Shown here: piece after piece, positions 1 through 64,000 of the stretch
How positions within the stretch are numbered: position 1 is the stretch's first letter
Layout: every line of letters starts with the position of its first letter
Assembly: GCA_964643795.1 (NCBI GenBank)
Contig: CAZXUC010000002.1
Location: 24,941 to 88,940, forward strand
Direction: 5' to 3'
DNA from: an uncultured Halobacteriales archaeon
GTDB lineage: Archaea > Thermoplasmatota > E2 > JACPAO01 > JAHFTW01
DNA length: 64,000 nt
Translations under genes and position numbers: made by a program
The notes under the pieces: model-generated
Told to the model about the DNA's origin: nothing
What the model saw: only the letters and a program-made list of their open reading frames with translations
Database searches by the model: none

Positions 1-558
1 GGCCCTACGGAGGACGCGGCACGTTACGCCTCCAACGTCGCCGGGGCTTACCGCAAGAATTTGCTCGAGCGCTTCCCGTTCGATTCGTGGGCGAACGCCG
101 CCGAGGACCTCCTGCTCGCAAAGCGCGCGGTGGCGGCCGGGGCGATTGCAACATATGACCCGTTGATGGTCGTGCGCCATCACGATGTCGTCCACGTTCG
201 CGAAGAGTGGCGCAAGAGCGTGCGCGAAGGCGATGGCTGGGGAACGTACCGCGCCGATTTGGGCCTCATGCCGCTCGTCCTCGTGTGGGGCGCGGCCCTT
301 CTCGTCTCGGCACTCCTCGTGATTGCGCGACCCGTGCCGGGTCTTGCGTTGTTCACCGTAGTGTTGTGGGCGCCCGCTCTGCGCCGCGCTTGGCGCCGCC
401 GCAACGCAATGCCTGCTCGGGCCCTCGCGAAGGGCGTCCTCGCAAGTCCGCCGTTCGACCTCGCCTTCCTTTCGACGTACCTTCGCGCCCTCGCGCGCGG
501 CAGCACGTCCCACGAAACCATCCCGACCCCATCGACACCACCGGAGACCCTAGCATGA
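1..558 (+). CDS. Glycosyltransferase-like protein, C-terminal part (5' end outside the window)
   Basis: Frame 1 is open from base 1 (GPTEDAARYASNVAGAYRKNLLERFPFDSWANAAEDLLLAKR...), so the listed 61..558 ORF is only the visible tail. The soluble segment resembles the end of GT2-type domains and is followed by two hydrophobic helices. The TGA at 556-558 overlaps the next ATG (ATGA). Confidence 0.45.
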   Translation, partial: GPTEDAARYASNVAGAYRKNLLERFPFDSWANAAEDLLLAKRAVAAGAIATYDPLMVVRHHDVVHVREEWRKSVREGDGWGTYRADLGLMPLVLVWGAALLVSALLVIARPVPGLALFTVVLWAPALRRAWRRRNAMPARALAKGVLASPPFDLAFLSTYLRALARGSTSHETIPTPSTPPETLA

Positions 559-1838
559 GCCACGCGACTGTATTCATCATCATGGATGCCGGCCGATCGG
601 ACTACGTCCGCGCCGAGACCATGCCCTTCCTGCACGGACTCTCCAAGGAGGCCATCACGGGCTCCTTCGAAAGCCCGCCCGGGTTCGCGCAACGCACCGT
701 CCTGTTCTCGGGCCGCTACCCGGACACCTCCGGTAACTTCAGCCAATTCGTGTACGACCCCGTCGGTTCGCCCTTCAAGTGGGTGCGCCGCCTTGGGCCG
801 CTCGGCCACCTCGTGAAACCCCGCAAGGTCATGGTGCCCGCGCGTTGGGCCATCAACCGCATAACGAAGTGGATCACGGGAGCCTTCCACACGGACCCCG
901 CTTGGATCCCGGCGCGCTTCATGCCGTCGTTCTCGATGTGCGAAGACATGAAACCCATGTACGAACCCGGCGCCCTCGGGGCCGCGAGCATCTTCGACTT
1001 GTGCCGTGACAACGGGTTGCGCTTCCGCTACCTCGCCCACCCCGTATCCGGCGACGACGAAGAGATCCACAAGATTCTCGTGCGTGAACTCCGGGCCGGA
1101 AGCCCCTACGACCTCTACGTCGCTCAATTCAGCATCACGGACCAGAAAGGCCACACCGATGGACCCTTCAGCGACAAGATGCAGCAAGGGCACTTGCGCA
1201 CCCTCGACCAAAAGTTCGCCACCGTCCACGCCGCCCTCGCTGCGGGCTACGATTCGTGGGACCTCTTCATCTGCGGCGACCACGGCATGGCACCGGTTGA
1301 AACGGAAGTCAACGTCCTCAAGGCGATCAAGAAGGCCGCCAAGAAGGAGGGCGCAAAACCCGGCAAAGACTACGTCGTCTTCGTGAACAGCACGCTGACG
1401 GTGCTGTGGTACCTCACCGAACTCGGTCGCACCGCCGTCGAAGCCGTCCTCCCAACCATCCCGGGCACGCACGTCGTCGACGAAGCTGAACGCAAGCGCC
1501 TACGCATCCCCTTGGACCGCAGGTGGGGCGACCGCATGCTCGCCGCTGAACCCGGCGTCATGTTCTGGCCCGACTACTTCCACGTCACCGACTCCAAGAT
1601 TGTCGGCATGCACGGCTACCTCGACAAGCGCGACGAGACGCACGGCGCCATGGTCATCGCGTCAAGCAAGACCCGCACACCCGTGCGCAGCGTCGGACTC
1701 AGGCCCCTCGTCGACGTCTTCCCGACGTTGTGCGAAATGCTGAAGATGGAGATTCCGGCCAGCAACGAAGGAACGAGCCTCCTCGGCGCTCCAGCCATCG
1801 CCACCCAGGTCCCGGCGCAGCCGGTCAAGCGGGTCTAG
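555..1838 (+). CDS. Alkaline-phosphatase-superfamily enzyme (nucleotide pyrophosphatase/phosphodiesterase-like)
   Basis: ATG at 555 (MSHATVFIIMDAGRSDYV...). Motifs IIMDAGRSDY, GRYPDTSG, ITDQKGHTDGP, ICGDHGM and GMHGY are typical of the AP/phosphodiesterase fold. The longer 207..1838 N-terminus is Arg/Pro-rich and overlaps the upstream gene. Confidence 0.7.
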   Translation: MSHATVFIIMDAGRSDYVRAETMPFLHGLSKEAITGSFESPPGFAQRTVLFSGRYPDTSGNFSQFVYDPVGSPFKWVRRLGPLGHLVKPRKVMVPARWAINRITKWITGAFHTDPAWIPARFMPSFSMCEDMKPMYEPGALGAASIFDLCRDNGLRFRYLAHPVSGDDEEIHKILVRELRAGSPYDLYVAQFSITDQKGHTDGPFSDKMQQGHLRTLDQKFATVHAALAAGYDSWDLFICGDHGMAPVETEVNVLKAIKKAAKKEGAKPGKDYVVFVNSTLTVLWYLTELGRTAVEAVLPTIPGTHVVDEAERKRLRIPLDRRWGDRMLAAEPGVMFWPDYFHVTDSKIVGMHGYLDKRDETHGAMVIASSKTRTPVRSVGLRPLVDVFPTLCEMLKMEIPASNEGTSLLGAPAIATQVPAQPVKRV

Positions 1839-1840
1839 CC

Positions 1841-2956
1841 ATGCCAGCGGTCACGGCGAGCCAAAGACAGTCGCGCCCAACGGGGGAACCCACGGCGGGC
1901 GCGCCCTTCGCCTACACTGTCCGCGACACTCCCGCCATCACGGCCCGCATCGACGCAGACATGGCCAAGGTCGTATCCACGCTGCGCGCTGGCGATCCGC
2001 ACCTGCGAGCAGTCGTGCTCACCGGCGGATTTGCCAGGGGCGAGGGCATGGTCATGGACGGCAAGCCGCAGAACGACTACGACTTCGTGGCCATCCGTGG
2101 ATCGGGTCGACCGAGCACGCCGTATGCAGTGATGCAGCGCCGACTCGAGGACGAACTGGGACTACACATCGACCTCGGCCGCGTCGCCACCTGGCGCCTG
2201 CGTTGGGTGACGCCCAGCATCTTCTGGTACGAGACCGCCCTCCGTGGCCGAGTCATTTGGGGTGAAGGTGGCGACGCGCTCCTGGCAAAACTGCCGGTAC
2301 GAGCGCCATTCGAGATTGCGCCGACTGAAGCGTTGCGACTCCTCGTCAACCGCGCAGCCGGACTCCTGCTCGTCACGAATTCCGGCGACCTGCACCAACA
2401 CCGCCTCCAAGCTGCGAAAGCCTTGCTCGCATCGGCGGACGTCCACCTGCTCTGCAGCCGACGCTTCGCGCCGAGCCAAGTCGAACGCCATGCGATGATG
2501 GCGTCCTGGGTGCAACACGAAACACCGGGGCCAGTCGCGCAGTGGGACCAATGGTACGAGTGGTACGAGTGGGCCTTCCAATTCAAAGTGGACCCGGAAC
2601 ATGCCCCTCACCGCGAAGCAAAGGAGGCTTGGCAAGCAGCGCGGAAGGCCATGCTGGCCGCAATCCCGCGCGCCCTGCAACACGCCCGCATGGCATCGCT
2701 CGACGACTACGCACGCAAGGACGGCATGCTCGACATGCTGGTCTATGCAACGAGCGGCAGCAAGCCGCGCCACGCTCCGACGCTCGCGCTGCACCCGACC
2801 GGGAGAGTGCGCGTTGCGACGCTCAGATTGCTGGAAGCATCTCCAGATGGACGCATCCCGACGGAGGCCGCCGACACGCTGCTCGCTGGATTCGCAGCTT
2901 CAGGTTCGGACCCCGTGCGGACGTTGGATGCCTTACGGCATGCGACGTTGCAGTGA
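1841..2956 (+). CDS. Hypothetical protein, possible nucleotidyltransferase-fold N-terminal domain
   Basis: ATG at 1841, 2 nt after the upstream stop. VLTGGFARGEG...NDYDFVAI resembles the G[GS]xARGE...DxD motif of Pol-beta-type nucleotidyltransferases. The rest is helical and W/E-rich (WDQWYEWYEWAF). Confidence 0.45.
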   Translation: MPAVTASQRQSRPTGEPTAGAPFAYTVRDTPAITARIDADMAKVVSTLRAGDPHLRAVVLTGGFARGEGMVMDGKPQNDYDFVAIRGSGRPSTPYAVMQRRLEDELGLHIDLGRVATWRLRWVTPSIFWYETALRGRVIWGEGGDALLAKLPVRAPFEIAPTEALRLLVNRAAGLLLVTNSGDLHQHRLQAAKALLASADVHLLCSRRFAPSQVERHAMMASWVQHETPGPVAQWDQWYEWYEWAFQFKVDPEHAPHREAKEAWQAARKAMLAAIPRALQHARMASLDDYARKDGMLDMLVYATSGSKPRHAPTLALHPTGRVRVATLRLLEASPDGRIPTEAADTLLAGFAASGSDPVRTLDALRHATLQ

Positions 2957-2984
2957 GCGCCGGCTCGGCCGCGCCGAGGCTAGC

Positions 2985-3054
2985 CTACACGCGGAGAACG
3001 CGGAATGCGCGGAAACTCCGTCGCTTCCGCGGGTTCCGCGCGTTCCGCGTGTAG
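2985..3054. repeat. Palindromic CGCGGAA/TTCCGCG element, copy 1 (between convergent genes; terminator-like)
   Basis: ctacacgcggagaacgcggaatgcgcggaaact...cttccgcgggttccgcgcgttccgcgtgtag. Three CGCGGAA units face three TTCCGCG units, and the outer arms ctacacgcgg/ccgcgtgtag are complementary. A near-identical element lies at 8131..8188. Confidence 0.6.
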
Positions 3055-3104
3055 CTGGTGGAATTCTCGCCGCGTTCCGCGTTGCGAAAGGATCGTGCAG
3101 ACAC

Positions 3105-3383
3105 CTACAGGTCAATGCCGAAGTCGCGCATGGCGCGGTCGATGCGGCGCAGCTCTTCGAGGGCTTCATTGCCGCGGATGGTCAGGATCCATTGCGGGCG
3201 ATCGCCCTCGCCTTGCCGCTCGATGATGCCGTTGGCCTCGAAGCCGGCCAAGTGTTCCTGCACGCGCGTATGCGTAAGGTTCGCCACCGTGATGAGGCGC
3301 GTCACGCCGACGGGGCCTTCCGTTTGAATCGTGGCCAGCAATTGCTGCACCACTTGCCCGCGGGAGCGGTATTCCTTGGCCAT
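3105..3383 (-). CDS. Small winged-helix DNA-binding protein (92 aa)
   Basis: ATG at 3383 (MAKEYRSRGQVVQQLLATIQTEGPVGVTRLITVANLTHTRVQEHLAGFEANGIIERQ...). The helix-turn-helix-wing pattern is clear. The upstream part of the 3105..3755 ORF overlaps the neighbouring membrane gene in another frame. Confidence 0.7.
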   Translation of the reverse strand: MAKEYRSRGQVVQQLLATIQTEGPVGVTRLITVANLTHTRVQEHLAGFEANGIIERQGEGDRPQWILTIRGNEALEELRRIDRAMRDFGIDL

Positions 3384-3384
3384 C

Positions 3385-4104
3385 CTATTGCTTCCCCGGG
3401 AGCAGCTGCACGAGCAACGTGATGCCGACCAGGCCGAACACATCGCCCAAGCCCGCGCGCGCGTATCCGGGGGTGTGGGAAAGGTAGAACAGCAGGTGAC
3501 CAAGGAAGAACAAGCCGAAGCCGAGGGCCGCCTGCACGGCGCCGGGACTCCTTCGCTCCACGTGATGGATGAAGGCCCGCGCTGCCAGGTACAGGGTAAG
3601 GCCTGCCTCGAGTGCCAGCATCGCCGGGACGAGGTCGCCGACAAAGCCGAACGACACAATGGCCGCAGCCGCGCCCGATTCCACGGGGCGCTTTCGCCCG
3701 AAGGCAACGACGGCGACGATGAGGCTTGCCAGCATGAAGATGTGATGACCTGCAAGCAGGATGTTCACGCGCTCGTCGCCTTGGGGCCGGAAGAATTCGC
3801 CTCCCCGGATGTGGCGCAGCCGTTCCGGCATGGTTTGGTTGACCGACTCATTGTCAGGCGGCGGCCCGAAGTCCACGCGGAAGCCGGCGCCGTCCGGTCC
3901 GGGCCGGGGATCTCCGTAGTTAATCTGCCAGATGGCCAAGAGGCCGACTGCGATGGCGAACAAGCCGAAGAACCAAGCCAGGGCCATGAGGCGACGGTCC
4001 GTGCCGTAGCGTTGCAGGCGCATGCAACGGAATGCGCCGAAGCCAGCGACCGCAACAGTCGCAAGCTGCACGACAGCAGTGCCTAGGAGCTGGCCGTCTA
4101 CCAC
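3385..4104 (-). CDS. Polytopic membrane protein, unknown function
   Basis: About six hydrophobic helices. The stop lies 1 nt before the wHTH gene start, so the two are likely co-transcribed. I chose GTG 4104 as start because it precedes the first helix; the 4254 start adds a non-hydrophobic, Arg/Thr/Pro-rich extension. The start is uncertain. Confidence 0.5.
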   Translation of the reverse strand: MVDGQLLGTAVVQLATVAVAGFGAFRCMRLQRYGTDRRLMALAWFFGLFAIAVGLLAIWQINYGDPRPGPDGAGFRVDFGPPPDNESVNQTMPERLRHIRGGEFFRPQGDERVNILLAGHHIFMLASLIVAVVAFGRKRPVESGAAAAIVSFGFVGDLVPAMLALEAGLTLYLAARAFIHHVERRSPGAVQAALGFGLFFLGHLLFYLSHTPGYARAGLGDVFGLVGITLLVQLLPGKQ

Positions 4105-4143
4105 ACTCCTGGTCGACTCAGTGCTGGTATTTACGCCTCCTGG

Positions 4144-4213
4144 ATGATTTGTTCGGAACTCAGGATGGGTCTTGACGCGACCTAGACGATTCGTTCGAGG
4201 AACTTGACTATCT
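4144..4213 (+). promoter_or_regulatory. Candidate promoter/operator with two copies of a GATTYGTTCG(A)GGAAC motif, upstream of the 4233 gene
   Basis: atgatttgttcggaactc (4144-4161) and acgattcgttcgaggaacttgactatct (4186-4213). The same composite motif recurs at 4712-4739 upstream of the ABC permease gene. Confidence 0.35.
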
Positions 4214-4232
4214 AGGCTGTTCACGGGGTTCG

Positions 4233-4676
4233 GTGAGCACCACGCGAACCACAATCAATTGGACCCTAGGCCTGCTGGCCCTGGTCTCTCTTGCAGGCGT
4301 CGGCGTCGCCTCCGCACACGGCGGAAGCTTCGGCGGCGCCTTCTGGGGACCCGGACCCCGTTTCAGCGCGGACGGAAACGAAACCCTGGCGTGTAGCGAC
4401 GGCACCACTGTCGGCGCGTGCCGCGCAATCCGTGGCGACCCCTGCAACGACGACATGACGGTCGCCGACTGCAAGGCGGCACGGGAGGCAAAGCGCAGCA
4501 AGTTCGAAGCCGAGCGTCAAGCCGAATGCGTTGAGCGCACCGGCAACGAGACGCTTTGCTCCGAGATGCCCGGTCACTTTGGCCGCGGCGGACCCCGCGG
4601 CCACGGACCAGGCGGCCATGGCCATCGAGGCCCCTCGCCCCAGCATGACGAGGACGCGGAGGACTCCGACACCTGA
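4233..4676 (+). CDS. Small secreted Cys-rich protein with Gly/His-rich acidic tail
   Basis: GTG start. Signal-peptide-like N-terminus (TINWTLGLLALVSLAGVGVASAHG), 7 Cys, and the tail GHFGRGGPRGHGPGGHGHRGPSPQHDEDAEDSDT. It sits directly upstream of the ABC exporter genes. Confidence 0.5.
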   Translation: MSTTRTTINWTLGLLALVSLAGVGVASAHGGSFGGAFWGPGPRFSADGNETLACSDGTTVGACRAIRGDPCNDDMTVADCKAAREAKRSKFEAERQAECVERTGNETLCSEMPGHFGRGGPRGHGPGGHGHRGPSPQHDEDAEDSDT

Positions 4677-4711
4677 AGTCATGATGATCATGGCAGGGTG
4701 AGGTGACCTGA

Positions 4712-4739
4712 ATGATTTGTTCGGACCTCTTGTCTATCT
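4712..4739 (+). promoter_or_regulatory. Second copy of the GATTTGTTCGGAMCTC...TTGWCTATCT motif, upstream of the ABC operon
   Basis: atgatttgttcggacctcttgtctatct lies 20 nt before ATG 4759 and matches 4144-4161 plus 4204-4213. Confidence 0.35.
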
Positions 4740-4758
4740 GCAATCCTGGGGGACTCCC

Positions 4759-6126
4759 ATGCAAGTGTTGACCAAGTCCACGGTCCTCGGAACGGCCCTG
4801 GTCGCCTTGGCGATTCTGAACTTCAGCGTCCTCGACCAAGTCGGCGTCGGCCTCGTGGCCTCGGTCAACGACAAATTCATCGAGTTGGGTGCAGATTGGA
4901 TTGGCTTGCAAGCCCTCAACTCGACCATCGACCCGGACGAACTCGCCAGCCAGTTCTCCTCGATTGACGGCGTCCAAGCGACCATGACCTCTTGGGCGTC
5001 GACATCAATCGCATTCGGAGCGCAAACCAACGCGGACCAATCCGAATGGCTCGTTCCCGGTCCCGGCTACGACCTCGCGACGACCCCCTACCTCTTCGTG
5101 TACCAGGAGGACAGCGACACGGAGGCGGTGTTCTACCGTGACACTATCACATGGGTTTCCGGCTCGGCACCCCAAGCAGGCGAAGCCGCTGTCAGCACGA
5201 CCTACGCCGAGGACAATGGCCTCCAAGTCGGATCGAGTCTCTACCACGCCTTCGACGTCACGCCGTTCGACGCCGACGGCCGCTTCAACAAGACGTTCAC
5301 TGTCGCCGGCGTCTACGACCGCGCCTACAGCGACCCCGAAGGCAATCCCCCCGAGGTCGTCATCCTTGGATACGACCCCAGCATCGTCGACCTGTTTACG
5401 TCCACCAGCCGCTTCGGCGTGTACCGCCATTCGGTCCTCGTGCAGGGGACCATGTCGAACATCCTGACCGTGTCGGACCGCGTCATCGACGCCGCCGAAG
5501 ACCAAGGCTACGAAGTCAGCACCGAACAGTTCCGGGCCGGAGGACGAGCCATCGGCGGCCGGCCAGGCTTCCCCGGCGGGGGCGGCTTCGGCGGCCAAGG
5601 CGGGCCTGGCGGCCTGCAGGCTCAAGGTCCAGGAGGAGGCGGATTCCCCGGCGGAGGCACGACTCCCGACCTCATCGTGTTGGCCAACGGCGACGTGCTC
5701 AGTTCAGCGCTCGAGGCTGCCGACCGGGCCGGAACCTGGTTCCGCCTCTTGACCACGAGCGCCGTCGCCATGGCCCTGCTGGGCATCGGCTTCGTGACGG
5801 CCGCCATGGAACGCAAGATCCGCCGAGACGTCGGCGTCCGGCAGGCCGTTGGTTTCCCCATTCGCCGCATCTGGATCCACTGGGCCACAACGGCCACGGC
5901 CATGGGCCTCGTCGGTGCCATCATCGGGATCGGGCTCGTCTACGCCCTGGCGACCTCAGGCACCAGCAACGTGCTCCTTGGCCTGGACTTGACATTCCGT
6001 AGCAGCCTCGGCGCCCTCGTCACGCCCATCGCGTCGGTCCTCGCCTTCGGATTGGCTACTCTGCCCACGTACCTGCGCGTCCTCCGGTCGACACCGGCGG
6101 AGAATCTGCGCGCCTTTGGAGCCTGA
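4759..6126 (+). CDS. ABC transporter permease, FtsX/MacB-type, with large extracytoplasmic domain
   Basis: N-terminal TM, a ~330-aa external domain, and a C-terminal FtsX-like 3-TM bundle (VGVRQAVGFPIRRIWIHWATTATAMGLVGAIIGIGLVYALA). I preferred ATG 4759 over the TTG at 4717. The external domain contains a Gly-rich insert. Confidence 0.75.
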   Translation: MQVLTKSTVLGTALVALAILNFSVLDQVGVGLVASVNDKFIELGADWIGLQALNSTIDPDELASQFSSIDGVQATMTSWASTSIAFGAQTNADQSEWLVPGPGYDLATTPYLFVYQEDSDTEAVFYRDTITWVSGSAPQAGEAAVSTTYAEDNGLQVGSSLYHAFDVTPFDADGRFNKTFTVAGVYDRAYSDPEGNPPEVVILGYDPSIVDLFTSTSRFGVYRHSVLVQGTMSNILTVSDRVIDAAEDQGYEVSTEQFRAGGRAIGGRPGFPGGGGFGGQGGPGGLQAQGPGGGGFPGGGTTPDLIVLANGDVLSSALEAADRAGTWFRLLTTSAVAMALLGIGFVTAAMERKIRRDVGVRQAVGFPIRRIWIHWATTATAMGLVGAIIGIGLVYALATSGTSNVLLGLDLTFRSSLGALVTPIASVLAFGLATLPTYLRVLRSTPAENLRAFGA

Positions 6127-7438
6127 ACACTTGCCCCCCATCTCCACGACCATTGGCCTCGTTTTGTCCCGCATGAAGTATGACTGGAAGCGCCACCTTA
6201 CCGCGCTCTCCGTCGTTGCCATCCTGATGGCGTCCTTCATGACGTTCACCGCCGTTTCTGCGGGAATGCAAAACGGCCTTGCTCAGACCGTGCAGGACCA
6301 GCAATGGGACCACGTGCAACTCAACCGGCAAACTTTCGGCCCGCAAGCCACGGCGTTCTCGCAGGCCGACGTAGACGCGATTGCCGGCTGGGACGGCGTC
6401 GTCCAGGTCGCCACGCGCACCGCAGTCGCCACCGGTATCGAAGTCGAAGGCGGACAAGTTCCCTTCATGCCCGCGCCCATGGGCAATTCCACCACCACTG
6501 GCGGCAACGGCACGACGCCGCCTGTGCCCACCTTCAGGCGCGAGCTCATCCTGGTCGGCATCGACCCCGACGTCGAGGAGACCTTGGTCGTCCAGGGCAC
6601 CGTGCAATCCACGCAGAACCCCTTCGGTGGAGGCGGCGGCGCGGTAATGTTCCGCGGACAAGCCCGCAACTACACGCTGCTCCAGGGGCACTGGCTACAA
6701 GGCGGCGGCGACGCCGTCGTCACCCAGAGCACGGCCAACGAGGGATACGACTTGGGCTCCACCTTCGATACCAACGGCCAAACCTACACTGTCGTCGGCA
6801 TCATCGACAACCGCCACCCCGCGACGGCCTCTGCCGAGGGCGTGATTGCAGCCGGCCAGATCCTGGTCGATCAGGCCACGGTTTCCGGGGGGACCATCTC
6901 CAGCCTCCACATCATCGTCGACAACAACTTCCAGGACATCCAAAGCGTCTCGACCAGGCTCATCGAGGACTTCCCGCAATCGACGGGTTCCCTGCGGGCC
7001 AGCCTGGCTGAATTCGAACGCGAGCAGTACGAATCCTCGCGGACCGCCACCGTCCTCGGCGCCGCCGCTCGCCTCGTCGGGGTTGCTGGCGCAGTCACCG
7101 TCTTTGCCATGAGCCTGTTCCTGCTCATCGGCGAACGCGCAGCCATTGGCACGATGGCGGCCGTCGGCTTCACCCGGGGGCGTCTGGCCTCCTACATGGG
7201 CAACAAGATGCTGATCCTGGCCGGCCTAGGTGTCGCCGCGGGAGCTATCGCCGGCCTGCTGGCCATCTATGCCACGCCGATGCCGGAAGCTTCGTTCAGC
7301 TTCGAGCCCGCCGTCAACCAACTCACATACGCCACGGCCTCTTTCAGGACTCTTGTCGCGGCGCTGCTCGGCAGCGCTGTGTCCTTCTTCCTCGTCATTC
7401 GTCAAGACCCAATCAAGGCCATTCAGGCCACGGAGTAA
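6116..7438 (+). CDS. ABC transporter permease, FtsX/MacB-type (second subunit)
   Basis: TTG start overlapping the upstream stop. LSRMKYDWKRHLTALSVVAILMASF is a MacB-like N-terminus, followed by an external domain and a C-terminal FtsX bundle (AIGTMAAVGFTRGRLASYMGNKMLILAGLGVAAGAIAG). Confidence 0.75.
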   Translation: MEPEHLPPISTTIGLVLSRMKYDWKRHLTALSVVAILMASFMTFTAVSAGMQNGLAQTVQDQQWDHVQLNRQTFGPQATAFSQADVDAIAGWDGVVQVATRTAVATGIEVEGGQVPFMPAPMGNSTTTGGNGTTPPVPTFRRELILVGIDPDVEETLVVQGTVQSTQNPFGGGGGAVMFRGQARNYTLLQGHWLQGGGDAVVTQSTANEGYDLGSTFDTNGQTYTVVGIIDNRHPATASAEGVIAAGQILVDQATVSGGTISSLHIIVDNNFQDIQSVSTRLIEDFPQSTGSLRASLAEFEREQYESSRTATVLGAAARLVGVAGAVTVFAMSLFLLIGERAAIGTMAAVGFTRGRLASYMGNKMLILAGLGVAAGAIAGLLAIYATPMPEASFSFEPAVNQLTYATASFRTLVAALLGSAVSFFLVIRQDPIKAIQATE

Positions 7439-7445
7439 GACCACC

Positions 7446-8108
7446 ATGAACATCGTTGAGATGGAGAACATCCAGAAGAGCTACGGATCCGGCCAGAACA
7501 AGTTCCGCGCCTTGTCCCTGAACAGCCTGACAGTCGAGAAGGGCGATTACGTCGCCATCGAGGGACCCAGTGGATGCGGCAAGTCCACGCTCATGCACAT
7601 CATGGGCCTGCTTGACACCGCCACCAGCGGGACCTACCGACTCGTCGGCAAGAACGTCGAACACCTTGGCGAGGCCGCACGCGCCAAAATCCGCAGCCAA
7701 CACATCGGCTTCATCTTCCAGAAATTCAACCTCCTTCCCGACCTGAACGTCCTCAACAACGTCGCCATGCCTTTGGTGCCGACGGGAATGCGCCGGGCGA
7801 AACGTTTCGAACGTGCCTCGCTCGTCTTGCAGCAGGTCGGCTTGGGAGCCAAGGCAAAGGCCTTGCCGAACGAACTCTCCGGGGGACAGCAACAACGCGT
7901 CGCCATTGCCCGCGCCCTCATCAACGAACCCGACCTCCTGATCGCCGACGAACCGACCGGGAACTTGGACCAGCAGAACGCCGACGCCGTCATGGACCTC
8001 GTCGCTGACCTACAGAAGCAAAACGGCACGACCGTGGTCGTCGTCACGCACGACCCAGATGTTTCCGCGCGCGCAAAGCGGGTCATCCGCGGGGCCGTAA
8101 CGAAGTAG
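7446..8108 (+). CDS. ABC transporter ATP-binding protein (MacB/LolD-like)
   Basis: Walker A GPSGCGKST, Q-loop, signature LSGGQQQRVAIARAL, Walker B LLIADEPTGNLD, and H-loop VVVTHD. ATG lies 8 nt after the permease stop. Confidence 0.92.
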   Translation: MNIVEMENIQKSYGSGQNKFRALSLNSLTVEKGDYVAIEGPSGCGKSTLMHIMGLLDTATSGTYRLVGKNVEHLGEAARAKIRSQHIGFIFQKFNLLPDLNVLNNVAMPLVPTGMRRAKRFERASLVLQQVGLGAKAKALPNELSGGQQQRVAIARALINEPDLLIADEPTGNLDQQNADAVMDLVADLQKQNGTTVVVVTHDPDVSARAKRVIRGAVTK

Positions 8109-8130
8109 ATGCACCAGCGGCGCACCGTGC

Positions 8131-8188
8131 CTACACGCGGAAGCCGCGGAATGCGCGGAAACTACGTGGGTTCCGCGCGTTCCGCGTG
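8131..8188. repeat. Palindromic CGCGGAA/TTCCGCG element, copy 2 (between convergent genes)
   Basis: ctacacgcggaagccgcggaatgcgcggaaactacgtgggttccgcgcgttccgcgtg. It shares ctacacgcgga, cgcggaatgcgcggaaact and gttccgcgcgttccgcgtg with 2985..3054. Confidence 0.6.
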
Positions 8189-8203
8189 AAACGTCGCGTC
8201 GGC

Positions 8204-9346
8204 TCACGCTACGGTGGCGACGACTTGATGCGGCATCCCCGCGGCATCTTCGAGGACTTCCTCGGTCCGCCCCGTGAGCACGTCCCAGTCGTGGTGCGCG
8301 ACGACGATCTCGCGTCCGCGCTGCCCCATCTTGTTGGCCAACTCGGGATTGTCAAGCAGCTTGGCGATGGCGACCTCAAGTGCCCGCGCGTCGCCCGGCT
8401 CGACAAGGAGTCCATTCTCGCGGTGCCGCACGAAGCCTGGGATTCCTCCGACGCGTGACGCCACGACCGGCCGGCCGCACGCGTTCGCTTCGGCGAGGAC
8501 CATGCCGAACGACTCCGCGTCCGTCGTGCTCGGGAGGACCGTAATGGCGCCTTGGTATTCTTTGACGAGGCGGACTTCGGCGAGCCTGCCTAGGATTCTC
8601 ACGCCGCCAACCTTCTGGCCTTTGGCGTGGAATTCCGCGACGCGGTCGCCGCGTCCGACGAGAGTGAGCCGGACATTGGGATGGGTGCGCCGCAGCCGCA
8701 CGTAGGCCTCCCAGAGGACATCGAGGCCCTTCCAGGCATACGACGTGTCAAGCGGAGCGACGAACAGGAGGTCCTGCGTCGGCACGGGGTTTCGCGTCGG
8801 GATGAAGAACGTGTGGTCGACGCCCGGGGGAATGACTTCGACGCGTTCCTTGTGGTGGCGCAGGGCGTGGTTGGCCACGTACGGACTTACGGCGATGAGG
8901 CGGGCGGCTCCGGCGAGCATTCCGCGCTCCATCGTGACGCGGTCAATGGCAGCTAGTCCGTCGAGGAAACGGGAACTCCCGCGCAGGCGTCCGGCGTGGT
9001 ACGTGACGACGAAGGGAATGCCCGCCTTGCGTGCCGCGCGATACGCCATTTCAGCCACAAAGGGGACTGGAGTGTGCGCGATGACGACGTCGGGACGTTC
9101 CGCGCGGATGGAGTCGGCCACACGGCTTGCAAAGGCGGGGTGCACGGGGGCGTTGCCAAGGCGCGTCATGGGCGCCATGCGGTCGACGAGGATGCCGTCC
9201 TGCGTCGTCTGCGAGGATTCGGACCCGAACGCCATCGCTCGGACATCGTGCCCGCGTTCCTTGAGGCGCGCGAGGATTGCGTGGGCGTAGCGTTCGAGGC
9301 CGCCACCGTCCGGGCTATAGTATGGCGCCGCGGCTAGGATGCGCAA
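8204..9346 (-). CDS. Glycosyltransferase family 4 (GT-B fold)
   Basis: MRILAAAPYYSPDGGGLERYAHAIL... has an N-terminal Rossmann half. The C-terminal motif ESFGMVLAEANACGRPVVASRVGGIPGFV...GLLVEPGD is typical of GT4. The start is TTG and overlaps the upstream gene by 32 nt. Confidence 0.85.
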   Translation of the reverse strand: MRILAAAPYYSPDGGGLERYAHAILARLKERGHDVRAMAFGSESSQTTQDGILVDRMAPMTRLGNAPVHPAFASRVADSIRAERPDVVIAHTPVPFVAEMAYRAARKAGIPFVVTYHAGRLRGSSRFLDGLAAIDRVTMERGMLAGAARLIAVSPYVANHALRHHKERVEVIPPGVDHTFFIPTRNPVPTQDLLFVAPLDTSYAWKGLDVLWEAYVRLRRTHPNVRLTLVGRGDRVAEFHAKGQKVGGVRILGRLAEVRLVKEYQGAITVLPSTTDAESFGMVLAEANACGRPVVASRVGGIPGFVRHRENGLLVEPGDARALEVAIAKLLDNPELANKMGQRGREIVVAHHDWDVLTGRTEEVLEDAAGMPHQVVATVA

Positions 9347-10634
9347 GAGGCGTCACCCCCGGAGTCGCGAGGGTTCGTCCCTGTAGTGTTCCGTAAATGG
9401 AGAGAAGTCGGTCGGCCACGGCGTCCCACGAGTATTGGTCATGAATCGCCTTGGACAAGGATAAGCCGCGAGGGACAGCGCCCGGTTCCAGGGCTGCGCG
9501 CAGGGTCCGCGCGAGGTCGTCGGCGTCGCCGGGAGTGGCAACGAGTCCGCCGAGCCGTGCGACGTCCGCGACGCCGGGCAAAGCGGATGCGACGACCGGC
9601 GTCCCGCATGCCATGGACTCGATGAGTGAGATGCCGAAGGCTTCCTGCCGGTTCACGGAGGGAAGGACGGTGAGCTTGGCGCGGCGATACAGCCGCGGCA
9701 GTTCGTCGTCGGCGACGCGGCCGAGGAACGCCGCTGCGACGCCGAGCCGCTTGGCCTGACTGGTCAGGCGCTCGCGTTCCGGCCCTTCTCCAGCGACGAT
9801 GAGCGGGATCCCGAGTTTGGCCTTCGACAAGGCGGTGAGGAGCACGTCGAGCCCCTTGTACGGCACGAGGCGACCGACGAAGAGGAGGTAGTCGCCGGAG
9901 CCTGACGCAGTCATTGCCGGGGCTGGAGCCACCCGTTCGACCGCGGCTGCGCCGATGAGCGCCGTGCCGAGTTGGGCTGCGCTGGCTGAAATGTCGGGCA
10001 CTTGCGAGGCGGGCGGCCCGGCGGTTTGCGGCGTCTGAGTGGCTTGCAGCGTCTGGATTAAGTCATCATTCGCGTGGAAATGCGATGGGTCGATGCCGTT
10101 CGGGACGACGCGCAGGCGGTCGCGCAGGATGCGTGCTAGACTGGGGGAACTGGCGGCATAGGATTCCGAGCGGACGAGGACGACGTCGGCGAGGCGGTAA
10201 ATGGGCGGCCCCATCAAGCGATACGCGGCGGCTCCCCAACGGCCCAGCGTCCCTGGTGGGTTGGGTTCGAAGTGGAAGTCTAGCACCGCGGGGATGCCTA
10301 GATCGACGGCCCGCCGCAGCACGTTCGGCGTCGTGAACGGGTACGTGGCGGCGACGTGCACGATGTCGGAGTCAGGTGGGATGCGGCGGTCGAGCCGGCA
10401 CACGGGCGCCCGGAAGATGGTGAGGCGTCGGTGTTCGCGCACGACGCGGACGCCGGCTTCGACTCGGCGCCCGGTAGGTCCTGTGGTGGAGCAGAGAAGG
10501 GTCACTTCGTGGCCGCGCTGCGCGAAGCGGCGTGATACTTCGGCGAAGACGCGTTCGACGCCTCCGACTTCGGCTTTGCCCGCGCTGACCGCGGCGGGTT
10601 GCGGGTCATACGGACAGACGAGCGTGATGCGCAT
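9315..10634 (-). CDS. Glycosyltransferase family 4 with low-complexity inter-domain linker
   Basis: ATG 10634 (MRITLVCPYDPQP...VGGVERVFAEVSRRFAQRGHEV). C-terminal motif EAFGISLIESMACGTPVVASALPGV. A Q/T/A/P-rich ~55-aa linker separates the two Rossmann halves. Confidence 0.8.
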   Translation of the reverse strand: MRITLVCPYDPQPAAVSAGKAEVGGVERVFAEVSRRFAQRGHEVTLLCSTTGPTGRRVEAGVRVVREHRRLTIFRAPVCRLDRRIPPDSDIVHVAATYPFTTPNVLRRAVDLGIPAVLDFHFEPNPPGTLGRWGAAAYRLMGPPIYRLADVVLVRSESYAASSPSLARILRDRLRVVPNGIDPSHFHANDDLIQTLQATQTPQTAGPPASQVPDISASAAQLGTALIGAAAVERVAPAPAMTASGSGDYLLFVGRLVPYKGLDVLLTALSKAKLGIPLIVAGEGPERERLTSQAKRLGVAAAFLGRVADDELPRLYRRAKLTVLPSVNRQEAFGISLIESMACGTPVVASALPGVADVARLGGLVATPGDADDLARTLRAALEPGAVPRGLSLSKAIHDQYSWDAVADRLLSIYGTLQGRTLATPGVTPLAHPSRGAIL

Positions 10635-10905
10635 GGGATCTCCTCGGAACGGTTCGCATCGCATGTTCATCCCCACGTGGCGAGGAATTCACTGGCCAAA
10701 GACATCCCGAACAGGGATGGGCGGGTAGGTCTTGGTAGGAGGGGGCGGCGCGACAGGTCAGGCCGCGCCACCGCCAACGACAACGGAGCGAGCGCGCAGC
10801 CAGGGACGACAGTGGCGACGGTGGCCAGCGCGGCGCCGCGCTCAGGGTCAAAGATGCCACGATGCCAGCCGTAACGACCAAGACCCACCCCCCACATTGC
10901 AGCTC

Positions 10906-11103
10906 ATGCGAACCGCCTTCATCATCGCTTGGACCCTCATTGCCTTCGCGTTGCTCATCGCGATTGGTTCCGTCGCGGGCCTACTCTACAAGGAAGCCAC
11001 GCCCGTCACGGATTCGGGTCTCGTCGCGACCGTCGCCATCCTGCTCATCTTCGGCCTCTTGGCCTTGCGCATGTCGCGCAACGCCCCGCGACCCGCGTAT
11101 TGA
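10906..11103 (+). CDS. Small 2-TM membrane protein (65 aa), hypothetical
   Basis: MRTAFIIAWTLIAFALLIAIGSVAGLLYKE...VATVAILLIFGLLALRMSRN has two clear hydrophobic helices. The longer ORF N-terminus is Arg/Gly-rich and implausible. Confidence 0.35.
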   Translation: MRTAFIIAWTLIAFALLIAIGSVAGLLYKEATPVTDSGLVATVAILLIFGLLALRMSRNAPRPAY

Positions 11104-11139
11104 AGCGGGGCTCGGTCAGCGGCCCGGCAAGCGGCTCAG

Positions 11140-11898
11140 TCAAACAATGCCGCTCACGACTGCGATGTAGGCGGCGGCAAGCACGAGTGCAAGCGTGAAG
11201 ATGCGTTTGAGTCCCCGCTCCGGGAGCGAATGCGCGGCCCAGGCGCCGATTGGGATGCCGACGAGGCCTCCCACGGCCATGGGCACACCAAGCCACAGGT
11301 CTGCCGCGCCGTGGGCAAACTTCGACGCGGTGGCGACGGCGGCGTTCGTGAAGACCGGGACTAGGCTTGAGGCGACGGCGACGTGGATGGCCGTGCCGAA
11401 GAGCGCGAGCACGGGGACGCTGATGAGTCCGCCACCAATGCCGAACAACTTCGCCGCGACCCCGCACGCAAGGCCCAGGGCAACGAGGAACGCCGGATGC
11501 TGCGTGTGGAAGCGCGCGTGCACCGGACCTTTCAGCGTGCGATGTGCTGCAAGCACTAGGAGACCGGCGAAGCATAGTTTCAGCACGGGGACTTCGAGTC
11601 GTGACTCCAACCATTCCCCGACGAAAATCCCGACTCCCCCGCCGACTGCCATGTAGCCGCCAAGCCGCCAATCGACAGTTCCGCGCCGGGCGTGTTGATA
11701 GACAGCCGTCGGCGTCATCAGCGCAATCGCTAGCAGGGACAGCGCGGTCGCGACGTGCCATTCGACGTGGAAGCCGTAGTGCAGGATGGGCACCATGACG
11801 ATGCCGCCGCCGATGCCGAAGAGGGCGGAGAGGAATCCCGCCAGCGCGCCCACCAGCAAGAGGGCGGCGGCGAGCTCCCAGTCCACGCAGCTCCTCAA
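11140..11898 (-). CDS. TauE/SafE (TSUP, DUF81) family anion permease
   Basis: A duplicated 4-TM pattern with the hallmark GFLSALFGIGGGIVMVPIL and, in the second half, AAKLFGIGGGLISVPVLALF. Confidence 0.8.
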   Translation of the reverse strand: MRSCVDWELAAALLLVGALAGFLSALFGIGGGIVMVPILHYGFHVEWHVATALSLLAIALMTPTAVYQHARRGTVDWRLGGYMAVGGGVGIFVGEWLESRLEVPVLKLCFAGLLVLAAHRTLKGPVHARFHTQHPAFLVALGLACGVAAKLFGIGGGLISVPVLALFGTAIHVAVASSLVPVFTNAAVATASKFAHGAADLWLGVPMAVGGLVGIPIGAWAAHSLPERGLKRIFTLALVLAAAYIAVVSGIV

Positions 11899-11963
11899 CG
11901 CTCGGGGCTATTTGGGTTTGGAGGCCTGTGGCGCCCGCAAACCTCCGGTTCCGCAACGCGGCA

Positions 11964-12106
11964 GTGTGGGAGGCTTGGGAGTTCACAGAACCACACAGAT
12001 GACTTTTCCCTCGTGGAGTACGAGGCACGCGAAGACCAAGTTCTGTGAAAATCAGTATAATCCCAGGCCTCCCACACTTCTGTCGGCCATCCCACGCCTC
12101 CCACAC
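11964..12106. repeat. MITE/REP-like inverted-repeat element, locus 1 (GGAGGCYTGGGA...CACAGAA family)
   Basis: gtgtgggaggcttgggagttcacagaacc (11964-11992) faces ttctgtgaaaatcagtataatcccaggcctcccacac (12041-12077). There is an extra half-site atcccacgcctcccacac at 12089-12106. Confidence 0.65.
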
Positions 12107-12124
12107 CTCTTTGGTCTTTCTACG

Positions 12125-14698
12125 TCAAGCGCCGCGGCGGGGCGCCGGGGGTGGCGGATACAACAACGGCACAACTAGGAACGTCACTAACAAGAGGATC
12201 GTCACTGAACTCACGGTGGCAAGCATCGTCTTGCGGACCAGGAGGTCGGTTTGGAACACGAAGACCGTGAAGGCGAGGATGTCGGTGGCGATGGCGACGG
12301 TGATGGCCTTGCCGGCGAAGCGGTAGACGCGGCGGTGGTCGTCGACGTGTTCGAGGTTCCACACGAGGTGCAGCGCGTTGTCGGATCCGATGGCGGAGAT
12401 GAAGACGAGGGGGAGCATGAGTCCAATCGACAGGCCGACTCCCAGCAAGGGGAGAGTCCCAAGCCACCACAGACTCGTGAGCCCCATGACGGCTGCGATG
12501 GCGACGGTAGCTCTCCAACTCCGCGTCGTCACGGCCACGAGGCCGGTCACGAGGCCGAACGACAGTATGCCGACGCGGTTGACCCACGGCAACTGTTCCT
12601 TGATGAAGAGGTAGCTGACCGCGTTGTTGCCAAACTGGTGCACTTGGATGTCGGAGATGCCCTCCTCCGCTATCGTGTAGGCGATGACGCGGTCCGTCGC
12701 ATCCCAAATCCGCACCGCCTCATCGTAGGACAGTTCCTGGCGCGTGTCGAAGGGCACCATCGCCATGTCGTATGCGACGGGGTTGAGGAGGATCGTCATG
12801 AAGTTCGCGAAGGGGCTTGCGAAGATCTCGTCGAACGTGGCCTTGATTTCCGCTTGCGTCTTCGGGTACTGCGCGTCCTGCGCCTGCTCGTTCGGGATGT
12901 TGCCGAGGATGAATTGCGTGATGACCGCGTCCGGCGTCCCTCCATTGATGGCCGTCCACGCGCGCACCACGCGCGTCAGGCTCGCCGTGTTGAACCCCTG
13001 GATGGTCTCGTCGTTCTCCAGGTTTGCCGTAAGCCTGTCGAGGAAGCGATGAGCTGCGGGTCGCGTCAAGTCGCCCTCCACGATGAGGTAGTTCGTCCCC
13101 GTGTCGCTTGACCCCCCGAAGAAGAGGTCGTTCACCATGTCGGCATCGTCACGCACGCGGTCGCCGGGAGGATAGTTGAGTTCCGGGTTGCCGAAGGCCT
13201 CGATGCGGAGTTGGCCAAGACCGACGAAGGCGAAGCCGCTTGCGACGAGGATGATGGTCAGCGTCGCCACGCGATGCCTGCCCAGCCAAACGCACATGGC
13301 CAGGATGGGGGGCGAGCCTTGCTCGGGCTTGTGGCGCAGGTTCTGCCGCGTCGTCACGCTCAGGAGCGCCGGAATCATCGTGAGCGAGAAAAGGAAACAC
13401 ACGGTCAACGCGATGCTGCCAACAATCGCGAGTTGTGCCATGAGGATGCTCGGCGACAAGAGCATGAGCAGCAAGCCGGCGACCGTCGTCAACGTCGCAA
13501 GCAGCATCGCCATCCCCGCCAGCGATCCGGCCTTGCCGAACGCCTCGGTATCGCCGTGGCCTTGCGCCTTGTGGTCAAGGTATTCCGAGACCATGAGGAT
13601 CCCGTAGTCTATGCCGACGCCGAGGATCATTGGGATAATGGTGAGGTTCAGGCCCGTGAACGGAATCCCGAGGAAACCCATCATGCCGGCGGTCCAAACG
13701 AACGCCACGACCAGATTGACCGCCGAGACGAGGATGACGCGTACATCGCGAAATGACAGGTACATGATGAGGACGAGCGCCGCCGCGACGATTGGGCCTA
13801 GGCGCGACAAGTCATCCTGCGTGACGTCGGTGGCATGCGCATCGAGGGCGGACACGCCGCGCACGGCGAGCCCCGAATCGGAGAAGACGTTCCAACGCAA
13901 CGTGCAAGTGGTGCTCGCGTCGGAGTCGTCGCAAGCGCGGACTGCGACGGCGTAGTCATCCACCATCCGATACACGGCGCGGCCAAGCTCGACGCGGTCA
14001 AGCCCTGATTCCGTCGTGTTAAAGAATATCAGGGTGCGGCCGGCTTGCCACGTCGGCGCCACGACATCCTTCACTGAGTCGTCGGCGGCGTTTGCCCCCC
14101 GCCACGCCGCCTCGTACTGCAGTTCACCTGCGGGGTCGGTGCCTGGCATGGAGAACGCCGCGGGCTGGGGCGAGCCCACGCGCTCAGGTTGCCCGGCAAT
14201 GATCGGGTCGAGGATGCCCGGCCGCGGGTCGCCGCTGAAGTAACCCGAGTTCGTGTAGTTGACCGTCTTCACGATGGCGGCGAGGTCGATGGCGTACTCG
14301 GCTGCGGGAATCTCCGCCTGGATGAACTGCGACAACTCTTCCATGCCGCGGACGTAGACTTCATCCGTGACGTTCCCGCATGTGGCTGGGCTGGAGCGGA
14401 ACGGCAGTTGCGCATCGGACACCGCCCGGCACTTTGCTTCGTCGATCTTGTAGAAGACCGTGACGAAGTCGTAGAATCCTCGGAACTCTTGGCTTGCGTT
14501 CTGGGCGGCTACCGTGTGCGGGTTGCCTTGCGGCATGATGTCGAGGAGGTCCGCCTCGGTGGAGAGTTGCGTGAGCCCGGCGCCCATGACGATGGTCAGC
14601 ACGGCGATTCCCACGATTGTGGACCGAGGCTTCGCCGCACACAGGAGGGACAATCTCCCCAGCAGCCGGCCCAAGGCGGGTTCCGGGCGGTGGGTCAT
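12125..14698 (-). CDS. RND-superfamily / MMPL-domain exporter
   Basis: 857 aa. Two 6-TM bundles (GIDYGILMVSEYL..., SAIGSDNALHLVW...) are each preceded by a large external loop, which is the typical MMPL/HpnN-like architecture. ATG at 14698. Confidence 0.85.
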   Translation of the reverse strand: MTHRPEPALGRLLGRLSLLCAAKPRSTIVGIAVLTIVMGAGLTQLSTEADLLDIMPQGNPHTVAAQNASQEFRGFYDFVTVFYKIDEAKCRAVSDAQLPFRSSPATCGNVTDEVYVRGMEELSQFIQAEIPAAEYAIDLAAIVKTVNYTNSGYFSGDPRPGILDPIIAGQPERVGSPQPAAFSMPGTDPAGELQYEAAWRGANAADDSVKDVVAPTWQAGRTLIFFNTTESGLDRVELGRAVYRMVDDYAVAVRACDDSDASTTCTLRWNVFSDSGLAVRGVSALDAHATDVTQDDLSRLGPIVAAALVLIMYLSFRDVRVILVSAVNLVVAFVWTAGMMGFLGIPFTGLNLTIIPMILGVGIDYGILMVSEYLDHKAQGHGDTEAFGKAGSLAGMAMLLATLTTVAGLLLMLLSPSILMAQLAIVGSIALTVCFLFSLTMIPALLSVTTRQNLRHKPEQGSPPILAMCVWLGRHRVATLTIILVASGFAFVGLGQLRIEAFGNPELNYPPGDRVRDDADMVNDLFFGGSSDTGTNYLIVEGDLTRPAAHRFLDRLTANLENDETIQGFNTASLTRVVRAWTAINGGTPDAVITQFILGNIPNEQAQDAQYPKTQAEIKATFDEIFASPFANFMTILLNPVAYDMAMVPFDTRQELSYDEAVRIWDATDRVIAYTIAEEGISDIQVHQFGNNAVSYLFIKEQLPWVNRVGILSFGLVTGLVAVTTRSWRATVAIAAVMGLTSLWWLGTLPLLGVGLSIGLMLPLVFISAIGSDNALHLVWNLEHVDDHRRVYRFAGKAITVAIATDILAFTVFVFQTDLLVRKTMLATVSSVTILLLVTFLVVPLLYPPPPAPRRGA

Positions 14699-14711
14699 CG
14701 GGGCACCTTGA

Positions 14712-15266
14712 CTAGGTCAACGAGGGCTCGGCCGCCGACGCAGGCGGCGCCTCTTTTTCCTGCTGCAACCGTTCGGCGCGTTCCCGGTAGCGTTCGAGAG
14801 CCTTACGCGATTCGTTGAGCGCCGTCTCTACCAGCATCTCTTCCGTCTCGATGGATTGGTCGCGGACCTTGCGCACGGCGACGCGGATGGCTAGTTCGCG
14901 GGCGTTTCCGGGGTAACCCTTCTCGATGAGGCGGATGACCGACTTCATGCGGAGCGGCAGCATGATTAACGTCAGGACGCCGATGACGGGGACGAGTAGA
15001 ACGACCGTCGAGACCGCGTACGCGTAGGGGAAGTATTCAGGCCACCAGATGCCGACGACGGCCGACGCCAGCACCGCAATGATGCCGATGACGAGGAGGA
15101 CTGCGAGGATGCGCAAGGTGCGCACAAGGCTCCGCAACTTTCCGGCCACGCGGGCCAGGCGGCCGTCGACGGAGTCCCATACCCTCCTGACGAATGCGAA
15201 GATTCCCGTAGGCACGGCGCAACCACCCGCGGGATTGGTCAAGAAGGTTCCGCTCGGGCTCCTCAA
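14712..15266 (-). CDS. Membrane protein with C-terminal coiled/charged cytoplasmic domain, hypothetical
   Basis: Three hydrophobic helices followed by IRLIEKGYPGNARELAIRVAVRKVRDQSIETEEMLVE...RYRERAERLQQEKE. The TTG start overlaps the RNase H stop (TTGA), and the start is uncertain. The stop is 13 nt before the MMPL gene. Confidence 0.5.
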   Translation of the reverse strand: MRSPSGTFLTNPAGGCAVPTGIFAFVRRVWDSVDGRLARVAGKLRSLVRTLRILAVLLVIGIIAVLASAVVGIWWPEYFPYAYAVSTVVLLVPVIGVLTLIMLPLRMKSVIRLIEKGYPGNARELAIRVAVRKVRDQSIETEEMLVETALNESRKALERYRERAERLQQEKEAPPASAAEPSLT

Positions 15267-15652
15267 GCGATGGCTGCCCGCGCCGCCGCATCGGCCTCCG
15301 CGTTCTCAGCCCGCGGCACCCACTTCGTCCGTGACGGGCGCAGCATCGACATGAGTCGGCGGGCCTCCTGGTGCAGAGCAAGCAGGTTTGGCGCGCGCAC
15401 CTTGTACTGGCCGTCGAGTTGGCGTAGGATAAGTTGCGAGTCGCCGCACAGCGTGACGCTCGTCGCGCCGAGAGCCAACGCATTGCGCAGGCCGAGGATT
15501 GCGCCGTGGTATTCCGCTTCATTGTTCGTGCCCTTGCCGAATGCTCGGGACAAGACGTGCCTCTTGCCGTCAATCTCCACGATTGCGCCCGCCCCCATCG
15601 GACCTGGATTCCCGGAGCATGCCCCGTCGAAGTGGATGATGGCCTGGCTCAC
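15263..15652 (-). CDS. rnhA: Ribonuclease HI (type 1 RNase H)
   Basis: DEDD catalytic pattern: IIHFDGACSGNPGPMGAG (D), TNNEAEYHGAILGL (E), LCGDSQLILRQL (D), ENAEADAAARAA (D). I chose GTG 15652 because the 15778 ATG would overlap uvrB and add an Arg-rich tail. Confidence 0.8.
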   Translation of the reverse strand: MSQAIIHFDGACSGNPGPMGAGAIVEIDGKRHVLSRAFGKGTNNEAEYHGAILGLRNALALGATSVTLCGDSQLILRQLDGQYKVRAPNLLALHQEARRLMSMLRPSRTKWVPRAENAEADAAARAAIA

Positions 15653-15719
15653 GCGCCTCGCCGCCTGGCATGCGTGCCGTGCGTCGGACTGCAATCTTGC
15701 CCGCGCGTCACGGCGAATG

Positions 15720-17837
15720 TCACAGCAACGGCTCCCGCGCCTTCCCCTTTCCCTTCCCCTGTCCTGTCCCCTTGCCACGCCGGGGGCCGACTCGTTCCTC
15801 GACTTTCCCTTGCGCTTCGAGCACGCGGGGGGCCGCTTCGTCCTTCGGCGCGCCCTTGGATTTGAGTTCGAGAATCTCGTCGCGCAGCAAGGCGGCTCGT
15901 TCGAAGTCCCACGCCTTCGCGGCGGCCTGCATTTCGCTTTCCAGGTCGCGGATGAGTTTGTCGAACGCCGACTTGTCCAGGCCTGCGAGCCGCTCCGGGC
16001 TCACGAGCACGAGTTTCTCGCCGAGGCGACGGCCGTCAATCTCGATGCCCTTCATGGAGCGGATGGTCGTGGTCGGGGTGATGCCATGTTCCTTGTTGTA
16101 TGCAATCTGCTTGGCACGTCTTGCATTCGTTTCGCCAAGCGCCTTCGTCATGGCGTCGCTCATCCGGTCGGCGTACATGATGACGCGACCATTCGAGTTG
16201 CGGGCGGCGCGGCCAATCGTCTGAATGAGACTGGTGGCACTGCGCAGGAAGCCAATCTTATCCGCATCGAAGATGGCAACGAGGGAGACCTCTGGAAGGT
16301 CCAAGCCCTCACGGAGGAGGTTGATGCCGACGAGGGCGTCGAACTCGCCTTTTCGCAGTTTCTCCAGGATGATGATGCGTTCCAGCGTGTCGATGTCGCT
16401 GTGCAGGTACGTGCACTTCAAGCCAAGGCCCTGGTAGTACTTCGTGAGCTCCTCCGCCATCTTCTTCGTGAGCGTCGTCACGAGGACGCGTTCACCGCGC
16501 TTGATGCACTTCTGGATTTCCCCGTACAGGTCATCGACTTGGCCGGAGATGGGGCGGACGACGACTTCGGGGTCGATGAGCCCGGTCGGGCGCACGACGG
16601 CTTGCACGCGCAATTCCTCGTGCTCGTCTTCGTATGGCCCCGGCGTCGCGCTGGTGAAGACGGCTTGCTTGACTTTGCTCTCGAATTCGTGGAACTTGAG
16701 CGGCCTGTTGTCGAGGGCAGAGGGGAGGCGGAAGCCGTACTCGATCAGCGTCTCCTTACGCACGCGGTCGCCGTGGTACATGCCGCGAATCTGCGGGACC
16801 GTGACGTGCGACTCGTCGAGGATGACGAGGAAATCCTTAGGGAAGTAATCGATCAGGCAGGCGCCCGGGTCGCCACGGGTCCGCCCGGAGAGCGGCTGGG
16901 AATAGTTCTCGATGCCGTTGCAGTAGCCGATCTCGCGCAGCATCTCCACGTCGAACCTGGTCCGCTGCTCGAGGCGGGCGGCTTCGAGGACCTTGCCCTT
17001 GCCGCGCAACTCGGCGAGACGATCGGCGAGCTGCGTCTGGATACGTTTGATGGCGGCTTCGAGTTGGTCTGGCGCCATGACGAAGTGCTTCGCGGGAAAT
17101 ATCGTGATGACGTTGTAGTCCGTGAGCGCCTCGCCCGTTACGCGATGGACGCGGCGCACTGATTGGATTTCGTCGCCCCACAACTCGATGCGGACCGGGT
17201 TCTCGTCACCGGGCGGCAGGACGTCAATCGTGTCCCCACGCACCCGGAACGTCCCAGGTTTGAGTTCGGCGTCGTTGCGTTCATAGTAGATGTCGACGAG
17301 CCGGCCGGTCAGGGTGCGGCGGTCCATCTGTTCGCCGGGTTGAATGAGGAGGTTGGCGCTGCGGTACTCTTCAGGAGAACCCAAGCCGTAGATGCACGAG
17401 ACGGAGGCGACTACGACGACGTCCTCACGCGTCATGAGGCTCTGCGTGGCACTGTGGCGGAGCTTCTCGATTTCCTTGTTGACGTCCGACTCCTTCGCGA
17501 TGTAGGTGTCCGACTGGGGGACGTACGCCTCCGGTTGGTAGTAGTCGTAGTAGGAGACGAAGTACTCGACCGCGTTCTTTGGGAAGAAGGCCCGCATCTC
17601 CTCGAAGAGTTGAGCAGCCAGCGTCTTGTTGTGCGAAACGATGAGGGTCGGCCGCTGCAGGCGCTGGATGGCTTGCGCCATGATGTACGTCTTGCCGACG
17701 CCCGTCACGCCCTGCAGCGTCACGTACCGTTTCCCGGAACGCACAGCCTCAACGATCTTGTCGATGGCGGGGCCCTGGTCGCCGGCGGGGGCGAAGGGTG
17801 CTTCCAGCGCGAAGGGCACGAACACCCGCGAGGTCAC
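15720..17837 (-). CDS. uvrB: Excinuclease ABC subunit B
   Basis: PAGDQGPAIDKIVEAV...LQGVTGVGKTY (Walker A), the beta-hairpin region YVSYYDYYQPEAYVP, DESHVTVPQ (DExH-like), helicase motifs V/VI (LVGINLLREGLDLPEVSLVAIFDADKIGFLRS...QTIGRAARN) and the C-terminal UVR domain (LESEMQAAAKAWDFERAALLRDEILELK). Confidence 0.96.
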   Translation of the reverse strand: MTSRVFVPFALEAPFAPAGDQGPAIDKIVEAVRSGKRYVTLQGVTGVGKTYIMAQAIQRLQRPTLIVSHNKTLAAQLFEEMRAFFPKNAVEYFVSYYDYYQPEAYVPQSDTYIAKESDVNKEIEKLRHSATQSLMTREDVVVVASVSCIYGLGSPEEYRSANLLIQPGEQMDRRTLTGRLVDIYYERNDAELKPGTFRVRGDTIDVLPPGDENPVRIELWGDEIQSVRRVHRVTGEALTDYNVITIFPAKHFVMAPDQLEAAIKRIQTQLADRLAELRGKGKVLEAARLEQRTRFDVEMLREIGYCNGIENYSQPLSGRTRGDPGACLIDYFPKDFLVILDESHVTVPQIRGMYHGDRVRKETLIEYGFRLPSALDNRPLKFHEFESKVKQAVFTSATPGPYEDEHEELRVQAVVRPTGLIDPEVVVRPISGQVDDLYGEIQKCIKRGERVLVTTLTKKMAEELTKYYQGLGLKCTYLHSDIDTLERIIILEKLRKGEFDALVGINLLREGLDLPEVSLVAIFDADKIGFLRSATSLIQTIGRAARNSNGRVIMYADRMSDAMTKALGETNARRAKQIAYNKEHGITPTTTIRSMKGIEIDGRRLGEKLVLVSPERLAGLDKSAFDKLIRDLESEMQAAAKAWDFERAALLRDEILELKSKGAPKDEAAPRVLEAQGKVEERVGPRRGKGTGQGKGKGKAREPLL

Positions 17838-17979
17838 AAAGTCTGAAAAGCCAAGGGGTGGGGGAAGCGAAGGTAACGCCCGCCGACGTTCCCGAGGATT
17901 GCGGGGATTGCGGGGAACTCCTGTCTGGCAACCACCCCGAAATCCCAGTCTCCTGCGCTCTCGCTGCGCTCCAAGAATT

Positions 17980-18132
17980 GGAGGCCTGGGATTGCACGGA
18001 TTATCACAGAACCGATTCCTCGTCCCGGCATGGCATGCCTAATCTGTGAACCTCTGTGAAATCCCAAGCCTCCCACACCCTGCCGCGGCCGGGAACCGGA
18101 GGCCTGGGATTGCACAGATTGAATGGATTCTG
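17980..18132. repeat. MITE/REP-like inverted-repeat element, locus 2 (three units)
   Basis: ggaggcctgggattgcacggattatcacagaacc (17980-18013), the inverted unit tctgtgaacctctgtgaaatcccaagcctcccacac (18043-18078), and ggaggcctgggattgcacagattgaatggattctg (18098-18132). Degenerate half-sites lie near 17937-17955 and 18171-18203. Confidence 0.65.
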
Positions 18133-18270
18133 TTACCCCACCGTTGCCAGCATAGGCTCATCCGCGGGGTCTGTGAAATCCGCGAAATCCCCGGTCAGTC
18201 TAGTCGGCGGCAACGTCCGAGGGCCAACGGTGCGCGCCAACTCTAGGCTCAGTCGAGGAAATTTTCGTCT

Positions 18271-18444
18271 TCACCCGAGCATCGAGAAGCCCAAGGCCAC
18301 CAACGCGGCTGCAATCGCTGCGACCGCGATTACTTGCAACGGCCAGCGGGTTTGAGCGACATCCTTCTTCGGTGAGAAGAGGAGGGAAGCGAGCACCAGG
18401 CTTGCGACGACGGAGAGTGCGAAGAGAAATGCGGTGAAGCTCAT
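18271..18444 (-). CDS. Small 2-TM membrane protein (57 aa), hypothetical
   Basis: MSFTAFLFALSVVASLVLASLLFSPKKDVAQTRWPLQVIAVAAIAAALVALGFSMLG. Only hydrophobicity supports this call. Confidence 0.3.
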   Translation of the reverse strand: MSFTAFLFALSVVASLVLASLLFSPKKDVAQTRWPLQVIAVAAIAAALVALGFSMLG

Positions 18445-18841
18445 GGTGGACCTTTCTTCTCGTAGGTTGGTGGGGGAGAGTTGTTGGCGGGAGGATTGCT
18501 TGTGAGAGTAAGGCCCAGTGAAGTGCCCCGAGAACCCAAGAGGGCCTCCGGGACGGGTGGTTAGTGGTGGTTGCGTGATGCGTTTCCGACAAGGCGGAGA
18601 TTCACTGGGCCGAGCTCGAGTTGCCCCGTGCCCTCGCGTGGCTCCTTGTGCGCCACACTGCACACCCTAATTGGCTGCCCGCCCATATATACCTAACTTC
18701 TTGTGAAGTACGTAATTATTGGAATACTACATATCGCTCGATTCGAGGCCAGGCCCAGCGCTTTGCCCCTAGGGCGCTTTGCTCCACCCTTAGAGAGAAT
18801 GAGCAGAGACCTGAAATAGCAAGCAAGAACAATCTGGTACA

Positions 18842-19090
18842 ATGGATGACATCGCCCTACCCGGCACCGCTCCCGCGTCGGTCCAGGCCATCGTCAGCAA
18901 ACTGCATGGCCACGCACCCATGACAGGAAAGGAGCTGCGCGAGGCCACGGGCCTCCCACGCCGCACGATTTACACCGCCCTGCGCCGCTTGCGTGAAATG
19001 GGCCTCCTCCAAGAGCGCCAGAGTCTGCGCGACACCCGCCAGACATACTTCTGGCTCAACCCGGCCGCTGGAAATTGGGTTCCCCACTAA
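18842..19090 (+). CDS. Small winged-helix transcriptional regulator (82 aa)
   Basis: MTGKELREATGLPRRTIYTALRRLREMGLLQERQSLRDTRQTYFWLN is a classic HTH plus wing (MarR/TrmB-like). It is preceded by an unusually AT-rich stretch at 18675-18740. Confidence 0.7.
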   Translation: MDDIALPGTAPASVQAIVSKLHGHAPMTGKELREATGLPRRTIYTALRRLREMGLLQERQSLRDTRQTYFWLNPAAGNWVPH

Positions 19091-19132
19091 CGAGCGCCTC
19101 CAGCAAGTCCGCCAACGCGCAGGACCTGCCGG

Positions 19133-19137
19133 TTTTT
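19133..19137 (+). terminator. Oligo-T tract downstream of the wHTH gene
   Basis: T5 in gccggtttttcatcc, 43 nt after the stop at 19090. Oligo-T is the usual archaeal termination signal. Confidence 0.3.
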
Positions 19138-19233
19138 CATCCGACCTCGCGTCGCTCAGTTGGCGCAGTGATCTGGCACATCCTCTGAGCCGCCGTAAGG
19201 CGTCGATGAATGGATTGGACTTTGGTGAGCGCC

Positions 19234-19334
19234 GAGGGACTCCGTCCCTCGACCCTGGGGGCGACCTGCGGTCGCCCGATGGGGGGCGCTGCCCCCCATC
19301 CGCTGCCCCCCGCCAGGGGGACTTCGTCCCCCTG
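19234..19334. other. Cluster of four consecutive perfect GC-rich hairpins with 3-nt loops, between convergent genes
   Basis: gagggac-tcc-gtccctc (19234-19250), gggcgacc-tgc-ggtcgccc (19259-19277), ggggggc-gct-gcccccc (19281-19297), cagggggac-ttc-gtccccctg (19314-19334). Confidence 0.7.
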
Positions 19335-19362
19335 GACCCCCTGAACACCCGGTGCTGGCACC

Positions 19363-19572
19363 TTACAGCGACTTGTCCAGGTAACCCGTCGTCCCGCCTT
19401 CGGGCGTGACGCGCGTCGCCACCCAAATGCCGAAGGGCGTAAGTGCGATGAGCAGCGCGCCCCACCACACGCCTTCCGTCACGAACATGAGGCCAATGAT
19501 GCCAATCGTCACCGACGACAGCACGAGCAGGAGCGCGCCGAGCTTGCGGAAGAAGTCGAGCCAGCTTCGCAT
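19363..19572 (-). CDS. Small 2-TM membrane protein (69 aa), hypothetical
   Basis: MRSWLDFFRKLGALLLVLSSVTIGIIGLMFVTEGVWWGALLIALTPFGIWVATRV. The longer ORF N-terminus (MKSQASSS...) is translated repeat-element DNA. Confidence 0.4.
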   Translation of the reverse strand: MRSWLDFFRKLGALLLVLSSVTIGIIGLMFVTEGVWWGALLIALTPFGIWVATRVTPEGGTTGYLDKSL

Positions 19573-19635
19573 GCAAAGGCACGGACTCGATGGGCCAAGA
19601 TGAAGCCACTCCTCGATGGGTTGGCGCGGGGAACT

Positions 19636-19757
19636 GGAGGCTTGGGATTTCACGGATGCCCACAGAATTTGTGCCTCAAGATTCAGCCGTTGAACCCCGA
19701 GGGATTCGCGCCGACGGGTTGAATCTGTGAAGTTCTGTGCAATCCCAGGCCTCCCAC
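19636..19757. repeat. MITE/REP-like inverted-repeat element, locus 3
   Basis: ggaggcttgggatttcacggatgcccacagaa (19636-19667) faces tctgtgaagttctgtgcaatcccaggcctcccac (19724-19757), giving a ~122-bp unit with ~30-bp terminal inverted repeats. Confidence 0.65.
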
Positions 19758-19929
19758 CCTACGGCCGACCGGCCACACCGTGAACGCACGCACGTCCGCG
19801 GCGACACCCACGTCGTCGTCTCCGCCGGCCGGCGCCGACGTCGTCTGCAACCCCGGCCACCACGTCAACTGTCTACACGCGAAGATGGCAGCGAAGCGTG
19901 GGAAGTAGACGCGAAGGACGAGGGCGTGG

Positions 19930-19939
19930 AAAAAAGAAA
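19930..19939 (-). terminator. T-rich tract immediately 3' of tRNA-His
   Basis: The minus strand reads CTTTCTTTTTTC starting 2 nt after the discriminator base. Confidence 0.5.
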
Positions 19940-19941
19940 GG

Positions 19942-20016
19942 GGCCCGGGGAGGGATTTGAACCCTCCACAAGGGAGCCACAATCCCATATGTTAACCAAG
20001 CTACACTACCCGGGCC
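19942..20016 (-). tRNA. tRNA-His (anticodon GUG) with genome-encoded G-1, no encoded CCA
   Basis: Minus strand: G|GCCCGGG|TA|GTGT|AGCTTGGTTA|ACAT|A|TGGGA|TTGTGGC|TCCCT|TGTG|GAGGG|TTCAAAT|CCCTC|CCCGGGC|C. The acceptor stem is a perfect 7 bp, the T-arm is GAGGG/CCCTC, the anticodon loop is TT-GTG-GC, and the extra 5' G lies opposite C73. Confidence 0.88.
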
Positions 20017-20235
20017 AGGCGGATGCATGAGCCTGAATCCGAGCGTGTGTGGTAATCGTCCGTTGACGGACGGCCCGGATTAGGCCCGCGGATGCGAGGG
20101 CACGGAAGGTCGGACTAAGAGGGCCTAGATAAGCGGAACTACCGCTACGGAAATCTCCACGGGGCCCCTGGAATCAGCGCGAAGACGTTTCCTCTCTGGA
20201 AAGACGGACAACGGCCCACGCAAGTTGTTTTTCAC

Positions 20236-20243
20236 TTTATATT
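20236..20243. promoter_or_regulatory. TATA-like box (TTTATATT / AATATAAA) in an ORF-free region
   Basis: This is the only strongly AT-rich octamer in a GC-rich 660-nt intergenic region. It is flanked by a T5 tract on the plus strand (20228-20232) and a T5 tract on the minus strand (20282-20286). The orientation is unresolved. Confidence 0.3.
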
Positions 20244-20445
20244 GGGACCAAGAGAAGTTTCGCCGGCTCTCCTTTTCCGATAAAAACGCTGGAGGTGGAC
20301 CTCGTGCCGGGGAGGAACCACGGCTACACGCCCAAGCTGCCGGCTTGGCCGAGAAGCATAATCATCACGCCGCACCCCCCTTCGTTCCGGGCGCTGCACC
20401 TAACCCCGTCAACCCAAATCGCGGATTTTCCAGTAACACAAAATG

Positions 20446-20520
20446 GCCTTGGTCCGGCCGGTTGTTTGGGTGGTGGTGTGGTACCGGCGGGTCGATTGCG
20501 GCCGGTTGCCGGACCAAGGC
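20446..20520. other. Long perfect stem (13 bp) enclosing a 49-nt G/U-rich loop region; candidate structured RNA element
   Basis: gccttggtccggc (20446-20458) is the exact reverse complement of gccggaccaaggc (20508-20520). Confidence 0.5.
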
Positions 20521-20682
20521 AACGAAGGGGGGCCACAAGGGGCCCAATCGTCATTCACTTGCAGACTGGCGGGGTGTACAACGATTTTGGGCAGTAGGCG
20601 AAAACTAGGGGTTGCATCCGTAGGAGGGCATCCCAAGGACGGCGGCTGAACTTGGCACGGGAACGTCAGATGTTTGGCGTTG

Positions 20683-21957
20683 CTAAGAAGGACCAGCGCT
20701 ATCGAATCCGGCAGAGGATTGGCTCACTTCGGCAGCCTGCATGGAGTCCGCAGCGCGAAGGGTTGCGACAATGTTGCGCAAGTCTTCAGTGGCCTCGAGG
20801 TGCAAGGCTCGGCCACCCGCCTGGGCCACCAGAAGGCCGGCCGCGATGAGCTGCTTGACTTGTGCGTGGACTCGGCTGGCGGGAATGCCGAGGTCCCTGC
20901 AGATGTCGCGCTGGATGCACGCGGGGTTCACGAGCACGTACTCGCCGATGAGGCGCCGCCGGTGGTTTCGAAGGACGGCCACCTTGCTGCTCTCGCTGCC
21001 GTTGCTGGCGAAGAAGAAGCGGCATCGCCCGATGAGTCGACTGACGACGAGCCCGTTGCGCTCGAGGACGTCCAAGTGGTAAGTCGCATTGTTCCGGCTC
21101 ATGCCCAGGCGCTCGGTCAACTCTGGCAACGTGATGCCAGCATGGGACTTGATGACCTCTAGCAAGTCTTGCCTGGGCGGATGCGCCAAGGCCTTGTTGC
21201 GGTTGACGCGAGAGAACAATGCCGTTGCAGGCATTCCCGCCAGGAAGCGTAGGATGCGTCCGAAATTGGCCATCAACAGCGCCAAGACCGCGGTCGCGGC
21301 AAAAGCGGAAGCCATCTGAAATGACTTGGAGGTCGGACTGAACGTTGCCGTGGACGTCGGCTTCCAGTCCCCGTCCCGGTCAATTGCCTGGGGCCCAGGC
21401 GGCGTTGACGGGGGATCCAGAATGAAACCTTGGTGCTCTTCGGTATGGTTCAAGCCTTGGTGCTCTTCCGTAGGGTTGACCACTTCGTCCTCGGTGGCAG
21501 ACTCGGGTGTGGATGCTTTGGCATCGACCGGAGGGGGCATCGCAAGTGAATCAGGTCCAGCCAGCATGGCCTCCACCACGGGCGCCTCGTATTTCACGAA
21601 ACCATTACACACCGACGGCCCAGCGATACCCAGTCCGGTTGCCCTGACATTGGTGGCACCACAGGCATCCACCGGGAGCGTCACTTGCTCCTGCAGTCCC
21701 ATAGCGGGGCTGGCACTGCCCGCACCGATGGGAACTTGCTCGTCCGCCACGGAATCCGGCGCACCTGTGGCATCCATCACGGCGCTGACTTCAGTATCGG
21801 ACGCAACCGAGGTAGGTTCAGACCATACCTCTGCCGCCAAGTCGGCAGCTTCCGGCTCAGCGCCAAGGGGCTGTTCGGCGCTTTCCTGCGCCAAGGCGAC
21901 GGGAACGGATACCACCAAGCCCAGCAGAAGCATGCTGCTGAGGACCAACCACCGCAT
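20683..21957 (-). CDS. Membrane-tethered regulator: signal peptide + extracellular acidic domain + TM + two cytoplasmic winged-helix (ArsR-like) domains
   Basis: ATG 21957 (MRWLVLSSMLLLGLVVSVPVALAQE). TM segment ASAFAATAVLALLMANFG. wHTH 1 is LLEVIKSHAGITLPELTERLGMSRNNATYHLDVLERNGLVV and wHTH 2 is IGEYVLVNPACIQRDICRDLGIPASRVHAQVKQLIAAGLL. It is a paralogue of the 62491.. gene. Confidence 0.7.
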   Translation of the reverse strand: MRWLVLSSMLLLGLVVSVPVALAQESAEQPLGAEPEAADLAAEVWSEPTSVASDTEVSAVMDATGAPDSVADEQVPIGAGSASPAMGLQEQVTLPVDACGATNVRATGLGIAGPSVCNGFVKYEAPVVEAMLAGPDSLAMPPPVDAKASTPESATEDEVVNPTEEHQGLNHTEEHQGFILDPPSTPPGPQAIDRDGDWKPTSTATFSPTSKSFQMASAFAATAVLALLMANFGRILRFLAGMPATALFSRVNRNKALAHPPRQDLLEVIKSHAGITLPELTERLGMSRNNATYHLDVLERNGLVVSRLIGRCRFFFASNGSESSKVAVLRNHRRRLIGEYVLVNPACIQRDICRDLGIPASRVHAQVKQLIAAGLLVAQAGGRALHLEATEDLRNIVATLRAADSMQAAEVSQSSAGFDSAGPS

Positions 21958-22001
21958 AGACGGCCCACAGTCCATGCGGAACTTAAGCCGTGTTGTTACT
22001 T

Positions 22002-22010
22002 GATATAAGC
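22002..22010 (-). promoter_or_regulatory. TATA-like box upstream of the 21957 regulator gene
   Basis: The minus strand reads CTTATATCA about 45-50 nt upstream of ATG 21957, in an otherwise GC-rich spacer. Confidence 0.3.
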
Positions 22011-22150
22011 GCCCTGCGCATTCCTTGGTGTTCAAGCGGAATGTTTCGAGCATCGCCGCGCCCCGGCGTAGGCTTTGGTCCGGTCGCCCACCACGTTATT
22101 GTCTGAGCTGACCGAGCCGGGAATCAATCGCCCGACAATCCATCCTCAAT

Positions 22151-22654
22151 TCACTCCGCTTTGCGGTCCGCCAGCAACCGTCTCAGAAGCCCCGGCAGCA
22201 GGCCCACGAACGCGCCCACCAAGACGACGGCCATCACGCGTACCGCGAGTCCCGCCGGAGCCAGGGTGTCCTGCACGACCACGGATTGCCGGTTGGCAAG
22301 GAGTTGGGGCAGCCACGCCGAAGCAGCGACCGCGCCTGCAGCGACTGCCACGATGAGGGTCTGAAGAGGCACATCTACTCGCGGGGTCCGTTGCGGCGGC
22401 ACGTGGAGTGCTATGATGAAGGCCATCACTCCGCTTGCTGCCGCCGTGAGGGCTGCCGGGGTCGGTGAGGGGCCCGCCGCTGCCAGCAGGCTGACCAGCG
22501 CAGCACCCCAGGCGATGCCGTCGCTCCACGGTCGAAGCCTGCCGGCGCGCGCAATCGCGGCGGCTAGGAAGCTGACGGCGCCTGCTGCAAGGACTGGGGG
22601 GAGGGGCGCGGGGCTGGACCATGCGACAAGGGCAATGGCGAGGGCGTGCAACAA
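22151..22654 (-). CDS. Small polytopic membrane protein, last gene of the giant operon
   Basis: 167 aa, Ala/Leu/Val-rich, with 4-5 predicted helices. The TTG start lies 11 nt after the DUF58 stop. No recognisable motif. Confidence 0.5.
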   Translation of the reverse strand: MLHALAIALVAWSSPAPLPPVLAAGAVSFLAAAIARAGRLRPWSDGIAWGAALVSLLAAAGPSPTPAALTAAASGVMAFIIALHVPPQRTPRVDVPLQTLIVAVAAGAVAASAWLPQLLANRQSVVVQDTLAPAGLAVRVMAVVLVGAFVGLLPGLLRRLLADRKAE

Positions 22655-22665
22655 GAGATTGAAGA

Positions 22666-23907
22666 TCAGACCAGCACCCCCAATTCAGGGGCTGGCACCC
22701 AGGGCGGTTTCTCGTCCTGCCAGTCCAGCACGGCCGCACCGCGGTCGCGGACCTGTTGCAGCCACGCATCGCGTTGCCGGCGCCGCTCCGCGGAATCCGG
22801 GCCATCATACGTGGAGCCCAGTGGCCGCGGACTCACCAGGGTGACCGGGTGCCCCCGTCCGACCATGTCGGCGATGGCCGCGGGAAGCGTGGGGTCACCC
22901 TCGGCGGAGGTGAGGATGATGATGGGGCCGCGGGAGCGCATGTCGCGGCGGGCACGCTCCCAGGCTTCCATGAGGAGATTGGTCCCTTTTGCCGGCAACC
23001 GGGCCAGGACGTTCTCAAGTTGCCTGAGGCGGTCGGGGCCACGGGACGGGACCTCCTGGAAATCCTGCCCATATGCGAGGAACCGCGTAATGTCCCGGTT
23101 GCTGCTCGCTTCCGAGTACAAGGCCAGGATGAGGCGGCATGAACGGTCCAGGGGCGTGCTGCCCGCAGGGCCAACGCCGGACACCACTCGGGCATCCAGC
23201 AACAGCAGAATCTCGCTTTGGGTCTCGCGCTGACGTTGGTTGACGATCAGGCCATCATCGCGCTTGGCGCTGGCTTTCCAGTTGACGTCCCGAATGGTGT
23301 CACCGGACGCATACTGGCGCAGGGTGAAGAAGTCGAAGCCTTGGCCAGGCCGGTTGATCTGGAAGCGGCCTTGCATGGGCTTGAGGACGCGGCTGCGCAG
23401 CCCAACGTTGCCCTCCAAGATGCGAGGGATCACCTCCACCTCTTCGATGTGCAGCAACTGGTCGTCCATGGCCCAGATGCGGGATGGGCTCCAGGAGCGC
23501 ACCTCGACCGGGCCCACGCGTTGGGGGCCCCGGACGGCGGCCCGGAGCTTGAACGCATGCCGTGTGTCCCCTTTTTCAGGTGTCCACACGTTGCTCTCGT
23601 TCTGCGGCAGTGCCAGACCGCGGTCAAGGTGGACCCGGAACTGCTGGCCTCCCCGACCCGCGCGGGCTTCCACGGTGACGCTCGTTTCGGATTCTTCCGG
23701 GACCCGGGACGGGGTTACTTGCAGCCGCGGTTGCGGTGAATCCGCCGCCGCGACGCCGGCATCCAGGATCATCCACAACAGCAGGGCGCCTCCCAAGACG
23801 ACCCAGTACGGGGAATCCAGTAGGGGGCCAAGAAAGATCAACCCCAGCCCTAGGGCAGCGTAACCGGCCGCCTGGGCGGTCCATGTGAGTCGCCACCGCG
23901 TCGCCAT
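22666..23907 (-). CDS. DUF58-family protein (MoxR partner, vWA-like fold) with two N-terminal TM helices
   Basis: ATG 23907 is 1 nt after the MoxR stop. The hallmark is FFTLRQYASGDTIRDVNWKASAKRDDGLIVNQ (the REY..GD..R.I.WKASAR type). The N-terminus is AAGYAALGLGLIFLGPLL...WVVLGGALLLWMIL. Confidence 0.8.
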   Translation of the reverse strand: MATRWRLTWTAQAAGYAALGLGLIFLGPLLDSPYWVVLGGALLLWMILDAGVAAADSPQPRLQVTPSRVPEESETSVTVEARAGRGGQQFRVHLDRGLALPQNESNVWTPEKGDTRHAFKLRAAVRGPQRVGPVEVRSWSPSRIWAMDDQLLHIEEVEVIPRILEGNVGLRSRVLKPMQGRFQINRPGQGFDFFTLRQYASGDTIRDVNWKASAKRDDGLIVNQRQRETQSEILLLLDARVVSGVGPAGSTPLDRSCRLILALYSEASSNRDITRFLAYGQDFQEVPSRGPDRLRQLENVLARLPAKGTNLLMEAWERARRDMRSRGPIIILTSAEGDPTLPAAIADMVGRGHPVTLVSPRPLGSTYDGPDSAERRRQRDAWLQQVRDRGAAVLDWQDEKPPWVPAPELGVLV

Positions 23908-23908
23908 G

Positions 23909-24952
23909 CTACACCGGCGTTGCCGTGCGAGGCACAGGGATCCGGCGGGTGATGTCTTGCAGCACTTCTTGTTGGGTGCGTCCCCGGACGCGGGCGTCCG
24001 TGGCGAGGATGGTGCGGTGCGCCAATACGGGGACCACGAGTTCCCGCACATCGTCGGGGATGACGTAGTTGCGGCCCTGCAACGTCGCCCACGACCGCGC
24101 CATCTTGACAAGCATCAACGACCCGCGGGGGCTGGAGCCGGCCACAAGGTCCGGGTGTTTGCAGGTGGCGTCCACGATGCGCGCGATGTAGTCGACGATG
24201 CCTGCATCCACATGGATCGACTCCACGAACGCCTGCATTTCCAGCAACTGCTGCCGCGTGATCACCGACTTGACATCAAACGAGTCGCGGCCTCGGCCCA
24301 GGCGCCGGTTCATGATCTCCACAGCCTCGTCCTTGGTCGGGTATCCCATGCTGAGTCGCATGGCGAACCGGTCCATCTGCGCTTCTGGCAATGGATACGT
24401 GCCTTCCTGCTCGACGGGGTTCTGCGTCGCCAGGACCATGAAGGGGGGCTCCAAGGCATGGGTGACGCCTTCCACGCTGACCTGTTTTTCTGCCATGGCT
24501 TCCAGCAGGGCGGATTGGGTCTTGGGACTGGCTCGGTTGATTTCGTCGGCCAACAGGAAGTTCGTGAAGAGGGGACCCCGCCGGAAATCGAACTCGTTCG
24601 ATTGGCGGTTGAAGATGTGGCCACCACTGATGTCCGTGGGCAACAGATCGGGTGTGAACTGGATGCGGGTGAACTTGCACCCGGCCGCCTTGGAGTACGT
24701 TGCTGCCAACACCGACTTGGCCAGGCCCGGCATGTCCTCAAAGAGGATGTGGGCCCCTTCCGTGAGGCTGGCGGCCACCAGGTACTCGATGACGTTGCGT
24801 TTGCCGACGATCACTTTGGCCGTCTCGGTGCGCAGGGTCTGAATCGCGTTCCGCATCTGATTTGCGGACATGGAATTGCGGTTCGTGGGTGCTTGGCGGA
24901 CGACCATGGATTGTGCCGGGCGCCCGAGGGCTTGCTTGCTTTCAGTTGTCAT
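23909..24952 (-). CDS. MoxR-family AAA+ ATPase
   Basis: GAHILFEDMPGLAKS (Walker A variant typical of MoxR), FTPDLLPTDISG, LLADEINRASPKTQSALLEAMAEKQVSVEG (Walker B/sensor), VLATQNPVEQEGTYPLPEAQMDRF, and GSSPRGSLML in the lid domain. The start could alternatively be ATG 24871. Confidence 0.92.
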   Translation of the reverse strand: MTTESKQALGRPAQSMVVRQAPTNRNSMSANQMRNAIQTLRTETAKVIVGKRNVIEYLVAASLTEGAHILFEDMPGLAKSVLAATYSKAAGCKFTRIQFTPDLLPTDISGGHIFNRQSNEFDFRRGPLFTNFLLADEINRASPKTQSALLEAMAEKQVSVEGVTHALEPPFMVLATQNPVEQEGTYPLPEAQMDRFAMRLSMGYPTKDEAVEIMNRRLGRGRDSFDVKSVITRQQLLEMQAFVESIHVDAGIVDYIARIVDATCKHPDLVAGSSPRGSLMLVKMARSWATLQGRNYVIPDDVRELVVPVLAHRTILATDARVRGRTQQEVLQDITRRIPVPRTATPV

Positions 24953-25015
24953 GACAAAATCACCTGCTCCTTTCCTGGAGAACCTGAATCAATCGGGACC
25001 CGCCGGGCGTGCACG

Positions 25016-26041
25016 TCATGGAATCCGGCTCCGGTTGCTCGTGGGGTTGTTGTTGCTCTGGGCGATGACGTGGGCTGCTTCGGCCTCGAGTTCCGGGTCC
25101 TCCGCGGGCTTCCACTCGTGGGGGGCCCAACGGGTCGTGCGGGGTGCGGTAGACACCGCCAGAGCTGCTGCAACCAACATGAGGGCGACGGCGGCCAAGT
25201 CATTCGTGGTCAGGCCCCCGAGGGCGCGGTAGAGTGGGACCGCCAGGTGGCCGAGCCCACTGCGTGCCCCCGCCGTTGAATCAAGGTAGATTGTATCCGC
25301 ACCCTGGGCGAGCCCGGCGGCGAACTCCAGGTGCCCTTGGCGTTCGGTGACGACTCCGTTGCGCCACAAGTCGCCGTCGGCGATTACCCATACCGTTCCC
25401 TGCCCAAGCTGCCAGGCCGCCACCACGGGATAGTGGCCTGGCCCTTGGTCAGCGAGGCTCAATTCCTGGTCCCCGTCCAGGTCCAGGAAGACCTCGTGGC
25501 CGGACTTGGCCACCTGTTGGAAAACCGCCTCGGCGACGAGTGCGTCTTCCAGGTCGGGCATGGCACTGGGGGACGGCAGGCAGAGGGCGTGGGCAAGAAG
25601 GAGTTGGACCACGGTCTCGACGCAGTCCCGTTCGGCGCCCGGTGCGAGGAGGACCGGTTGGCCGTGGAACATGGCGCCGAGTCCCGATGCCCAGGAATTG
25701 GCGTGGCCTCCGTCCGTGGCGACCACCACGGTCCCGCCCGCTGCGACGAAGTCCTCCAGGCGCTCGGCCTCGGACACGGCAGCGGCGCGGTGCGTCGGAA
25801 ACAGGAACAAGACATCCCCGGCGCCCGCCGCAGCGGGGATGGAACCAATGGATCCAACGACCACGCGAAGGGCGGCTTGTGACGACAGGCGCTCGACAAG
25901 AAGGGTGTGCCCATCCGGTCCCGGGTCGTCCCAACCGACGCCGGACCCACCGAATCCACCGGGCCCCACAAGGGAGCCGCCCAGCACGGCCACCGATGCC
26001 AACAGGACCACGGCAGCTCCGGTCATGGCGAACCCCTTCAT
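25016..26041 (-). CDS. DUF4350-like membrane-anchored protein
   Basis: N-terminal TM (MTGAAVVLLASVAVLGGSLV), a ~270-aa alpha/beta-looking domain, and a C-terminal TM (LAAVALMLVAAALAV). The position between a DUF4129-like tail and MoxR matches the recurrent DUF4129-DUF4350-MoxR-DUF58 gene order, as I recall it. ATG overlaps the upstream stop (ATGA). Confidence 0.6.
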   Translation of the reverse strand: MKGFAMTGAAVVLLASVAVLGGSLVGPGGFGGSGVGWDDPGPDGHTLLVERLSSQAALRVVVGSIGSIPAAAGAGDVLFLFPTHRAAAVSEAERLEDFVAAGGTVVVATDGGHANSWASGLGAMFHGQPVLLAPGAERDCVETVVQLLLAHALCLPSPSAMPDLEDALVAEAVFQQVAKSGHEVFLDLDGDQELSLADQGPGHYPVVAAWQLGQGTVWVIADGDLWRNGVVTERQGHLEFAAGLAQGADTIYLDSTAGARSGLGHLAVPLYRALGGLTTNDLAAVALMLVAAALAVSTAPRTTRWAPHEWKPAEDPELEAEAAHVIAQSNNNPTSNRSRIP

Positions 26042-29000
26042 GCGGCGCCACCCCGCAGTGACCGCTCAGGGGTCCCGAGGTCCCGCGCCAACTGGAGGAA
26101 GGCGCGCAGGGCCTCACGGCGCCCCGCCTCGGGGATCTCTTGCTTCGAGTAGACCACGAGCTCGAAGAGTTTGGAGACCTCGCGCATCGGCTGGGGCTTC
26201 ACCTGGAAGGCCCGGATGGTGCTGTCGGCGATGTCGCGGACCGTCTGCTCGGGAGGGGGCGTGTACCCGGAGGAGTCCAGGATGGCCAGCAGTTGCTGGT
26301 AGGCGCGCCGGACCACTTCGGCGGGGGTCAGCGAGGGGTCCCACAGCGCCTTGTGCGCGTCGGCGAAGGCCCGCTGAAGTCTCCGGCGACCGCTTGCCCG
26401 CCACAATAGGTACAATCCGGCGGCCACCAAGGCCAAGGTCCCAGCGACTGCTGCGGCGACGGGGAGAATCCACGAGGGCGTGTTGGTTGTACGGACCTCT
26501 TGGAGGGATGTCTCCAGGGTGTACACGGTCTCGGTGGCTTCCAGTGTCGGGCTGCGCAGGGCCACCACGCTCAACTCGCCGTCGTATCTGTTGCCTAGAT
26601 CCAGCTCGGCTTCACCGGTCTGGGGGTCCAGGTCGATGCGGTGGATGTCCAGCACGCGTTGCGTGGCCGGGTCGCGGCGCAGCAGCACCAGTTCCCCTTC
26701 CATCTGCCCGCCCTCCGAATCGGCACCGATTACCTTGACGCGCACCTTCCGGCCATCCTCCCCAAGGGTCTCGTGCACTTGCACGTCCACCCCCTTGACG
26801 ATGACCAGCGTTCCCTGCCAGGACGAAATCTGGTAGCCGTCGGTTCCGTTCGCCGACAGGGAGACGTTCTGCTCGCCAAGGGCGGTCCCCTGGGGAATCG
26901 GGTACTCGATGCGGAAGTTGGCTGGGTCGTGGATTGTTACGGGGTGTGGCGGCTGGCCGGGGATGCGCACCTCGAACAGCACCGGTCCGTACTCCAAATC
27001 TGGGACTGCGCCCTCAAGTCGGCCCTCCAAGAGGACTGCCTCACCTTGCCGCACGCGCTCCGACAGGCGGTCAACCTGCACCTGGATGCGGTGGGTGACG
27101 GTGAGGTTGGTGGAATTCTGGGCGGGGGCCTCGTTGGCTGTGCCGTGGTAGGAAGCGGCCAGCAGGAGATTGGCGGGCCTCCGGACGGGTAGGTCGTTGG
27201 CGGTCCATGACACGGCCCCATCCGCCCCCGTAGACCATTCCACCGAGAATTGGCTAATCGGCGGGCACAGGCCACTTGCAGGGTTGGTGCAGTCGAGGGG
27301 GAACGCAACCGCCTCCAGATGCAGGATGCGGCCCGGGAGCTTCTCGCCGCGCTCGTCGGCCAGGACGGCTTGTGCAACCGTCTTGTTGGCGTCCCCCGGC
27401 GCGAGCATTTCATCGTCGGCGTCGAGGGAGAGTCTGGTCGGCAAGTGGATGGCCACTCGGGCAGTCGCAGCCGATGGGTCGAACAAGTCCGTGCCGTTGA
27501 ATCGGACGCGCAGGTCTGCGCCTCCGAGTGCGGTTCGTGGTGGCAGGCGGGCCTCGAACCGTCCATCGTCGTTCGACTTGACGATGGACGACTCGCCGTC
27601 GTCCCAGCCGATTTCCAGGTCCAATGCCGCGAGGGGTCGGTCCAACCCGTCGAGGAGCCGACCCGACACGGGGACGTCGTGGCTGCGCAGCGCCGGGGGG
27701 GCTTCCACCTGGATGCGGGTGGAGATGTGGTGGGCGGCGTCTGCTTGGATGGGGGCGGAGGGGGCATACAATGTGGTCCCGCCGAAGCTGACGGTCCAAT
27801 TGCGCAGGAAGGGTTCGTCACTGCTGACCGGGATGCGGACGTTGCCTTGGGCGTCTGTTCCGGTGTGGGTCAGGGTCTTGCCGTCCTGGCTGGTCAGGAG
27901 GAAGGGGGCGTCGGACAGGGAGACCGGTCCCTGGGAAGCCGTGAGTCGCCCCTCAAGGAAACCGACTTGGCCGACGGGAACGCGGACCCCGCCGAGTTCG
28001 AAGGTGGTGGGGTACCGCGGTTCGATGGTGAACGTGGTCTCACGGTGACTGCTTTGGCCCTCCGGGACCTCGCGCAGCCGGATGTGGTGGAGGGTGGGAT
28101 CGTCGGAGATTCCGATTGCTGCCACCTGCACGTTGAGGCGTCCCGTGTTGTCCGTGGTGGCGGCGCCGGTCCAGACGGGGGTCGCCTCCAAGCCGCGCAA
28201 GAGATGGACCTGCACGGGCCGGCCGGGCACAGAAATCCCCTTGTGGTCGTCCGTGAGGGTTGCAGTGACAGTGAATGCGACTCCCGGTTGGACCTGGGGG
28301 CGCGTCCCGGCCAGGGGTTTGCCGTCCAGGGCGACCTCCGCCCAATGGGTTTCGCGGGCGATGGGGACAATTGCTGTGGCGTTTGCGGGGGCCAGGAATT
28401 GGTCACTGTCCAGGAGTTTGCCTTCAATCTGGATCTCCAAGTCCCCGACGGGGAACAGGAGCGGATTCAACGTGAAGGAGAAGGTGCCGTCGCTGCTGAC
28501 CTGCAATGGATCCATGGACACTCCGGGCACCGTGACGTGCACGGGGCGTCCGCCAAGACCGACTCCCTCCACGTCCACGAAGCGCCCGCCGATGGCCAGT
28601 GAATCCAGGCCTTGCACGACTCTGCCTGGCACGTTGTCCAGGATGACTTGCGTCGTGGCGGCCAGTCCCGTGCTGACGGGCGCAGAGGTGTTGCTGAAGA
28701 TTGCGCGGGTGGCGTGGGTGACGCCACGGTTGGCATCGGGCACAAGCTTGTCATCGACTTCATGGTACACGAGCGCCCGCAGGGTGCGGCCGTCAGGCAG
28801 AGGATATGGATTTCCTTGGGAGACCGGCTTGTACGCACGAACCGGTTCCGGACCCCCAAACGACAGGTCCTGCAGGGCTGGGTCGTTGGGGTCCACGATG
28901 GCGCGAATCTGGATGGGGCCGGGTTGCAGCCCGAGGCCGTTGGGTCCCCCGCCGATGCGGGTCGCAAGGACCGGTTGATCGCCCGCCTCCCAGACCTGGC

Positions 29001-32000
29001 CGCCCAGGACGCTGCCGTCGTGCGGGACCACGGACGCCGCCACGGTCGTGTCCGCGGCCGCCGTGATTGTGAACAAGCCGTCCGTCTCCGTGAACCCGGC
29101 GCCCACCAATGCCGTGTTGCCGGCCGCATCGGTGGCGATCAAGCGCACGGTGGCGCCCACGACGCCGGCGCCGTTGTCCACGGTGGTGGCTCCCGGCGCC
29201 CGGTCCTCCAGCCCGCCTGCGAATGGTTCTGCCACCACGACGCGACCCGTGACGGTCGCGGTCCCGGCGCCTTTGACCATCGTGCCGGCGACCACCAGGT
29301 CCAGGATTTGGACGCGGGCGCGGTCGAGCCAGTCGGGTACGCCGTCGCCGCCCGAATCGATGAACTGGTTCGTCGTGCGCACCGGTTGCGAGATGGCGTT
29401 CCACAGCTTGGTGTAGTTCGCGACGTAACGTTCCTCCTCGTCACTCCAATGGACGACCTGGCCCTGGTTGCCGTGCTCGAGGGGGAACGGATCGGCGGGA
29501 CCGATGAGGCCGTCCGCGTCCGCATCGGGGTCCTGGAGGTCTTCGCCCTGGGAGGGCGGATTGAACCAGTCGCGTGTTCCCGTGGTGTCGCGCCGCGTCG
29601 GGTCGGTGCCGCCCCACCAGGGACCGTCCCGGGGGTCGTCCCAATCCGCCGGGCGGCCGACTTGATACTCTTCCAGGTTCGAGAACACCGCGAACGTCCC
29701 CACGCCATCGTCGGCGTCTTCCGAAGCGATGGCGAAGGTGGGGTCGAAACGGCTGCGGTGGTCGGAGTCGCCGTGGATGCGCCAGTACACGACCCACCCG
29801 TCGGGCAGGCCGTCCCCCGAGGTGTCCATGCGTGTCGGGTCGGATCCGATGCCCGCACCCAACACCTCTGTGGTGGCAGGGTCCAACCGGCTTTCCGAGA
29901 GGAATCGGACCATTCCCGTCGGGCAACCGTTGCCAGCGCCTTCGACGTGCAGGATCCCCGCCGCCACGTACCGGGCAAACATCTGCGTGCTGGTGAGGGG
30001 GCCGCCGGGGCGTTTCGCCGTGCCTGCAACGTCTTGGCCACCGCTCTTGTGGAGGCACAGGTCGCCCCCGGCCCGGTAGTGGGGGTGGGGCCGGGGTTGG
30101 CCGAATCCTGGGCAGGCCACGGTAGCGGAAGGCGCATGGCAGGGCAGGGTCCCGCCGTCGGCCAAGCCGTCGCGGTCCGAGTCGGGGGTCAACGGGTTGG
30201 TCCCCAGCAGAATCTCCTCCAGATTGGTCAATCCGTCACCGTCCCAGTCGCCGTCGGGGTCGTCATCATTGGGGTTGAGGGGATCAAGACCCAATGCGAC
30301 CTCCAGCCAGTCCGGCATCCCGCCACCGTCCGTGTCCTGAGAGTTAGGGTTCAGGCCGAAGAGATAGGCCTCCAAGAGGGTGAGACAGTAGGTGCCCTTC
30401 GCGACTTTTCTTGCTACCTCTGCTGGATCAGGGAGGCCGTCGTGTCGGCTCTCGTCATCGCAACCCGCAGCCACGCTACCCAACGCGGGCGACCCCGGGT
30501 CGGCTGCGGCGGGGATGCTGTAGGCATGCCGCCATGCGTCGGGCACTTGCGCGGCGGCGGCCACACTCGATGCATGCCGCCACGGGTCCGTGCCAAGTTC
30601 CTGGTCGACCCCGAGGGTGTGCGGCTGCCATTGCCAGCAACCGGGCCCTGCAGTCAATCCGACGCGGTCCGGAATGTTCTCGGCACCGCTCCACGGGGTG
30701 GAGCCGTACGCCTCCCGGCGCAGCCCCGTGGCCGAAAGGACCGCCACATGGTTGCTGCCTAGTGGCGTCGGGCAGGGCACGTCACTGTACAGCCAAGTGC
30801 CCTTCTCACGACCGTCGAAGCGGGAGAGCAGGTCGCCGTCGCGTCCGGGGGCACCGTCGTGGACCTGCGCAGGGTCAAGCACAGCCACCGCAACAGAGGG
30901 TCGGCCGACCTGTTCCAGGCGTTCATTGACCCGCGCCGTGGCCGTCTCGACCCATTCGGGGGCAGTGCCGGCCTGGAGTTGGGCCACCACTGCGGCAGGA
31001 ACGTTCTCGACGCCGTGATGGATGGTGAACATATCGCTCAACCCGTCGCCAGACGTGTCGCTGCGGTACGGGTGGAGGTCGTAGATGTACGCGAGGCCGC
31101 TGGTGAACTCGCGGAGACCACCCCCGGGCAGGGAGATTGTGTCGGCAGCGAGGTTGATCGCGAAATCGGAGTCCCGTCCAGGCACGTCGATGCTCTTCAA
31201 CTTGGACGGGTCAAGCGGCCAACCGGTCGCTCCACTGACGGGGCTGCGGCACTCGGCGCCGCAGTTGAAGTACCGGTCCTGGCTCCACGCGACTTCCCAT
31301 CCGTCCGGCAGTCCCTCGCCGTCCGTGTCAAGGCGGGCTGGATCGGTGGCGGGGCGGACCTGGCCGCTGGATCCAAAGAACTGGTTGGGGAACAACTCTT
31401 CCCCGTTGCGCAGGCCGTCGCCGTCGGCGTCGGCGGCCAAGATGTTGGGGACGCCGTCGGCGTCGAGATCGCCCAGGGGCCCCAGCCGATCGAGGCGGAG
31501 CATGGGGTCGCCGCCCGGGTTGGGGACACCGCCTTGGTTGAGCCACGCGTATTCTTCGCGGGCCGCCGCCGGAGCCTGCTGGAACCGCGTGGTGGCTGCC
31601 GTCAAGCGCTGCGTCCAGTACTCGTACTCGAACCCGTCGCTGAGGAAACTGCCGGACGTGTCGCGCTTGAGGGGGTTCGTGCCGAGCTCCAGCTCCAAAG
31701 CGTCGGCCAGGCCGTCGCTGTCGGTGTCCGGGTCGGCCGGGTTGGTGCGGGGCCCCGCCACGCCCTCCGCGGTGACGCCGAAGTGCTCGTGGATGTCGAG
31801 CAGGCCGTCTCCATCCGAGTCGGCGCGGCGCGGGTCGGAGTGGGCGCGCACGACCTGCAGGTCCGGTACGCCACCAAGGCCACGGTCGATGGTGAGGTTC
31901 CAGCCGCGCAGGGCGACCGCCAGGGGCAGGGCCCCCGCGGGGGAATCATCGAAGACCGTGGGCAGGCCATTCCACCAAGGGCCGTCCTCACCTTCATCCC

Positions 32001-33216
32001 AGGTCTGCGGGCGCAAGTAGGCGTAGGCGTCGGCGACGCTGACCTTGAATGGGGTCTCTGGTGCCGGGTTGGCGGCGTCGATGACGACGCCGAACATCTT
32101 CGTGGGGTCGCCGCTCCAGGGCTGCGCGTCCCAGGCCTCGGTGCTGGCGATGATGAGGCTCCGCATGTCGTCGAACGGGTGGGCGACGCCGTGGGGGTCG
32201 CGCAGGGCCCAGATGTCAGGGACTCCGTCTCCGTTCGAGTCCCACTGCGTCGGGTCGAGGAGGGGGCCCGCTTCCAGGCGTTGCCGCCACGGGCAGACCC
32301 CCTGGTGAGCGTCGTGGCAGTGTTCCTGCGTGAACAGGAACGCCTCGGCGACCGTGAGTCCGTCCCCCGCGGGGCTCTGGGCCCCGATGTCCGGGTCGTG
32401 GGGGTCGAGGCCGAACCGGACGAGGAAGCCGTCCGCGATGCCATCGCTGCGGGTCGAAGGGCGCAAGGGGTCGGTCGGTTCGAACTGCCTTTCCAGGTCC
32501 GCGATGCGTGCGCGGCCCGCAAGCTCCTCTACGTCCAGCAATCCGTCGCCGTCCGTGTCCCGGGTGGTGGGGTCGAGGCCCTGCAGGTACTTCTCCCGCA
32601 GCGTCATCGCCTCGTCACCGGGGGCGGGCCCGTCTGGGTCCACGTCGAGGGGGTCGAGGCCGTGCTGGAGCAACCACGCGTCAGCGATGCCGTCGCCGGC
32701 GTTGTCCCACACGTGGGGATCGATGGAACCGCCCTGCAACCACCAAGCGCCGAGGATGCCCTTGGCCTCGTGGCGCGACGTGTCGTAGTGGTACAGTTCG
32801 GCCACGGTGGGGAACGTGATGGCGCCGGGGCGTCGCAAGGGCTCCGGAAGCTCCTGCGTGGGGGGTCGCAGAACCGGTCGTTCCAGGAGAATCGAGTCGG
32901 TCCAGTCTACCTCGCTGGCGAAGTGGTGGTGGACGTAGCCGTCCGCCACGCCGCCCCCGAGGGCGTCGAAGCGGCCCGGGTCGCTGCCGATGAGGTTCTC
33001 CACCGCATCGGGCAATCCATCGCCGTCGCTGTCGCCGGCGACCTGAACGATGAACGCGGCAGTGCGTAGTCCACCGCTGCGTTCGGGGGACAACGGTTCC
33101 ACGGTGAGGATTGTCAGCCCACTGGCCGCAACCAGGAACGCCAGGGTCGCCGCGATGAAGGTGCGCCGAACGTTTTGGATCCCCACGCGCCGGGCGAGGC
33201 GGGATACGGGGTTCAT
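26038..33216 (-). CDS. Giant (2392 aa) membrane-spanning surface protein: signal anchor, many thrombospondin-type-3-like Ca-binding repeats, Ig/CARDB-like repeat array, TM helix, cytoplasmic DUF4129-like tail
   Basis: ATG 33216 overlaps the upstream TGA (ATGA). The N-terminus is MNPVSRLARRVGIQNVRRTFIAATLAFLVAASGL. At least 14 DxDxDGxxDxxE units are visible (DSDGDGLPDAVE, DTDGDGLLDVEE, DSDGDGLLDIHE, DTDSDGLADALE, DTDGEGLPDGWE, DTDGGGMPDWLE, WDGDGLTNLEE, DSDRDGLADG and others). A beta-rich array follows, then the TM WILPVAAAVAGTLALVAAGLYLLW plus a 120-aa helical tail. Confidence 0.85.
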   Translation of the reverse strand: MNPVSRLARRVGIQNVRRTFIAATLAFLVAASGLTILTVEPLSPERSGGLRTAAFIVQVAGDSDGDGLPDAVENLIGSDPGRFDALGGGVADGYVHHHFASEVDWTDSILLERPVLRPPTQELPEPLRRPGAITFPTVAELYHYDTSRHEAKGILGAWWLQGGSIDPHVWDNAGDGIADAWLLQHGLDPLDVDPDGPAPGDEAMTLREKYLQGLDPTTRDTDGDGLLDVEELAGRARIADLERQFEPTDPLRPSTRSDGIADGFLVRFGLDPHDPDIGAQSPAGDGLTVAEAFLFTQEHCHDAHQGVCPWRQRLEAGPLLDPTQWDSNGDGVPDIWALRDPHGVAHPFDDMRSLIIASTEAWDAQPWSGDPTKMFGVVIDAANPAPETPFKVSVADAYAYLRPQTWDEGEDGPWWNGLPTVFDDSPAGALPLAVALRGWNLTIDRGLGGVPDLQVVRAHSDPRRADSDGDGLLDIHEHFGVTAEGVAGPRTNPADPDTDSDGLADALELELGTNPLKRDTSGSFLSDGFEYEYWTQRLTAATTRFQQAPAAAREEYAWLNQGGVPNPGGDPMLRLDRLGPLGDLDADGVPNILAADADGDGLRNGEELFPNQFFGSSGQVRPATDPARLDTDGEGLPDGWEVAWSQDRYFNCGAECRSPVSGATGWPLDPSKLKSIDVPGRDSDFAINLAADTISLPGGGLREFTSGLAYIYDLHPYRSDTSGDGLSDMFTIHHGVENVPAAVVAQLQAGTAPEWVETATARVNERLEQVGRPSVAVAVLDPAQVHDGAPGRDGDLLSRFDGREKGTWLYSDVPCPTPLGSNHVAVLSATGLRREAYGSTPWSGAENIPDRVGLTAGPGCWQWQPHTLGVDQELGTDPWRHASSVAAAAQVPDAWRHAYSIPAAADPGSPALGSVAAGCDDESRHDGLPDPAEVARKVAKGTYCLTLLEAYLFGLNPNSQDTDGGGMPDWLEVALGLDPLNPNDDDPDGDWDGDGLTNLEEILLGTNPLTPDSDRDGLADGGTLPCHAPSATVACPGFGQPRPHPHYRAGGDLCLHKSGGQDVAGTAKRPGGPLTSTQMFARYVAAGILHVEGAGNGCPTGMVRFLSESRLDPATTEVLGAGIGSDPTRMDTSGDGLPDGWVVYWRIHGDSDHRSRFDPTFAIASEDADDGVGTFAVFSNLEEYQVGRPADWDDPRDGPWWGGTDPTRRDTTGTRDWFNPPSQGEDLQDPDADADGLIGPADPFPLEHGNQGQVVHWSDEEERYVANYTKLWNAISQPVRTTNQFIDSGGDGVPDWLDRARVQILDLVVAGTMVKGAGTATVTGRVVVAEPFAGGLEDRAPGATTVDNGAGVVGATVRLIATDAAGNTALVGAGFTETDGLFTITAAADTTVAASVVPHDGSVLGGQVWEAGDQPVLATRIGGGPNGLGLQPGPIQIRAIVDPNDPALQDLSFGGPEPVRAYKPVSQGNPYPLPDGRTLRALVYHEVDDKLVPDANRGVTHATRAIFSNTSAPVSTGLAATTQVILDNVPGRVVQGLDSLAIGGRFVDVEGVGLGGRPVHVTVPGVSMDPLQVSSDGTFSFTLNPLLFPVGDLEIQIEGKLLDSDQFLAPANATAIVPIARETHWAEVALDGKPLAGTRPQVQPGVAFTVTATLTDDHKGISVPGRPVQVHLLRGLEATPVWTGAATTDNTGRLNVQVAAIGISDDPTLHHIRLREVPEGQSSHRETTFTIEPRYPTTFELGGVRVPVGQVGFLEGRLTASQGPVSLSDAPFLLTSQDGKTLTHTGTDAQGNVRIPVSSDEPFLRNWTVSFGGTTLYAPSAPIQADAAHHISTRIQVEAPPALRSHDVPVSGRLLDGLDRPLAALDLEIGWDDGESSIVKSNDDGRFEARLPPRTALGGADLRVRFNGTDLFDPSAATARVAIHLPTRLSLDADDEMLAPGDANKTVAQAVLADERGEKLPGRILHLEAVAFPLDCTNPASGLCPPISQFSVEWSTGADGAVSWTANDLPVRRPANLLLAASYHGTANEAPAQNSTNLTVTHRIQVQVDRLSERVRQGEAVLLEGRLEGAVPDLEYGPVLFEVRIPGQPPHPVTIHDPANFRIEYPIPQGTALGEQNVSLSANGTDGYQISSWQGTLVIVKGVDVQVHETLGEDGRKVRVKVIGADSEGGQMEGELVLLRRDPATQRVLDIHRIDLDPQTGEAELDLGNRYDGELSVVALRSPTLEATETVYTLETSLQEVRTTNTPSWILPVAAAVAGTLALVAAGLYLLWRASGRRRLQRAFADAHKALWDPSLTPAEVVRRAYQQLLAILDSSGYTPPPEQTVRDIADSTIRAFQVKPQPMREVSKLFELVVYSKQEIPEAGRREALRAFLQLARDLGTPERSLRGGAA

Positions 33217-36200
33217 GGGCGCCACCTCCGGCGCACAATGGCTGCAGAGGCCAGGAAAGCCAGCAGAGCGGGTAGGACAGCGGGAGTGGGAACGGCTCGG
33301 CCTGGCTCACCTCCATCGATGTGGAGGGGGGCCGCGAGGTGGAAACCATCCGGGTCGTGGTCTGCGGAGACCCGCACGGTGCCAGTCGCCGGACCCACAA
33401 CGTTGACGACGTGCTGGGCACCCGGACGCACCTGTAGCAGGGTGACCCGGTCCATCACCTCCGCATCATGCACCAAGTCGACGTGGACCATGAACGCGGA
33501 CTCGCCGCCGTCGTTGCGGACCAGCACTTTGTACACGGTGGTTGCGCCTTCGTGGCGTGCGGTTTCGACGTTGGCCTGCAGGACGGGTTGGCCAATGGTC
33601 AAGCGCCATGGCGCCTGCGCCTCGATCCCACTGGTGCTGGCGCGGGCCAGGACCTCGACCGTGTCCGCGCCCAGGGGCGGGACAACGTGGAACGTGAGCA
33701 CCGCCTCTTCGCCAAGCCCCAGCCGCGTGGCGGCGTCCTGGACGGTCCAGCTGGCCGGCAGGCCCTCCAAGGTCGCCTCCACATCCAGCGGCACGTTGCC
33801 CGTGTTTCGCACCGGGATCTGCACCAAGTTGGGACGCCCGGAATGCACGCGCGTCTCCCCCGGTTCCAGGTGGAGGTCCGGCCCCTCGGCCACGATGGCA
33901 TTGATGGTGAGGATCTGGGTGGGCCTGCCGGGGGAGACGAGCCGCAACTGCACTGGCACGGGTTGACCGGGCCCAGCGTCCTCCGGGATGTGGAGGGTGA
34001 ACGAGATGCGCTGGGATTCGCCGACCTCCAACGCGTAGGTCCAGGGCCCTTCGGCACCACTGGGTTCGACGACACTCCAACCGGACCGGAGCATGGGGGA
34101 CACCTCGACCTGGCCAGGCGCGTTGCCGGACGCGGTCAACTCTAGGGTCAGGGATGCAGTCCCGCCCGGGGCGGCGGCCACCACGTCGGGGCTGAGTGCA
34201 GCGGACACGGCGCTGACCTTTGCGACTTGGGTGCGCAGCACGGCGTCAGCGCTCTGGCCGCCGGGACTGGTGCTTGTGAACTGCAATCGGTCGATGCCCA
34301 CGACCAGGGGGGGCGCCGTGGCGGGGACCTCGCGTTTGAGGATGAGGGTCGTCTCGGAGCGAGGGGTAAGGCTGACGCGGAAGTCCGCGTCCGCAAGGTC
34401 GCCCACGCCGACCCATTCCACGGTGGGGGCGGGCCAACCTTCGCGGCCGGTCGGGATGATGTCCACGAGCAGGTCTTCGTTCACGTCGGCTTCGTTGGTG
34501 ATGTGGAGGGTGTACGTGGTGGTTGAGCCGGGGGGCACGATGCGGTCAGCGTCCACCACCTCCACACGGTAGGCGCGGTCGGCGTCCAATGTGGTGACGA
34601 AGCGGACGCCGTCCGACACGGACCGGTCGCTGACGCTGGTGGCGAGCACCTGCATGGGCAGGCGTCCGGCCGTGAGGTGGCTGCCGGGCTGGACCCTGGC
34701 CGTGTAGGCGAACGCTTCGCCCGGCTGGAGGGTCGGGGTGCGGTTCTCCCCGGAAGCATCCTGCTCCATGGGCGAACCGGGATCGAACTCGAGGTCGACG
34801 GCCCAGTCCTCGCGGGGCTCGGAGGCAACGATGCGGTACTGGTCCGGGACGCCCCCCGTGTTGGTGACCTCGATGCGGTAGGTCACGGCCTCCCCGGGCC
34901 GGGTGGACCGTTCGCTGGCCACCTCGGAGCCGTCGGCAGTGACGAGGACGCCGCGGGTGATGACGAAACTGATGCGCACGGCCTGCTCGGCCTGGAAGCG
35001 GGGGTTGCCGAGGCTCTCCGCGTGGATGCGCACGTCACCCCCCTGGGTGCCGGTGCCGAGTTGGACGAAGGCTTCCAGCTCCGCGGACTCGCCGGGACCG
35101 AGGGTGACCTCGCTCTGGGACAGGAGGCCGTTCCACCCGGAGGGGGTGGTGATGCGCAGGACGGCGGTGTCCTGGACGCCCGCGCCGGTGACGGAACGGG
35201 CGTTGTTGGTGACCGTGAACGGGATGGTCACCTGTTGGCCCGGTTCGGCCCGCACCAGGGTCCGTTCCACGCCCACATCCAGCAGGTACCCCGTGACCTG
35301 GGCCTGTCCCGCGACTGGTTGGACGGCGTCGGTGACGCCGGGCGCGAAGGCGCTGACGGCGCGGTTGCCGGGCAGCAGCCACTGGGCGGTGAATGGTTTG
35401 TCGGCTTGCAGGGTCCAGCCCCCCGGGTCCTCGATGCGGACCGCCTCGTACTGGGCCCTGGAGGGCCACTCGTGGGTGGTGATTCCGGACTGGGCTTTGC
35501 GGACCCCGGTGATGGTGGTGCCCTCTTCGGTGGCGAAGAGGACGAGTTGTCCAAACGGAATGCCGTTGGCGTCGGCGGGCAACTGGAACCGGTACGTGAA
35601 CCCCGTCCCGAGGGATTGGAGGGGGGGTTGTAGGGGCACGAGGGCGGTCGGATTGCCGGAGGGTCCGCTGACCACCGTGAGTTGCCCCCCGCCCGCGGTG
35701 CGCAGGATGCTGGCGGGGCCCCCGGCGTGGGTGGCGCCTTGGTCGCCAGGCCGCCACACCCGATTCCAGCCGGTGTCCCACGTCCCGAAGAGGCCCTCGG
35801 GCAGGTTGAGGCCCCCGGAGGGGGTCAGAACCGGCTTGCCGCCGACCAGGGACTGGACGCGCACCGTGCTGGGTTCGGACGACATCATGAGGAGCTTGTC
35901 GCCGGAGCCGGCTTGGCCCAGCAGCATGGACGCACGGTCGGGGCCGTCGATGGCCGGCCAAGCGGTGAGGGCCGACGAGATGGAGGATGCGGGGCCCCCT
36001 CGTTGCACCGTGACGAGGCCGCGGGTCGCCTCGACCCGCGTGAGCCCCTGAACGTTGAGGGCGGTGGCGTCGTGGCTTGCGATGGGGGTCTCGGCGCCGC
36101 CGTTGAGGCGCAGAAGGCACGTAGTTTGTCCCGGTGGGGCCAGGCAGTTGACGGTGACTTGGGAACCGTCGTTGGATGCCATGGGGAGCAGGAAGGAGCG

Positions 36201-37085
36201 TCCCGTCATGCCGCCGTCGAGGGCAGGCAGGAACGTGTTGGAGGGGGCATTGAAGATCATCTCCGTCATCACGGGCCCCGTTGATTCCAGCATGACGAGG
36301 CCGTTGGATGCCTGAATTCCGCCGTTGCCGAGGCGGTAGAGGGCCTGGGCGCCAGTGCCGACCAACTGCAGCGTCGTGGTGGGGGATGGCCTGCGGTGCA
36401 CGTCCGTGTATTCGTAGACCTGCACGGTGGCTGGACCGGCCAGGCTTGTGACGCGCACGGCCCGCGGTTCGGCGTTGCCCTGGATTCCGTTGAGGTTGGG
36501 CAGGGAGACGTAGTGGTGTGTGCCGCGGCCAGGGCCCACGGACGCGGCCAGGGTGGCAGCCGCCTCCGGGGTGAGTTGCGGCGGGGTCTTGGCCGGGTGG
36601 TGGATGCCGTCGAAGTAGACGTGGTAGTGTCGTTCGGCGCCGCCGGGGCTGGCGCCGGTCAGGATCCACCGCAATGTGACGACGGGGTTGCTGGCGGGGT
36701 CGAAGGGCTGCAATTGGGTGCCGGCGGGGAACAGATCGAAGGGGACGTTGTGGTTGGTCACGCTGCCAGCGCCATCCACTTCCCGGATGAGGAAGGAGTC
36801 CATGTCGAGGTGGAACCCGGCCAGCCGGCCCTCGCGGGTGGGCCAGCCGGCCGCCGCGAGCGCCTCGTTGAGGTCCACGGTAGCTGAGGCTGGCAGGTCC
36901 AGCACCCCGTCCATGGCTTGCGGGATGGAGACCTGGAACGGGATGCGCAGGTGGCGCGCCGTCGGCAGCGGCATGATCCCGTCCGCGTCGAGGGGTTCGA
37001 CCCACGCCATTGGGGCCTGGGCGCCAGCCGGGATTGGCAGTAGGCTCACGAGCAGTAGGGCCGCGAGGAGGCTGGCGCGCTTCAC
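33213..37085 (-). CDS. Giant (1290 aa) secreted protein with CARDB/NEW3-like beta-sandwich repeats and C-terminal TM+Arg anchor
   Basis: GTG 37085 overlaps the upstream TGA (GTGA). Signal peptide VKRASLLAALLLVSLLPIPAGAQA. Repeats of the type VTIPFTVTNNARS, YRIEVTNTGGVPDQYRI, YTLHITNEADVNEDLLV, VQIPVRNTGNVPLDVEA and YKVLVRNDGGESAF. The tail is AVPTPAVLPALLAFLASAAIVRRRWRP. Confidence 0.85.
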   Translation of the reverse strand: MKRASLLAALLLVSLLPIPAGAQAPMAWVEPLDADGIMPLPTARHLRIPFQVSIPQAMDGVLDLPASATVDLNEALAAAGWPTREGRLAGFHLDMDSFLIREVDGAGSVTNHNVPFDLFPAGTQLQPFDPASNPVVTLRWILTGASPGGAERHYHVYFDGIHHPAKTPPQLTPEAAATLAASVGPGRGTHHYVSLPNLNGIQGNAEPRAVRVTSLAGPATVQVYEYTDVHRRPSPTTTLQLVGTGAQALYRLGNGGIQASNGLVMLESTGPVMTEMIFNAPSNTFLPALDGGMTGRSFLLPMASNDGSQVTVNCLAPPGQTTCLLRLNGGAETPIASHDATALNVQGLTRVEATRGLVTVQRGGPASSISSALTAWPAIDGPDRASMLLGQAGSGDKLLMMSSEPSTVRVQSLVGGKPVLTPSGGLNLPEGLFGTWDTGWNRVWRPGDQGATHAGGPASILRTAGGGQLTVVSGPSGNPTALVPLQPPLQSLGTGFTYRFQLPADANGIPFGQLVLFATEEGTTITGVRKAQSGITTHEWPSRAQYEAVRIEDPGGWTLQADKPFTAQWLLPGNRAVSAFAPGVTDAVQPVAGQAQVTGYLLDVGVERTLVRAEPGQQVTIPFTVTNNARSVTGAGVQDTAVLRITTPSGWNGLLSQSEVTLGPGESAELEAFVQLGTGTQGGDVRIHAESLGNPRFQAEQAVRISFVITRGVLVTADGSEVASERSTRPGEAVTYRIEVTNTGGVPDQYRIVASEPREDWAVDLEFDPGSPMEQDASGENRTPTLQPGEAFAYTARVQPGSHLTAGRLPMQVLATSVSDRSVSDGVRFVTTLDADRAYRVEVVDADRIVPPGSTTTYTLHITNEADVNEDLLVDIIPTGREGWPAPTVEWVGVGDLADADFRVSLTPRSETTLILKREVPATAPPLVVGIDRLQFTSTSPGGQSADAVLRTQVAKVSAVSAALSPDVVAAAPGGTASLTLELTASGNAPGQVEVSPMLRSGWSVVEPSGAEGPWTYALEVGESQRISFTLHIPEDAGPGQPVPVQLRLVSPGRPTQILTINAIVAEGPDLHLEPGETRVHSGRPNLVQIPVRNTGNVPLDVEATLEGLPASWTVQDAATRLGLGEEAVLTFHVVPPLGADTVEVLARASTSGIEAQAPWRLTIGQPVLQANVETARHEGATTVYKVLVRNDGGESAFMVHVDLVHDAEVMDRVTLLQVRPGAQHVVNVVGPATGTVRVSADHDPDGFHLAAPLHIDGGEPGRAVPTPAVLPALLAFLASAAIVRRRWRP

Positions 37086-40000
37086 GGCGACCGCCTCCTT
37101 GCCAGCAGGATGGCGGCGAACGCCAACGCCAGCCACGCGGTGGCGCCCGTCGCCGGGATGGGCAGGCGCCGGTCGCCGTCCTTCGGGGTCGCCTCGCGGA
37201 GGACGGCGTCCCCGACCTCGTAGAAGGCCGGGTCCGCGATGCCGACCGTGCTGTCCACCGGACGGACCAGCACCATGACCGTCTGTGGCTGGTCGACGGG
37301 TCCGGCTTGGAACGGCAGAATGGCCAGGGCGGTGTCGCGGGGGGCCAGCTCAAGGACGGTGCGGTCGTGCAGAAGGCCGTCCACGACCACCAGCACCTCA
37401 GCCTGGACCGCTTGGTCGGACGGGTTCTCGACCGTGACCCGGACCCTGTGGATGGCTCCAGCGGTCACCTTGAGGGCGTCCAGGTCTGTCTCGACGATGC
37501 GCACGCTGTTGCCCAGGAACGTGGCCTGCCAGGGCAGGTCGATGGTTCGGGCCGGGTTGTTGGTGCCGTTCCACTCCACGGTGGTGCGTCCCAGCACGCG
37601 GGTGCTCTTGCCCTCCGTCACCTCCACCTCCACGGTGCGGTTCTGGCCGGGCGCGATGCGGAACGGCCCCTCCTCCGGAACCTGCATCTGTCCCCGGTCG
37701 ATGGTGTGGTTGAGCCTGGCCTCAAGGGGGACGTTGCCGGCGTTGAAGAGGTCGATGACGACGCGGGCCGGTTCGCCGTGGCGCACGGCGGCGGGCTCCC
37801 CTACGGAGCCTTCCAGGAGGGGTTTGGGCAGCACGTGCACCGTGGCGTTGACGAGCACGACGACCTGGGCCGTCGTGTTCTGCAGACCCACGAGGAGTTG
37901 CAGCGTGGCTTCGTGCAGGCCGGGCGCTGCGTGGGGATCGATGCGGAGGGTGAGGTTCTCCATGACCCGACCGAAGGCGGGAACCTGCAGTTGCTGGTCC
38001 TTCTCGATGGTGGAGAAGGGCGCCGATGCTTCGTGCAGGGTCCATCGGGTGGCGATGTTGGCCGGGTTGTCGAGCACCACGTTCACCACGGCCTGGCCCG
38101 GCGGGGCCTGGAGCGGGAAGGCGTGCGCCTGCGGGGTGCCCAGGTCGAGGACCACCAGATCCGCGGGCAACCTGATGGGGCGCAGCCTGTCCTCCCGGGC
38201 GAACAAGGTGAGGGCGATGGAATCTCCATCGGTCTCGAGGCCGGGCCGGGTGGTGAGGGCAACGTCGATGCGGGCGGTCTTTCCGGGGTCCACCGGCGGC
38301 GCTGCCAGCAGGTCCGCCTGCAAGCCCTCATGCGAGCTGGTGACGACGGGGGTGCCCGGCGCCGTGCCAGTGTTGGTGACGTTGAAGGAGACGACGGAGC
38401 GGGTGCCGGGCAACAACAGGATTTCCCTTTCTTGTCCTTCGGCGCGCCAGCCGTAGCGGTCCACGGGCATGACGAACTCCAGGTCCTTGCCGTCCACCGA
38501 GGCGGACGGGCTTTGGGTGGTCACGCCGATGAGGAAGCGTAGCGGGGTGCCATCCTGGCGTCCCACTGCCGTCCACACGGAGCTCTGCACCTCCATCACG
38601 GCGCCGTCGCCGGGGAAGACGGCGGCGTTCCAGAAGCTGAACGGCGAGGAGGAGCCGACGCGGAATTCAAGGCTGGGCCCCAGGGCGGGGGCGTTGCCGT
38701 GGTTGCGGACCGTGGCGACGACGCGGTAGTTGTGGCCTTCCACGGCGCGGTCGACGGTCTTGTTGGTGCCGAACTCGACGAGGCGGGCGTCCTCGATGTG
38801 CAGGTCGGACAGGGAGACCCGGCCCACGGAGACGAAGCGGGACTGCACGTTGTTGTCGAGGCGGGTCTCGGGGATCGGGTCCATGGGGTCGCCCTGATGG
38901 GGCAGGTTCACCTCGGCGACGAGCCGGTACAGGCCCAACTCGGGCGGGTTCCATTCCAGGTCGACGAGTTCCGTCTGCTTCCTGCCGGACTTGATGCCTG
39001 CGTCGATGATGGCCTCGCTCGGCGCACCCGCGGCGTCGCGGGCGACGCGTCGCTGCAACACCGTCGGGTCGCCGGTGGCGGGATCGAGGGAGATTTCCTC
39101 CTCGTAGAGACGCACGAGGACCGGCTGGTCCACGTCGAGGCGGCCGCGATTCGTGATGGGGACGGTGACCGGCACCGGCACCTCACGCTGCGCGGGGAAC
39201 ACGCTGGCGCAGCGGTCGTCCTCTGCAAGGAAGAAGCACGCCGCGTCCAGGTCGGCCCAGTTCCGCGTGCGCATCTTCGCATCGAAGAACACCTCTGGTC
39301 GCAGGGTGGGGTCGCCGAGGACCGATTCCGCGCGCACCAGGAACGGCATGGGGTGGTCGCGGCCGGGCGCGAACGACTCCGCCAACTCGATGGCGACGTG
39401 CGCCCGGACCCACACCACCGTGGCGGAGTGGGCCGGGACCTCCACGACCAGTTCGTCGTCGAATGGACCTGCCGAGGTGGGCCCGAGCTGCAGGTCGATG
39501 CCGGGGAACAGCGTGGTTCCGGGGGCATCCTGGATGGTGATGCGCAGCGTCTCGTGGAGGGGGCCGGTGTTCTCGATGCGCAGCGGCAGCCGCGTCGCAG
39601 TGGCGGCGGTGGGCTGGTCCAGGATGATGGGACTGCGGACGTTGGCCCCCGCGAAATGGACGTGGTGGCTGGTGATGGCCAGTTCGCGCACCTCGAAGAA
39701 GTTGATGCCTGCGTCGCCGCCGTAGGAGGCGGCCTGAATCCGGAAGCGAATGGGAACGGGGATGTTGCTTCCCCGGTGGTCGCCGTTGGAATTGGTGAAG
39801 CGGCAGCCCTCTGTGATTGGGGCGAATTTAGTCGATGGGAACATACCCGCGGGGGTGACCAGGCCGTCGCACCAATCCTGGAAAGCCCGCAGATCGTATT
39901 CGATGACCCGCCAGCCGTCTCCTCCGCCAGACAGGGAGTCGCCGCCCCAGATGCCGTGGGTGCCGGCGAGGGGGTTGGTGTTGGTTACCCTTGAGTAGGT

Positions 40001-43000
40001 GACGATGAGTGGATTCTGCGTGTCCTGCTTGATCAGGGTCGTCTGAGCCATGTTCAGCAATGCGTTGCGCGTCACGTCGCCATTCAGGGTGAACCAATTG
40101 CCTTCGTCGGGCCAAGTCCAGGAACAGGCCCTCGTGCTCGCGCTGTCCCCGCCCGTACACTCCCGCAGGGCCGGTTGGGCCTCCACCGCCACCGCGGTTC
40201 CGGAGGTAAGGTGATAGCGGGCGTCCAGGCGCAGCACGGGTTCCTGCAACGTGGCCAGGGTGAACACCGGCTCGTTGCTGCGCACGTCGTTGGTGCGCTC
40301 GTCGCTGGGATGCCAGTACAGGATGTCCGGGCCGAAGTCTCCGTGGCCCTGCTCCTCCGCGGTGGTGATGTTGGCCCCGTAGAATGGGGGGGACGCAACG
40401 TCGAATGTGGGTCGGGCGTCGCGCATCCATTGCATCGCGAGGTAATCGCGCGGGGCCCCGCAGGAGTGGCCTTGCTGGTCGGTGACCCACCAGCCATGAA
40501 CGAGGGCCTGCCCGTCGGCCTGCGTGGTGCCGTCGGGCTGGCAGGCGCCCCCGTTGGCGTCCGTGGAAAAGCCGCCTGTCACGAAGACGGGATCCTCCTG
40601 ATTCTCCGGGGTCTGGGCGGGCAATCCAACGTTGCCGCCTGCCAGCGGCGACAGGTCGGCGGCGTGGAAGGGCTTGGCCTGGTCGGGGGCCACGGACGGA
40701 TCGACGAGGTGGAGCCACTGAGGGCCCGGGGCGGCCTGGATGGCAGCCCCCGCCGAGGCAGCGATCTGGACCCTGTAGGTCCCGGGCGGGATGCCGGCGG
40801 CCGCGATGGGCAGGTCCACTCTGCCCGTGGCGCGGCCGTCGCGGGGCACCGTGATGAGGGTCTCAGCGCGCACGAGAGGCAGGTTCGGCCGTTCACCCTC
40901 CGACGCGTGGTCGGGGGGGTAGCAGGCCAGAATGAGGCGGGTCGGGGGTGGGGACCGGCAGCCGTCCAGGCGGACAGGGTGGAGCGTCAACTCGACGAAA
41001 ACCTGGTCGGTTTGGGTGCCGTGGTTTAGGACCTCGATGTGGGCCCGCACCGTCCCCACCGCGCCAGCGTCGGGTGCGGCGTTGGGTTCGAGGCGCACGG
41101 TGGTCACCGGTGTGTCCACAACCTTGCGTCCGAGGGCCACGACGCGGTGCAGGTCGTTGGTGGCGTCCGCATCACCGAAGCCGGGATGCAGGTCCAGATC
41201 GGCCTGGAATGCCCATTGGCTGGGGGGGTCCGCATCGGCGGGGTGGCTGCCCTTGTCCGGGAAGCGGCCCAGGGAGCCGATGCGGCACAGGTCCGTGGAG
41301 CGGATGGCCCGCACTTCTCCAGGCAGCAGGGTGCCCACGTTCAGGGGGGTCGTTCGGCCCTGGCTTCCGGGGCAATTGCTGAGCAGAGGCGTGCACTGAC
41401 CGGAGGGACTGCCGGCAAGGCCGTCACAGAAGCCCACTTGGCGGATGTTGAGGTTCACGGTGACGTCGTCGGCCGCTTCGGTGCCCCGGTTGGCGACGGA
41501 GAGAAGGGTGGCGAAGCTACTGCCGGGAGCGTAGAGGGCCTCGTTGCGGGGCTCCACGAAGCGCACCCCAACGTCGTGCTGGTTGGGGGTCCCCAGGAGT
41601 TCGATGCGGTCCACGGCGAAGGACCCGTGGCCGCCCAGGACTGGGTCGCTCTGGATGCGGACGCGGAACTGCACGGGTTCGCCGCGGAACAGTTCGTTGC
41701 CCGCTTCGTCACGGTCCAGGATGCCGCCGAACGGGGCGGCGAGCCGGGCCGGCAGGTGCTGCCAGGACCCCGAACCCGCTGGGAGTGCCCCGGTGGCCGT
41801 GAGGTTGCCAACGATGGCCGACACCCATTCGGCCGTGTCGCTCGCGTACGGGGCCGTGATGAAGGTAGTCGAGCCGTGCGCAGAAGACATCACCGGACTA
41901 GGGACGATGCACGGGGGCGGAGGACTCGGGGGAGTATAGATTCTGGCGCCGTGTTCAAGGCATGGGCGGGCACCCGGTTCACCGGACAGCAGGGAATGAC
42001 TGAAGTCGATTCCATTCCGAATCAAGAAGTCGCGCAGGGCCAGCGATTGGGCGTCCTCGGACGCGTAGAAGTAGTAGTTGCGGAGCTGGTTCCCATCGAT
42101 GGTAATTCCCTGGGGACTGAGTACACCTCCGTGCTTGCAGAAAATCTTGGTCTGCCGGTCCCTCTCGGATGTCGTCATCACGGTCCTGTGCTTGGCCTCG
42201 CCGCTCGCGGTGCCGGAGAGGTCGATGGCGCTACAGCGCACCCGGACCATGCCGATGAAATCGAAGCGCAGGGACACCTGGTCGGTGTCCAGGTCCGCGG
42301 GGATGCGCGGCTGCTGCCAGACGGTCATCGGGAGGCCCGGCGGCGCGGCGCCGCTGGCGGCGACGGTGGCAGGGGCGGGCCCGATGGCGGCGATGACGGA
42401 GACCCCGGCGTCGCCCGCCTCGCGCAGGATGGCGAAGACACGCAGGAAGTGCTCCTCGTACACCGGGTCGCGCTCCTGGTCGGCGGCGTCGTCACCGTGC
42501 GCCATGCGCACAAGGCTGCTGGACTGGTCGGCGAAGGTCCGGCTGAGGCCGTCTCCTAGGAGGGCGATGGCGCCGTAGTCGGTGAGGTTCAGGTACAGGT
42601 CATCGAGGGTCCGGATGGGGAACTGGAGGGGTTCCGCTCCCGGGCGGGGCACCTCGTACACGGCGCCGGTCGCAGTCTCCTGGTGGCCGATGCGCAGGTC
42701 CGGCGTGACCGTGGTGAAGAGGCCCACGTTCTCGCTGCCGACGCGTGCGACGAGGTCCCGGAGGGTGTCGTTGAGGGCGGCGTGCCATTCGGCGTTCCCT
42801 GCGGCGGGGAAGTCCGGGAACGGGGACCAGTGGCAGAACTGGCCGGGGGACCCTTCGTCCCGCTTGCAGTCCTGCGCCAACCACCGATCGGGCTGGCCGG
42901 GGACCTGCTGGTAGAACGGCGGGGGCGGCACCACGGCCGCAAGCAGACGGCCCACGTCGCCGTCCGAAGCGGCGACGATAGAGCCGAAGGAGGGCATTGA

Positions 43001-46000
43001 GGGAGCTGACGCGGCGGTCAAGCGGACGTCGCCCGGGGAGACGACGTCGCGACCCAAGCCGGTCCCCTCGACGTCGACGTAGTACAGGGTGTCGCCGGGA
43101 CCGAACACGCCGGTGTCCTGCGCGTCGTCGAACCGCAGCATGCCGCGGGCGGGCCGGAGGGCAGGGTTGCCGGTGCCTGCGGTGCTCGTGACCACGGTAC
43201 CAGCTGACTGTCCGGTGAGCCGGATGTCGCCCACCGTGAACGTGCCGCTGCCGTCGCTGTCGATGTACAATGTCTCGCCGGGACTGAACACTCCGTCCCC
43301 GTTCGCGTCATGGAACGCCAACCCGCCCTTGAACGGCTTGCAGAGGCGCCCAATTTCGATGCCGCCCGTCACGAGGCTTCCCGAGCTGGTGCCTTGGATG
43401 GGGTTGGCGATGCGGACGTCGTCGCGCGTAAGGTGGGTTCCCTTTGCCAGGTACGCCAGTTCTTGGGCGTTGAAGTTGCCTTGGTCGCCGTCATCGTAGT
43501 AGCAGGGGATGGACGGGGTGCGACCGGTGGGACGGCCGTACGAATCCGTGACATTGTTGGCGATCACCTGCGGGTAATCGGGGGGGATGATGACCGCGAC
43601 CCGCTGGGTGCGGGCCTCGTCGACGGGTCGCCACTGGCCTCCGACGCCGCGCGCCGCCTGCCAGGTGCCCTCGGCGGTGCGCTCCATGTCGCGCACCTCG
43701 AGGACCGCTTGGCCGTCCACCAGGTCGCTGGCGTACCGCATGTCCAGGAAGGCGCGCGACGTCGCCTTCACCACATGGGCGGGCAGCACGGGGGACTCCA
43801 GGGTGTGCTCCAAGTCATCGACGCCCTGGTAGGCGGGCAATTGCCAGACCTGGCCGCTGGCCGGAATTCCAGCGACGCCTTGCACATCACCGGCTGCAAC
43901 CTGCTGCCACTGCGGCAGGCCCAGCGGGTCGTCGGCGTCCACGGGTTCCCCGTTCCACGCGGTCCTTGGCGTCCACGGTGCATCCGCGGGGAAAGCGTCC
44001 GGGAACTGACTGGCATCGGATGCGCTGTGAGATTGGCTGAACAGGCTCTCCTCCACGCGGAACGGCAGCAGCAAGCACTCACACAACCCAAGGTCGCGGG
44101 AGACATCGAGAATCTGGTTGAGGCCCAACCCGCCATTGCCCACCTCTTCAGGTCGCACACCCTCGAACAGGCCCGGCACGTTGTCCCCTTCCCACCAGGG
44201 GACCACGGAACTGCCTCCCAAGTCGTATTGGACCAGGATGGCGTAGCGCTTGCCGGCCTCCAGGCCGAGCCCTTCCGTGTCGAAGACGCGCACGAACTCG
44301 TGCTCCCCGGTGCGCCGACCCACCACAATGTTGAGCTCGGTCAGCGTGGGGCTTTCCTCCACTTCTTCCAATGATCCATCCAGGCCCGGCACCCCGCGAA
44401 GCTCCACGAGGCGAGCCGACAACCGGACGTCCCGTTCGTCGATGTTGCCTTCGTTGCGCACCGTGACCTGCACGCGGCGCTGGGCGTCATCCGTCGCCAC
44501 GAAGGGCGACACTGCGCTCCGGGATGCGTCGAGGGTGATGGCCCGGAACGGCGTGATCATCGCCACGATTTCGCCGAGGTCGTTGGCGGGGTTGGTGTCG
44601 CGGGCGGTGAGGGGCTCCACGTCCACGGTGAACCGGTAGCGGCCCGGGGGCGCCGCACTGGCGTCGATGCGGAACAACGCGTCACGCACTTCGCCGGGCG
44701 CAAGGCCGCGCACGATGCCGGGGTCGTTGGGGGGCGCCGGGATCAGGCGGTTGCCGTCGACGGCGAGGAAGATGCCGGGCAGGACCGCCGTGGCGTCGGC
44801 GCCGTCATGGGTGCTCTCCCGGGTCAGGCGCACCCGCACGTCTTGACGAACGATGCCCTCGTTGCTGATTTGGACGCGCAGGATGGCTGCCTGGTCATTG
44901 GACAACAGGGCCGCCGAACCGAGTCCGAGGAGGCCCGGGGCGTCTGGTGCCAGCAGGCCGATGCGGTCGCGGTCCTGTGCATCGAACGCGAGGGATTTCA
45001 CCGCCACATCGCTGAAGTGGCGGCGTTCCCGGACGTCAAAGGAAAGGATGTCCCAGTCTGGCAGCACTCCAGTTTTCGGGCCCCATTTAATGTCGTATTC
45101 CTGCCAGAGGTGGGCCCGGAACCGTACGATGTTGCCGGCGATGCGGTTGTCCTCCCCGATGTTGAATTCCGTCTGGAGTGCCCGACTCCGACCTGGGGGA
45201 CCTTCTGTCGAAACGTACCAGGGCAAGTCATGATCCATGAACGGGGTGGCCGGCGGGAATCCGCCGGGCCCATTGATGCCGGGTTGACCGGTGCGCGGGT
45301 CCACATCGTAGTGGCTGGACGCGCTGAAGTTCTGGGGATGATTCGGGGTGGCACGAATCCACTGGCTGGGCCACGAACCGTCGGGACGCATCACTTGGAA
45401 TTCCAAGTCGATGACATTCTGTCGCCGGTGATTCTCAATCGCACTGACCGTCTTTGTATCATCGTTCAGATTGTTTTTATCGAATGGTATCTTATGGAGG
45501 AATTCATGCTCAATCGAAAGGACTGGGTCGAACGTGCTGCGCAGATCGATTGGGTCCGTCACGGCGACGGGGCCGACCCGGTATGTGTTGCGCTGGTGGG
45601 ACGCTGCGAATTGCCAGGATTCACCACCCGGAAGGAAGTCGATGTGGAGGCGGCCCCCAGCTATTTTGGCACCTAACGGCACTCCAGCAAAGTCCTGGGC
45701 CACCGCGACGTTGGCCCTGCGGTAGTCGTTGAAGCCGGGGCCGGCCTGGTGCAACGTCGTCTGGCCGGCGGCCTGGACCTCATGGACGACGACCTCTTCC
45801 ACGAACCACCCCCGGCCCACCACGACGCCGGCCTGATTGGGGCCTTGAGCCACCTCCCTCCCGTCATTTGCGGTGGGCAGTAGGACCTCCTGGTACCGGA
45901 AGCGCACATGGATGTCCTCCCAGGCAAGGAATGGGCTGAGGTCGATGCGGACGGGTCGCAATGCATTGTCCGTGAAGGAGCCGTGGAACGCCGCGGCCAC

Positions 46001-49000
46001 CTGCCAGACCGGGTCCGTCCCGGGCGGCAGGGGCGGGGCGCCGACGCCTACGTCGGCAGGCGCCGGGATTGGACCGGCTGGCGCCACCTCCACGAGGGCG
46101 ACGCCACGGTCGCCGGTGTCGATCCAGTGCCGGAACTCGAGGGTGGGTCGCACGCCGTCCAGGGGGATGGGGCCGGGCAGTTGCAGGACGGCGTCCAAGC
46201 CAGGGGTCTTCCCCTGCAGGACGGCGTCCAAGCCGGGGGCCCTCCACGCCAGGTGGGCGAGTCCCGTGGACCCGCTGGCAGTCAAATCGCCGTCGTCGGG
46301 GCGCAATTCTACCTGGAAGTCGCTGCCGCCTAGGGTCACGTCACCGGCTTTCCATCGGATCTCTGCGACCGACCACTCGTCCCCGCGCGTCCCCTTCTCC
46401 CCGGACTCCAGGTCGAAGACAATCCATTGGCTCTTGTTGCGCTCGATGGGGAGCGTGAATGCGGTGCGGACCCACTCGTCGCTTTCAGGATACTCCACTT
46501 CGTGCAGGATGGTCCAATTGTTTTGGCCTCGGGCCGGTGGGTCCGTGGATTCCCCAACAGGCAGCGCCCGCATGCGGAGCACGCCCTCGCCGCCCCGATG
46601 GATGAGTTCCAGCTGCGTGTCCGCGGTCGCCGCGGTCCCGGGCAGGTCCTTCAGGTCGGTCAGTCTCGCCCGCACGACTGGGCTGACCGCCACGCCGTAC
46701 GACCGCTCCACCACCACGGACAGGGTTTGGCCCAGGAACACGCCCTCCCGTTCCTGGATGTCAAGCCGGGGCTGGAAGGAGCCCGCCCGGAAGTAGGTGT
46801 GCGTCAGATTGATCGATCCGCCGGTGGCCGAATCCAGCAGGCCGTCTGCGATGAGGTTGCGCTTCAGCGAGCCGTCGCCTGGGTCGAAGAACACGCTCTC
46901 CAGTTCACGTTCTCCGGCCTCCAGCTCGCCGAGGAAGGTGACCTTCAGAGGGGCGTGGCCCGCCGCGGGCTCGGCGCGGAACCCGGACAGCGCCGCCAGG
47001 TCGCCCGCGGAGACCGGCACCTCGATGCGGGACAGGTAGTCCAGGTGGTCCAGGTACACGTAGATCAGGCCGCTGCCGAAGCCGCTCAACTCCATGTAGA
47101 GCCGCTGGCTGTCCTTGAATTCGATGTCCCCGTCAGCGTTCGTCTGACCGAACGGGCAGTTACTCGGACACGGAGGGAAGGGAACGTCGACCTCCACCTT
47201 CTGCACGGCAGTGGTCCTGTCCAGGGGGATTAGGGTCGCCCCCGGAGTTGTTGAGCCGCGTAGGAAACCGATCTTAAAACTTGGCGCCAAAGTCCCTTGG
47301 GCCGCTGCGTTCAGGTCCCGCATGGTAGTGTTGCCTTCCTCCGCATCCCTGTCCGGCAACAGGCCCAGTTGCACGAACAGGACCACCCGCACGGCGTCCA
47401 CTGTGTCGGGGTCCCCGTCACCGATGCGGCTGCCTGGCTGTAGGGGCGGAGATTCAAAACGGGGAGTACTGGAAGTGCTATACAGACTCAGGACGGCTGG
47501 TTGCGCCCGCTCTTGAGTGAAGTCGGGATGCAAAACGTTGTTCTCCACGACAGAAGCAGCGACGGTTGGACGATCCCCGGCAAGCCGGGGAAGGTCCTCA
47601 CAGTCATCGGATAGATCCCCAACAAGCCCCGCCACCGTCTCGTCCTGCGCCCCCTGCTCGCACACTGCCCGCACATCCTCCACGGGCCCCTCGAAGGGAC
47701 GCAGGTAGAGCACCGAAGTCGGGGCGTTGAGGCTAAGGATGCCGTCTTCACCGACCGCCGCCTGGCTCCCAGATGAGCCGACGGGCAGTCCCCCGCCCTC
47801 GTCCGGGTCCTCTCCGCCCTGCTCGCCGGATGGCGGGGCCTCCGCGGTGAGACCGCAGCGCAGCACGCCCAGCATGCCCTCGAACTCAGTGACGCGACCA
47901 CAGTCGGGTCCATGGAACTCCCACAGGTTGCCGAAGTCTTCGGAAATCATGGGCGGCAGTGCGGCATCCACCAACACGCGATCCCCCTCTGCCAGGACGT
48001 CTCCCGCCGCGTCCTCGACCGCCAGCCTCAGAACGCCGCCGTTCAGGCTGCCGCCCCACCGGTACGAGATGGTGGTCTCCGCGCCGGGGACTCCGAGCGT
48101 GCCGGAGATGTCGCGCGAGACTTCCAACGTGACTTCGTCTTGGTCGGGTGTGAGTGTGCCCTCCGGCTTGAGCGTCTCATCGAGGAGGAGGGGGTGCAGG
48201 GCGGCTTCATCACCGGTGAGTTCGAGCTCCTGGGGCACGGCGGCCAGGTTCCGCAGCGTCACATACACATGGCCCGGCTGCCCGCGTTCGACGAAGAAGG
48301 GACGCAGGGACTCCCCCTCGGGCTTGAATTCGACGCCAGTCACTTCCCAGCCGGAACCGGTGCCGACCAGCACGTGGAACCGTTCCTGCGACTGGGTCGA
48401 GAAGGGCTCCACCATGGTGCCTTGGACACTATCCGTGGGAATCTCCTGCTGTGCTTGGATCCATGCGTCGATGGCGTACCGACCCGGGGCCGGGGTGGAC
48501 CCGACAAGGTCGTGGAACGAGGGGTTGGGGGAGAGGATGACGCGGGCCAGGGGTCCGACCCCGGCCACGGTGGCGCTCGACGTCGTCGCCGCCGATTCGT
48601 CCACGCCCAGGTGCAGCCTGGTCGATAGGGGTTCCTGGAATGTATTGTGGAGTGCAACGGCAGGTTGGAAGTCTCGGTCCGGAGCGACGACCGCGCTGTC
48701 ACCTGGCGTGGCGAGGCCAAGAATCTGCATACCGGGGGTCCCCAGGCCGTGCACCTCCAGGCCGGCAAGCAGCCACCCAAGTCCAGGGTGGGTGTCGGCT
48801 CCGGGGATGGCGCTCTCGGCGCTGGCGGTGACGAAGCGCAGGCGTACGATGTGGCCTGCGAAGGCGGTCAAGTTGAACACCGACTCCACGAGGCCACCGC
48901 TGTCGCCGCCGAAGCCTGCCCACGGACCCCGGCCCACGTCGAACTGGGAGGCCTCAATGATGCCCTGGTACCTGTGCGGTTCCTGAACCTCCCGCCCAGT

Positions 49001-50014
49001 CTGTGCCACGGCAGGCCCATCCGGGCCGTCCGAGACCGTGACCACGAGCTCTTCGGAATCCGCCATGGCATCGATGAATGAATCGCCGACGGAGACCTCT
49101 GCGTGGGGGCCGCCCGGCCGCAAGACAACCCCGACGGTGGTGCCGTCGTCCGTGGCAGTACGGCCACTCACTTGGCGCTCGCCGATGCGCAGGGCGCCCG
49201 CCTCGGGCTCAAGGGCAATCCATTCGGACCATCCCCGGTGCGGATCCAGGTAGGCGGCCTCGACGCGGCCCCCGTCCCGAAGCATCCCGTCGAAACCGTA
49301 GGCGTGGCGCAGCCGCAGCGCCGCCGCGGCTTCCTGCACATGCGTGCGGGTGTCCAAACGGCGGTCTTCATCCAGGATGCCCTCAGCGACCAACGCCTCT
49401 TCCACGGTTTCCCTAAGGACGGTGGGGCGGTCTTCGACTACTATTAGGGTACGGGACTCTGCATCGAGTGGGCCGGAACGGGTCAGGACCATGCCCGCCT
49501 CCGCTTCGACGTTGCTCACGTCCCGCAAATCGATGATGGGGGACACGAGTTCGGCCACTGCGCCGGCCGGATAGCCCGGGTCTGTTGAACCATCACCAAA
49601 CCGCAGGGCGGGCATGCCCTCGGCCTGATGGTTCCAGGCACCGTTCCCCCGTTCGGCCTCGGTGCCCCAACGGTACCACTCGTGGCGCCACTGCTCGGCA
49701 CCCTGCCCCGGGGCAGGAATCGCACCGCCGTAGTAGCCCTCGAGGCCCATGTCGGCGTAGTGGGCGGCCGTCTCGGGCCGCATATCGTCGGCGAACAGGA
49801 GAAGCGGGCCTCCGCCCTCCGCGAGCCGATCCGCGTCACCGGTACGCATGGACCAGGGCGGGGACACCGGCGACCCGAAGGACGTGGCACCACCCGCCGA
49901 AAGGGAATCGCGCGTGGACCCGGGCTGGAAGTCGAGGCCCATGGTGACGTCGGAGAAGACGACGGCCACGAGGGCGATCAGCAGGGCGGTCCGGCGCAGA
50001 GTGTCGTCCTTCAT
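37082..50014 (-). CDS. Giant (4310 aa) secreted protein with numerous CARDB-like/Ig-like modules and C-terminal TM+Arg anchor
   Basis: ATG 50014 overlaps the upstream TGA (ATGA). Signal anchor MKDDTLRRTALLIALVAVVFSDV. The ORF is uninterrupted. CARDB-like signatures include VTVRNEGNIDERDVRLSA, LSVANRGTEAADDVTVNL, IEVLNHGTQTDQVFVEL, VPITNRGRLDVDQPVLV, ATVRNHGNAPALGPSLE, FNVTNTGTAPGTP and VTVENPSDQAVQAEVLV. The tail is LPIPATGATAWLALAFAAILLARRRSP. Confidence 0.85.
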   Translation of the reverse strand: MKDDTLRRTALLIALVAVVFSDVTMGLDFQPGSTRDSLSAGGATSFGSPVSPPWSMRTGDADRLAEGGGPLLLFADDMRPETAAHYADMGLEGYYGGAIPAPGQGAEQWRHEWYRWGTEAERGNGAWNHQAEGMPALRFGDGSTDPGYPAGAVAELVSPIIDLRDVSNVEAEAGMVLTRSGPLDAESRTLIVVEDRPTVLRETVEEALVAEGILDEDRRLDTRTHVQEAAAALRLRHAYGFDGMLRDGGRVEAAYLDPHRGWSEWIALEPEAGALRIGERQVSGRTATDDGTTVGVVLRPGGPHAEVSVGDSFIDAMADSEELVVTVSDGPDGPAVAQTGREVQEPHRYQGIIEASQFDVGRGPWAGFGGDSGGLVESVFNLTAFAGHIVRLRFVTASAESAIPGADTHPGLGWLLAGLEVHGLGTPGMQILGLATPGDSAVVAPDRDFQPAVALHNTFQEPLSTRLHLGVDESAATTSSATVAGVGPLARVILSPNPSFHDLVGSTPAPGRYAIDAWIQAQQEIPTDSVQGTMVEPFSTQSQERFHVLVGTGSGWEVTGVEFKPEGESLRPFFVERGQPGHVYVTLRNLAAVPQELELTGDEAALHPLLLDETLKPEGTLTPDQDEVTLEVSRDISGTLGVPGAETTISYRWGGSLNGGVLRLAVEDAAGDVLAEGDRVLVDAALPPMISEDFGNLWEFHGPDCGRVTEFEGMLGVLRCGLTAEAPPSGEQGGEDPDEGGGLPVGSSGSQAAVGEDGILSLNAPTSVLYLRPFEGPVEDVRAVCEQGAQDETVAGLVGDLSDDCEDLPRLAGDRPTVAASVVENNVLHPDFTQERAQPAVLSLYSTSSTPRFESPPLQPGSRIGDGDPDTVDAVRVVLFVQLGLLPDRDAEEGNTTMRDLNAAAQGTLAPSFKIGFLRGSTTPGATLIPLDRTTAVQKVEVDVPFPPCPSNCPFGQTNADGDIEFKDSQRLYMELSGFGSGLIYVYLDHLDYLSRIEVPVSAGDLAALSGFRAEPAAGHAPLKVTFLGELEAGERELESVFFDPGDGSLKRNLIADGLLDSATGGSINLTHTYFRAGSFQPRLDIQEREGVFLGQTLSVVVERSYGVAVSPVVRARLTDLKDLPGTAATADTQLELIHRGGEGVLRMRALPVGESTDPPARGQNNWTILHEVEYPESDEWVRTAFTLPIERNKSQWIVFDLESGEKGTRGDEWSVAEIRWKAGDVTLGGSDFQVELRPDDGDLTASGSTGLAHLAWRAPGLDAVLQGKTPGLDAVLQLPGPIPLDGVRPTLEFRHWIDTGDRGVALVEVAPAGPIPAPADVGVGAPPLPPGTDPVWQVAAAFHGSFTDNALRPVRIDLSPFLAWEDIHVRFRYQEVLLPTANDGREVAQGPNQAGVVVGRGWFVEEVVVHEVQAAGQTTLHQAGPGFNDYRRANVAVAQDFAGVPLGAKIAGGRLHIDFLPGGESWQFAASHQRNTYRVGPVAVTDPIDLRSTFDPVLSIEHEFLHKIPFDKNNLNDDTKTVSAIENHRRQNVIDLEFQVMRPDGSWPSQWIRATPNHPQNFSASSHYDVDPRTGQPGINGPGGFPPATPFMDHDLPWYVSTEGPPGRSRALQTEFNIGEDNRIAGNIVRFRAHLWQEYDIKWGPKTGVLPDWDILSFDVRERRHFSDVAVKSLAFDAQDRDRIGLLAPDAPGLLGLGSAALLSNDQAAILRVQISNEGIVRQDVRVRLTRESTHDGADATAVLPGIFLAVDGNRLIPAPPNDPGIVRGLAPGEVRDALFRIDASAAPPGRYRFTVDVEPLTARDTNPANDLGEIVAMITPFRAITLDASRSAVSPFVATDDAQRRVQVTVRNEGNIDERDVRLSARLVELRGVPGLDGSLEEVEESPTLTELNIVVGRRTGEHEFVRVFDTEGLGLEAGKRYAILVQYDLGGSSVVPWWEGDNVPGLFEGVRPEEVGNGGLGLNQILDVSRDLGLCECLLLPFRVEESLFSQSHSASDASQFPDAFPADAPWTPRTAWNGEPVDADDPLGLPQWQQVAAGDVQGVAGIPASGQVWQLPAYQGVDDLEHTLESPVLPAHVVKATSRAFLDMRYASDLVDGQAVLEVRDMERTAEGTWQAARGVGGQWRPVDEARTQRVAVIIPPDYPQVIANNVTDSYGRPTGRTPSIPCYYDDGDQGNFNAQELAYLAKGTHLTRDDVRIANPIQGTSSGSLVTGGIEIGRLCKPFKGGLAFHDANGDGVFSPGETLYIDSDGSGTFTVGDIRLTGQSAGTVVTSTAGTGNPALRPARGMLRFDDAQDTGVFGPGDTLYYVDVEGTGLGRDVVSPGDVRLTAASAPSMPSFGSIVAASDGDVGRLLAAVVPPPPFYQQVPGQPDRWLAQDCKRDEGSPGQFCHWSPFPDFPAAGNAEWHAALNDTLRDLVARVGSENVGLFTTVTPDLRIGHQETATGAVYEVPRPGAEPLQFPIRTLDDLYLNLTDYGAIALLGDGLSRTFADQSSSLVRMAHGDDAADQERDPVYEEHFLRVFAILREAGDAGVSVIAAIGPAPATVAASGAAPPGLPMTVWQQPRIPADLDTDQVSLRFDFIGMVRVRCSAIDLSGTASGEAKHRTVMTTSERDRQTKIFCKHGGVLSPQGITIDGNQLRNYYFYASEDAQSLALRDFLIRNGIDFSHSLLSGEPGARPCLEHGARIYTPPSPPPPCIVPSPVMSSAHGSTTFITAPYASDTAEWVSAIVGNLTATGALPAGSGSWQHLPARLAAPFGGILDRDEAGNELFRGEPVQFRVRIQSDPVLGGHGSFAVDRIELLGTPNQHDVGVRFVEPRNEALYAPGSSFATLLSVANRGTEAADDVTVNLNIRQVGFCDGLAGSPSGQCTPLLSNCPGSQGRTTPLNVGTLLPGEVRAIRSTDLCRIGSLGRFPDKGSHPADADPPSQWAFQADLDLHPGFGDADATNDLHRVVALGRKVVDTPVTTVRLEPNAAPDAGAVGTVRAHIEVLNHGTQTDQVFVELTLHPVRLDGCRSPPPTRLILACYPPDHASEGERPNLPLVRAETLITVPRDGRATGRVDLPIAAAGIPPGTYRVQIAASAGAAIQAAPGPQWLHLVDPSVAPDQAKPFHAADLSPLAGGNVGLPAQTPENQEDPVFVTGGFSTDANGGACQPDGTTQADGQALVHGWWVTDQQGHSCGAPRDYLAMQWMRDARPTFDVASPPFYGANITTAEEQGHGDFGPDILYWHPSDERTNDVRSNEPVFTLATLQEPVLRLDARYHLTSGTAVAVEAQPALRECTGGDSASTRACSWTWPDEGNWFTLNGDVTRNALLNMAQTTLIKQDTQNPLIVTYSRVTNTNPLAGTHGIWGGDSLSGGGDGWRVIEYDLRAFQDWCDGLVTPAGMFPSTKFAPITEGCRFTNSNGDHRGSNIPVPIRFRIQAASYGGDAGINFFEVRELAITSHHVHFAGANVRSPIILDQPTAATATRLPLRIENTGPLHETLRITIQDAPGTTLFPGIDLQLGPTSAGPFDDELVVEVPAHSATVVWVRAHVAIELAESFAPGRDHPMPFLVRAESVLGDPTLRPEVFFDAKMRTRNWADLDAACFFLAEDDRCASVFPAQREVPVPVTVPITNRGRLDVDQPVLVRLYEEEISLDPATGDPTVLQRRVARDAAGAPSEAIIDAGIKSGRKQTELVDLEWNPPELGLYRLVAEVNLPHQGDPMDPIPETRLDNNVQSRFVSVGRVSLSDLHIEDARLVEFGTNKTVDRAVEGHNYRVVATVRNHGNAPALGPSLEFRVGSSSPFSFWNAAVFPGDGAVMEVQSSVWTAVGRQDGTPLRFLIGVTTQSPSASVDGKDLEFVMPVDRYGWRAEGQEREILLLPGTRSVVSFNVTNTGTAPGTPVVTSSHEGLQADLLAAPPVDPGKTARIDVALTTRPGLETDGDSIALTLFAREDRLRPIRLPADLVVLDLGTPQAHAFPLQAPPGQAVVNVVLDNPANIATRWTLHEASAPFSTIEKDQQLQVPAFGRVMENLTLRIDPHAAPGLHEATLQLLVGLQNTTAQVVVLVNATVHVLPKPLLEGSVGEPAAVRHGEPARVVIDLFNAGNVPLEARLNHTIDRGQMQVPEEGPFRIAPGQNRTVEVEVTEGKSTRVLGRTTVEWNGTNNPARTIDLPWQATFLGNSVRIVETDLDALKVTAGAIHRVRVTVENPSDQAVQAEVLVVVDGLLHDRTVLELAPRDTALAILPFQAGPVDQPQTVMVLVRPVDSTVGIADPAFYEVGDAVLREATPKDGDRRLPIPATGATAWLALAFAAILLARRRSP

Positions 50015-53000
50015 GGTCTCATTCTCCTGGTGAGGAATGCGATGGCGATGGCGGCAAGGACGACCAGCGTCGGCACGCCGGGGATGCCGCGGTCGCCTCC
50101 ACGCTCCAGCATCGCGTCGTCATGGCCTGCCAAGCCCACGGCCAGGACGGTCGGACCGGGCAGGGTCTTGGTGGTGACGATGGCGTCCCCCAGTTCCACC
50201 ACGAAGCGATACGTGTAAGGGTCCTCGAAGGGCGTCGGGGACAAGGTGACGGTCGCGACGTAGAGTCGCCCCAAGTCCCCAAGCCGGGGGCCGTCCGGGG
50301 TGGCGGCGTGGCGTTGGCCGTTGACCTCAAGCCACACGGCGGACGGTTCGCCATACACGACGGCGGAGAACGCGAAGGGGTCCGTGCTGCGGCCCTGGCG
50401 CGGCTGCACGTCGGGGTCGCGCACCACCAGGCCTTGCGGTGCCGCGCCCTCCGCGCCATCGGTGACCGCGGCAGCAGGCGCGTCCTCCGGGCGGGGGATG
50501 GCGGGCGATGCGACGGGGGCCGCCAGGTTGCCGACGCGGTCGCGCAGTTGCACGAGGGTGTGCGTGCCATTAGTGTGGGCGGTGGGGATGGCGAACGTGC
50601 CGATGCCGCCGGTCGTCGCCCAGGGGGACCAGGAGTCCGGTGTGTGTGGGGACGCGAAGCGCACCGCGTCGACGCCCACGGGGTTTCCGCTGCCGTTCAA
50701 CCGGTCGACGGCGACCAGATGGAGGACGGGGTCGCCCTCGGTCGGGGCGCCGGCCCAGCGCATGCCCAGGACTTCTGGCGGGGTCCGGTCCAGCACCATG
50801 GAGAGCGTGGCTGTGGCGACGTTGCCAGCCAAGTCGCGGACCTCCACGTCGATCCAGTGCTGCCCCTCCGGCGCGCCGGAAGGGACCATCGCCTCGGTGG
50901 GGGCGTCCGCAAGCCAGGGAGACCACGGTCCCTCTGCGACGCGCATCCGGTAGGATTCCACGCCGGATGCCGGGTCCTGCGCGGTGACGAGGAGGGGGAC
51001 GCTGTCGTCGCGGGTGGCCGCGGGTTCGGTCGCGACGGCCGCGTCCACGGCGGGTGGGGTGCGGTCCACGCGGACCAAGAGGTCACGGGCCTCCTCGTTG
51101 GAGGGTGTCGCCCCGTCGCGGGCCGTGAATGCGACCTCGTGAACGCCGTCGCTGGACAGGGTGACGCGGTCTCCAGGTTGGCTGGCCGACTGGTCCCCAT
51201 GCCGAACCGCAAGGGTCACGGGGTTCGTGGCATCCTCTGCGGTCGCGCGGACGACCACCGTGCCGTTGTGCCAGCCATTGCGGGCCGCCGGACCCTCGAT
51301 GTGGGTCTGCAACAGGGGTCGCGTGTTGTCGATCTGAAGCGAGAAAGGCAATTCCAAGACCCTGGAACCGTCGTCCAGGGTGAGAACCAAGTCAGCGGGG
51401 CCGTCGGGGAGGGACCGGGTGTCCAGTTCCAGCGTGAACGGCACCGGGCCCTCGCAGGGTTCCAGGGCCTTGTGCATCGCGGGCAGGGCGACCCCGCCGC
51501 TCACAAGCAGCGTCACCGTGGCGGGCACGGCGGCGGGGCAATCTGCGATGGCGTGGACCGCCACGGGTCCGCTGACGGCATGGGTGGGGACGGCGAGCCC
51601 GCCGAGGCTCGACTCCAGGAGGGGGAGGGTCCGGACGGATTCCTCCCGGGTGACGACCCAACCGGCAGCGTCCACCACTTCGAGGATCAAGAGGTACTCC
51701 GTGTCTTGGACCAGGTCAAGGAACGTCACCACGTGGGTCTGGGGGCCTCCCTGCACGACGCCGGGGACCGGGTCGCCGTCTCCCTGGAGGACGCCCTGAA
51801 GCTCCACGTCCCGGCTAGATTCCACGTGCACGGTAATCGACTGGGCGCGCACCTGGATGCCCGGCTCCACAACGGGAGGGTGGGGGTGGAAGGGAATTTC
51901 GCGGGCATCACCGGCGGCGTTGCCGGCGGCGTCGAGTGCCTCCAGCCGCACAACCACGGTGTTGGCCGTGCTGGCCGGTGCCGTGAGGGTGCCCTCGTAC
52001 TCGTCATTCGTGCCGGTCAGGGGGACGGAATCGGAGTCCTCGAAGGCTGCGGTGACCTGGTGCACGCCGGCAGCACCCACATCGGTCACGGCGGCCGAGA
52101 CCAACACCTCGTCGCCGGGCTTGATGGCTTGTTGGCCATCGGGCAACTGGACGGTGGCCTGGAGGAAGACCGGTGCCTGCCGGTCCACCACGAACCGTGC
52201 CCCGGGGTAGGTGGCCAACTGGTTGCCAACGTAATCGCGGGCGAACACCTCGACGAAATACTCCCCCTCCGGAGGCGCGGCAGTGGCGTCCCACACCCAG
52301 TGGGTCTCGAGCCCATCCGGCCCAGCCCCCCAAGCAACGAGGTTGAGGGGCGCAACATCGTTGGGGGCCCGCAGGCGGACACTCAGTGTTTCCACATCGA
52401 TGCCGGCGCCGGGGCATTGGGTCGGGCACTCGCTGGGATTCTGGAGTGAATCGTCCAGGTCCATGGTGATTGCGATGGGGAAGGAATCCTGGTTCGTGGC
52501 AGCGCCGAGGACGCCTGAGACATCCGTGACGCGGGGTGCCTCGCCGTCAACGTGGACCGTGGCCAGTTCCTGCCAGTCGGACCACGCGGCCGTGCCCCCG
52601 TCAAGCCAACCCACTCGCCCCTGGACGTGGAGGATGCCGCTGAACGTGGCCTCCGGGCGCACATCCAACTTCCACTCCGTCAATCGGGCCCCTGGTTCGG
52701 CGACCTGGGCTGACAGAATGGCGTGCTGCGAACCGTCCCTGACCAGCTTGACCTCCCCGCCTTGGCCGTCGCGCAGCCGCAACTGCACGTCTTCGACTCC
52801 GGCGGGGCTGATCACAGTGCCCGCTGCGGGCAGGAGTGAGTTCGCAGGAACGTACATGCCACCGGAAAGCGCCACGACGCCCTTGATGGATGACAAGCCC
52901 ACATTGTTCTCAAGCACGACGACATCGGTCTGTGCCAGTTCCTGCCACTCGCCCACTGGACCATCGGGCCATTGGGTGCGGGCCCACAAGGTGTGCGCTC

Positions 53001-56000
53001 CGGCCACGCCGGCCGAGAACTCCCAGGTCGCCTGGGCGGTTGCACCAGCGTTTCCAGGCGTGGGGGCCCACAATGAGATTGGGGGCGCGGCGAAGCCCCC
53101 GTTGGGGTGGCCGCCGGGGGTGGGGGTGGTGGGGGTGAACGCATATTGGACGAGGGGTGGAGTGCGTGCCGCGAGGGGCTCGTGGGAAGTGAACAGGAAG
53201 GTCAGCTCGCCTGCCGCCGGGTCCGGCAATCCGGAGACTTCGAGGCTGGGGGGCCGCGCCAGGTCCGCCTGCACCATCTCCATGCTCCAGCCGCCAGGGC
53301 TGTTGGTGGCACGGGCGTACACGAACAGTTGCAAGCAGCCGGCCGGGTGCAGGGGCCCGTCGTCGAGGACTTCGTCCAAATCCAATGTGAGGGTCGCCTG
53401 CTGCCCCGCCGCAAGCATCCCGGAATCCACCCAGGTCGGGGGGGAGATTGGCTCCGCCAGACACTCGGACCCATCCCGCATTGTGGTGGTGGCGAAGACC
53501 ACGTACGTCACGTCCTGCAGAACCTCTTCGTTGCTGAGGGTGGCCTGCCAGTCGCCTCCAACCAACTGCCCGCTGGTTGCAGTGAGCTCGATGGAGGGGC
53601 CAAGCGATGCCGGAACCTCCTGCGGGGACCCGCAAAGGGCATCATCGTCGCACGCGGCGTCCTGATCATCGGGTCCAATCCAGATCGCCTGGGGGGTCTG
53701 CACTCCCTCGGGGCCTCCGGCCGAAGGCGGCGCGGAGCCGTGGGACTGCCCGCGTTCCCCCAACCGGAGTGCAGCGGGGCCACCGAGAACAAGGGCGGCG
53801 ATGGCGTCCTCGCTGTAGGCTTGGGAGTTGTCCGACGCCAACAGCAGACCCGCGCCGTCCCGATCGACAAGCATTCCGCGGCCGCTTCCCTGGGCGGCGC
53901 CTTGCAACCACCCGTTGCCATGGTAGGTGGCCGCACCGTCCAGGCGCAGGTGGAGGCCGAGGGAGGGGCCGAAGCGGGGGCCGGTATCGATGAATGCGCC
54001 AAGGGCGGAAATGTTGGGCATGCAGGGACGGGTTCCTGTTCCACCGTCCTCGTGGAGGCAGGGTTCTTGACTGATGTCGCGCAGGGGGTCGAACCCTGCC
54101 CCATTGCCCTCATTGCCCCGTTCCAGACCTGCCAGGCACCACGGGTAGGGCGGGTCAGCCCCACTTTCCGTGTCCATCCAGGCGATGAGCTGGCCCCGGT
54201 GCTCATCCACGGAGGGGCAATCCGCCGTGCGCGGCGCGTATTCCATCGATTCCAACCGCTCATGCGCTCCGTACCCCTGAGCTTGGTTGCCGGCGTGGAA
54301 CATGTCCGTGCCGCCGCTCGTGATGTGGAGGCCCACCGCGTCGATGGCGGCCCCCTGAACAAGGTCGGGGGCCCCGCCGGCCAGCGGGGCCCGTTTGGGG
54401 CTCAGCGAGTCGGGGCGCTCAAGCCACGCGTCCCGGGCGTCTGGCAAGCCGGACACGATGTCCGGGTGGGTGCTGGCGACGGGGTTGTAGCGGTCGTCGC
54501 CCCCGAGGTCCACGAGGACGCCGACGCCGAGCCGGGTGGCTGCGCCCTGGGCGTGGCCCGGGGCCACGTACAGGTCGTCGCCGGTGAGGTCCATGAGGAC
54601 TGCGGCGGTGCCGAAGTCTCCGTAGCCCTGCGTCCTCTGATTGAGGGAGAGGTAGTCGTCGTCGCCTAGGAAATCAACGACGATGGAGGGTCGCCCCGAG
54701 GGGCTGGGGCCCGCGATGGCGCCCGTGTACCTGTCGTTCCCGGCCGCGTCCACGATGCCCAGATAGGGACTGCCACTGTACCAAGTGCGCACGCCGAGGG
54801 GGTCAAGGGCGAGCCAGAGCACTGGTTCGTCCTCGGAGCGCAGGTCGAAGGCGCGTTCCACGCTGATGTCCGCCACATGGAAGGGGTCCGTTGGGAGGTT
54901 GCTGATGCCTTCGACGGTGGCGTTGATTTGGTACTCCCCCGGGTTGAGCCAAATATGGCTCTTCTCCCATTGCAGGGGCCAACCGCCGGAGACGTCATTG
55001 CAGGTGAAGGAACCGTCGTCCCAGTCGACGCACAAGCTGGCTGTCTCCCCCGCCGGGACCATCAAGGGTTCGTAGAGCCCCGCATTGTTCAGTCGCTGCA
55101 CGGCAACGGTGAACGGGTACTCTTCGCCGGCAGCAGCCAGGCTGGCGTGGCGGACCTGGCCGCGGGGATTGATGGTCGCCGTCATGATGAATGGGGGGAG
55201 GTCCAAGTCCCCGTCAATTGCGTCCGGGTCGGGTTGGATGTCCACCGTGAACGTGGTCGCGTTGAAGCCGCCGAACCGGTCCAGGACGCGGTACTCCACT
55301 TCCCGTTGTGCGGCGAAATCCCACTGCCCAATGGCGCCGGGCCCGAGGGCCCGGACGTGGTGGAAGACGACGTGGTCTGTGCGGATGGGCGGTTCTTCTT
55401 CTTCGTCCAGGTCGGGGCGCGGGTCGAAGCCGTGCGGGAGCACCTGGCGCACCACCAGGCCCCGCACATCCGGGAAGTCCGGCAGATTGACGACCAAGAT
55501 ATCGGGGTCGTTGGCGCTGGTGCTGGCGACTTGGAGTGTCCCGACGGGTTCCAGTGCGCCGCCCGGGCGCAGCATGGAGAGTTCGAACTGGGTCGTCGCG
55601 GCCCCCGTGGGGCGGTGAGCCGCCACCTCCAACTGGCGGACCTGCCGGGGTCCAGCGAAGTCCACGACCACCTGGATGGGGTCGTGAAGGAACTGGGACG
55701 TGTAGTGGAGGGCGAGGTGGGTCGCCGGTTCGCCGTCCAACAGGTTGCCCGGTTCGTGGAGCAGTTCCTTCTGGACGCCGCCGAGGCTGGAACCGATGGA
55801 AAGGGGCAGGGACGCGCGGCCACCGGAGGAGAGTGCTGCCCAGTCCACGGCGGTGGCGTTCCACGCGCGCAGGTCGTCGGGGGACCCGAACAGGATGACT
55901 GGGTCCAGGAGATCGTCGGCTGGTTCAAAAGGGACCTGGAAGGCGGCTGGTTGGCCCACCATGGGCGCCAGGTTCCCCCGGAGGTCACCGATGCGCGGGG

Positions 56001-59000
56001 GTTCGTTGTGGACGGTGACGTTGCCAGCGTGGCGGGTCTGGAGCAGTCCGCCCGGATCGTGGGCTTCCAGGGTGACGGGGAAGTCAAGTGAGGTCTGTCC
56101 GAGGGTGCCGTCCACCGGCACGTTGTCCCATGCAATCGTTGCGTGTTGTGTGACGTTGTCCGGGTCCGGATGCAGCCATCCCGTGCAGGAGAGCGGTGCA
56201 GCCGTTTCGATTGAGAAGCAGAGCCGCAGGGGATCGCCGTCGGGGTCCCGGGCGGAGAAGGACAGTTCGGCGGGCACTCCTGCCGGCACGGCCTCGGGCA
56301 AGGCCCAGTCAAGGACCTCGGGGGCCTGGTTGTCGCTGGGGTTGACGCGTAGGCCCGTCCCGTCCCCTGGACCGGTCCCGTTCGGCGCGGCGTTGTGCTC
56401 TCCCGCCGCGACGAACACGCCCACGCCCCCGTCAAAGCCCGTCCCGTGTGCCGGGGGGCCATCGACGAGGAACACGTTGCGGTCCGCGGCGGGGGGCGGG
56501 CTGCGCAGGGCGACGAGGGCTCCAAGTCCGCCCGCGAATCCCACGCCTTGGGCACTGTGCGGTGCCACGAAGAGGTCGTTGCCGCCGAGGTCGAAGAGGA
56601 GTCCCGTGCCAGTGTTGCCGAAGCCCTGGTTGAACGGCAGGTCGGAGACGTACGAATCGTCGCCGCGCACGTCCAAGTGGAAGGAGAGGAGGGGAATTCC
56701 GCCGGGGGCGGTGCTGTTGGCGGCACCGGCCAGGCCCTCGTGCAGGTCGTCGCCGCCCAAATCAAAGTGCAGAGCGGCGCGGTAGCCGGGACCGAAGTGG
56801 TCCTGCCCCCCGACCGTCAATAGCAGACCGTGCGGCGCGTCCAGGTACAAGTCGGCGCCCTCGAGGTCCAGCAGGACCCGGGGGGCCACCGGCAGGGGGG
56901 ATACGCCCGGGTCGTTCGGGTCCGCGCCCCACAGGCCCACGAACTGCTGCCACAGGGACTCCACGAGGTCCGGGACCATGTCACCGTCCCGGTCGGCCTC
57001 CAGATCCACGCCGGTCAGGGTGTTTGCCTGCTCCTGCCGCCACACCGCATCGTTGCGGGGCACGGGGCCATCATCCAGGCTGGTCTGCACATTACCGGGG
57101 CCCAGGTCGGGGGAGGGACCGGCCAAGTCCATGGACGGCGCCTGGTGGGGATTGTCGGGGTCGGCGGGGGTGTAGGTGTCCTGGCCGCCGATGTCGGCGA
57201 AGAACCCGAAGGAGACGCCGTGACCCTCCAGGAGGCCGTTGTACTGGTCGTTGCTGCTGCCCTGGCTGCTGGAGGGCTCCACGGACACCTGGACGCCCAC
57301 TCCCACCTCGAGGAGAGTGGCATTCACCAGGCCGTCGAGGAAGATGGCCGTGGGGTCGATTGGTTGTTGGATGCTAACGACGGGTGGGCCACCGTAGCCG
57401 CGGGACATCTCCCCGGCCGTGTAAGTGTCGTCACTGGGGCTGCCGGGGCCTGCCGCGTCGGCAAAGAAGGCAAGCGGACGCTGATGTTTTCCCGTAGAAG
57501 CCCGGTTGTCCTGTGTGCTCCCCTGGCTTTCTGCTCCTGCGGTGTACGCATCGTGGCTGACGGCGTCGCGCCCGGCCACGTTGACGAAGAACGCGACGCC
57601 CGCGGTGCCATGGCGCGGGCCAGGCCCCACATCTGCGCCAGCAGCGGCTTGGCTCGAGTCGCCCGATGTGAAGGAAGAGATGGCTTCGGAGCCTGAGCCC
57701 ACGAGGCGGACCAGGGCCGCGGAACCGTGCCGGATGGGTGAGCCCCCTTCAACGCCGTCGGGCGCAGGCCCCGGCAGGGTGGATGCCTGGCTGCGGTCTC
57801 CGGCATGGTACGTGGAATCGAGGATTCCGGAGCCGATTCTTTCCACCAGCACCGCCACGCCCCGGCGCAGGGCTTGGTCCGGGTCGCCCACCCCGTTGGT
57901 GTCGCTTAGGCCTTGGACCAGTACCAAACGGGTGTCCGGTCCCGCGTACGCCTGCGACTGGTCACCGGCCATGAACCGGTTGGTGGCCGTGGCATCGTCG
58001 CCCTGCCAATCCACCAGGACCGCGACGGGGGCGCGGCTGGCGACTCCCGTGGTGTCCGCAGCGCCGACGTCGTCGCGGTCCGGGCAGGCGGCGGCGTGGG
58101 CGCACGACTTGTCCTCGGCGTCGTAGGTGTCGCTTCCGTCCAGGTCGAAGAGGAGGCTGACCGGAGCGGCGGCGGTGTGGTCCGGGTTGTTGGCGTTGGG
58201 TCCTACCTGTGCCGGGAAGGGGGCGCTGGCGTGGCGGCCGATGTACTGGTCGTCGCCGCCAACGTCGATGAGCAGCATGGCGGCCTCTTCCTCTGTCCAC
58301 ACCGGATTGTGGCCGCACAGGTCGAGGGCAAGGTACCCCAGAACGCGGAGCTTTGCGGGGACGCCCTCTGGGCACTCAACTGCGGTGGTGGATTGGGTGG
58401 AGGACTGCTGGGGCGCGAACGCTTCGGGGATTGCCTCCGCGGCGGCCAAGAGCTCCTCCAGCGCTTTGGCGGCGCCGGCAAGGGCCTGTAGGTGTTCCTG
58501 TGACGAGACGAGGAGTTGGCCATCCGGGGAGGCCGGGGAGGGCAGGTCCCCGTCGTCGAGGGCCTCGGCCCAACGCGCCAATGCGTCCGCGGTGAAACCC
58601 TGCGGCGCGGGAGTGGACAGAACTTGTTGTTCGGCGCGGATGTAGCGGGCGACGGAATCCAGGACGCGAGCAGCTGCTTCCGCTTGCGGCGGCGTCAGCC
58701 ATGCCTGGATCCGCTTGGCCTCCGTGGCGGCGTAGGCTGCATCCCCTTCCATGGCACGGGCTAGGTCCGCCACCGCGTCAGGCAAGGATGGGGCAGGGCG
58801 TGCTGGGGGTTGGACGCCTAGGTCGGGCAAGGCGAGCCGGAGGGGGGGCCTTTCGGCGTCCGGGTCCGGCAGGCGGGGCAGGGGGGTCTGCTCAGCGCGC
58901 CAGGCGAGGCGGGCGTCGGCGGCCGCACCCCAAACCTCCAGGGTGGGGCTTGCGGCGTCGATGGCGTGGCCGAGTTGGACCAAGTGGTCCGAGTCCCCCG

Positions 59001-59853
59001 TCGGGCCCAGCGTGAAGGGCAGCAGGGCCTGGAGAATCACGTCCAACGCGGCAAGGCCCGCGTCGGGGGCGCCGGCGAGGCCGGCTGCGAGATCGAGGCG
59101 CTCAGCATCCGTGAGAAGGGCGAGGACCTGGACGCGTCCCGCCACGGCCAACGGCGTGGTGGGCCTGAGGCGGAGGGGGTCGCCGGCCTCGACGCCGAGG
59201 AAGTCGGCCAGCACGTCAGCCACGCGCAGGCGCTCGTCCAAGGCCTGGTGGCCGGCCACCAGGCCTTCCACCAGGAATCCGGTCTCCACGAGGATGCCGG
59301 CGGCCTGCAGGATGTGTGGTTGGTCGAGGCGCGCCAACACGGGGGCCAGGCGCTTCTCGGTCTTCGCGTCCAGGTCGTTGCCTTGGGCCTGCGCGTCGCG
59401 CAGGATGCCAAGTTGGTCTGAGGTGAGGTAGCGGGTGGCCATCTCCTGGTGCCAGTAGGCGCGGGCGAGACCCTCCAGCATAGCGCGCGCCACCTCCTCG
59501 TAGACGGGAGGCAGTTGGGGCAACCGGTCAAGGTCCTGGCGCAGGGATTCGGCGCCGGGCGACCCCGGGGAAGCTCCGGCTAGAAGCATCGACAGTTCCA
59601 GCATGGACAATTCATCCACGCGCCCCTCCACCCACGCGTCGGGGGCCCAGGTGGGGGGATGGGGCAGCCGGTCGTGGGCGGGGGATTCTCCGGGCCGGCT
59701 TGGCGTGCTCTCCGGGCCAGCGGGAGGCACAAGGAAGCCGGGAAGCTGCGGCATCGCCGCCGCAGGCAGCAGCACCGCAATGACCACCAGGAGGGCGACC
59801 GCCGAGGGTCGGCCGAATCTGGCCGTCCGAATGGGACGCTCCTTGCGAATCAT
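50011..59853 (-). CDS. Giant (3280 aa) secreted protein: N-terminal anchor, ~550-aa Ala/Leu-rich helical region, beta-solenoid-like GxDxY repeat region, Ig-like array, C-terminal TM+Arg anchor
   Basis: I preferred ATG 59853 (MIRKERPIRTARFGRPSAVALLVVIAVLLPAAA). Repeats include IDVGGDDQYIG, FDLGGNDLFVAPHSAQGVGFAGG, MDLTGDDLYVAPGHAQGAATRLG and VDLGGDDRYNP. Ig-like modules follow. The tail is GIPGVPTLVVLAAIAIAFLTRRMRP. Confidence 0.85.
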   Translation of the reverse strand: MIRKERPIRTARFGRPSAVALLVVIAVLLPAAAMPQLPGFLVPPAGPESTPSRPGESPAHDRLPHPPTWAPDAWVEGRVDELSMLELSMLLAGASPGSPGAESLRQDLDRLPQLPPVYEEVARAMLEGLARAYWHQEMATRYLTSDQLGILRDAQAQGNDLDAKTEKRLAPVLARLDQPHILQAAGILVETGFLVEGLVAGHQALDERLRVADVLADFLGVEAGDPLRLRPTTPLAVAGRVQVLALLTDAERLDLAAGLAGAPDAGLAALDVILQALLPFTLGPTGDSDHLVQLGHAIDAASPTLEVWGAAADARLAWRAEQTPLPRLPDPDAERPPLRLALPDLGVQPPARPAPSLPDAVADLARAMEGDAAYAATEAKRIQAWLTPPQAEAAARVLDSVARYIRAEQQVLSTPAPQGFTADALARWAEALDDGDLPSPASPDGQLLVSSQEHLQALAGAAKALEELLAAAEAIPEAFAPQQSSTQSTTAVECPEGVPAKLRVLGYLALDLCGHNPVWTEEEAAMLLIDVGGDDQYIGRHASAPFPAQVGPNANNPDHTAAAPVSLLFDLDGSDTYDAEDKSCAHAAACPDRDDVGAADTTGVASRAPVAVLVDWQGDDATATNRFMAGDQSQAYAGPDTRLVLVQGLSDTNGVGDPDQALRRGVAVLVERIGSGILDSTYHAGDRSQASTLPGPAPDGVEGGSPIRHGSAALVRLVGSGSEAISSFTSGDSSQAAAGADVGPGPRHGTAGVAFFVNVAGRDAVSHDAYTAGAESQGSTQDNRASTGKHQRPLAFFADAAGPGSPSDDTYTAGEMSRGYGGPPVVSIQQPIDPTAIFLDGLVNATLLEVGVGVQVSVEPSSSQGSSNDQYNGLLEGHGVSFGFFADIGGQDTYTPADPDNPHQAPSMDLAGPSPDLGPGNVQTSLDDGPVPRNDAVWRQEQANTLTGVDLEADRDGDMVPDLVESLWQQFVGLWGADPNDPGVSPLPVAPRVLLDLEGADLYLDAPHGLLLTVGGQDHFGPGYRAALHFDLGGDDLHEGLAGAANSTAPGGIPLLSFHLDVRGDDSYVSDLPFNQGFGNTGTGLLFDLGGNDLFVAPHSAQGVGFAGGLGALVALRSPPPAADRNVFLVDGPPAHGTGFDGGVGVFVAAGEHNAAPNGTGPGDGTGLRVNPSDNQAPEVLDWALPEAVPAGVPAELSFSARDPDGDPLRLCFSIETAAPLSCTGWLHPDPDNVTQHATIAWDNVPVDGTLGQTSLDFPVTLEAHDPGGLLQTRHAGNVTVHNEPPRIGDLRGNLAPMVGQPAAFQVPFEPADDLLDPVILFGSPDDLRAWNATAVDWAALSSGGRASLPLSIGSSLGGVQKELLHEPGNLLDGEPATHLALHYTSQFLHDPIQVVVDFAGPRQVRQLEVAAHRPTGAATTQFELSMLRPGGALEPVGTLQVASTSANDPDILVVNLPDFPDVRGLVVRQVLPHGFDPRPDLDEEEEPPIRTDHVVFHHVRALGPGAIGQWDFAAQREVEYRVLDRFGGFNATTFTVDIQPDPDAIDGDLDLPPFIMTATINPRGQVRHASLAAAGEEYPFTVAVQRLNNAGLYEPLMVPAGETASLCVDWDDGSFTCNDVSGGWPLQWEKSHIWLNPGEYQINATVEGISNLPTDPFHVADISVERAFDLRSEDEPVLWLALDPLGVRTWYSGSPYLGIVDAAGNDRYTGAIAGPSPSGRPSIVVDFLGDDDYLSLNQRTQGYGDFGTAAVLMDLTGDDLYVAPGHAQGAATRLGVGVLVDLGGDDRYNPVASTHPDIVSGLPDARDAWLERPDSLSPKRAPLAGGAPDLVQGAAIDAVGLHITSGGTDMFHAGNQAQGYGAHERLESMEYAPRTADCPSVDEHRGQLIAWMDTESGADPPYPWCLAGLERGNEGNGAGFDPLRDISQEPCLHEDGGTGTRPCMPNISALGAFIDTGPRFGPSLGLHLRLDGAATYHGNGWLQGAAQGSGRGMLVDRDGAGLLLASDNSQAYSEDAIAALVLGGPAALRLGERGQSHGSAPPSAGGPEGVQTPQAIWIGPDDQDAACDDDALCGSPQEVPASLGPSIELTATSGQLVGGDWQATLSNEEVLQDVTYVVFATTTMRDGSECLAEPISPPTWVDSGMLAAGQQATLTLDLDEVLDDGPLHPAGCLQLFVYARATNSPGGWSMEMVQADLARPPSLEVSGLPDPAAGELTFLFTSHEPLAARTPPLVQYAFTPTTPTPGGHPNGGFAAPPISLWAPTPGNAGATAQATWEFSAGVAGAHTLWARTQWPDGPVGEWQELAQTDVVVLENNVGLSSIKGVVALSGGMYVPANSLLPAAGTVISPAGVEDVQLRLRDGQGGEVKLVRDGSQHAILSAQVAEPGARLTEWKLDVRPEATFSGILHVQGRVGWLDGGTAAWSDWQELATVHVDGEAPRVTDVSGVLGAATNQDSFPIAITMDLDDSLQNPSECPTQCPGAGIDVETLSVRLRAPNDVAPLNLVAWGAGPDGLETHWVWDATAAPPEGEYFVEVFARDYVGNQLATYPGARFVVDRQAPVFLQATVQLPDGQQAIKPGDEVLVSAAVTDVGAAGVHQVTAAFEDSDSVPLTGTNDEYEGTLTAPASTANTVVVRLEALDAAGNAAGDAREIPFHPHPPVVEPGIQVRAQSITVHVESSRDVELQGVLQGDGDPVPGVVQGGPQTHVVTFLDLVQDTEYLLILEVVDAAGWVVTREESVRTLPLLESSLGGLAVPTHAVSGPVAVHAIADCPAAVPATVTLLVSGGVALPAMHKALEPCEGPVPFTLELDTRSLPDGPADLVLTLDDGSRVLELPFSLQIDNTRPLLQTHIEGPAARNGWHNGTVVVRATAEDATNPVTLAVRHGDQSASQPGDRVTLSSDGVHEVAFTARDGATPSNEEARDLLVRVDRTPPAVDAAVATEPAATRDDSVPLLVTAQDPASGVESYRMRVAEGPWSPWLADAPTEAMVPSGAPEGQHWIDVEVRDLAGNVATATLSMVLDRTPPEVLGMRWAGAPTEGDPVLHLVAVDRLNGSGNPVGVDAVRFASPHTPDSWSPWATTGGIGTFAIPTAHTNGTHTLVQLRDRVGNLAAPVASPAIPRPEDAPAAAVTDGAEGAAPQGLVVRDPDVQPRQGRSTDPFAFSAVVYGEPSAVWLEVNGQRHAATPDGPRLGDLGRLYVATVTLSPTPFEDPYTYRFVVELGDAIVTTKTLPGPTVLAVGLAGHDDAMLERGGDRGIPGVPTLVVLAAIAIAFLTRRMRP

Positions 59854-60407
59854 CACCCACCCTTGCAATCCTTCGACTAACGGGAGGGCACTTGTCGATT
59901 TTGGGCCGAATCCGGAATCAACGAGAAGGCTGGCGGATTCGCGTTGGATGCGTACGGCAGCTCCTCGCAGCCCACCCACACATAAGCCTCCAGGGTTTGA
60001 CCATCAAGATTATGGGCGTCAACCGGAAACGTCGTCAGCCGTGCGCCAGACGGTTGGAAGCGAGGCAACGGGAGGCGCCGAAGTCCAGGGGCGCTGGCTG
60101 GCCGTTCAGGCGTACTTGTCGCGGTTCTCAAAGGGCGCTCGAAGTTACCGTGCGACTCCTGGCGGTTGCCTTGGTTCTGGCGATTGAATCGCCTTCTGTT
60201 GGGAGTCGGCTATGTCACGGCTACCCGCAAGGTGACGCCGCAGCCGAGCGTCGCTGCGGCCGCTAGCTCGAGAGTCTTCCGAACATCCTGCCCGGGCCTT
60301 GAAGACAATCTCCGACATCCTGCATGACAAGGGAAACCCGTATGATTCTGCAAGGCTCTTTGCAGCTCACAACGTCATTGGACTAATGGATGAACGGACG
60401 CGCTCCT

Positions 60408-60590
60408 TCATCGAGCGCATTCACTCACGTAGTAGCGCGTGTAGTGGGCGTCGCGTGCGCGGTTCACGAGTCCGGCGCCTGCTAGTCGGTTGATGTGCCA
60501 ATTGACGGTGCTCGCGGTAATCTCGAATTCCTCGGCGAGGTCGCATTGCGGGACGCCCGGACTGCGCAGGAGGTGGCGGGCGCGCGACGT
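60408..60590 (-). pseudogene. Orphan 3' fragment (60 codons) of a membrane-tethered wHTH regulator gene
   Basis: It reads (TAG)TSRARHLLRSPGVPQCDLAEEFEITASTVNWHINRLAGAGLVNRARDAHYTRYYVSECAR*. It is near-identical to the second wHTH of the 62491.. gene. An in-frame stop sits at 60591-60593, and no start codon is available. Confidence 0.75.
60427..60569. repeat. 143-bp direct repeat, left copy
   Basis: It aligns without gaps to 62558..62700, with about 137 of 143 positions identical by eye. Most differences are synonymous third-codon positions. Confidence 0.85.
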
Positions 60591-60596
60591 CTACGC

Positions 60597-61325
60597 CTAC
60601 TTGACAAGCGACAGAAACTCGTCCATTCGCGCCTTGGCGTCCTTCGGACTCAGTTTGCGGTAACGTTGGACTGCGTCGGGGTCCGCGGCGGCTGCGCTCA
60701 GCACATCGCCGAGGAACGGCAATCGCTTCAACTCCTTGCCCAGGAACGCGATTTCCCAGTCCGGCGCGGTTGGATTAGAATCGAGGATGGCGAGGATATC
60801 GGAGCGGTCCTTGTTGAGTTTGCCGCGCTCCCAATCCGGGTCACGGCTGTCGTTTGCGGCGAGTCGGCCCGCTCGGTCCCAGGCGGCCTTCGCTTTGTAG
60901 AGCATGAGGAGGGACCGCGTCGGAACCAAAAGAGGGTTGCCAGCGATGTCGCGTTCGACATGGTGCTTTCCCGCGAGGTCGAAGTTCAGTTCCTCCTTGC
61001 GGCCGTAAAAGGGGAAGTGTTCGTCGTAGCCCGCGACGTCGACAATCATGGCGCCGATACCGGTGAAGTTTTTGTTCGCGCCGCTCCACCCGTGGACGTG
61101 CTCGACCATTTTCTCGTAGTGTCGTTCGTCGCGAAGCCACTGTAAGAGGCGTCCACGGCGCTTGGACCCCAGGACGAGGTCGACGTCCCGGCTTTTCTCG
61201 TAGGGATTGTAGGCATGAACCGCCCAACCTCCCACAAGGATGGACGGCCGGCCGTCGTGCTTGCCTGCGAGGTACTTCGCGATGGCGGCAAGCTCGTCCT
61301 GGCTGACATCCTGAATGCTAGACAC
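60597..61325 (-). CDS. Nucleotidyltransferase-fold protein (AbiEii/DUF2204/MNT-like), putative toxin/effector
   Basis: GTG 61325 overlaps the upstream stop (GTGTCTAG). ILVGGWAVHAYNPYEKSRDVDLVL matches the GG...S/T.D.D NTase motif, with a further acidic residue at IVDVAGYD. The C-terminal helical part is LLMLYKAKAAWDRAGR...KDRSDILAIL. Confidence 0.6.
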   Translation of the reverse strand: MSSIQDVSQDELAAIAKYLAGKHDGRPSILVGGWAVHAYNPYEKSRDVDLVLGSKRRGRLLQWLRDERHYEKMVEHVHGWSGANKNFTGIGAMIVDVAGYDEHFPFYGRKEELNFDLAGKHHVERDIAGNPLLVPTRSLLMLYKAKAAWDRAGRLAANDSRDPDWERGKLNKDRSDILAILDSNPTAPDWEIAFLGKELKRLPFLGDVLSAAAADPDAVQRYRKLSPKDAKARMDEFLSLVK

Positions 61326-62310
61326 GGAGCACCTCTGCAAGCTTGATGGCGATGTCGCGGGCGGAGTATCCAAAGCCGGCAACGTCCAGCAGAGCTTGCT
61401 CGGCGCTGACGGTTGGCAGTCCATCGATGACGCTCGAAGTCGACGCAACGTCTCGATTGTCGATTCGGTAAACTACGAGGTCGATGCCGCCCTTGCGGCC
61501 GCTGAATACCTGCTTGACGTTGGCGGGGTCCTTGGCATACACCTGAATTTCGTCGCTGCGGTCAGAGTATCCTGAACGAGCGCTGGCCGCAGTTAGGCCG
61601 CATACCCAAATGCCGGGCCTTGGCGCGCTTGCCGCCAGTCGGGTCCACTGCGTACCCATCGTCGACATCAGGTCGGTCCACGACTTGATGCCCGTTGGAA
61701 TTCGTTCAGCTTCGAGCCGACCCATTGGCCTTTCAGACGCGACTTGGTCCAGCAGAAGGCCGAGCGCGTTGGACGTCAGATCGCCCTTGGCTCCAATGAT
61801 TCCACGCTGGCGCAACTGCTGGACGACAGTTGAGGTCCAGCCGATGCTTGTTCCGGCGGCCTTCGAAAGAATCTGGACGCCGGGGAAATGTCCGAGACGC
61901 AGCAGCGCCGTGCATACCCGCCAAGCGCTTTGGGTCGTAATTCCCCGCGGCACGATGTTGCTCGGGGGCAAAAATTCCAAGGGGGCTTCGAAGGTCTCGA
62001 CCTTCGCGTTTTGCGCCAACTGTCGGATGAAACCTGGCACGGAGGCGGCCACGAGCACGGGAACCACCTCCCTCCGGCCGATATCTACTCCTTCGAGTTG
62101 CTTGGCGACGTGCCGAAGGAAGCTAAGCCTGGCTACGTCGTCGAGTCGCGGGACGCCGGCTTTGACCTCAATGAGGAACACCTTAGCTGCGGTTTCGATG
62201 ACAAGGTCGGCGACCGCTTGGCGGTGTAGGCGGATGTTCCGCCTAATCTTGGCATCGTGGATGCCCAGGCGCTGGGCCAACCAAGCGGCAAGCTCCTCCA
62301 TGGGTTTCAC
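61318..62310 (-). CDS. DNA-binding partner protein: PD-(D/E)xK-like N-terminal domain + winged helix + C-terminal domain (putative antitoxin/regulator)
   Basis: VADLVIETAAKVFLIEVKAG fits a D...E.K nuclease-fold motif. ILSKAAGTSIGWTSTVVQQLRQRGIIGAKG is HTH-like. The start is GTG 62310, or alternatively ATG 62301. It is translationally coupled to the NTase gene. Confidence 0.55.
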   Translation of the reverse strand: MKPMEELAAWLAQRLGIHDAKIRRNIRLHRQAVADLVIETAAKVFLIEVKAGVPRLDDVARLSFLRHVAKQLEGVDIGRREVVPVLVAASVPGFIRQLAQNAKVETFEAPLEFLPPSNIVPRGITTQSAWRVCTALLRLGHFPGVQILSKAAGTSIGWTSTVVQQLRQRGIIGAKGDLTSNALGLLLDQVASERPMGRLEAERIPTGIKSWTDLMSTMGTQWTRLAASAPRPGIWVCGLTAASARSGYSDRSDEIQVYAKDPANVKQVFSGRKGGIDLVVYRIDNRDVASTSSVIDGLPTVSAEQALLDVAGFGYSARDIAIKLAEVLRV

Positions 62311-62385
62311 TGAAAGCAGGGTAGTTTAAAAATTTCACTGAAACAGTTTGCTGAAACAATCGCTGTTAGCGGCTTTCACTGAAAC
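62305..62385 (-). promoter_or_regulatory. AT-rich promoter with TATA-like box and 3-4 copies of the palindrome TTTCA-N-TGAAA (candidate operator array)
   Basis: tttcactgaaag (62305-62316), tttcactgaaac (62333-62344), tttgctgaaac (62347-62357) and tttcactgaaac (62374-62385). The tttaaaaattt box at ~62325-62335 lies ~20 nt upstream of the start codon. Confidence 0.5.
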
Positions 62386-62490
62386 GCGTGAGACCCATCC
62401 GTCCATGCAATTTGGAGCAGGATTGTTTCCTTGCTCGGCAAGACCTTCACGTCTACATCGCCTGGGCCGTGGAGCGAGGATTTGGCAGAC

Positions 62491-63999
62491 CTACGCCGTC
62501 ACAGCAATGGCATACCGCTGTTGTTCATCGGCGGGCAACTGGCTCCACCCTTCGCTGACGTAGTAGCGCGTGTAGTGGGCGTCGCGTGCGCGGTTGACGA
62601 GTCCGGCGCCTGCTAGTCGGTTGATGTGCCAGTTGACGGTGCTCGCGGTGATCTCGAATTCCTCGGCGAGGTCGCATTGCGGGACGCCTGGGTTGCGCAG
62701 AATGTGCTTCGCGATTGCGGCCGTCGTCTCGTTGCGTAGGGCCGAGACGGCGACCTTTTTGTGGCCGGAGTAGGTTCCGGCTTGGCGGTCGAAGAAGCGC
62801 AAATAGCGGCCGTCCTTGACGGAGGTGATGAAGCCGTTGCGTTCAAGGACGCGCAGGTGGTAGTTCAGCGTCGAGGCGCCGAAGCCGACTTGGTCTGCGA
62901 GTTGATGGAAACTTGCGCCGGGGAAGGCCTTGACGCGTTCGTAGACTTCCTGTCGTCCTGGATGCTCGAGGACTTCCTGGCCCGAGACCCGCGCGTAGCC
63001 TGCGACGAGGCCGCTTGCGCCGCCGATGAGGCCACCCTTTTGCGCGACGAGCCAGCCGGCGAGGGCGAGTAGGAGGCCGCCGAGACCCGCTGCAGCGACG
63101 GCCGCCTTGGTCCAATCGTACTTGGCCGCGACGGCGCCGTAGGAGACTGCCGTGAAGTCGCCGGACCCGGTGACTTCGCTTGTGCCGCGACCCGTCGGAG
63201 AGTCGGCGAGGTTGAGCGTGAAGAGCCCCGCGAGGTCGAGGTCTTCACCGGTGAGGAGGTGGACGACGGATTCGTCGCCATCTTGGATTGTGACCGTGCC
63301 CTTGGCTCCGGCCAGGTGGGCGATGCCTTGGACGTCAATGGTCTGGGAACTTGCGTACAGCGAACCGACTTGGTCCGCGAACTGGACTTCCATGCGGCCG
63401 GCGGTCGCTTCGATCAGGAGGTACTCTTGGATGTATTCCTCGTGCGTCCCCGGGCCGGTCCATTCGCGGCTCAAGGGGTGGTAAACGCCGCCCGACTTGG
63501 TCTCCACGCGGAAGTGCGCTAGGATCTGCTCCAGGCTGCCATCCGATGCGACGTAGGTCAACACTGCGTTGTTGATGAAGAGGTTGAAGGGGCCGTCCAT
63601 GGCCGCGCGTCCATCGTCGGCACGGGCCTCGAAGAGCCCGGCAGGTATCCTGTGGGAGAACCGGTCGGCGTCCTTCGGTGGGTTGAGGTGGATGCTGAGC
63701 GCCGTCTCGAGGTCGTAGTCGATGAATTTTGAGTAGTCGATGGCGCCCACGAGGAGGTCGCCGTGCTGGGAACCTGATTCCATGCGCACTGCGCCGTCGT
63801 AGGCAAGGAGTTGGAACCCGGCTTGCCGCTCATCGAGCGCCAGCAGGGCGTCTTGCAGGGGGAGTTCGATGCGCTCGATGCGGTCGTCCCAACGCACGTC
63901 GGCGCTCGGGTCTTGCATGTTGACGAAGCCGTAGGCCCGGTGCAGGACGCGAATGGCTTTGCCTTCGACGTTGTGCAGGACAATCGCGGTACCACCAGC
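62491..63999 (-). CDS. Membrane-tethered double winged-helix regulator (paralogue of 20683..21957); 5' end probably outside the window
   Basis: The reading frame stays open from 63918 to the window edge (...AGGTAIVLHNVEGKAIRVLHRAYGFVNMQDPSADVR...). After an extracellular domain comes the TM AAVAAAGLGGLLLALAGWLV. wHTH 1 is VYERVKAFPGASFHQLADQVGFGASTLNYHLRVLERNGFI and wHTH 2 is IAKHILRNPGVPQCDLAEEFEITASTVNWHINRLAGAGLV. Confidence 0.7.
   Translation of the reverse strand, partial: AGGTAIVLHNVEGKAIRVLHRAYGFVNMQDPSADVRWDDRIERIELPLQDALLALDERQAGFQLLAYDGAVRMESGSQHGDLLVGAIDYSKFIDYDLETALSIHLNPPKDADRFSHRIPAGLFEARADDGRAAMDGPFNLFINNAVLTYVASDGSLEQILAHFRVETKSGGVYHPLSREWTGPGTHEEYIQEYLLIEATAGRMEVQFADQVGSLYASSQTIDVQGIAHLAGAKGTVTIQDGDESVVHLLTGEDLDLAGLFTLNLADSPTGRGTSEVTGSGDFTAVSYGAVAAKYDWTKAAVAAAGLGGLLLALAGWLVAQKGGLIGGASGLVAGYARVSGQEVLEHPGRQEVYERVKAFPGASFHQLADQVGFGASTLNYHLRVLERNGFITSVKDGRYLRFFDRQAGTYSGHKKVAVSALRNETTAAIAKHILRNPGVPQCDLAEEFEITASTVNWHINRLAGAGLVNRARDAHYTRYYVSEGWSQLPADEQQRYAIAVTA
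62558..62700. repeat. 143-bp direct repeat, right copy (inside the intact regulator gene)
   Basis: See 60427..60569. This copy encodes residues LRNPGVPQC...YTRYYV of the intact gene. Confidence 0.85.
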
Positions 64000-64000
64000 G

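Follow-up and report, generated by a model that had tools for sequence, protein, structure and literature searches.

An uncultured archaeon, whose nearest relatives are Thermoplasmatota, carries a cassette of eight genes (~38 kb) in which four giant surface-protein genes (G1-G4) run into genes for DUF4350, MoxR and DUF58 proteins and a small membrane protein (G5-G8, Table 1), all on the minus strand between positions 22151 and 59853 of the 64,000-nt stretch of DNA analysed here (the window). What is new here is the conserved order of G2, G3 and G4, followed by DUF4350-MoxR-DUF58 and a small protein with four transmembrane (TM) helices, in distant relatives. There is, in our estimation, close to an even chance that this conserved cell-surface cassette provides a membrane platform on which MoxR would assemble or remodel a giant ectoprotein complex.

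Gene layout and conservation of the cassette

The preliminary description of this DNA listed eight consecutive minus-strand genes with no gap longer than 63 nt, four 4-nt overlaps and a single base between the MoxR and DUF58 genes, all of which is borne out by the ORF list and by direct reading of the junctions. Stop and start overlap as ATGA at G1/G2, G3/G4 and G4/G5 and as GTGA at G2/G3. The G5/G6 gap is the one of 63 nt, with the SD-like GGAGCAGGTGAT preceding the G6 ATG; one base lies between the MoxR TAG and the G7 ATG; and the G7/G8 gap is 11 nt, provided that G8 starts at TTG 22654. This start is not certain; on the Logan copy the gene was called at 91 aa, and the long form is supported by homologues of 146-193 aa, which overlap the DUF58 stop. 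The G1 frame is open to 59979 and its start was taken at the ATG at 59853, before which GGGTGGGTG stands. With stops expected at ~0.02 per codon at ~68% GC, a 4310-codon open frame would occur by chance, by our own arithmetic, at about e^-90. Furthermore, the GC3 of the giants (0.83-0.86) equals that of UvrB and MMPL, indicating that the frames are real and their codon usage native.

Table 1. Features of the cassette and of the gene downstream (positions in the window; sizes of G1-G8 from the ORF list)
Feature	Positions	Strand	Size (aa)	Description
G1, ectoprotein	50011..59853	-	3280	ORF list; ATG at 59853 gives a typical signal sequence; N-terminal signal, A/L-rich helical region, two solenoid-like repeat clusters, Big_13 Ig-like region, PxP-helix-RRMRP tail
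G1 repeat cluster 1	56527..58278	-		Residues 526-1109; 7 'hhhDhxGxDxY' units
G1 repeat cluster 2	54448..54756	-		Residues 1700-1802; 4 consecutive units of ~27 aa each
G1 sorting-signal-like tail	50014..50088	-		GIPGVPTLVVLAAIAIAFLTRRMRP; JDVT-CTERM only below threshold
G2, ectoprotein	37082..50014	-	4310	Signal peptide, CARDB-like strand signatures, C-terminal PxP-helix-RRRSP tail
G2 tail	37085..37165	-		LPIPATGATAWLALAFAAILLARRRSP; MYXO-, GlyGly- and GVDTG-CTERM only below threshold
G3, ectoprotein	33213..37085	-	1290	Signal peptide, NEW3 + Ig_VWA7 + CARDB beta-sandwiches, PTP-helix-RRRWRP tail
G3 tail	33216..33296	-		AVPTPAVLPALLAFLASAAIVRRRWRP; PTPA-CTERM 14.5 bits (cutoff 29)
G4, ectoprotein	26038..33216	-	2392	N-terminal anchor, TSP3-rich Ca-binding-type N-half, Ig-like stalk, TM helix, DUF4129 tail
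G4 C-terminal TM helix	26413..26469	-		Residues 2250-2268; hydropathy score 2.2
DUF4129 of G4, predicted cytoplasmic	26101..26304	-		Residues 2305-2372; PF13559 41.5 bits (cutoff 24.8)
G5, DUF4350	25016..26041	-	341	Signal peptide, GIFT/GATase1-like ectodomain, C-terminal TM helix, 40-aa tail
G6, MoxR AAA+ ATPase, cytoplasmic	23909..24952	-	347	Walker A PGLAKS and Walker B LLADEINR both intact
G7, DUF58	22666..23907	-	413	N-terminal TM hairpin + vWA-like domain; PF01882 30.5 bits (cutoff 23.4)
G8, small 4-TM membrane protein	22151..22654	-	167	No known family; TM scan
Membrane-anchored ArsR-like regulator	20683..22053	-		Two wHTH domains; directly downstream; Pfam, NCBIfam, TM helices

Of 11 distinct related loci, 9 have a G4 homologue (2214-2616 aa, with a DUF4129 tail) followed by DUF4350-MoxR-DUF58, and the linkage of giants and module first noted in this window is thus evolutionarily conserved and not a one-off. 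The module follows G4 directly in L002, L003, L004, L006, L009, L012 and L013, and an S8-peptidase giant, joined by overlapping junctions, stands between the two in L010 and L011. Upstream, a G3 homologue is present in 8 of the 9 loci that reach that far and a G2 homologue in 5 of 5, with identities of 25-49% outside MoxR and a locus GC of 0.59-0.78. G1 would be a member by virtue of a single 4-nt overlap seen here, related contigs reaching G2 at most. The module had also been called hard-wired to the giants, which overstates the linkage: L007 and L008 hold G2-G3-G4 and another giant without the module within 6.6-7.4 kb on the available contigs.

Such cassettes, together with the S8 peptidase/PKD giants that freely enter and leave the locus, could mean that the module serves a general envelope or membrane-homeostasis function, presumably the one it has in actinobacteria, and shares an operon or regulation with surface genes that are not its direct clients, all the more as it occurs without giants in Mycobacterium and beside a small DUF4129 protein in Streptomyces. 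We consider this unlikely, given that DUF4129, a standard neighbourhood component of the module, is built into the G4 chain itself in all family members seen, and that giants and module are joined by 4-nt overlaps in most loci at 25-45% identity and over a wide GC range.

The giant ectoproteins and their tails

The four giants, whose genes are translationally coupled, are acidic ectoproteins that each begin with an export signal and carry a membrane helix at the C-terminus, and the signal anchors previously ascribed to them were found again as a basic start followed by a hydrophobic segment, of Sec type, in each. BLAST between the giants revealed no similarity, and most of G1 and G2 remained unmatched by Pfam families and PDB sequences. 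The preliminary description, which saw them built from TSP3-like repeats, CARDB/NEW3-like sandwiches and solenoid-like repeats, holds in part: TSP3 is found only in G4, NEW3/CARDB is solid only in G3 and solenoid-like repeats occur only in G1.

G1 has 11 'hhhDhxGxDxY' units, and an iterated HMM built from the units themselves gives domain E-values of 1e-7 to 1e-10 in cluster 1 and finds none in G2-G4; judged by their sequence, these units would fit a solenoid. Big_13 scores 33.7 bits (cutoff 27) on the last 410 residues of G1 alone and 23.3 bits on the whole protein, and G1 gave no match to PDB sequences. G2 has one weak match to CARDB, at 32.5 bits, with no single stretch above the cutoff. 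The homologues of G2 (3749-4052 aa; L007, L008, L011, L012 and L013) are collinear with it at 27-31% identity. By eye, 'h.h.h.N.G' strand signatures, left uncounted, recur in this protein. G3 scores 63.6 bits for NPCBM_assoc/NEW3, 29.4 for Ig_VWA7 and 23.5 for CARDB, and in 8 loci a homologue of it (29-35% identity) is encoded upstream of the one of G4.

G1, G2, G3 and the accessory-giant families share a PxP-helix-RRR tail. By this tripartite end (a short motif with Pro, a hydrophobic helix and clustered Arg residues at the very C-terminus), and by being common to several otherwise unrelated surface proteins of one locus, the tails are like the PGF-, PEP-, MYXO- and PTPA-CTERM sorting domains. 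They differ from the CTERM domains of exosortases, archaeosortases and rhombosortases in scoring below all curated thresholds, and the window shows no sortase gene. The module might recognise these tails for sortase-like processing or anchoring: the tripartite end is conserved across the families, it weakly resembles PTPA-, MYXO-, GlyGly- and JDVT-CTERM, exosortase/archaeosortase families have no match among the larger ORFs of the window (Pfam, NCBIfam, TM scan), and DUF4350 has a GATase1-like fold, a superfamily that includes cysteine hydrolases. Such a machine is nevertheless decidedly improbable, as no curated sorting-domain model matches the tails above threshold, G8 has no cysteine, DUF4350 yielded no recognisable catalytic triad, a sortase could lie outside the window elsewhere in the genome, and the tails may do no more than anchor the proteins permanently in the membrane.

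G4 forms a family of ~20 distinct members of 2134-2616 aa, conserved in length and matching at the C-terminus, with 31% invariant positions in the N-half vs 13% in the C-half. It scores 39.5 bits for TSP3_bac (Pfam) and has 10-12 TSP3-type motifs, which are absent from G1-G3. The stretch WRASGRRRLQR after its TM helix places, by the positive-inside rule, the G4 tail in the cytoplasm. This basic tail (20 K+R vs 14 D+E; AF2 model uninformative at pLDDT 53) is homologous to that of P0031, a 325-aa DUF4129-type membrane protein, suggesting that G4 arose when a standard component of the module acquired a giant ectodomain. G4 alone among the giants thus appears to have a cytoplasmic domain, and this DUF4129 would be the sole plausible physical handle for the module.

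G4 also matches MtsD and the model of the gliding lipoprotein CglD (87.9 bits over 5 TSP3 stretches) and DUF4350 the GIFT fold, from which one may picture a CglD-like Ca-dependent adhesin with a GldG-like partner, the ATPase driving adhesin cycling or movement. However, the CglD score is far under its cutoff (400) and comes solely from TSP3 repeats that the two have in common, the cassette is devoid of motor, ABC transporter or track component, and we know of no gliding in archaea, all of which makes a role in adhesion or surface motility highly improbable.

The DUF4350-MoxR-DUF58 module and a possible membrane platform

The family calls first made from the sequence alone (DUF4129, DUF4350, MoxR and DUF58) were confirmed by Pfam scores above cutoff. 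G5 scores 51.7 bits for DUF4350 and has its TM helix at 282-300 and an acidic ectodomain (10 K+R vs 30 D+E); its AF2 model (pLDDT 70 overall, 80-94 in the core) matches IFT52-N, the GH42 trimerisation domain and ThuA in Foldseek (E ~2e-4), and G5 presents an exposed GldG/IFT52-like domain on a one-helix anchor. G6 matches AAA_3 (204.5 bits, 6e-61), AAA_lid_2 (77.6 bits, 6e-22) and PDB 2R44 (7e-74), is 65-75% identical to its relatives, and has no TM helix or signal in the TM scan. A weak Pfam match to bpMoxR (23.7 bits), also listed for the homologues in L002, L009, L010 and L011, would be compatible with a MoxR-vWA conflict or defence system merely beside surface genes. This reading is disfavoured and barely conceivable, the score lying under the cutoff of 27, with no beta-propeller or effector gene and nothing found by PADLOC on G5-G8.

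The MIDAS position of G7 is an invariant D-A-R in an alignment of 6 family members, and this degeneracy makes canonical metal-mediated vWA binding unlikely. Its soluble part is near-neutral (51 K+R vs 46 D+E), like cytoplasmic G6 and unlike the acidic ectodomains; from the hairpin and this charge balance only, we infer that it is cytoplasmic. Archaeal vWA partners are probably secreted in the view of Makarova et al. (PMC5898192). The motifs R[LF]RPWSD, W[LV]P and DPLTxxG..R of G8 are kept in homologues after DUF58 in L002, L004, L006, L009 and L010. In L008, L009 and L010, too, wHTH proteins are encoded behind the cassette, with a fusion to a G8-like domain in the last, and the ArsR-like gene is probably a cassette-associated regulator.

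If MoxR assembles or remodels a giant complex at the membrane, G1-G3 would be exported by Sec and then held or processed there via their common tails, with G4 as a hub, since it alone of the giants has a predicted cytoplasmic domain and since it adjoins the module in most loci (not L010 and L011). The TM helix and DUF4129 tail of G4, the DUF58 hairpin, G8 and the DUF4350 anchor would form one platform. The adaptor logic of MoxR-vWA pairs is established for RavA-ViaA, CbbQ-CbbO and NorQ-NorD; by analogy, DUF58 may recruit the MoxR hexamer, and ATP hydrolysis on the cytoplasmic side could power assembly, quality control or conformational switching of the complex of G4 with G1-G3. The module would then act on proteins already translocated, maturing or remodelling them, and would not serve in transport.

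Export of the giants across the membrane by DUF4350, DUF58, G8 and MoxR is what the 2015 model of a dedicated secretion system, proposed for arCOG01314 neighbourhoods, would imply (PMC5898192). DUF4350 is GldG-like, GldG being part of a gliding/T9SS-associated ABC transporter, its match to a GIFT-domain fold was obtained here, and the very large would-be substrates are conserved neighbours. We nonetheless find dedicated secretion rather unlikely: the N-terminal signals of all four giants are of the ordinary Sec type and TM helices number only 4 in G8, 2 in DUF58 and 1 in DUF4350, so that no dedicated channel or polytopic candidate for one is evident; L007 and L008 have giants without the module; and we know of no MoxR ATPase acting as a translocase.

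Relation to known systems

We take PA2875 of P. aeruginosa to be a MoxR protein, PA2874 a DUF58 protein and TgpA to end in DUF4129 after its last TM helix. Their three genes are transcribed together, and TgpA exposes its transglutaminase domain to the periplasm (PMC3507681); as in the cassette, the functional domain of a membrane protein is exposed outside the cytoplasm. The operon differs in that this domain is a transglutaminase, of which Pfam detected no core in any cassette protein, and in having neither DUF4350 nor giants. The Bifidobacterium PFNA cluster (pkb2-fn3-MoxR-DUF58-tgm) likewise groups a surface FN3 adhesin gene with MoxR and DUF58 (PMC8430577, PMC6803598). It differs in being bacterial, with a single adhesin of moderate size, a kinase and a transglutaminase, and without DUF4350 or a DUF4129-tailed giant.

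DUF4129 is presumably encoded within the M. tuberculosis cluster Rv3689-Rv3695. With M. chelonae MAB_0386c-0392c, this represents the actinobacterial DUF4129-DUF4350-MoxR-DUF58 cluster, in which the same families share the same neighbourhood, and of which the cassette is an archaeal counterpart. Mycobacteria change the expression of their DUF4350/MoxR/DUF58 genes in concert (PMC8191103), and in Streptomyces a 324-aa DUF4129 protein is encoded near a DUF58 gene (PMC12093942). The actinobacterial cluster differs by its small DUF4129 protein (~320 aa) and the absence of giant ectoproteins, the latter indicating that giants are not required for the module to work; no equivalent of its SpoIIM-like and RDD partners turned up here.

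The client relationship of module and surface proteins, initially thought undescribed, had in kind been predicted by Makarova, Galperin and Koonin in 2015, who saw a secretion or membrane-remodelling complex in archaeal DUF4350 (arCOG01314), MoxR and vWA proteins with Ig-like/S-layer-like surface proteins, a prediction never tested experimentally, and who scored arCOG01314 absent from Thermoplasmata (PMC5898192). Their partners are S-layer-like proteins of the DUF1616/COG4743 type with 2-4 TM helices, unlike the conserved set of 1,300-4,300 aa found here, and DUF4129, borne here by one partner, is unmentioned. Both systems are archaeal and combine a DUF4350 protein, anchored in the membrane and exposing a GldG/flavodoxin-like domain, with a neighbouring COG0714/MoxR ATPase, a vWA-type protein (here DUF58) and membrane-anchored Ig-like surface proteins in the same predicted operon. 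The cassette is thus, in kind, a giant-protein variant of the arCOG01314-MoxR-vWA system.

Organization of the cassette and its surroundings

Eight open reading frames succeed one another on the minus strand between positions 22151 and 59853, four of which encode giant proteins (G1 to G4), followed by a module made of a DUF4350 protein (G5), a MoxR ATPase (G6) and a DUF58 protein (G7), and by a small protein (G8). Direct reading of the junctions confirmed the operon observation of the preliminary description as a whole, with 4-nt overlaps at G1/G2 (ATGA), G2/G3 (GTGA), G3/G4 (ATGA) and G4/G5 (ATGA) and a single base between the MoxR stop and the DUF58 start; the gap between G7 and G8 is 11 bases long. 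The 63-nt gap at the G5/G6 junction carries an SD-like GGAGCAGGTGAT, and no TATA-like box was clearly visible in it on inspection by eye, which is weak evidence. For G1, a GTG located 42 codons upstream is a possible alternative start but would leave the protein without a signal sequence.

At 68% GC, one stop per ~50 codons is expected by chance, so that giant frames open over 1,300–4,300 codons are not fortuitous. Because of this length, and because their third-position GC (0.83–0.86) is that of the UvrB and MMPL genes of the same window, the giants are considered native genes. A recent horizontal transfer of the cassette is likewise unsupported, GC at third positions being equal to that of housekeeping genes.

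Coordinates of the cassette genes, of neighboring features in the window and of S8 peptidase/PKD/NosD giants in related loci
Feature	Location	Strand	Remarks
G1	50011-59853	-	3280 aa counted from ATG
G2	37082-50014	-	4310 aa
G3	33213-37085	-	1290 aa
G4	26038-33216	-	2392 aa
G5 (DUF4350)	25016-26041	-	341 aa
G6 (MoxR)	23909-24952	-	347 aa
G7 (DUF58)	22666-23907	-	413 aa
G8	22151-22654	-	167 aa, TTG start
Direct repeat, 156 nt	60420-60575 and 62551-62706
ORFs between the repeats (2.1 kb)	61318-62310 and 60597-61448	-	no family match
Membrane-anchored ArsR-like regulators	20683-22053 and 62491-63918	-	two wHTH each; bracket the cassette
92-nt 'tRNA-???' and neighboring tRNA-His	19774-19865 and 19940-20015	-	ARAGORN; Rfam confirms tRNA-His only
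Envelope-related genes	4717-14698		downstream of the cassette
Two FtsX-like permeases, ABC ATPase	within 4717-14698	+
Two GT4 glycosyltransferases, MMPL/RND-type transporter	within 4717-14698	-
289-aa ORF	3385-4254	-	six predicted TM helices; no Pfam/NCBIfam match; overlaps a plus-strand ORF
S8 giant, L010	7967-14152
S8 giant, L011	17278-24003
S8 giant, L002	14017-20331

The two ArsR-like regulators are paralogous (37% identical in their last 134 aa), and in three related loci (L008, L009 and L010) the cassette is likewise followed by wHTH genes. The 3′ part of the regulator gene at 62491-63918 is duplicated by the 156-nt direct repeat, whose copies are 94% identical and 2131 bp apart; this region, just upstream of G1, has the appearance of an insertion accompanied by duplication of its target.

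Conservation of the cassette in related loci

With the C-terminal 500 residues of G4 as query, a full HMMER scan retrieved ~20 proteins that are distinct at the <50% identity level and measure 2134–2616 aa, each matched C-terminally, and G4 therefore belongs to a length-conserved family. The contigs of its members provided 11 distinct related loci (GC 0.59–0.78), to which the window proteins were compared by tblastn. G4 homologs are present in all 11, with 30–38% identity and at full length where the contig allows. A G3 homolog (29–35% identity) lies directly upstream in eight of the nine loci that extend in this direction, preceded by a G2 homolog (27–31%) in all five that reach far enough; complete G2 homologs measure 3749–4052 aa and are collinear over up to 2085 residues. 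None of the 11 loci as retrieved extends upstream of G2, although the contigs behind L008 and L011 continue beyond it by 9.9 and 17 kb, and the conservation counts cover the genes from G2 onward.

Downstream of G4, homologs of DUF4350 (39–45% identity), MoxR (65–75%) and DUF58 (46–49%) are found in nine of the 11 loci. In the window, DUF4129 (the C-terminal tail of G4), DUF4350, MoxR and DUF58 are co-directional, adjacent and in this order, which is kept in L002, L009, L012 and L013 among others. Nearly all junctions of the related loci are 4-nt overlaps, the 63-nt gap of the window being the family maximum, and a G8 homolog with conserved motifs comes after DUF58 in L002, L004, L006 and L009. 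The linkage of giants and module noted in the preliminary description is thus real and conserved, and we consider it very probable that a genuine cassette ties G2-G3-G4 to the module.

The DUF4129-tailed G4 adjoins the module in most loci, except in L010 and L011, where an S8 peptidase/PKD/NosD giant intervenes with overlapping junctions on either side. These S8 giants (2061–2241 aa), one of which comes after G8 in L002, bear a C-terminal tail of the same kind as G1 to G3; they are facultative members of the cassette and are absent from the window. Two further loci, L007 and L008, combine G2-G3-G4 with a PKD/fn3 giant (1802–1894 aa), and the module is absent from the remaining 6.6–7.4 kb of contig. 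L008 is Logan contig 3448 of SRR6868923, the sample that also yielded the Logan copy of the window, and may represent either a paralogous cassette or a relative present alongside.

Five relatives of G5 were found in an index of 5.8 billion proteins, and a contig scan of genomes with a DUF4350 alignment returned two loci, both from Thermoplasmatota MAGs. Metagenome contig scans queried with G2 and with a three-sequence G4 alignment gave no match, a word-indexed search with G3 returned G3 alone, its homologs being detected solely by tblastn on the fetched loci, and a search with the last 1200 aa of G2 returned nothing, G2 itself included. G2 is unrecorded in large protein and gene-position collections, in which G3 to G7 of the same contig are present. 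Giant genes appear to be under-represented in these collections, which limits homology searches, and since they seem to be missing there, G1 and G2 homologs are visible through G4-anchored loci only.

Features of the giant proteins and of the module

All family assignments of the module were borne out by Pfam: DUF4129 at residues 2305–2372 of G4 (41.5 bits), DUF4350 in G5 (PF14258, 51.7 bits), AAA_3 (6e-61) with AAA_lid_2 in G6 and DUF58 in G7 (30.5 bits, cutoff 23.4). The giants had been described as built from TSP3-like repeats, CARDB/NEW3-like domains and beta-solenoid-like repeats; the first two exist, TSP3 in G4 only and NEW3/CARDB in G3, but not as a plan common to all, and a single repeated building plan was rejected as BLASTP among the four giants showed no similarity. 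G4 matches TSP3_bac (PF18884, 39.5 bits) in three stretches and contains 10–12 DxDxDG-type motifs, confined to G4 among the giants. It shares these Ca-binding repeats with CglD and bacterial TSP3-repeat adhesins, but its score against the CglD model (87.9 bits, cutoff 400) does not reach the equivalog level. Over three full-length G4 homologs, invariant positions make up 31% of the TSP3-rich N-terminal half and 13% of the Ig-like membrane-proximal half, a difference suggestive of a conserved distal binding head carried by a variable stalk.

Pfam matches of G3 comprise NEW3, Ig_VWA7 and CARDB, and G2 gives a single marginal CARDB match together with recurring CARDB-like strand signatures noted by eye. 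In G1, a Big_13 match appears near the C-terminus when the last 410 residues are scanned alone, and a unit of the type hhhDhxGxDxY occurs 11 times in two clusters, with four units spaced by ~27 residues; these repeats may be solenoid- or RTX-like. Most of the length of G1 and G2 has no match in Pfam or PDB sequences, and PDB sequence searches with G1, G2, G4 and DUF58 yielded nothing useful. Sequon density in G1, G2 and G4 is barely above expectation.

A hydropathy scan retrieved, in all four giants, the hydrophobic N-terminal segment behind a basic start previously noted as a signal anchor, and located one helix at each C-terminal end. In G1, G2 and G3, the chain ends 5–7 residues past this helix (...GIPGVP-TLVVLAAIAIAFL-TRRMRP, ...LPIPATG-ATAWLALAFAAILLA-RRRSP and ...AVPTPA-VLPALLAFLASAAIV-RRRWRP, respectively). 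The pattern [aliphatic]-P-x-P-[G/A/S], helix and RRR tail is also found in most examined tails of G2 and G3 homologs, as well as in four of five additional giants from the related loci. Its tripartite motif-helix-basic shape is that of exosortase, archaeosortase and rhombosortase sorting domains; however, unlike recognized sorting domains, the G1–G3 tails match the curated models below threshold only (best scores and cutoffs: PTPA-CTERM, 14.5 versus 29; JDVT-CTERM, 15.8 versus 27; MYXO-CTERM, 14.4 versus 20; GlyGly-CTERM, likewise sub-threshold). Pfam, NCBIfam and TM scans of the larger ORFs detected no sortase gene within the 64-kb window. The PxP-helix-RRR tail is put forward as a candidate for a new C-terminal sorting signal.

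In G4, the helix (2250–2268) is followed by WRASGRRRLQR and then by a 124-residue basic helical tail bearing DUF4129, which the positive-inside rule predicts to be cytoplasmic. A single-sequence AF2 model of the TM helix and tail had a pLDDT of 53, too low for use in a fold search. This tail is homologous to that of P0031, a 325-aa DUF4129 membrane protein, which would fit an origin of G4 from a standard module component that gained a giant ectodomain.

G5 consists of a signal peptide, an acidic ectodomain (10 K+R versus 30 D+E), one helix and a 40-residue tail, with TM segments at 8–26 and 282–300. Its AF2 model (pLDDT 70, core 80–94) matches the folds of the IFT52 N-terminal (GIFT) domain, the GH42 trimerisation domain, ThuA and GATase1-like proteins, in agreement with the GldG-like assignment of the literature. 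G6, encoded 63 nt downstream of DUF4350 and devoid of membrane segment, has intact Walker A (PGLAKS) and Walker B (LLADEINR) sequences, and its nearest solved structure is a Cytophaga MoxR protein (PDB 2R44, 7e-74). A bpMoxR-vWA-beta-propeller conflict system was considered and discarded, the bpMoxR score lying below the cutoff (23.7 bits versus 27), with no propeller or effector gene found and PADLOC being negative for G5 to G8.

G7 begins with a two-helix hairpin, and its soluble part (51 K+R versus 46 D+E) has a cytoplasm-like charge balance, from which a cytoplasmic orientation is predicted. At the MIDAS position, G7 has D-A-R, invariant in six of the six aligned family members, instead of the canonical DxSxS, and the DUF58 signature GRFQVNRPGQGFDFF..R.Y..GD..R..NWKA is near-invariant in the family. 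G8 has four TM helices and no assigned family, and there are hints that it may couple the module to transcription control. At L010 17509-17970, a G8-like 4-TM domain overlapping the DUF58 stop is fused to a wHTH, in a gene of 417 aa by gene call that leaves the locus edge.

Possible function and comparison with known systems

For other MoxR ATPases, vWA partners play the part of adaptors, as in RavA-ViaA, CbbQ-CbbO and NorQ-NorD. By analogy with these pairs, DUF58 would be the adaptor recruiting the MoxR hexamer to the membrane, and the DUF4129 tail of G4 the element upon which MoxR-DUF58 acts. The G4 tail, DUF58, G8 and the DUF4350 anchor would form a transmembrane platform, by which cytoplasmic ATP hydrolysis would govern the G1–G4 ectoprotein complex outside, be it in its assembly, its quality control or its conformation. 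MoxR-driven maturation or remodelling of G1–G4 via DUF58 and the DUF4129 tail is thus our working proposal, tentative as it is. It is preferred over transport because the Sec-type signals of the giants are ordinary and the cassette includes no channel-like protein. Its weak points are the D-A-R MIDAS, the presumed orientation of DUF58, the two cassettes devoid of module and the fact that bacterial versions of the module function with no giants at hand. A bolder and, in our opinion, improbable version is an 'inside-out' ATP-powered controller, in which MoxR, via DUF58, would act on the DUF4129 tail of G4 to switch or assemble a Ca-dependent G1–G4 surface complex; we know of no such integrin-like transmembrane control logic in archaea. 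If true, the orphan DUF4129-DUF4350-MoxR-DUF58 module would have in G4 its first identifiable natural client, and a testable function would be offered for the related M. tuberculosis (Rv3689-95) and P. aeruginosa (essential TgpA operon) genes.

Many archaea possess the DUF4350-MoxR-DUF58(-DUF4129) module, as do actinobacteria such as M. tuberculosis, and the essential TgpA operon of P. aeruginosa contains a reduced version of it; we know of no substrate described for this module. Makarova, Galperin, and Koonin (2015) reported arCOG01314 (DUF4350) neighborhoods in which a MoxR/GvpN ATPase and a vWA protein are joined by membrane or secreted partners that are Ig-like and S-layer-like, proposed them to be a novel secretion or membrane-remodelling complex and scored arCOG01314 as absent from Thermoplasmata in their census (PMC5898192). 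The client relationship, which the preliminary description held to be undescribed, was therefore already predicted in 2015 (PMC5898192), and full-text literature searches on archaeal giant proteins and MoxR did not find a description of the present cassette. The earlier interpretation is partly supported overall: the linkage holds, the mechanism is a plausible hypothesis and the novelty was overstated.

The arCOG01314 system resembles the present cassette by its DUF4350 protein, which like G5 has a signal peptide, an exposed flavodoxin/GldG-like domain and a single C-terminal TM, and by the adjacent COG0714/MoxR ATPase, the counterpart of G6. The vWA partner of that system is of the arCOG02742/02747 type, with an Ig-like N-terminus followed by vWA; G7 has a DUF58 match and its D-A-R at the MIDAS. 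Partners of the arCOG02884 (DUF1616, pfam07760) kind belong to the arCOG01314 system, whereas PF07760 was unmatched in any protein scanned here and the Ig-like partners (NEW3, CARDB, Big_13) are new giant families, one of them with DUF4129, with a PxP C-terminal tail common to the giants.

In the mycobacterial Rv3689-Rv3695 cluster, expression of the DUF4350, MoxR and DUF58 genes shifts in concert (PMC8191103), and a small DUF4129 protein is encoded near DUF58 in Streptomyces (PMC12093942). DUF4129 of the actinobacterial type is a small (~300-aa) polytopic protein, whereas it corresponds here to the last ~125 aa of the 2392-aa G4. PA2875-PA2874-tgpA of P. aeruginosa are co-transcribed, the transglutaminase domain of the product facing the periplasm (PMC3507681), and an fn3-MoxR-DUF58-tgm cluster is described for Bifidobacterium (PMC8430577, PMC6803598). 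Unlike the TgpA operon, the present cassette is without transglutaminase, Transglut_core (PF01841) having no match in G4 or any other protein scanned.

With the cassette come several new families of very large envelope proteins of archaea, in a phylum whose envelopes are poorly understood; the organisms that carry it are uncultured. DUF4129 is here fused to a 2,250-residue ectodomain, and the fused gene is accompanied by two or three more giant surface proteins. This fusion and the co-travelling giants point to large membrane-anchored surface assemblies as what the module acts on, with the DUF4129 tail as a concrete handle, and G4 as a concrete client, for a widespread orphan AAA+ module.

Follow-up and report, generated by a model that had tools for sequence, protein, structure and literature searches.

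An apparent mosaic relic of a winged-helix regulator gene beside a two-gene nucleotidyltransferase cassette in an archaeon

The stretch of archaeal DNA analysed here (the window, 64,000 nt) carries near its right-hand end an intact regulator gene, a cassette of two genes, A and B, and a truncated reading frame related to the regulator, all on the minus strand, upstream of an operon that encodes giant proteins (Table 1). The first giant gene starts at 59853 or 59979, and the small open reading frames of 59877-60493 have no Pfam match.

Table 1. Features at the regulator and cassette locus (positions in the window)
Feature	Position	Strand	Remark
tRNA-His(GTG), synteny anchor	19940..20015	-	
42.5-kb lineage-specific stretch, regulator to tRNA-His	20016..62490	-	
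Spacer between relic and first giant gene, GC 0.60	59854..60407	.	no Pfam, Rfam or repeat match
Non-homologous end of relic frame, Cys-Ala-Arg-TGA (3′ truncation point)	60408..60419	-	
Left repeat copy, apparent 54-codon wHTH2 relic; core 60420-60560, 5′ flank 60561-60581	60420..60581	-	
Cassette/relic junction, GCG TAG ACG TCG CGC, no regulator homology	60582..60596	-	codon table
Gene B, nucleotidyltransferase-fold protein, 242 aa	60597..61325	-	
Gene A, 327 aa	61318..62301	-	
Cassette promoter; TATA box TTTTTAAA at 62325-62332, ~27 nt before ATG	62305..62384	-	
Native C-terminal tail GWSQLPADEQQRYAIAVTA + TAG, past the repeat, missing from the fragment	62491..62550	-	
Right repeat copy, wHTH2-coding segment (aa 477-530) of intact regulator	62551..62712	-	
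Regulator gene, 3′ 1.5 kb in window, N-terminus past window end	62491..64000	-	

The full regulator (P0015, 549 aa, 100% match) consists of an extracytoplasmic domain, a transmembrane segment and two winged helix-turn-helix (wHTH) domains, with Pfam matches to HTH_HVO_0163_N, HTH_24, HTH_20 and MarR. It has more than 80 homologues in Thermoplasmatota, and scans of genomes and metagenome contigs and a search of 5.8 billion proteins yielded no relative above 59% protein identity. The tail of the intact gene, GWSQLP..E, is conserved across these more than 80 family members, and the motif [GA]WxxLPxxE is present in every full-length one.

A segment of this gene occurs twice. The copies at 60427-60569 and 62558-62700 align without gaps and are identical at 137 of 143 positions (95.8%), which bears out the count by eye in an earlier note on this DNA. 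The match can be extended to 60420-60575 and 62551-62706 (146 of 156 identical) and contains exact runs of 38, 35, 17 and 38 nt; there is no third copy within the 64-kb window. The earlier note was also correct that the right copy lies inside the intact regulator gene (stop codon at 62491-62493), that the left copy belongs to a start-less frame of 60 codons with its own stop (60408-60590, TGA), that homology in the left copy drops abruptly at 60570, at a distance of 27 nt from the stop codon (TAG, 60597-60599) of the nucleotidyltransferase (NTase) gene, and that four of the six differences in the 143 nt are synonymous, as a codon table confirmed; the other two fall within one Asn/Ser codon. 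However, its description of the repeat as the 3′ end of the regulator gene does not hold. The repeat is an internal segment that encodes the second winged-helix domain (wHTH2, amino acids 477-530 of 549), beyond which the intact gene runs on for 19 codons and a stop (62491-62550). The repeat is real, but as a finding it is fairly ordinary.

The earlier note had allowed for a chimeric assembly artefact. An independent Logan unitig of 2060 bp (L004, from SRR6868923) matches 62587..60528 with 100% identity, spans both inner junctions and ends only inside 38-nt runs common to both copies. Since it covers both inner junctions, a simple chimeric join there is unlikely. A different artefact, in which the assembler placed two strain alleles of the regulator segment in tandem, is in our view very improbable. 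The source is a metagenome-assembled genome, and a synonymous-only divergence of ~4% does resemble that of co-occurring strain alleles, but the left copy has unique, non-regulator sequence on both sides, and the unitig shows no branch anywhere between the regulator tail and the left copy, A and B included. In addition, the SNPs that tell the two copies apart lie 18-39 nt from one another, so typical short reads would link neighbouring ones.

Between the repeats lie, as had been claimed, an AT-richer promoter and two coupled genes unrelated to their neighbours: the cassette has a promoter of its own, and the GTG start of gene B overlaps the TAG stop of gene A by 8 nt. The composition check proposed earlier gave a lower GC3 for the cassette (0.71-0.77) than for the regulator (0.80) or the giant genes (0.83-0.86). 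The 11-bp palindrome TTTCAGTGAAA occurs in three copies around the TATA box (62305-15, 62333-43 and 62374-84). The window contains these three sites and no others, compared with an expectation of 0.22. In five cassette loci, palindromes are found at approximately -13, -43 and -85, conserved in position and covarying in sequence, and we regard the three palindromes as a putative autoregulatory operator array of the cassette. (A scan for bacterial-type promoter and terminator consensus sequences was uninformative at this archaeal locus.)

The N-terminus of the gene A product is a NucS-like PD-(D/E)xK domain in which D32, E45 and K47 are invariant. Its centre is a predicted wHTH of three helices and a wing (aa 124-175, modelled with pLDDT 73-80), for which HTH matches in Pfam are weak (E ~0.2), and its C-terminal domain is poorly modelled; in a remote relative, P0185, an HTH_24 domain is fused to the NTase. 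Gene B was modelled with a pLDDT of 92, and Foldseek matched it to 5uvd (E 1e-6), MenT1 (8an4, E 2e-6, TM 0.5-0.6), LnuA and ANT(2′′), of which MenT1 is the closest named toxin. The motif GGWAV...DxD (G35 G36 ... D50 x D52) is invariant in the gene B family. Neither B nor its 9 homologues and 10 remote relatives have a Pfam match beyond marginal ones to NTP_transf_5 and Aminoglyc_resit, PADLOC and NCBIfam gave no match for A or B, and neither gene encodes a recombinase domain. Read-through from B into the fragment, which is in frame with it (TAG-GCG-TAG), to give a fusion protein is judged unlikely, since all B homologues are 241-250 aa long and 5 of 16 genes here end in TAG as an ordinary stop.

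The A-B pair was found in 9 loci with differing neighbours, some of them within BREX- and CBASS-type islands (BREX-like and SMODS/SLATT neighbourhoods). Long direct repeats do not flank the cassette in any of six loci (L005, L006, L008, L011, L013 and L016), and no other cassette locus has a regulator-family gene beside it. The neighbours downstream of B differ from locus to locus, which rules out a wHTH fragment as a third conserved component. A-B is a portable, autonomous two-gene module. It is rare, with 323 representative clusters for the gene B NTase among 1.8 billion, and a search of IMG/VR gave no match that would indicate a viral origin.

In its layout, the module resembles the AbiE (AbiEi/AbiEii) and MenAT systems of toxin-antitoxin and abortive-infection type. 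AbiEi represses its own expression via promoter repeats, which in AbiE are paired 23-bp inverted repeats (PMC3985639, PMC7319586, PMC7450476, PMC10435456). As in those systems, A and B are bicistronic and overlap, the first gene combines a predicted wHTH with repeated palindromes in its own promoter, reminiscent of AbiEi autorepression, and the second encodes an NTase-fold protein with a G[GS]...DxD motif and MenT1 as best named toxin match; homologues of A-B also lie within BREX-like and SMODS/SLATT neighbourhoods. However, there are several differences. No member, the remote ones included, matches DUF1814/AbiEii (PF08843) or the AbiEi Pfam models, gene A encodes, in addition, a NucS-like PD-(D/E)xK domain at the N-terminus whose D...ExK motif is intact, the palindromes are three single 11-bp elements rather than paired 23-bp inverted repeats, and the host is archaeal. 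A-B is a rare two-gene family, lacking a Pfam model, that combines a layout like that of AbiE/MenAT with a nuclease domain as an addition and with a covarying putative operator. By analogy, it may function in toxin-antitoxin activity or defence; it is the neighbourhoods of the other copies, some inside BREX and CBASS-type islands, that suggest a defence role and make A-B a candidate archaeal defence module.

The truncated frame next to gene B is a mosaic in its divergence from the regulator. Its core is identical at 135 of 141 positions (95.7%), and all 6 differences are synonymous third-position changes, which supports the earlier suggestion that the two copies diverged as coding sequence; had the fragment evolved neutrally ever since the two copies separated, differences confined to synonymous positions would have a probability of ~0.003. 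Its 5′ flank, by contrast, is identical at 13 of 21 positions (62%), a step in identity with p ~1e-5 (Fisher test on near-identical counts). Between distant orthologues, identity is 0.48-0.62 in the flank and 0.70-0.81 in the core. The flank is still readable as helix 1 of the family (ARHLLRS against AKHILRN, consensus ARHIRDH). The mosaic is based on few sites, the homologous 5′ flank being 7 codons only.

At its other end, the frame closes with SECAR* and has no family tail, and no remnant of a displaced tail was found elsewhere in the window. A naturally short C-terminus was ruled out, as 16-36 residues follow the RYY motif in each full-length family member. The left copy lacks both the tail and the upstream part, and was thus cut at both sides. 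With all core differences synonymous and a flank as diverged as in distant orthologues, we regard it as the mosaic remnant of a second family gene that once functioned, and neither as a fresh duplication nor as an attachment site. Locating the conserved end of the gene is sufficient here to tell a relic from an integration scar.

Gene relics and conversion tracts of neighbouring paralogues show a short near-identical tract with sharp borders in otherwise diverged homologues. The fragment shares with them a near-identical core with sharp borders, and it is a truncated copy without a start codon; it differs in that a homologous flank is kept at one border only, while the rest of the second gene is gone, so that conversion has to be deduced.

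In the history that we favour, with about even confidence, the left repeat is the dead remnant of a second regulator gene of the same family, and the repeats are a by-product rather than attachment sites. This second gene, either a paralogue or a copy on foreign DNA, would have been situated after the intact regulator and oriented the same way. Homologous recombination or gene conversion would have homogenised its wHTH2 core, the most conserved part, with that of the intact gene, and both copies would then have evolved for some time as working genes. Later, the A-B cassette would have been inserted by non-site-specific (illegitimate) recombination, at the cost of roughly 470 codons at the start of the second copy, and a separate rearrangement would have removed its conserved C-terminal tail. 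We infer both the order of events and the gene-conversion step. This history requires three steps (conversion, insertion accompanied by a deletion, and tail loss). Of the explanations in the earlier note, truncation of a third paralogue by the cassette fits best, but it also needs a conversion or recombination tract and a second, 3′ truncation. The orthologous loci L001, L002, L003, L007 and L017-L019 have no tandem second regulator copy. Orthologous loci lack the cassette but are too distant to define the junctions, and the collections searched yielded neither an empty site nor an intact second copy.

It is also possible, though we consider it unlikely, that the relic arrived together with the cassette, on DNA of a related archaeon that carried A-B beside part of the donor's own regulator. 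This DNA might then have entered downstream of the host regulator, with homology-facilitated illegitimate recombination at this variable locus as one conceivable route, and the near-identity of the core might stem from a closely related donor allele or from later conversion. Synonymous-only divergence suits two functional alleles of related lineages, the relic adjoins the stop of B with only 15 nt between, it has codons ending in T or G where the host regulator has C, which agrees with the lower GC3 of the cassette, and insertions are documented at this locus. However, a donor allele that differs by 4% in the core should not differ by 38% in the adjoining 21 nt, the other cassette loci lack an adjoining gene of the regulator family, and loss of the tail would still be required.

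The wider setting bears on a further explanation. From the regulator stop to tRNA-His, the distance is 152-157 nt in two relatives (L018 and L002), compared with 42,475 nt here. The 42.5-kb stretch contains the cassette, the relic, four giant genes, and DUF4350 and DUF58 genes. The cargo between regulator and tRNA-His differs among relatives: L002 and L018 have none, L017 carries TerC, and in L001 the gap is occupied by a 3.7-kb element that encodes a tyrosine integrase and whose 12-nt repeat core lies at the tRNA-His 5′ end. In L019, whose regulator is a more distant orthologue (50% identity), the downstream side is different. The locus is a variable spot next to tRNA-His. The label of a small accessory island beside the giant operon describes the cassette correctly as accessory, but covers only the proximal 2 kb of the 42.5-kb stretch.

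Classical integration would involve a circle that carried the distal part of the regulator and entered by an integrase or a Campbell-type crossover, leaving attL/attR-like repeats, with the recombinase and the displaced native tail deleted later. We consider this improbable. As in integrative elements at tRNA genes or gene 3′ ends, such as that of L001, foreign genes lie between direct repeats (here of 143-156 bp) near the tRNA-His hot spot, where integrative elements are active in a relative, and the sharp identity border at 60560-60570 could be a crossover limit. But integration predicts the native tail on the left copy, whereas the tail sits on the intact gene. The repeat is an internal coding segment with 4-6% divergence, and the displaced copy has no gene end. 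The window contains no recombinase or recombinase remnant, in agreement with the earlier remark that no integrase is left, and no tblastn match to the L001 integrase; the L001 element uses its 12-nt core, which includes the tRNA 5′ end, rather than the regulator gene, and the window has no tRNA-His fragment elsewhere beyond chance level. Furthermore, the promoter and operator array is conserved in position in five loci, which places the upstream edge of the cassette after the regulator stop, outside the repeat, and the other cassette copies have no flanking repeats. The attL/attR interpretation in the earlier note is thus not supported, and direct repeats around foreign genes that overlap a host gene are not necessarily attachment sites.

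Homologous recombination acting on the repeats could nevertheless excise the cassette. It is conceivable, although a long shot, that A-B is a new archaeal Abi or toxin-antitoxin family, in which a partner that joins an active PD-(D/E)xK nuclease to the autorepressor wHTH controls a MenT-like NTase toxin, and that the wHTH2 duplication is the footprint of homology-guided cassette capture. If so, such cassettes would be picked up beside regulator genes of a single family or swapped among them, and a crossover between the repeats would take out not only the cassette but also the conserved tail of the regulator. Losing the cassette would therefore also mean damaging the regulator that lies upstream of the giant operon.

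Defence and accessory cassettes occupy variable hot spots between conserved core genes. The present locus is similar in that its core genes are kept in relatives (the regulator upstream, tRNA-His and an 80-aa protein downstream) while the cargo differs, and is distinct in that the cargo here is dominated by the giant-protein operon, which is thereby placed in a lineage-specific stretch at a regulator/tRNA-His hot spot. The same stretch also contains a regulator paralogue (20683-22053, 31% identical).

The two repeat copies that flank the A–B cassette match without gaps at 137 of 143 positions, which bears out what an earlier note had read from the sequence by eye, and the match can be extended to 60420-60575 and 62551-62706 (146/156 identical). 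The repeat contains perfect runs of 38, 35, 17 and 38 nt, no third copy was found in a search of the whole window, and the repeat, the cassette and the regulator gene all lie on the minus strand. An independent Logan unitig (L004, SRR6868923, 2060 bp) is 100% identical to 62587..60528. Because it runs across the two inner junctions and breaks off only within 38-nt runs that are common to both copies, a simple mis-join at these junctions is unlikely, and we consider an assembly artefact very improbable.

Coordinates of features at the cassette locus and around tRNA-His, in the window
Feature	Position	Strand	Length	Description
80-aa gene	19363-19593		80 aa	
tRNA-His	19940-20015			
Regulator paralogue	20683-22053	minus		TM + wHTH type, 31% identical over C-terminal half
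Four giant genes	26038-59979			
Relic frame (left copy)	60408-60590	minus		without start, ending in TGA
Left repeat copy	60427-60569	minus	143 bp	
Gene B	60597-61325	minus	242 aa	
Gene A	61318-62301	minus	327 aa	
Regulator, stop codon	62491-62493	minus	549 aa	annotated P0015, start beyond window end; ORF list: 475 aa, start 63918
Right repeat copy	62558-62700	minus	143 bp	

The same note described the repeats as duplicating the 3′ end of the regulator gene, which is not the case. The repeat encodes residues 477-530, the second of the two C-terminal winged-helix (wHTH) domains of the regulator, after which the intact gene runs on as GWSQLPADEQQRYAIAVTA and the stop codon. Since a [GA]WxxLPxxE motif and a total of 16-36 residues after RYY are kept in all full-length relatives, including those with as little as 41% identity, the intact regulator has the normal tail of its family. 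The fragment ends in ...YVSE-CAR and a stop where the regulator has its tail, and is thus cut on its 3′ side as well as on its 5′ side. The left copy represents an internal gene segment and not a duplicated gene end. These features bear on the proposal that an element integrated in attL/attR fashion and that deletions followed. Such an integration predicts the native gene end on the displaced copy and the element's substitute in the intact gene, but the two copies show the reverse, unless a further deletion is assumed. In addition, the recombinase is absent, repeats of this kind do not accompany the cassette family, and the only integrase element that can be demonstrated at this locus, which is in a relative, uses the tRNA. 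An integration scar is thus not supported, and we regard this origin as improbable.

That the copies diverged as coding sequence, as had also been suggested, agrees with a codon-by-codon comparison. Over 47 codons (60560 to 60420) there are six differing sites, all six at third positions and all six synonymous, an outcome with a chance of about 0.003 under neutral drift of the fragment since the split. This core thus diverged with purifying selection acting on both copies. The seven codons upstream of the core read ARHLLRS versus AKHILRN (family consensus ARHIRDH) and differ at 8/21 nt, with codons changed at two and at all three positions among them. Their 62% identity is a value found between the regulator and orthologues of only 55-59% protein identity (0.48-0.62), whereas the core is 0.957 identical between the two copies and only 0.70-0.81 for orthologues (Fisher test for heterogeneity of core and flank, p about 1e-5, on near-identical counts). 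As the flank is thus at the level of a distant orthologue, the fragment is a mosaic, in which the flank of a distant homologue adjoins a core near-identical to the neighbouring gene. Upstream of the seven flank codons there is no similarity to the regulator; the order is the stop TAG of gene B, then GCG TAG ACG TCG CGC, then the relic. The synonymous-only divergence and the diverged homologous flank together exclude a fresh duplication or a target-site duplication. Read-through from B into the relic, which is in the same frame and set off only by TAG-GCG-TAG (at 60582-60602), is unlikely, as TAG is often used as a stop codon here and homologues of B carry no extension.

The best fit, in which we place about even confidence, is that the fragment is the relic of a second family gene that once stood in tandem downstream of the regulator. 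This gene may have been the upstream regulator of an incoming giant-operon block. Its conserved second wHTH core would have been homogenised with that of its neighbour via recombination, after which the second copy would have stayed functional for a time; illegitimate insertion of the A–B module would have made the 5′ cut, and another rearrangement the 3′ cut. With homogenisation and the second cut as modifications, this is the truncated further paralogue that the earlier note offered as its alternative. Joint arrival of the relic and the cassette from a related donor is appreciably less probable, and the step in identity between core and flank speaks against it. No close relative of this genome was found in any collection searched. 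The repeat itself amounts to unremarkable genome wear in a variable hot spot. Homologous deletion between the copies is possible because they offer 35-38-nt perfect runs within 143 bp; if it occurs, the cassette and the conserved regulator tail would be lost, leaving a regulator that ends in SECAR and a stop.

The cassette is the part most worth following up. A search of 5.8 billion proteins gave only four relatives for gene A. The model is good over the N-terminal 110 residues, which match the nuclease domain of NucS/EndoMS as well as other PD-(D/E)xK folds (E 2e-4), with D32, E45 and K47 invariant, and two homologues match Pfam NucS_C and PDDEXK_9. Residues 124-175 are a predicted helix-turn-helix with a wing (moderate model confidence), and the model of the C-terminal part is poor. 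Gene B starts with a GTG and overlaps the TAG of A by 8 nt. A word-indexed search gives it ten relatives and a profile search 323 representative clusters out of 1.84 billion; neither B nor its remote members match a Pfam family. Its model (pLDDT 92) matches the NTase-like protein 5uvd, MenT1, LnuA and ANT(2''), with E 2e-6 and TM 0.5-0.6 for MenT1 of M. tuberculosis (8an4), and a GGWAV...DxD motif is invariant. In one remote B relative from the representative library (P0185, 502 aa), an N-terminal wHTH is fused to the NTase domain, which supports a functional link of a DNA-binding partner with the NTase. Composition sets the cassette apart only slightly: A and B have a GC3 of 0.71-0.77, compared with 0.80 in the regulator and 0.83-0.86 in the giant genes.

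A TATA box lies about 27 nt before the ATG of A, and three copies of an 11-bp palindrome stand at about -13, -43 and -85 (62305-62384). Their position is conserved and their sequence covaries among cassette loci (TTTCAGTGAAA here, GTTCAGTGAAC in L005, GTTCACTGAAC in L006 and L016, TATCACTGATA in L008), and the motif occurs nowhere else in the window (0.22 sites expected). These three putative operators at fixed positions around the TATA box lend themselves directly to testing whether A is an autorepressor. From the promoter array, the upstream cassette edge falls between 62386 and 62490, past the regulator stop, so the regulator tail lies outside the mobile unit. In all, nine loci carry A and B together. 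In L008-L010 (JGI Ga0504915/Ga0504917, Logan SRR32234022) a 26-39% identical pair sits inside a BREX-like operon, flanked by PglX-type methylase and SNF2/PglZ genes; in L005 the pair adjoins SMODS, SLATT, a Schlafen-like helicase and MazG, and at the remaining loci it lies among housekeeping genes. The cassette was correctly read as accessory. The other cassette loci all lack long flanking repeats and have no regulator of this family next to them. In AbiE systems, AbiEi is the repressor of its own operon and acts through inverted repeats (PMC3985639, PMC7319586), and the MenT toxins of MenAT systems extend tRNA acceptor ends (PMC7450476, PMC10435456). The A–B layout matches both, although the likeness is one of fold and organisation, not of sequence family, and the nuclease domain on A is an addition here. 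By this analogy, the cassette appears to be a new variant of the AbiE/MenAT kind.

Orthologous regulators (55-59% identity) share a conserved neighbourhood of aldo-keto reductase, ribulose-phosphate epimerase, regulator, tRNA-His(GTG) and an 80-aa membrane protein. In L018 and L002 the regulator stop is followed by the tRNA after 152-157 nt, and a TerC gene intervenes in L017. In L001 a 3.7-kb integrative element does so (11578-15291 of JBBSVQ010000014.1; tyrosine integrase at 14043-15140, minus strand), bounded by a 12-nt repeat, ATGGCCCGGGTA, that includes the first bases (5′ end) of tRNA-His. At a more distant orthologue (L019, 50%), synteny is maintained upstream, with other genes downstream. 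Because its downstream side differs, the regulator/tRNA-His adjacency is probably, not certainly, ancestral for this lineage. In the window the two are 42,475 nt apart (20016-62490), with the cassette, the relic, the four giant genes, DUF4350 and DUF58 genes and the regulator paralogue between them. This 42.5 kb is absent from the orthologous loci, which have about 150 nt or a small insert there, and the giant operon may itself be island cargo. Neither an att site nor an integrase was found for the 42.5-kb stretch, and no partial copy of tRNA-His, remnant of an integrase or displaced tail of the regulator turned up in the window.

The regulator paralogue lies directly upstream of tRNA-His, the position of the main regulator in relatives. 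A dispersed repeat of ~20-36 nt occurs in both orientations (19722-19757, 18041-18118, 17980-17997 and 11966-12075), one copy being just downstream of tRNA-His. ARAGORN also gives an odd tRNA-like call with a 2-nt anticodon (19774-19865, minus strand), 75 nt downstream of tRNA-His, which is likely to be spurious, though it might represent a degraded tRNA or an att remnant.
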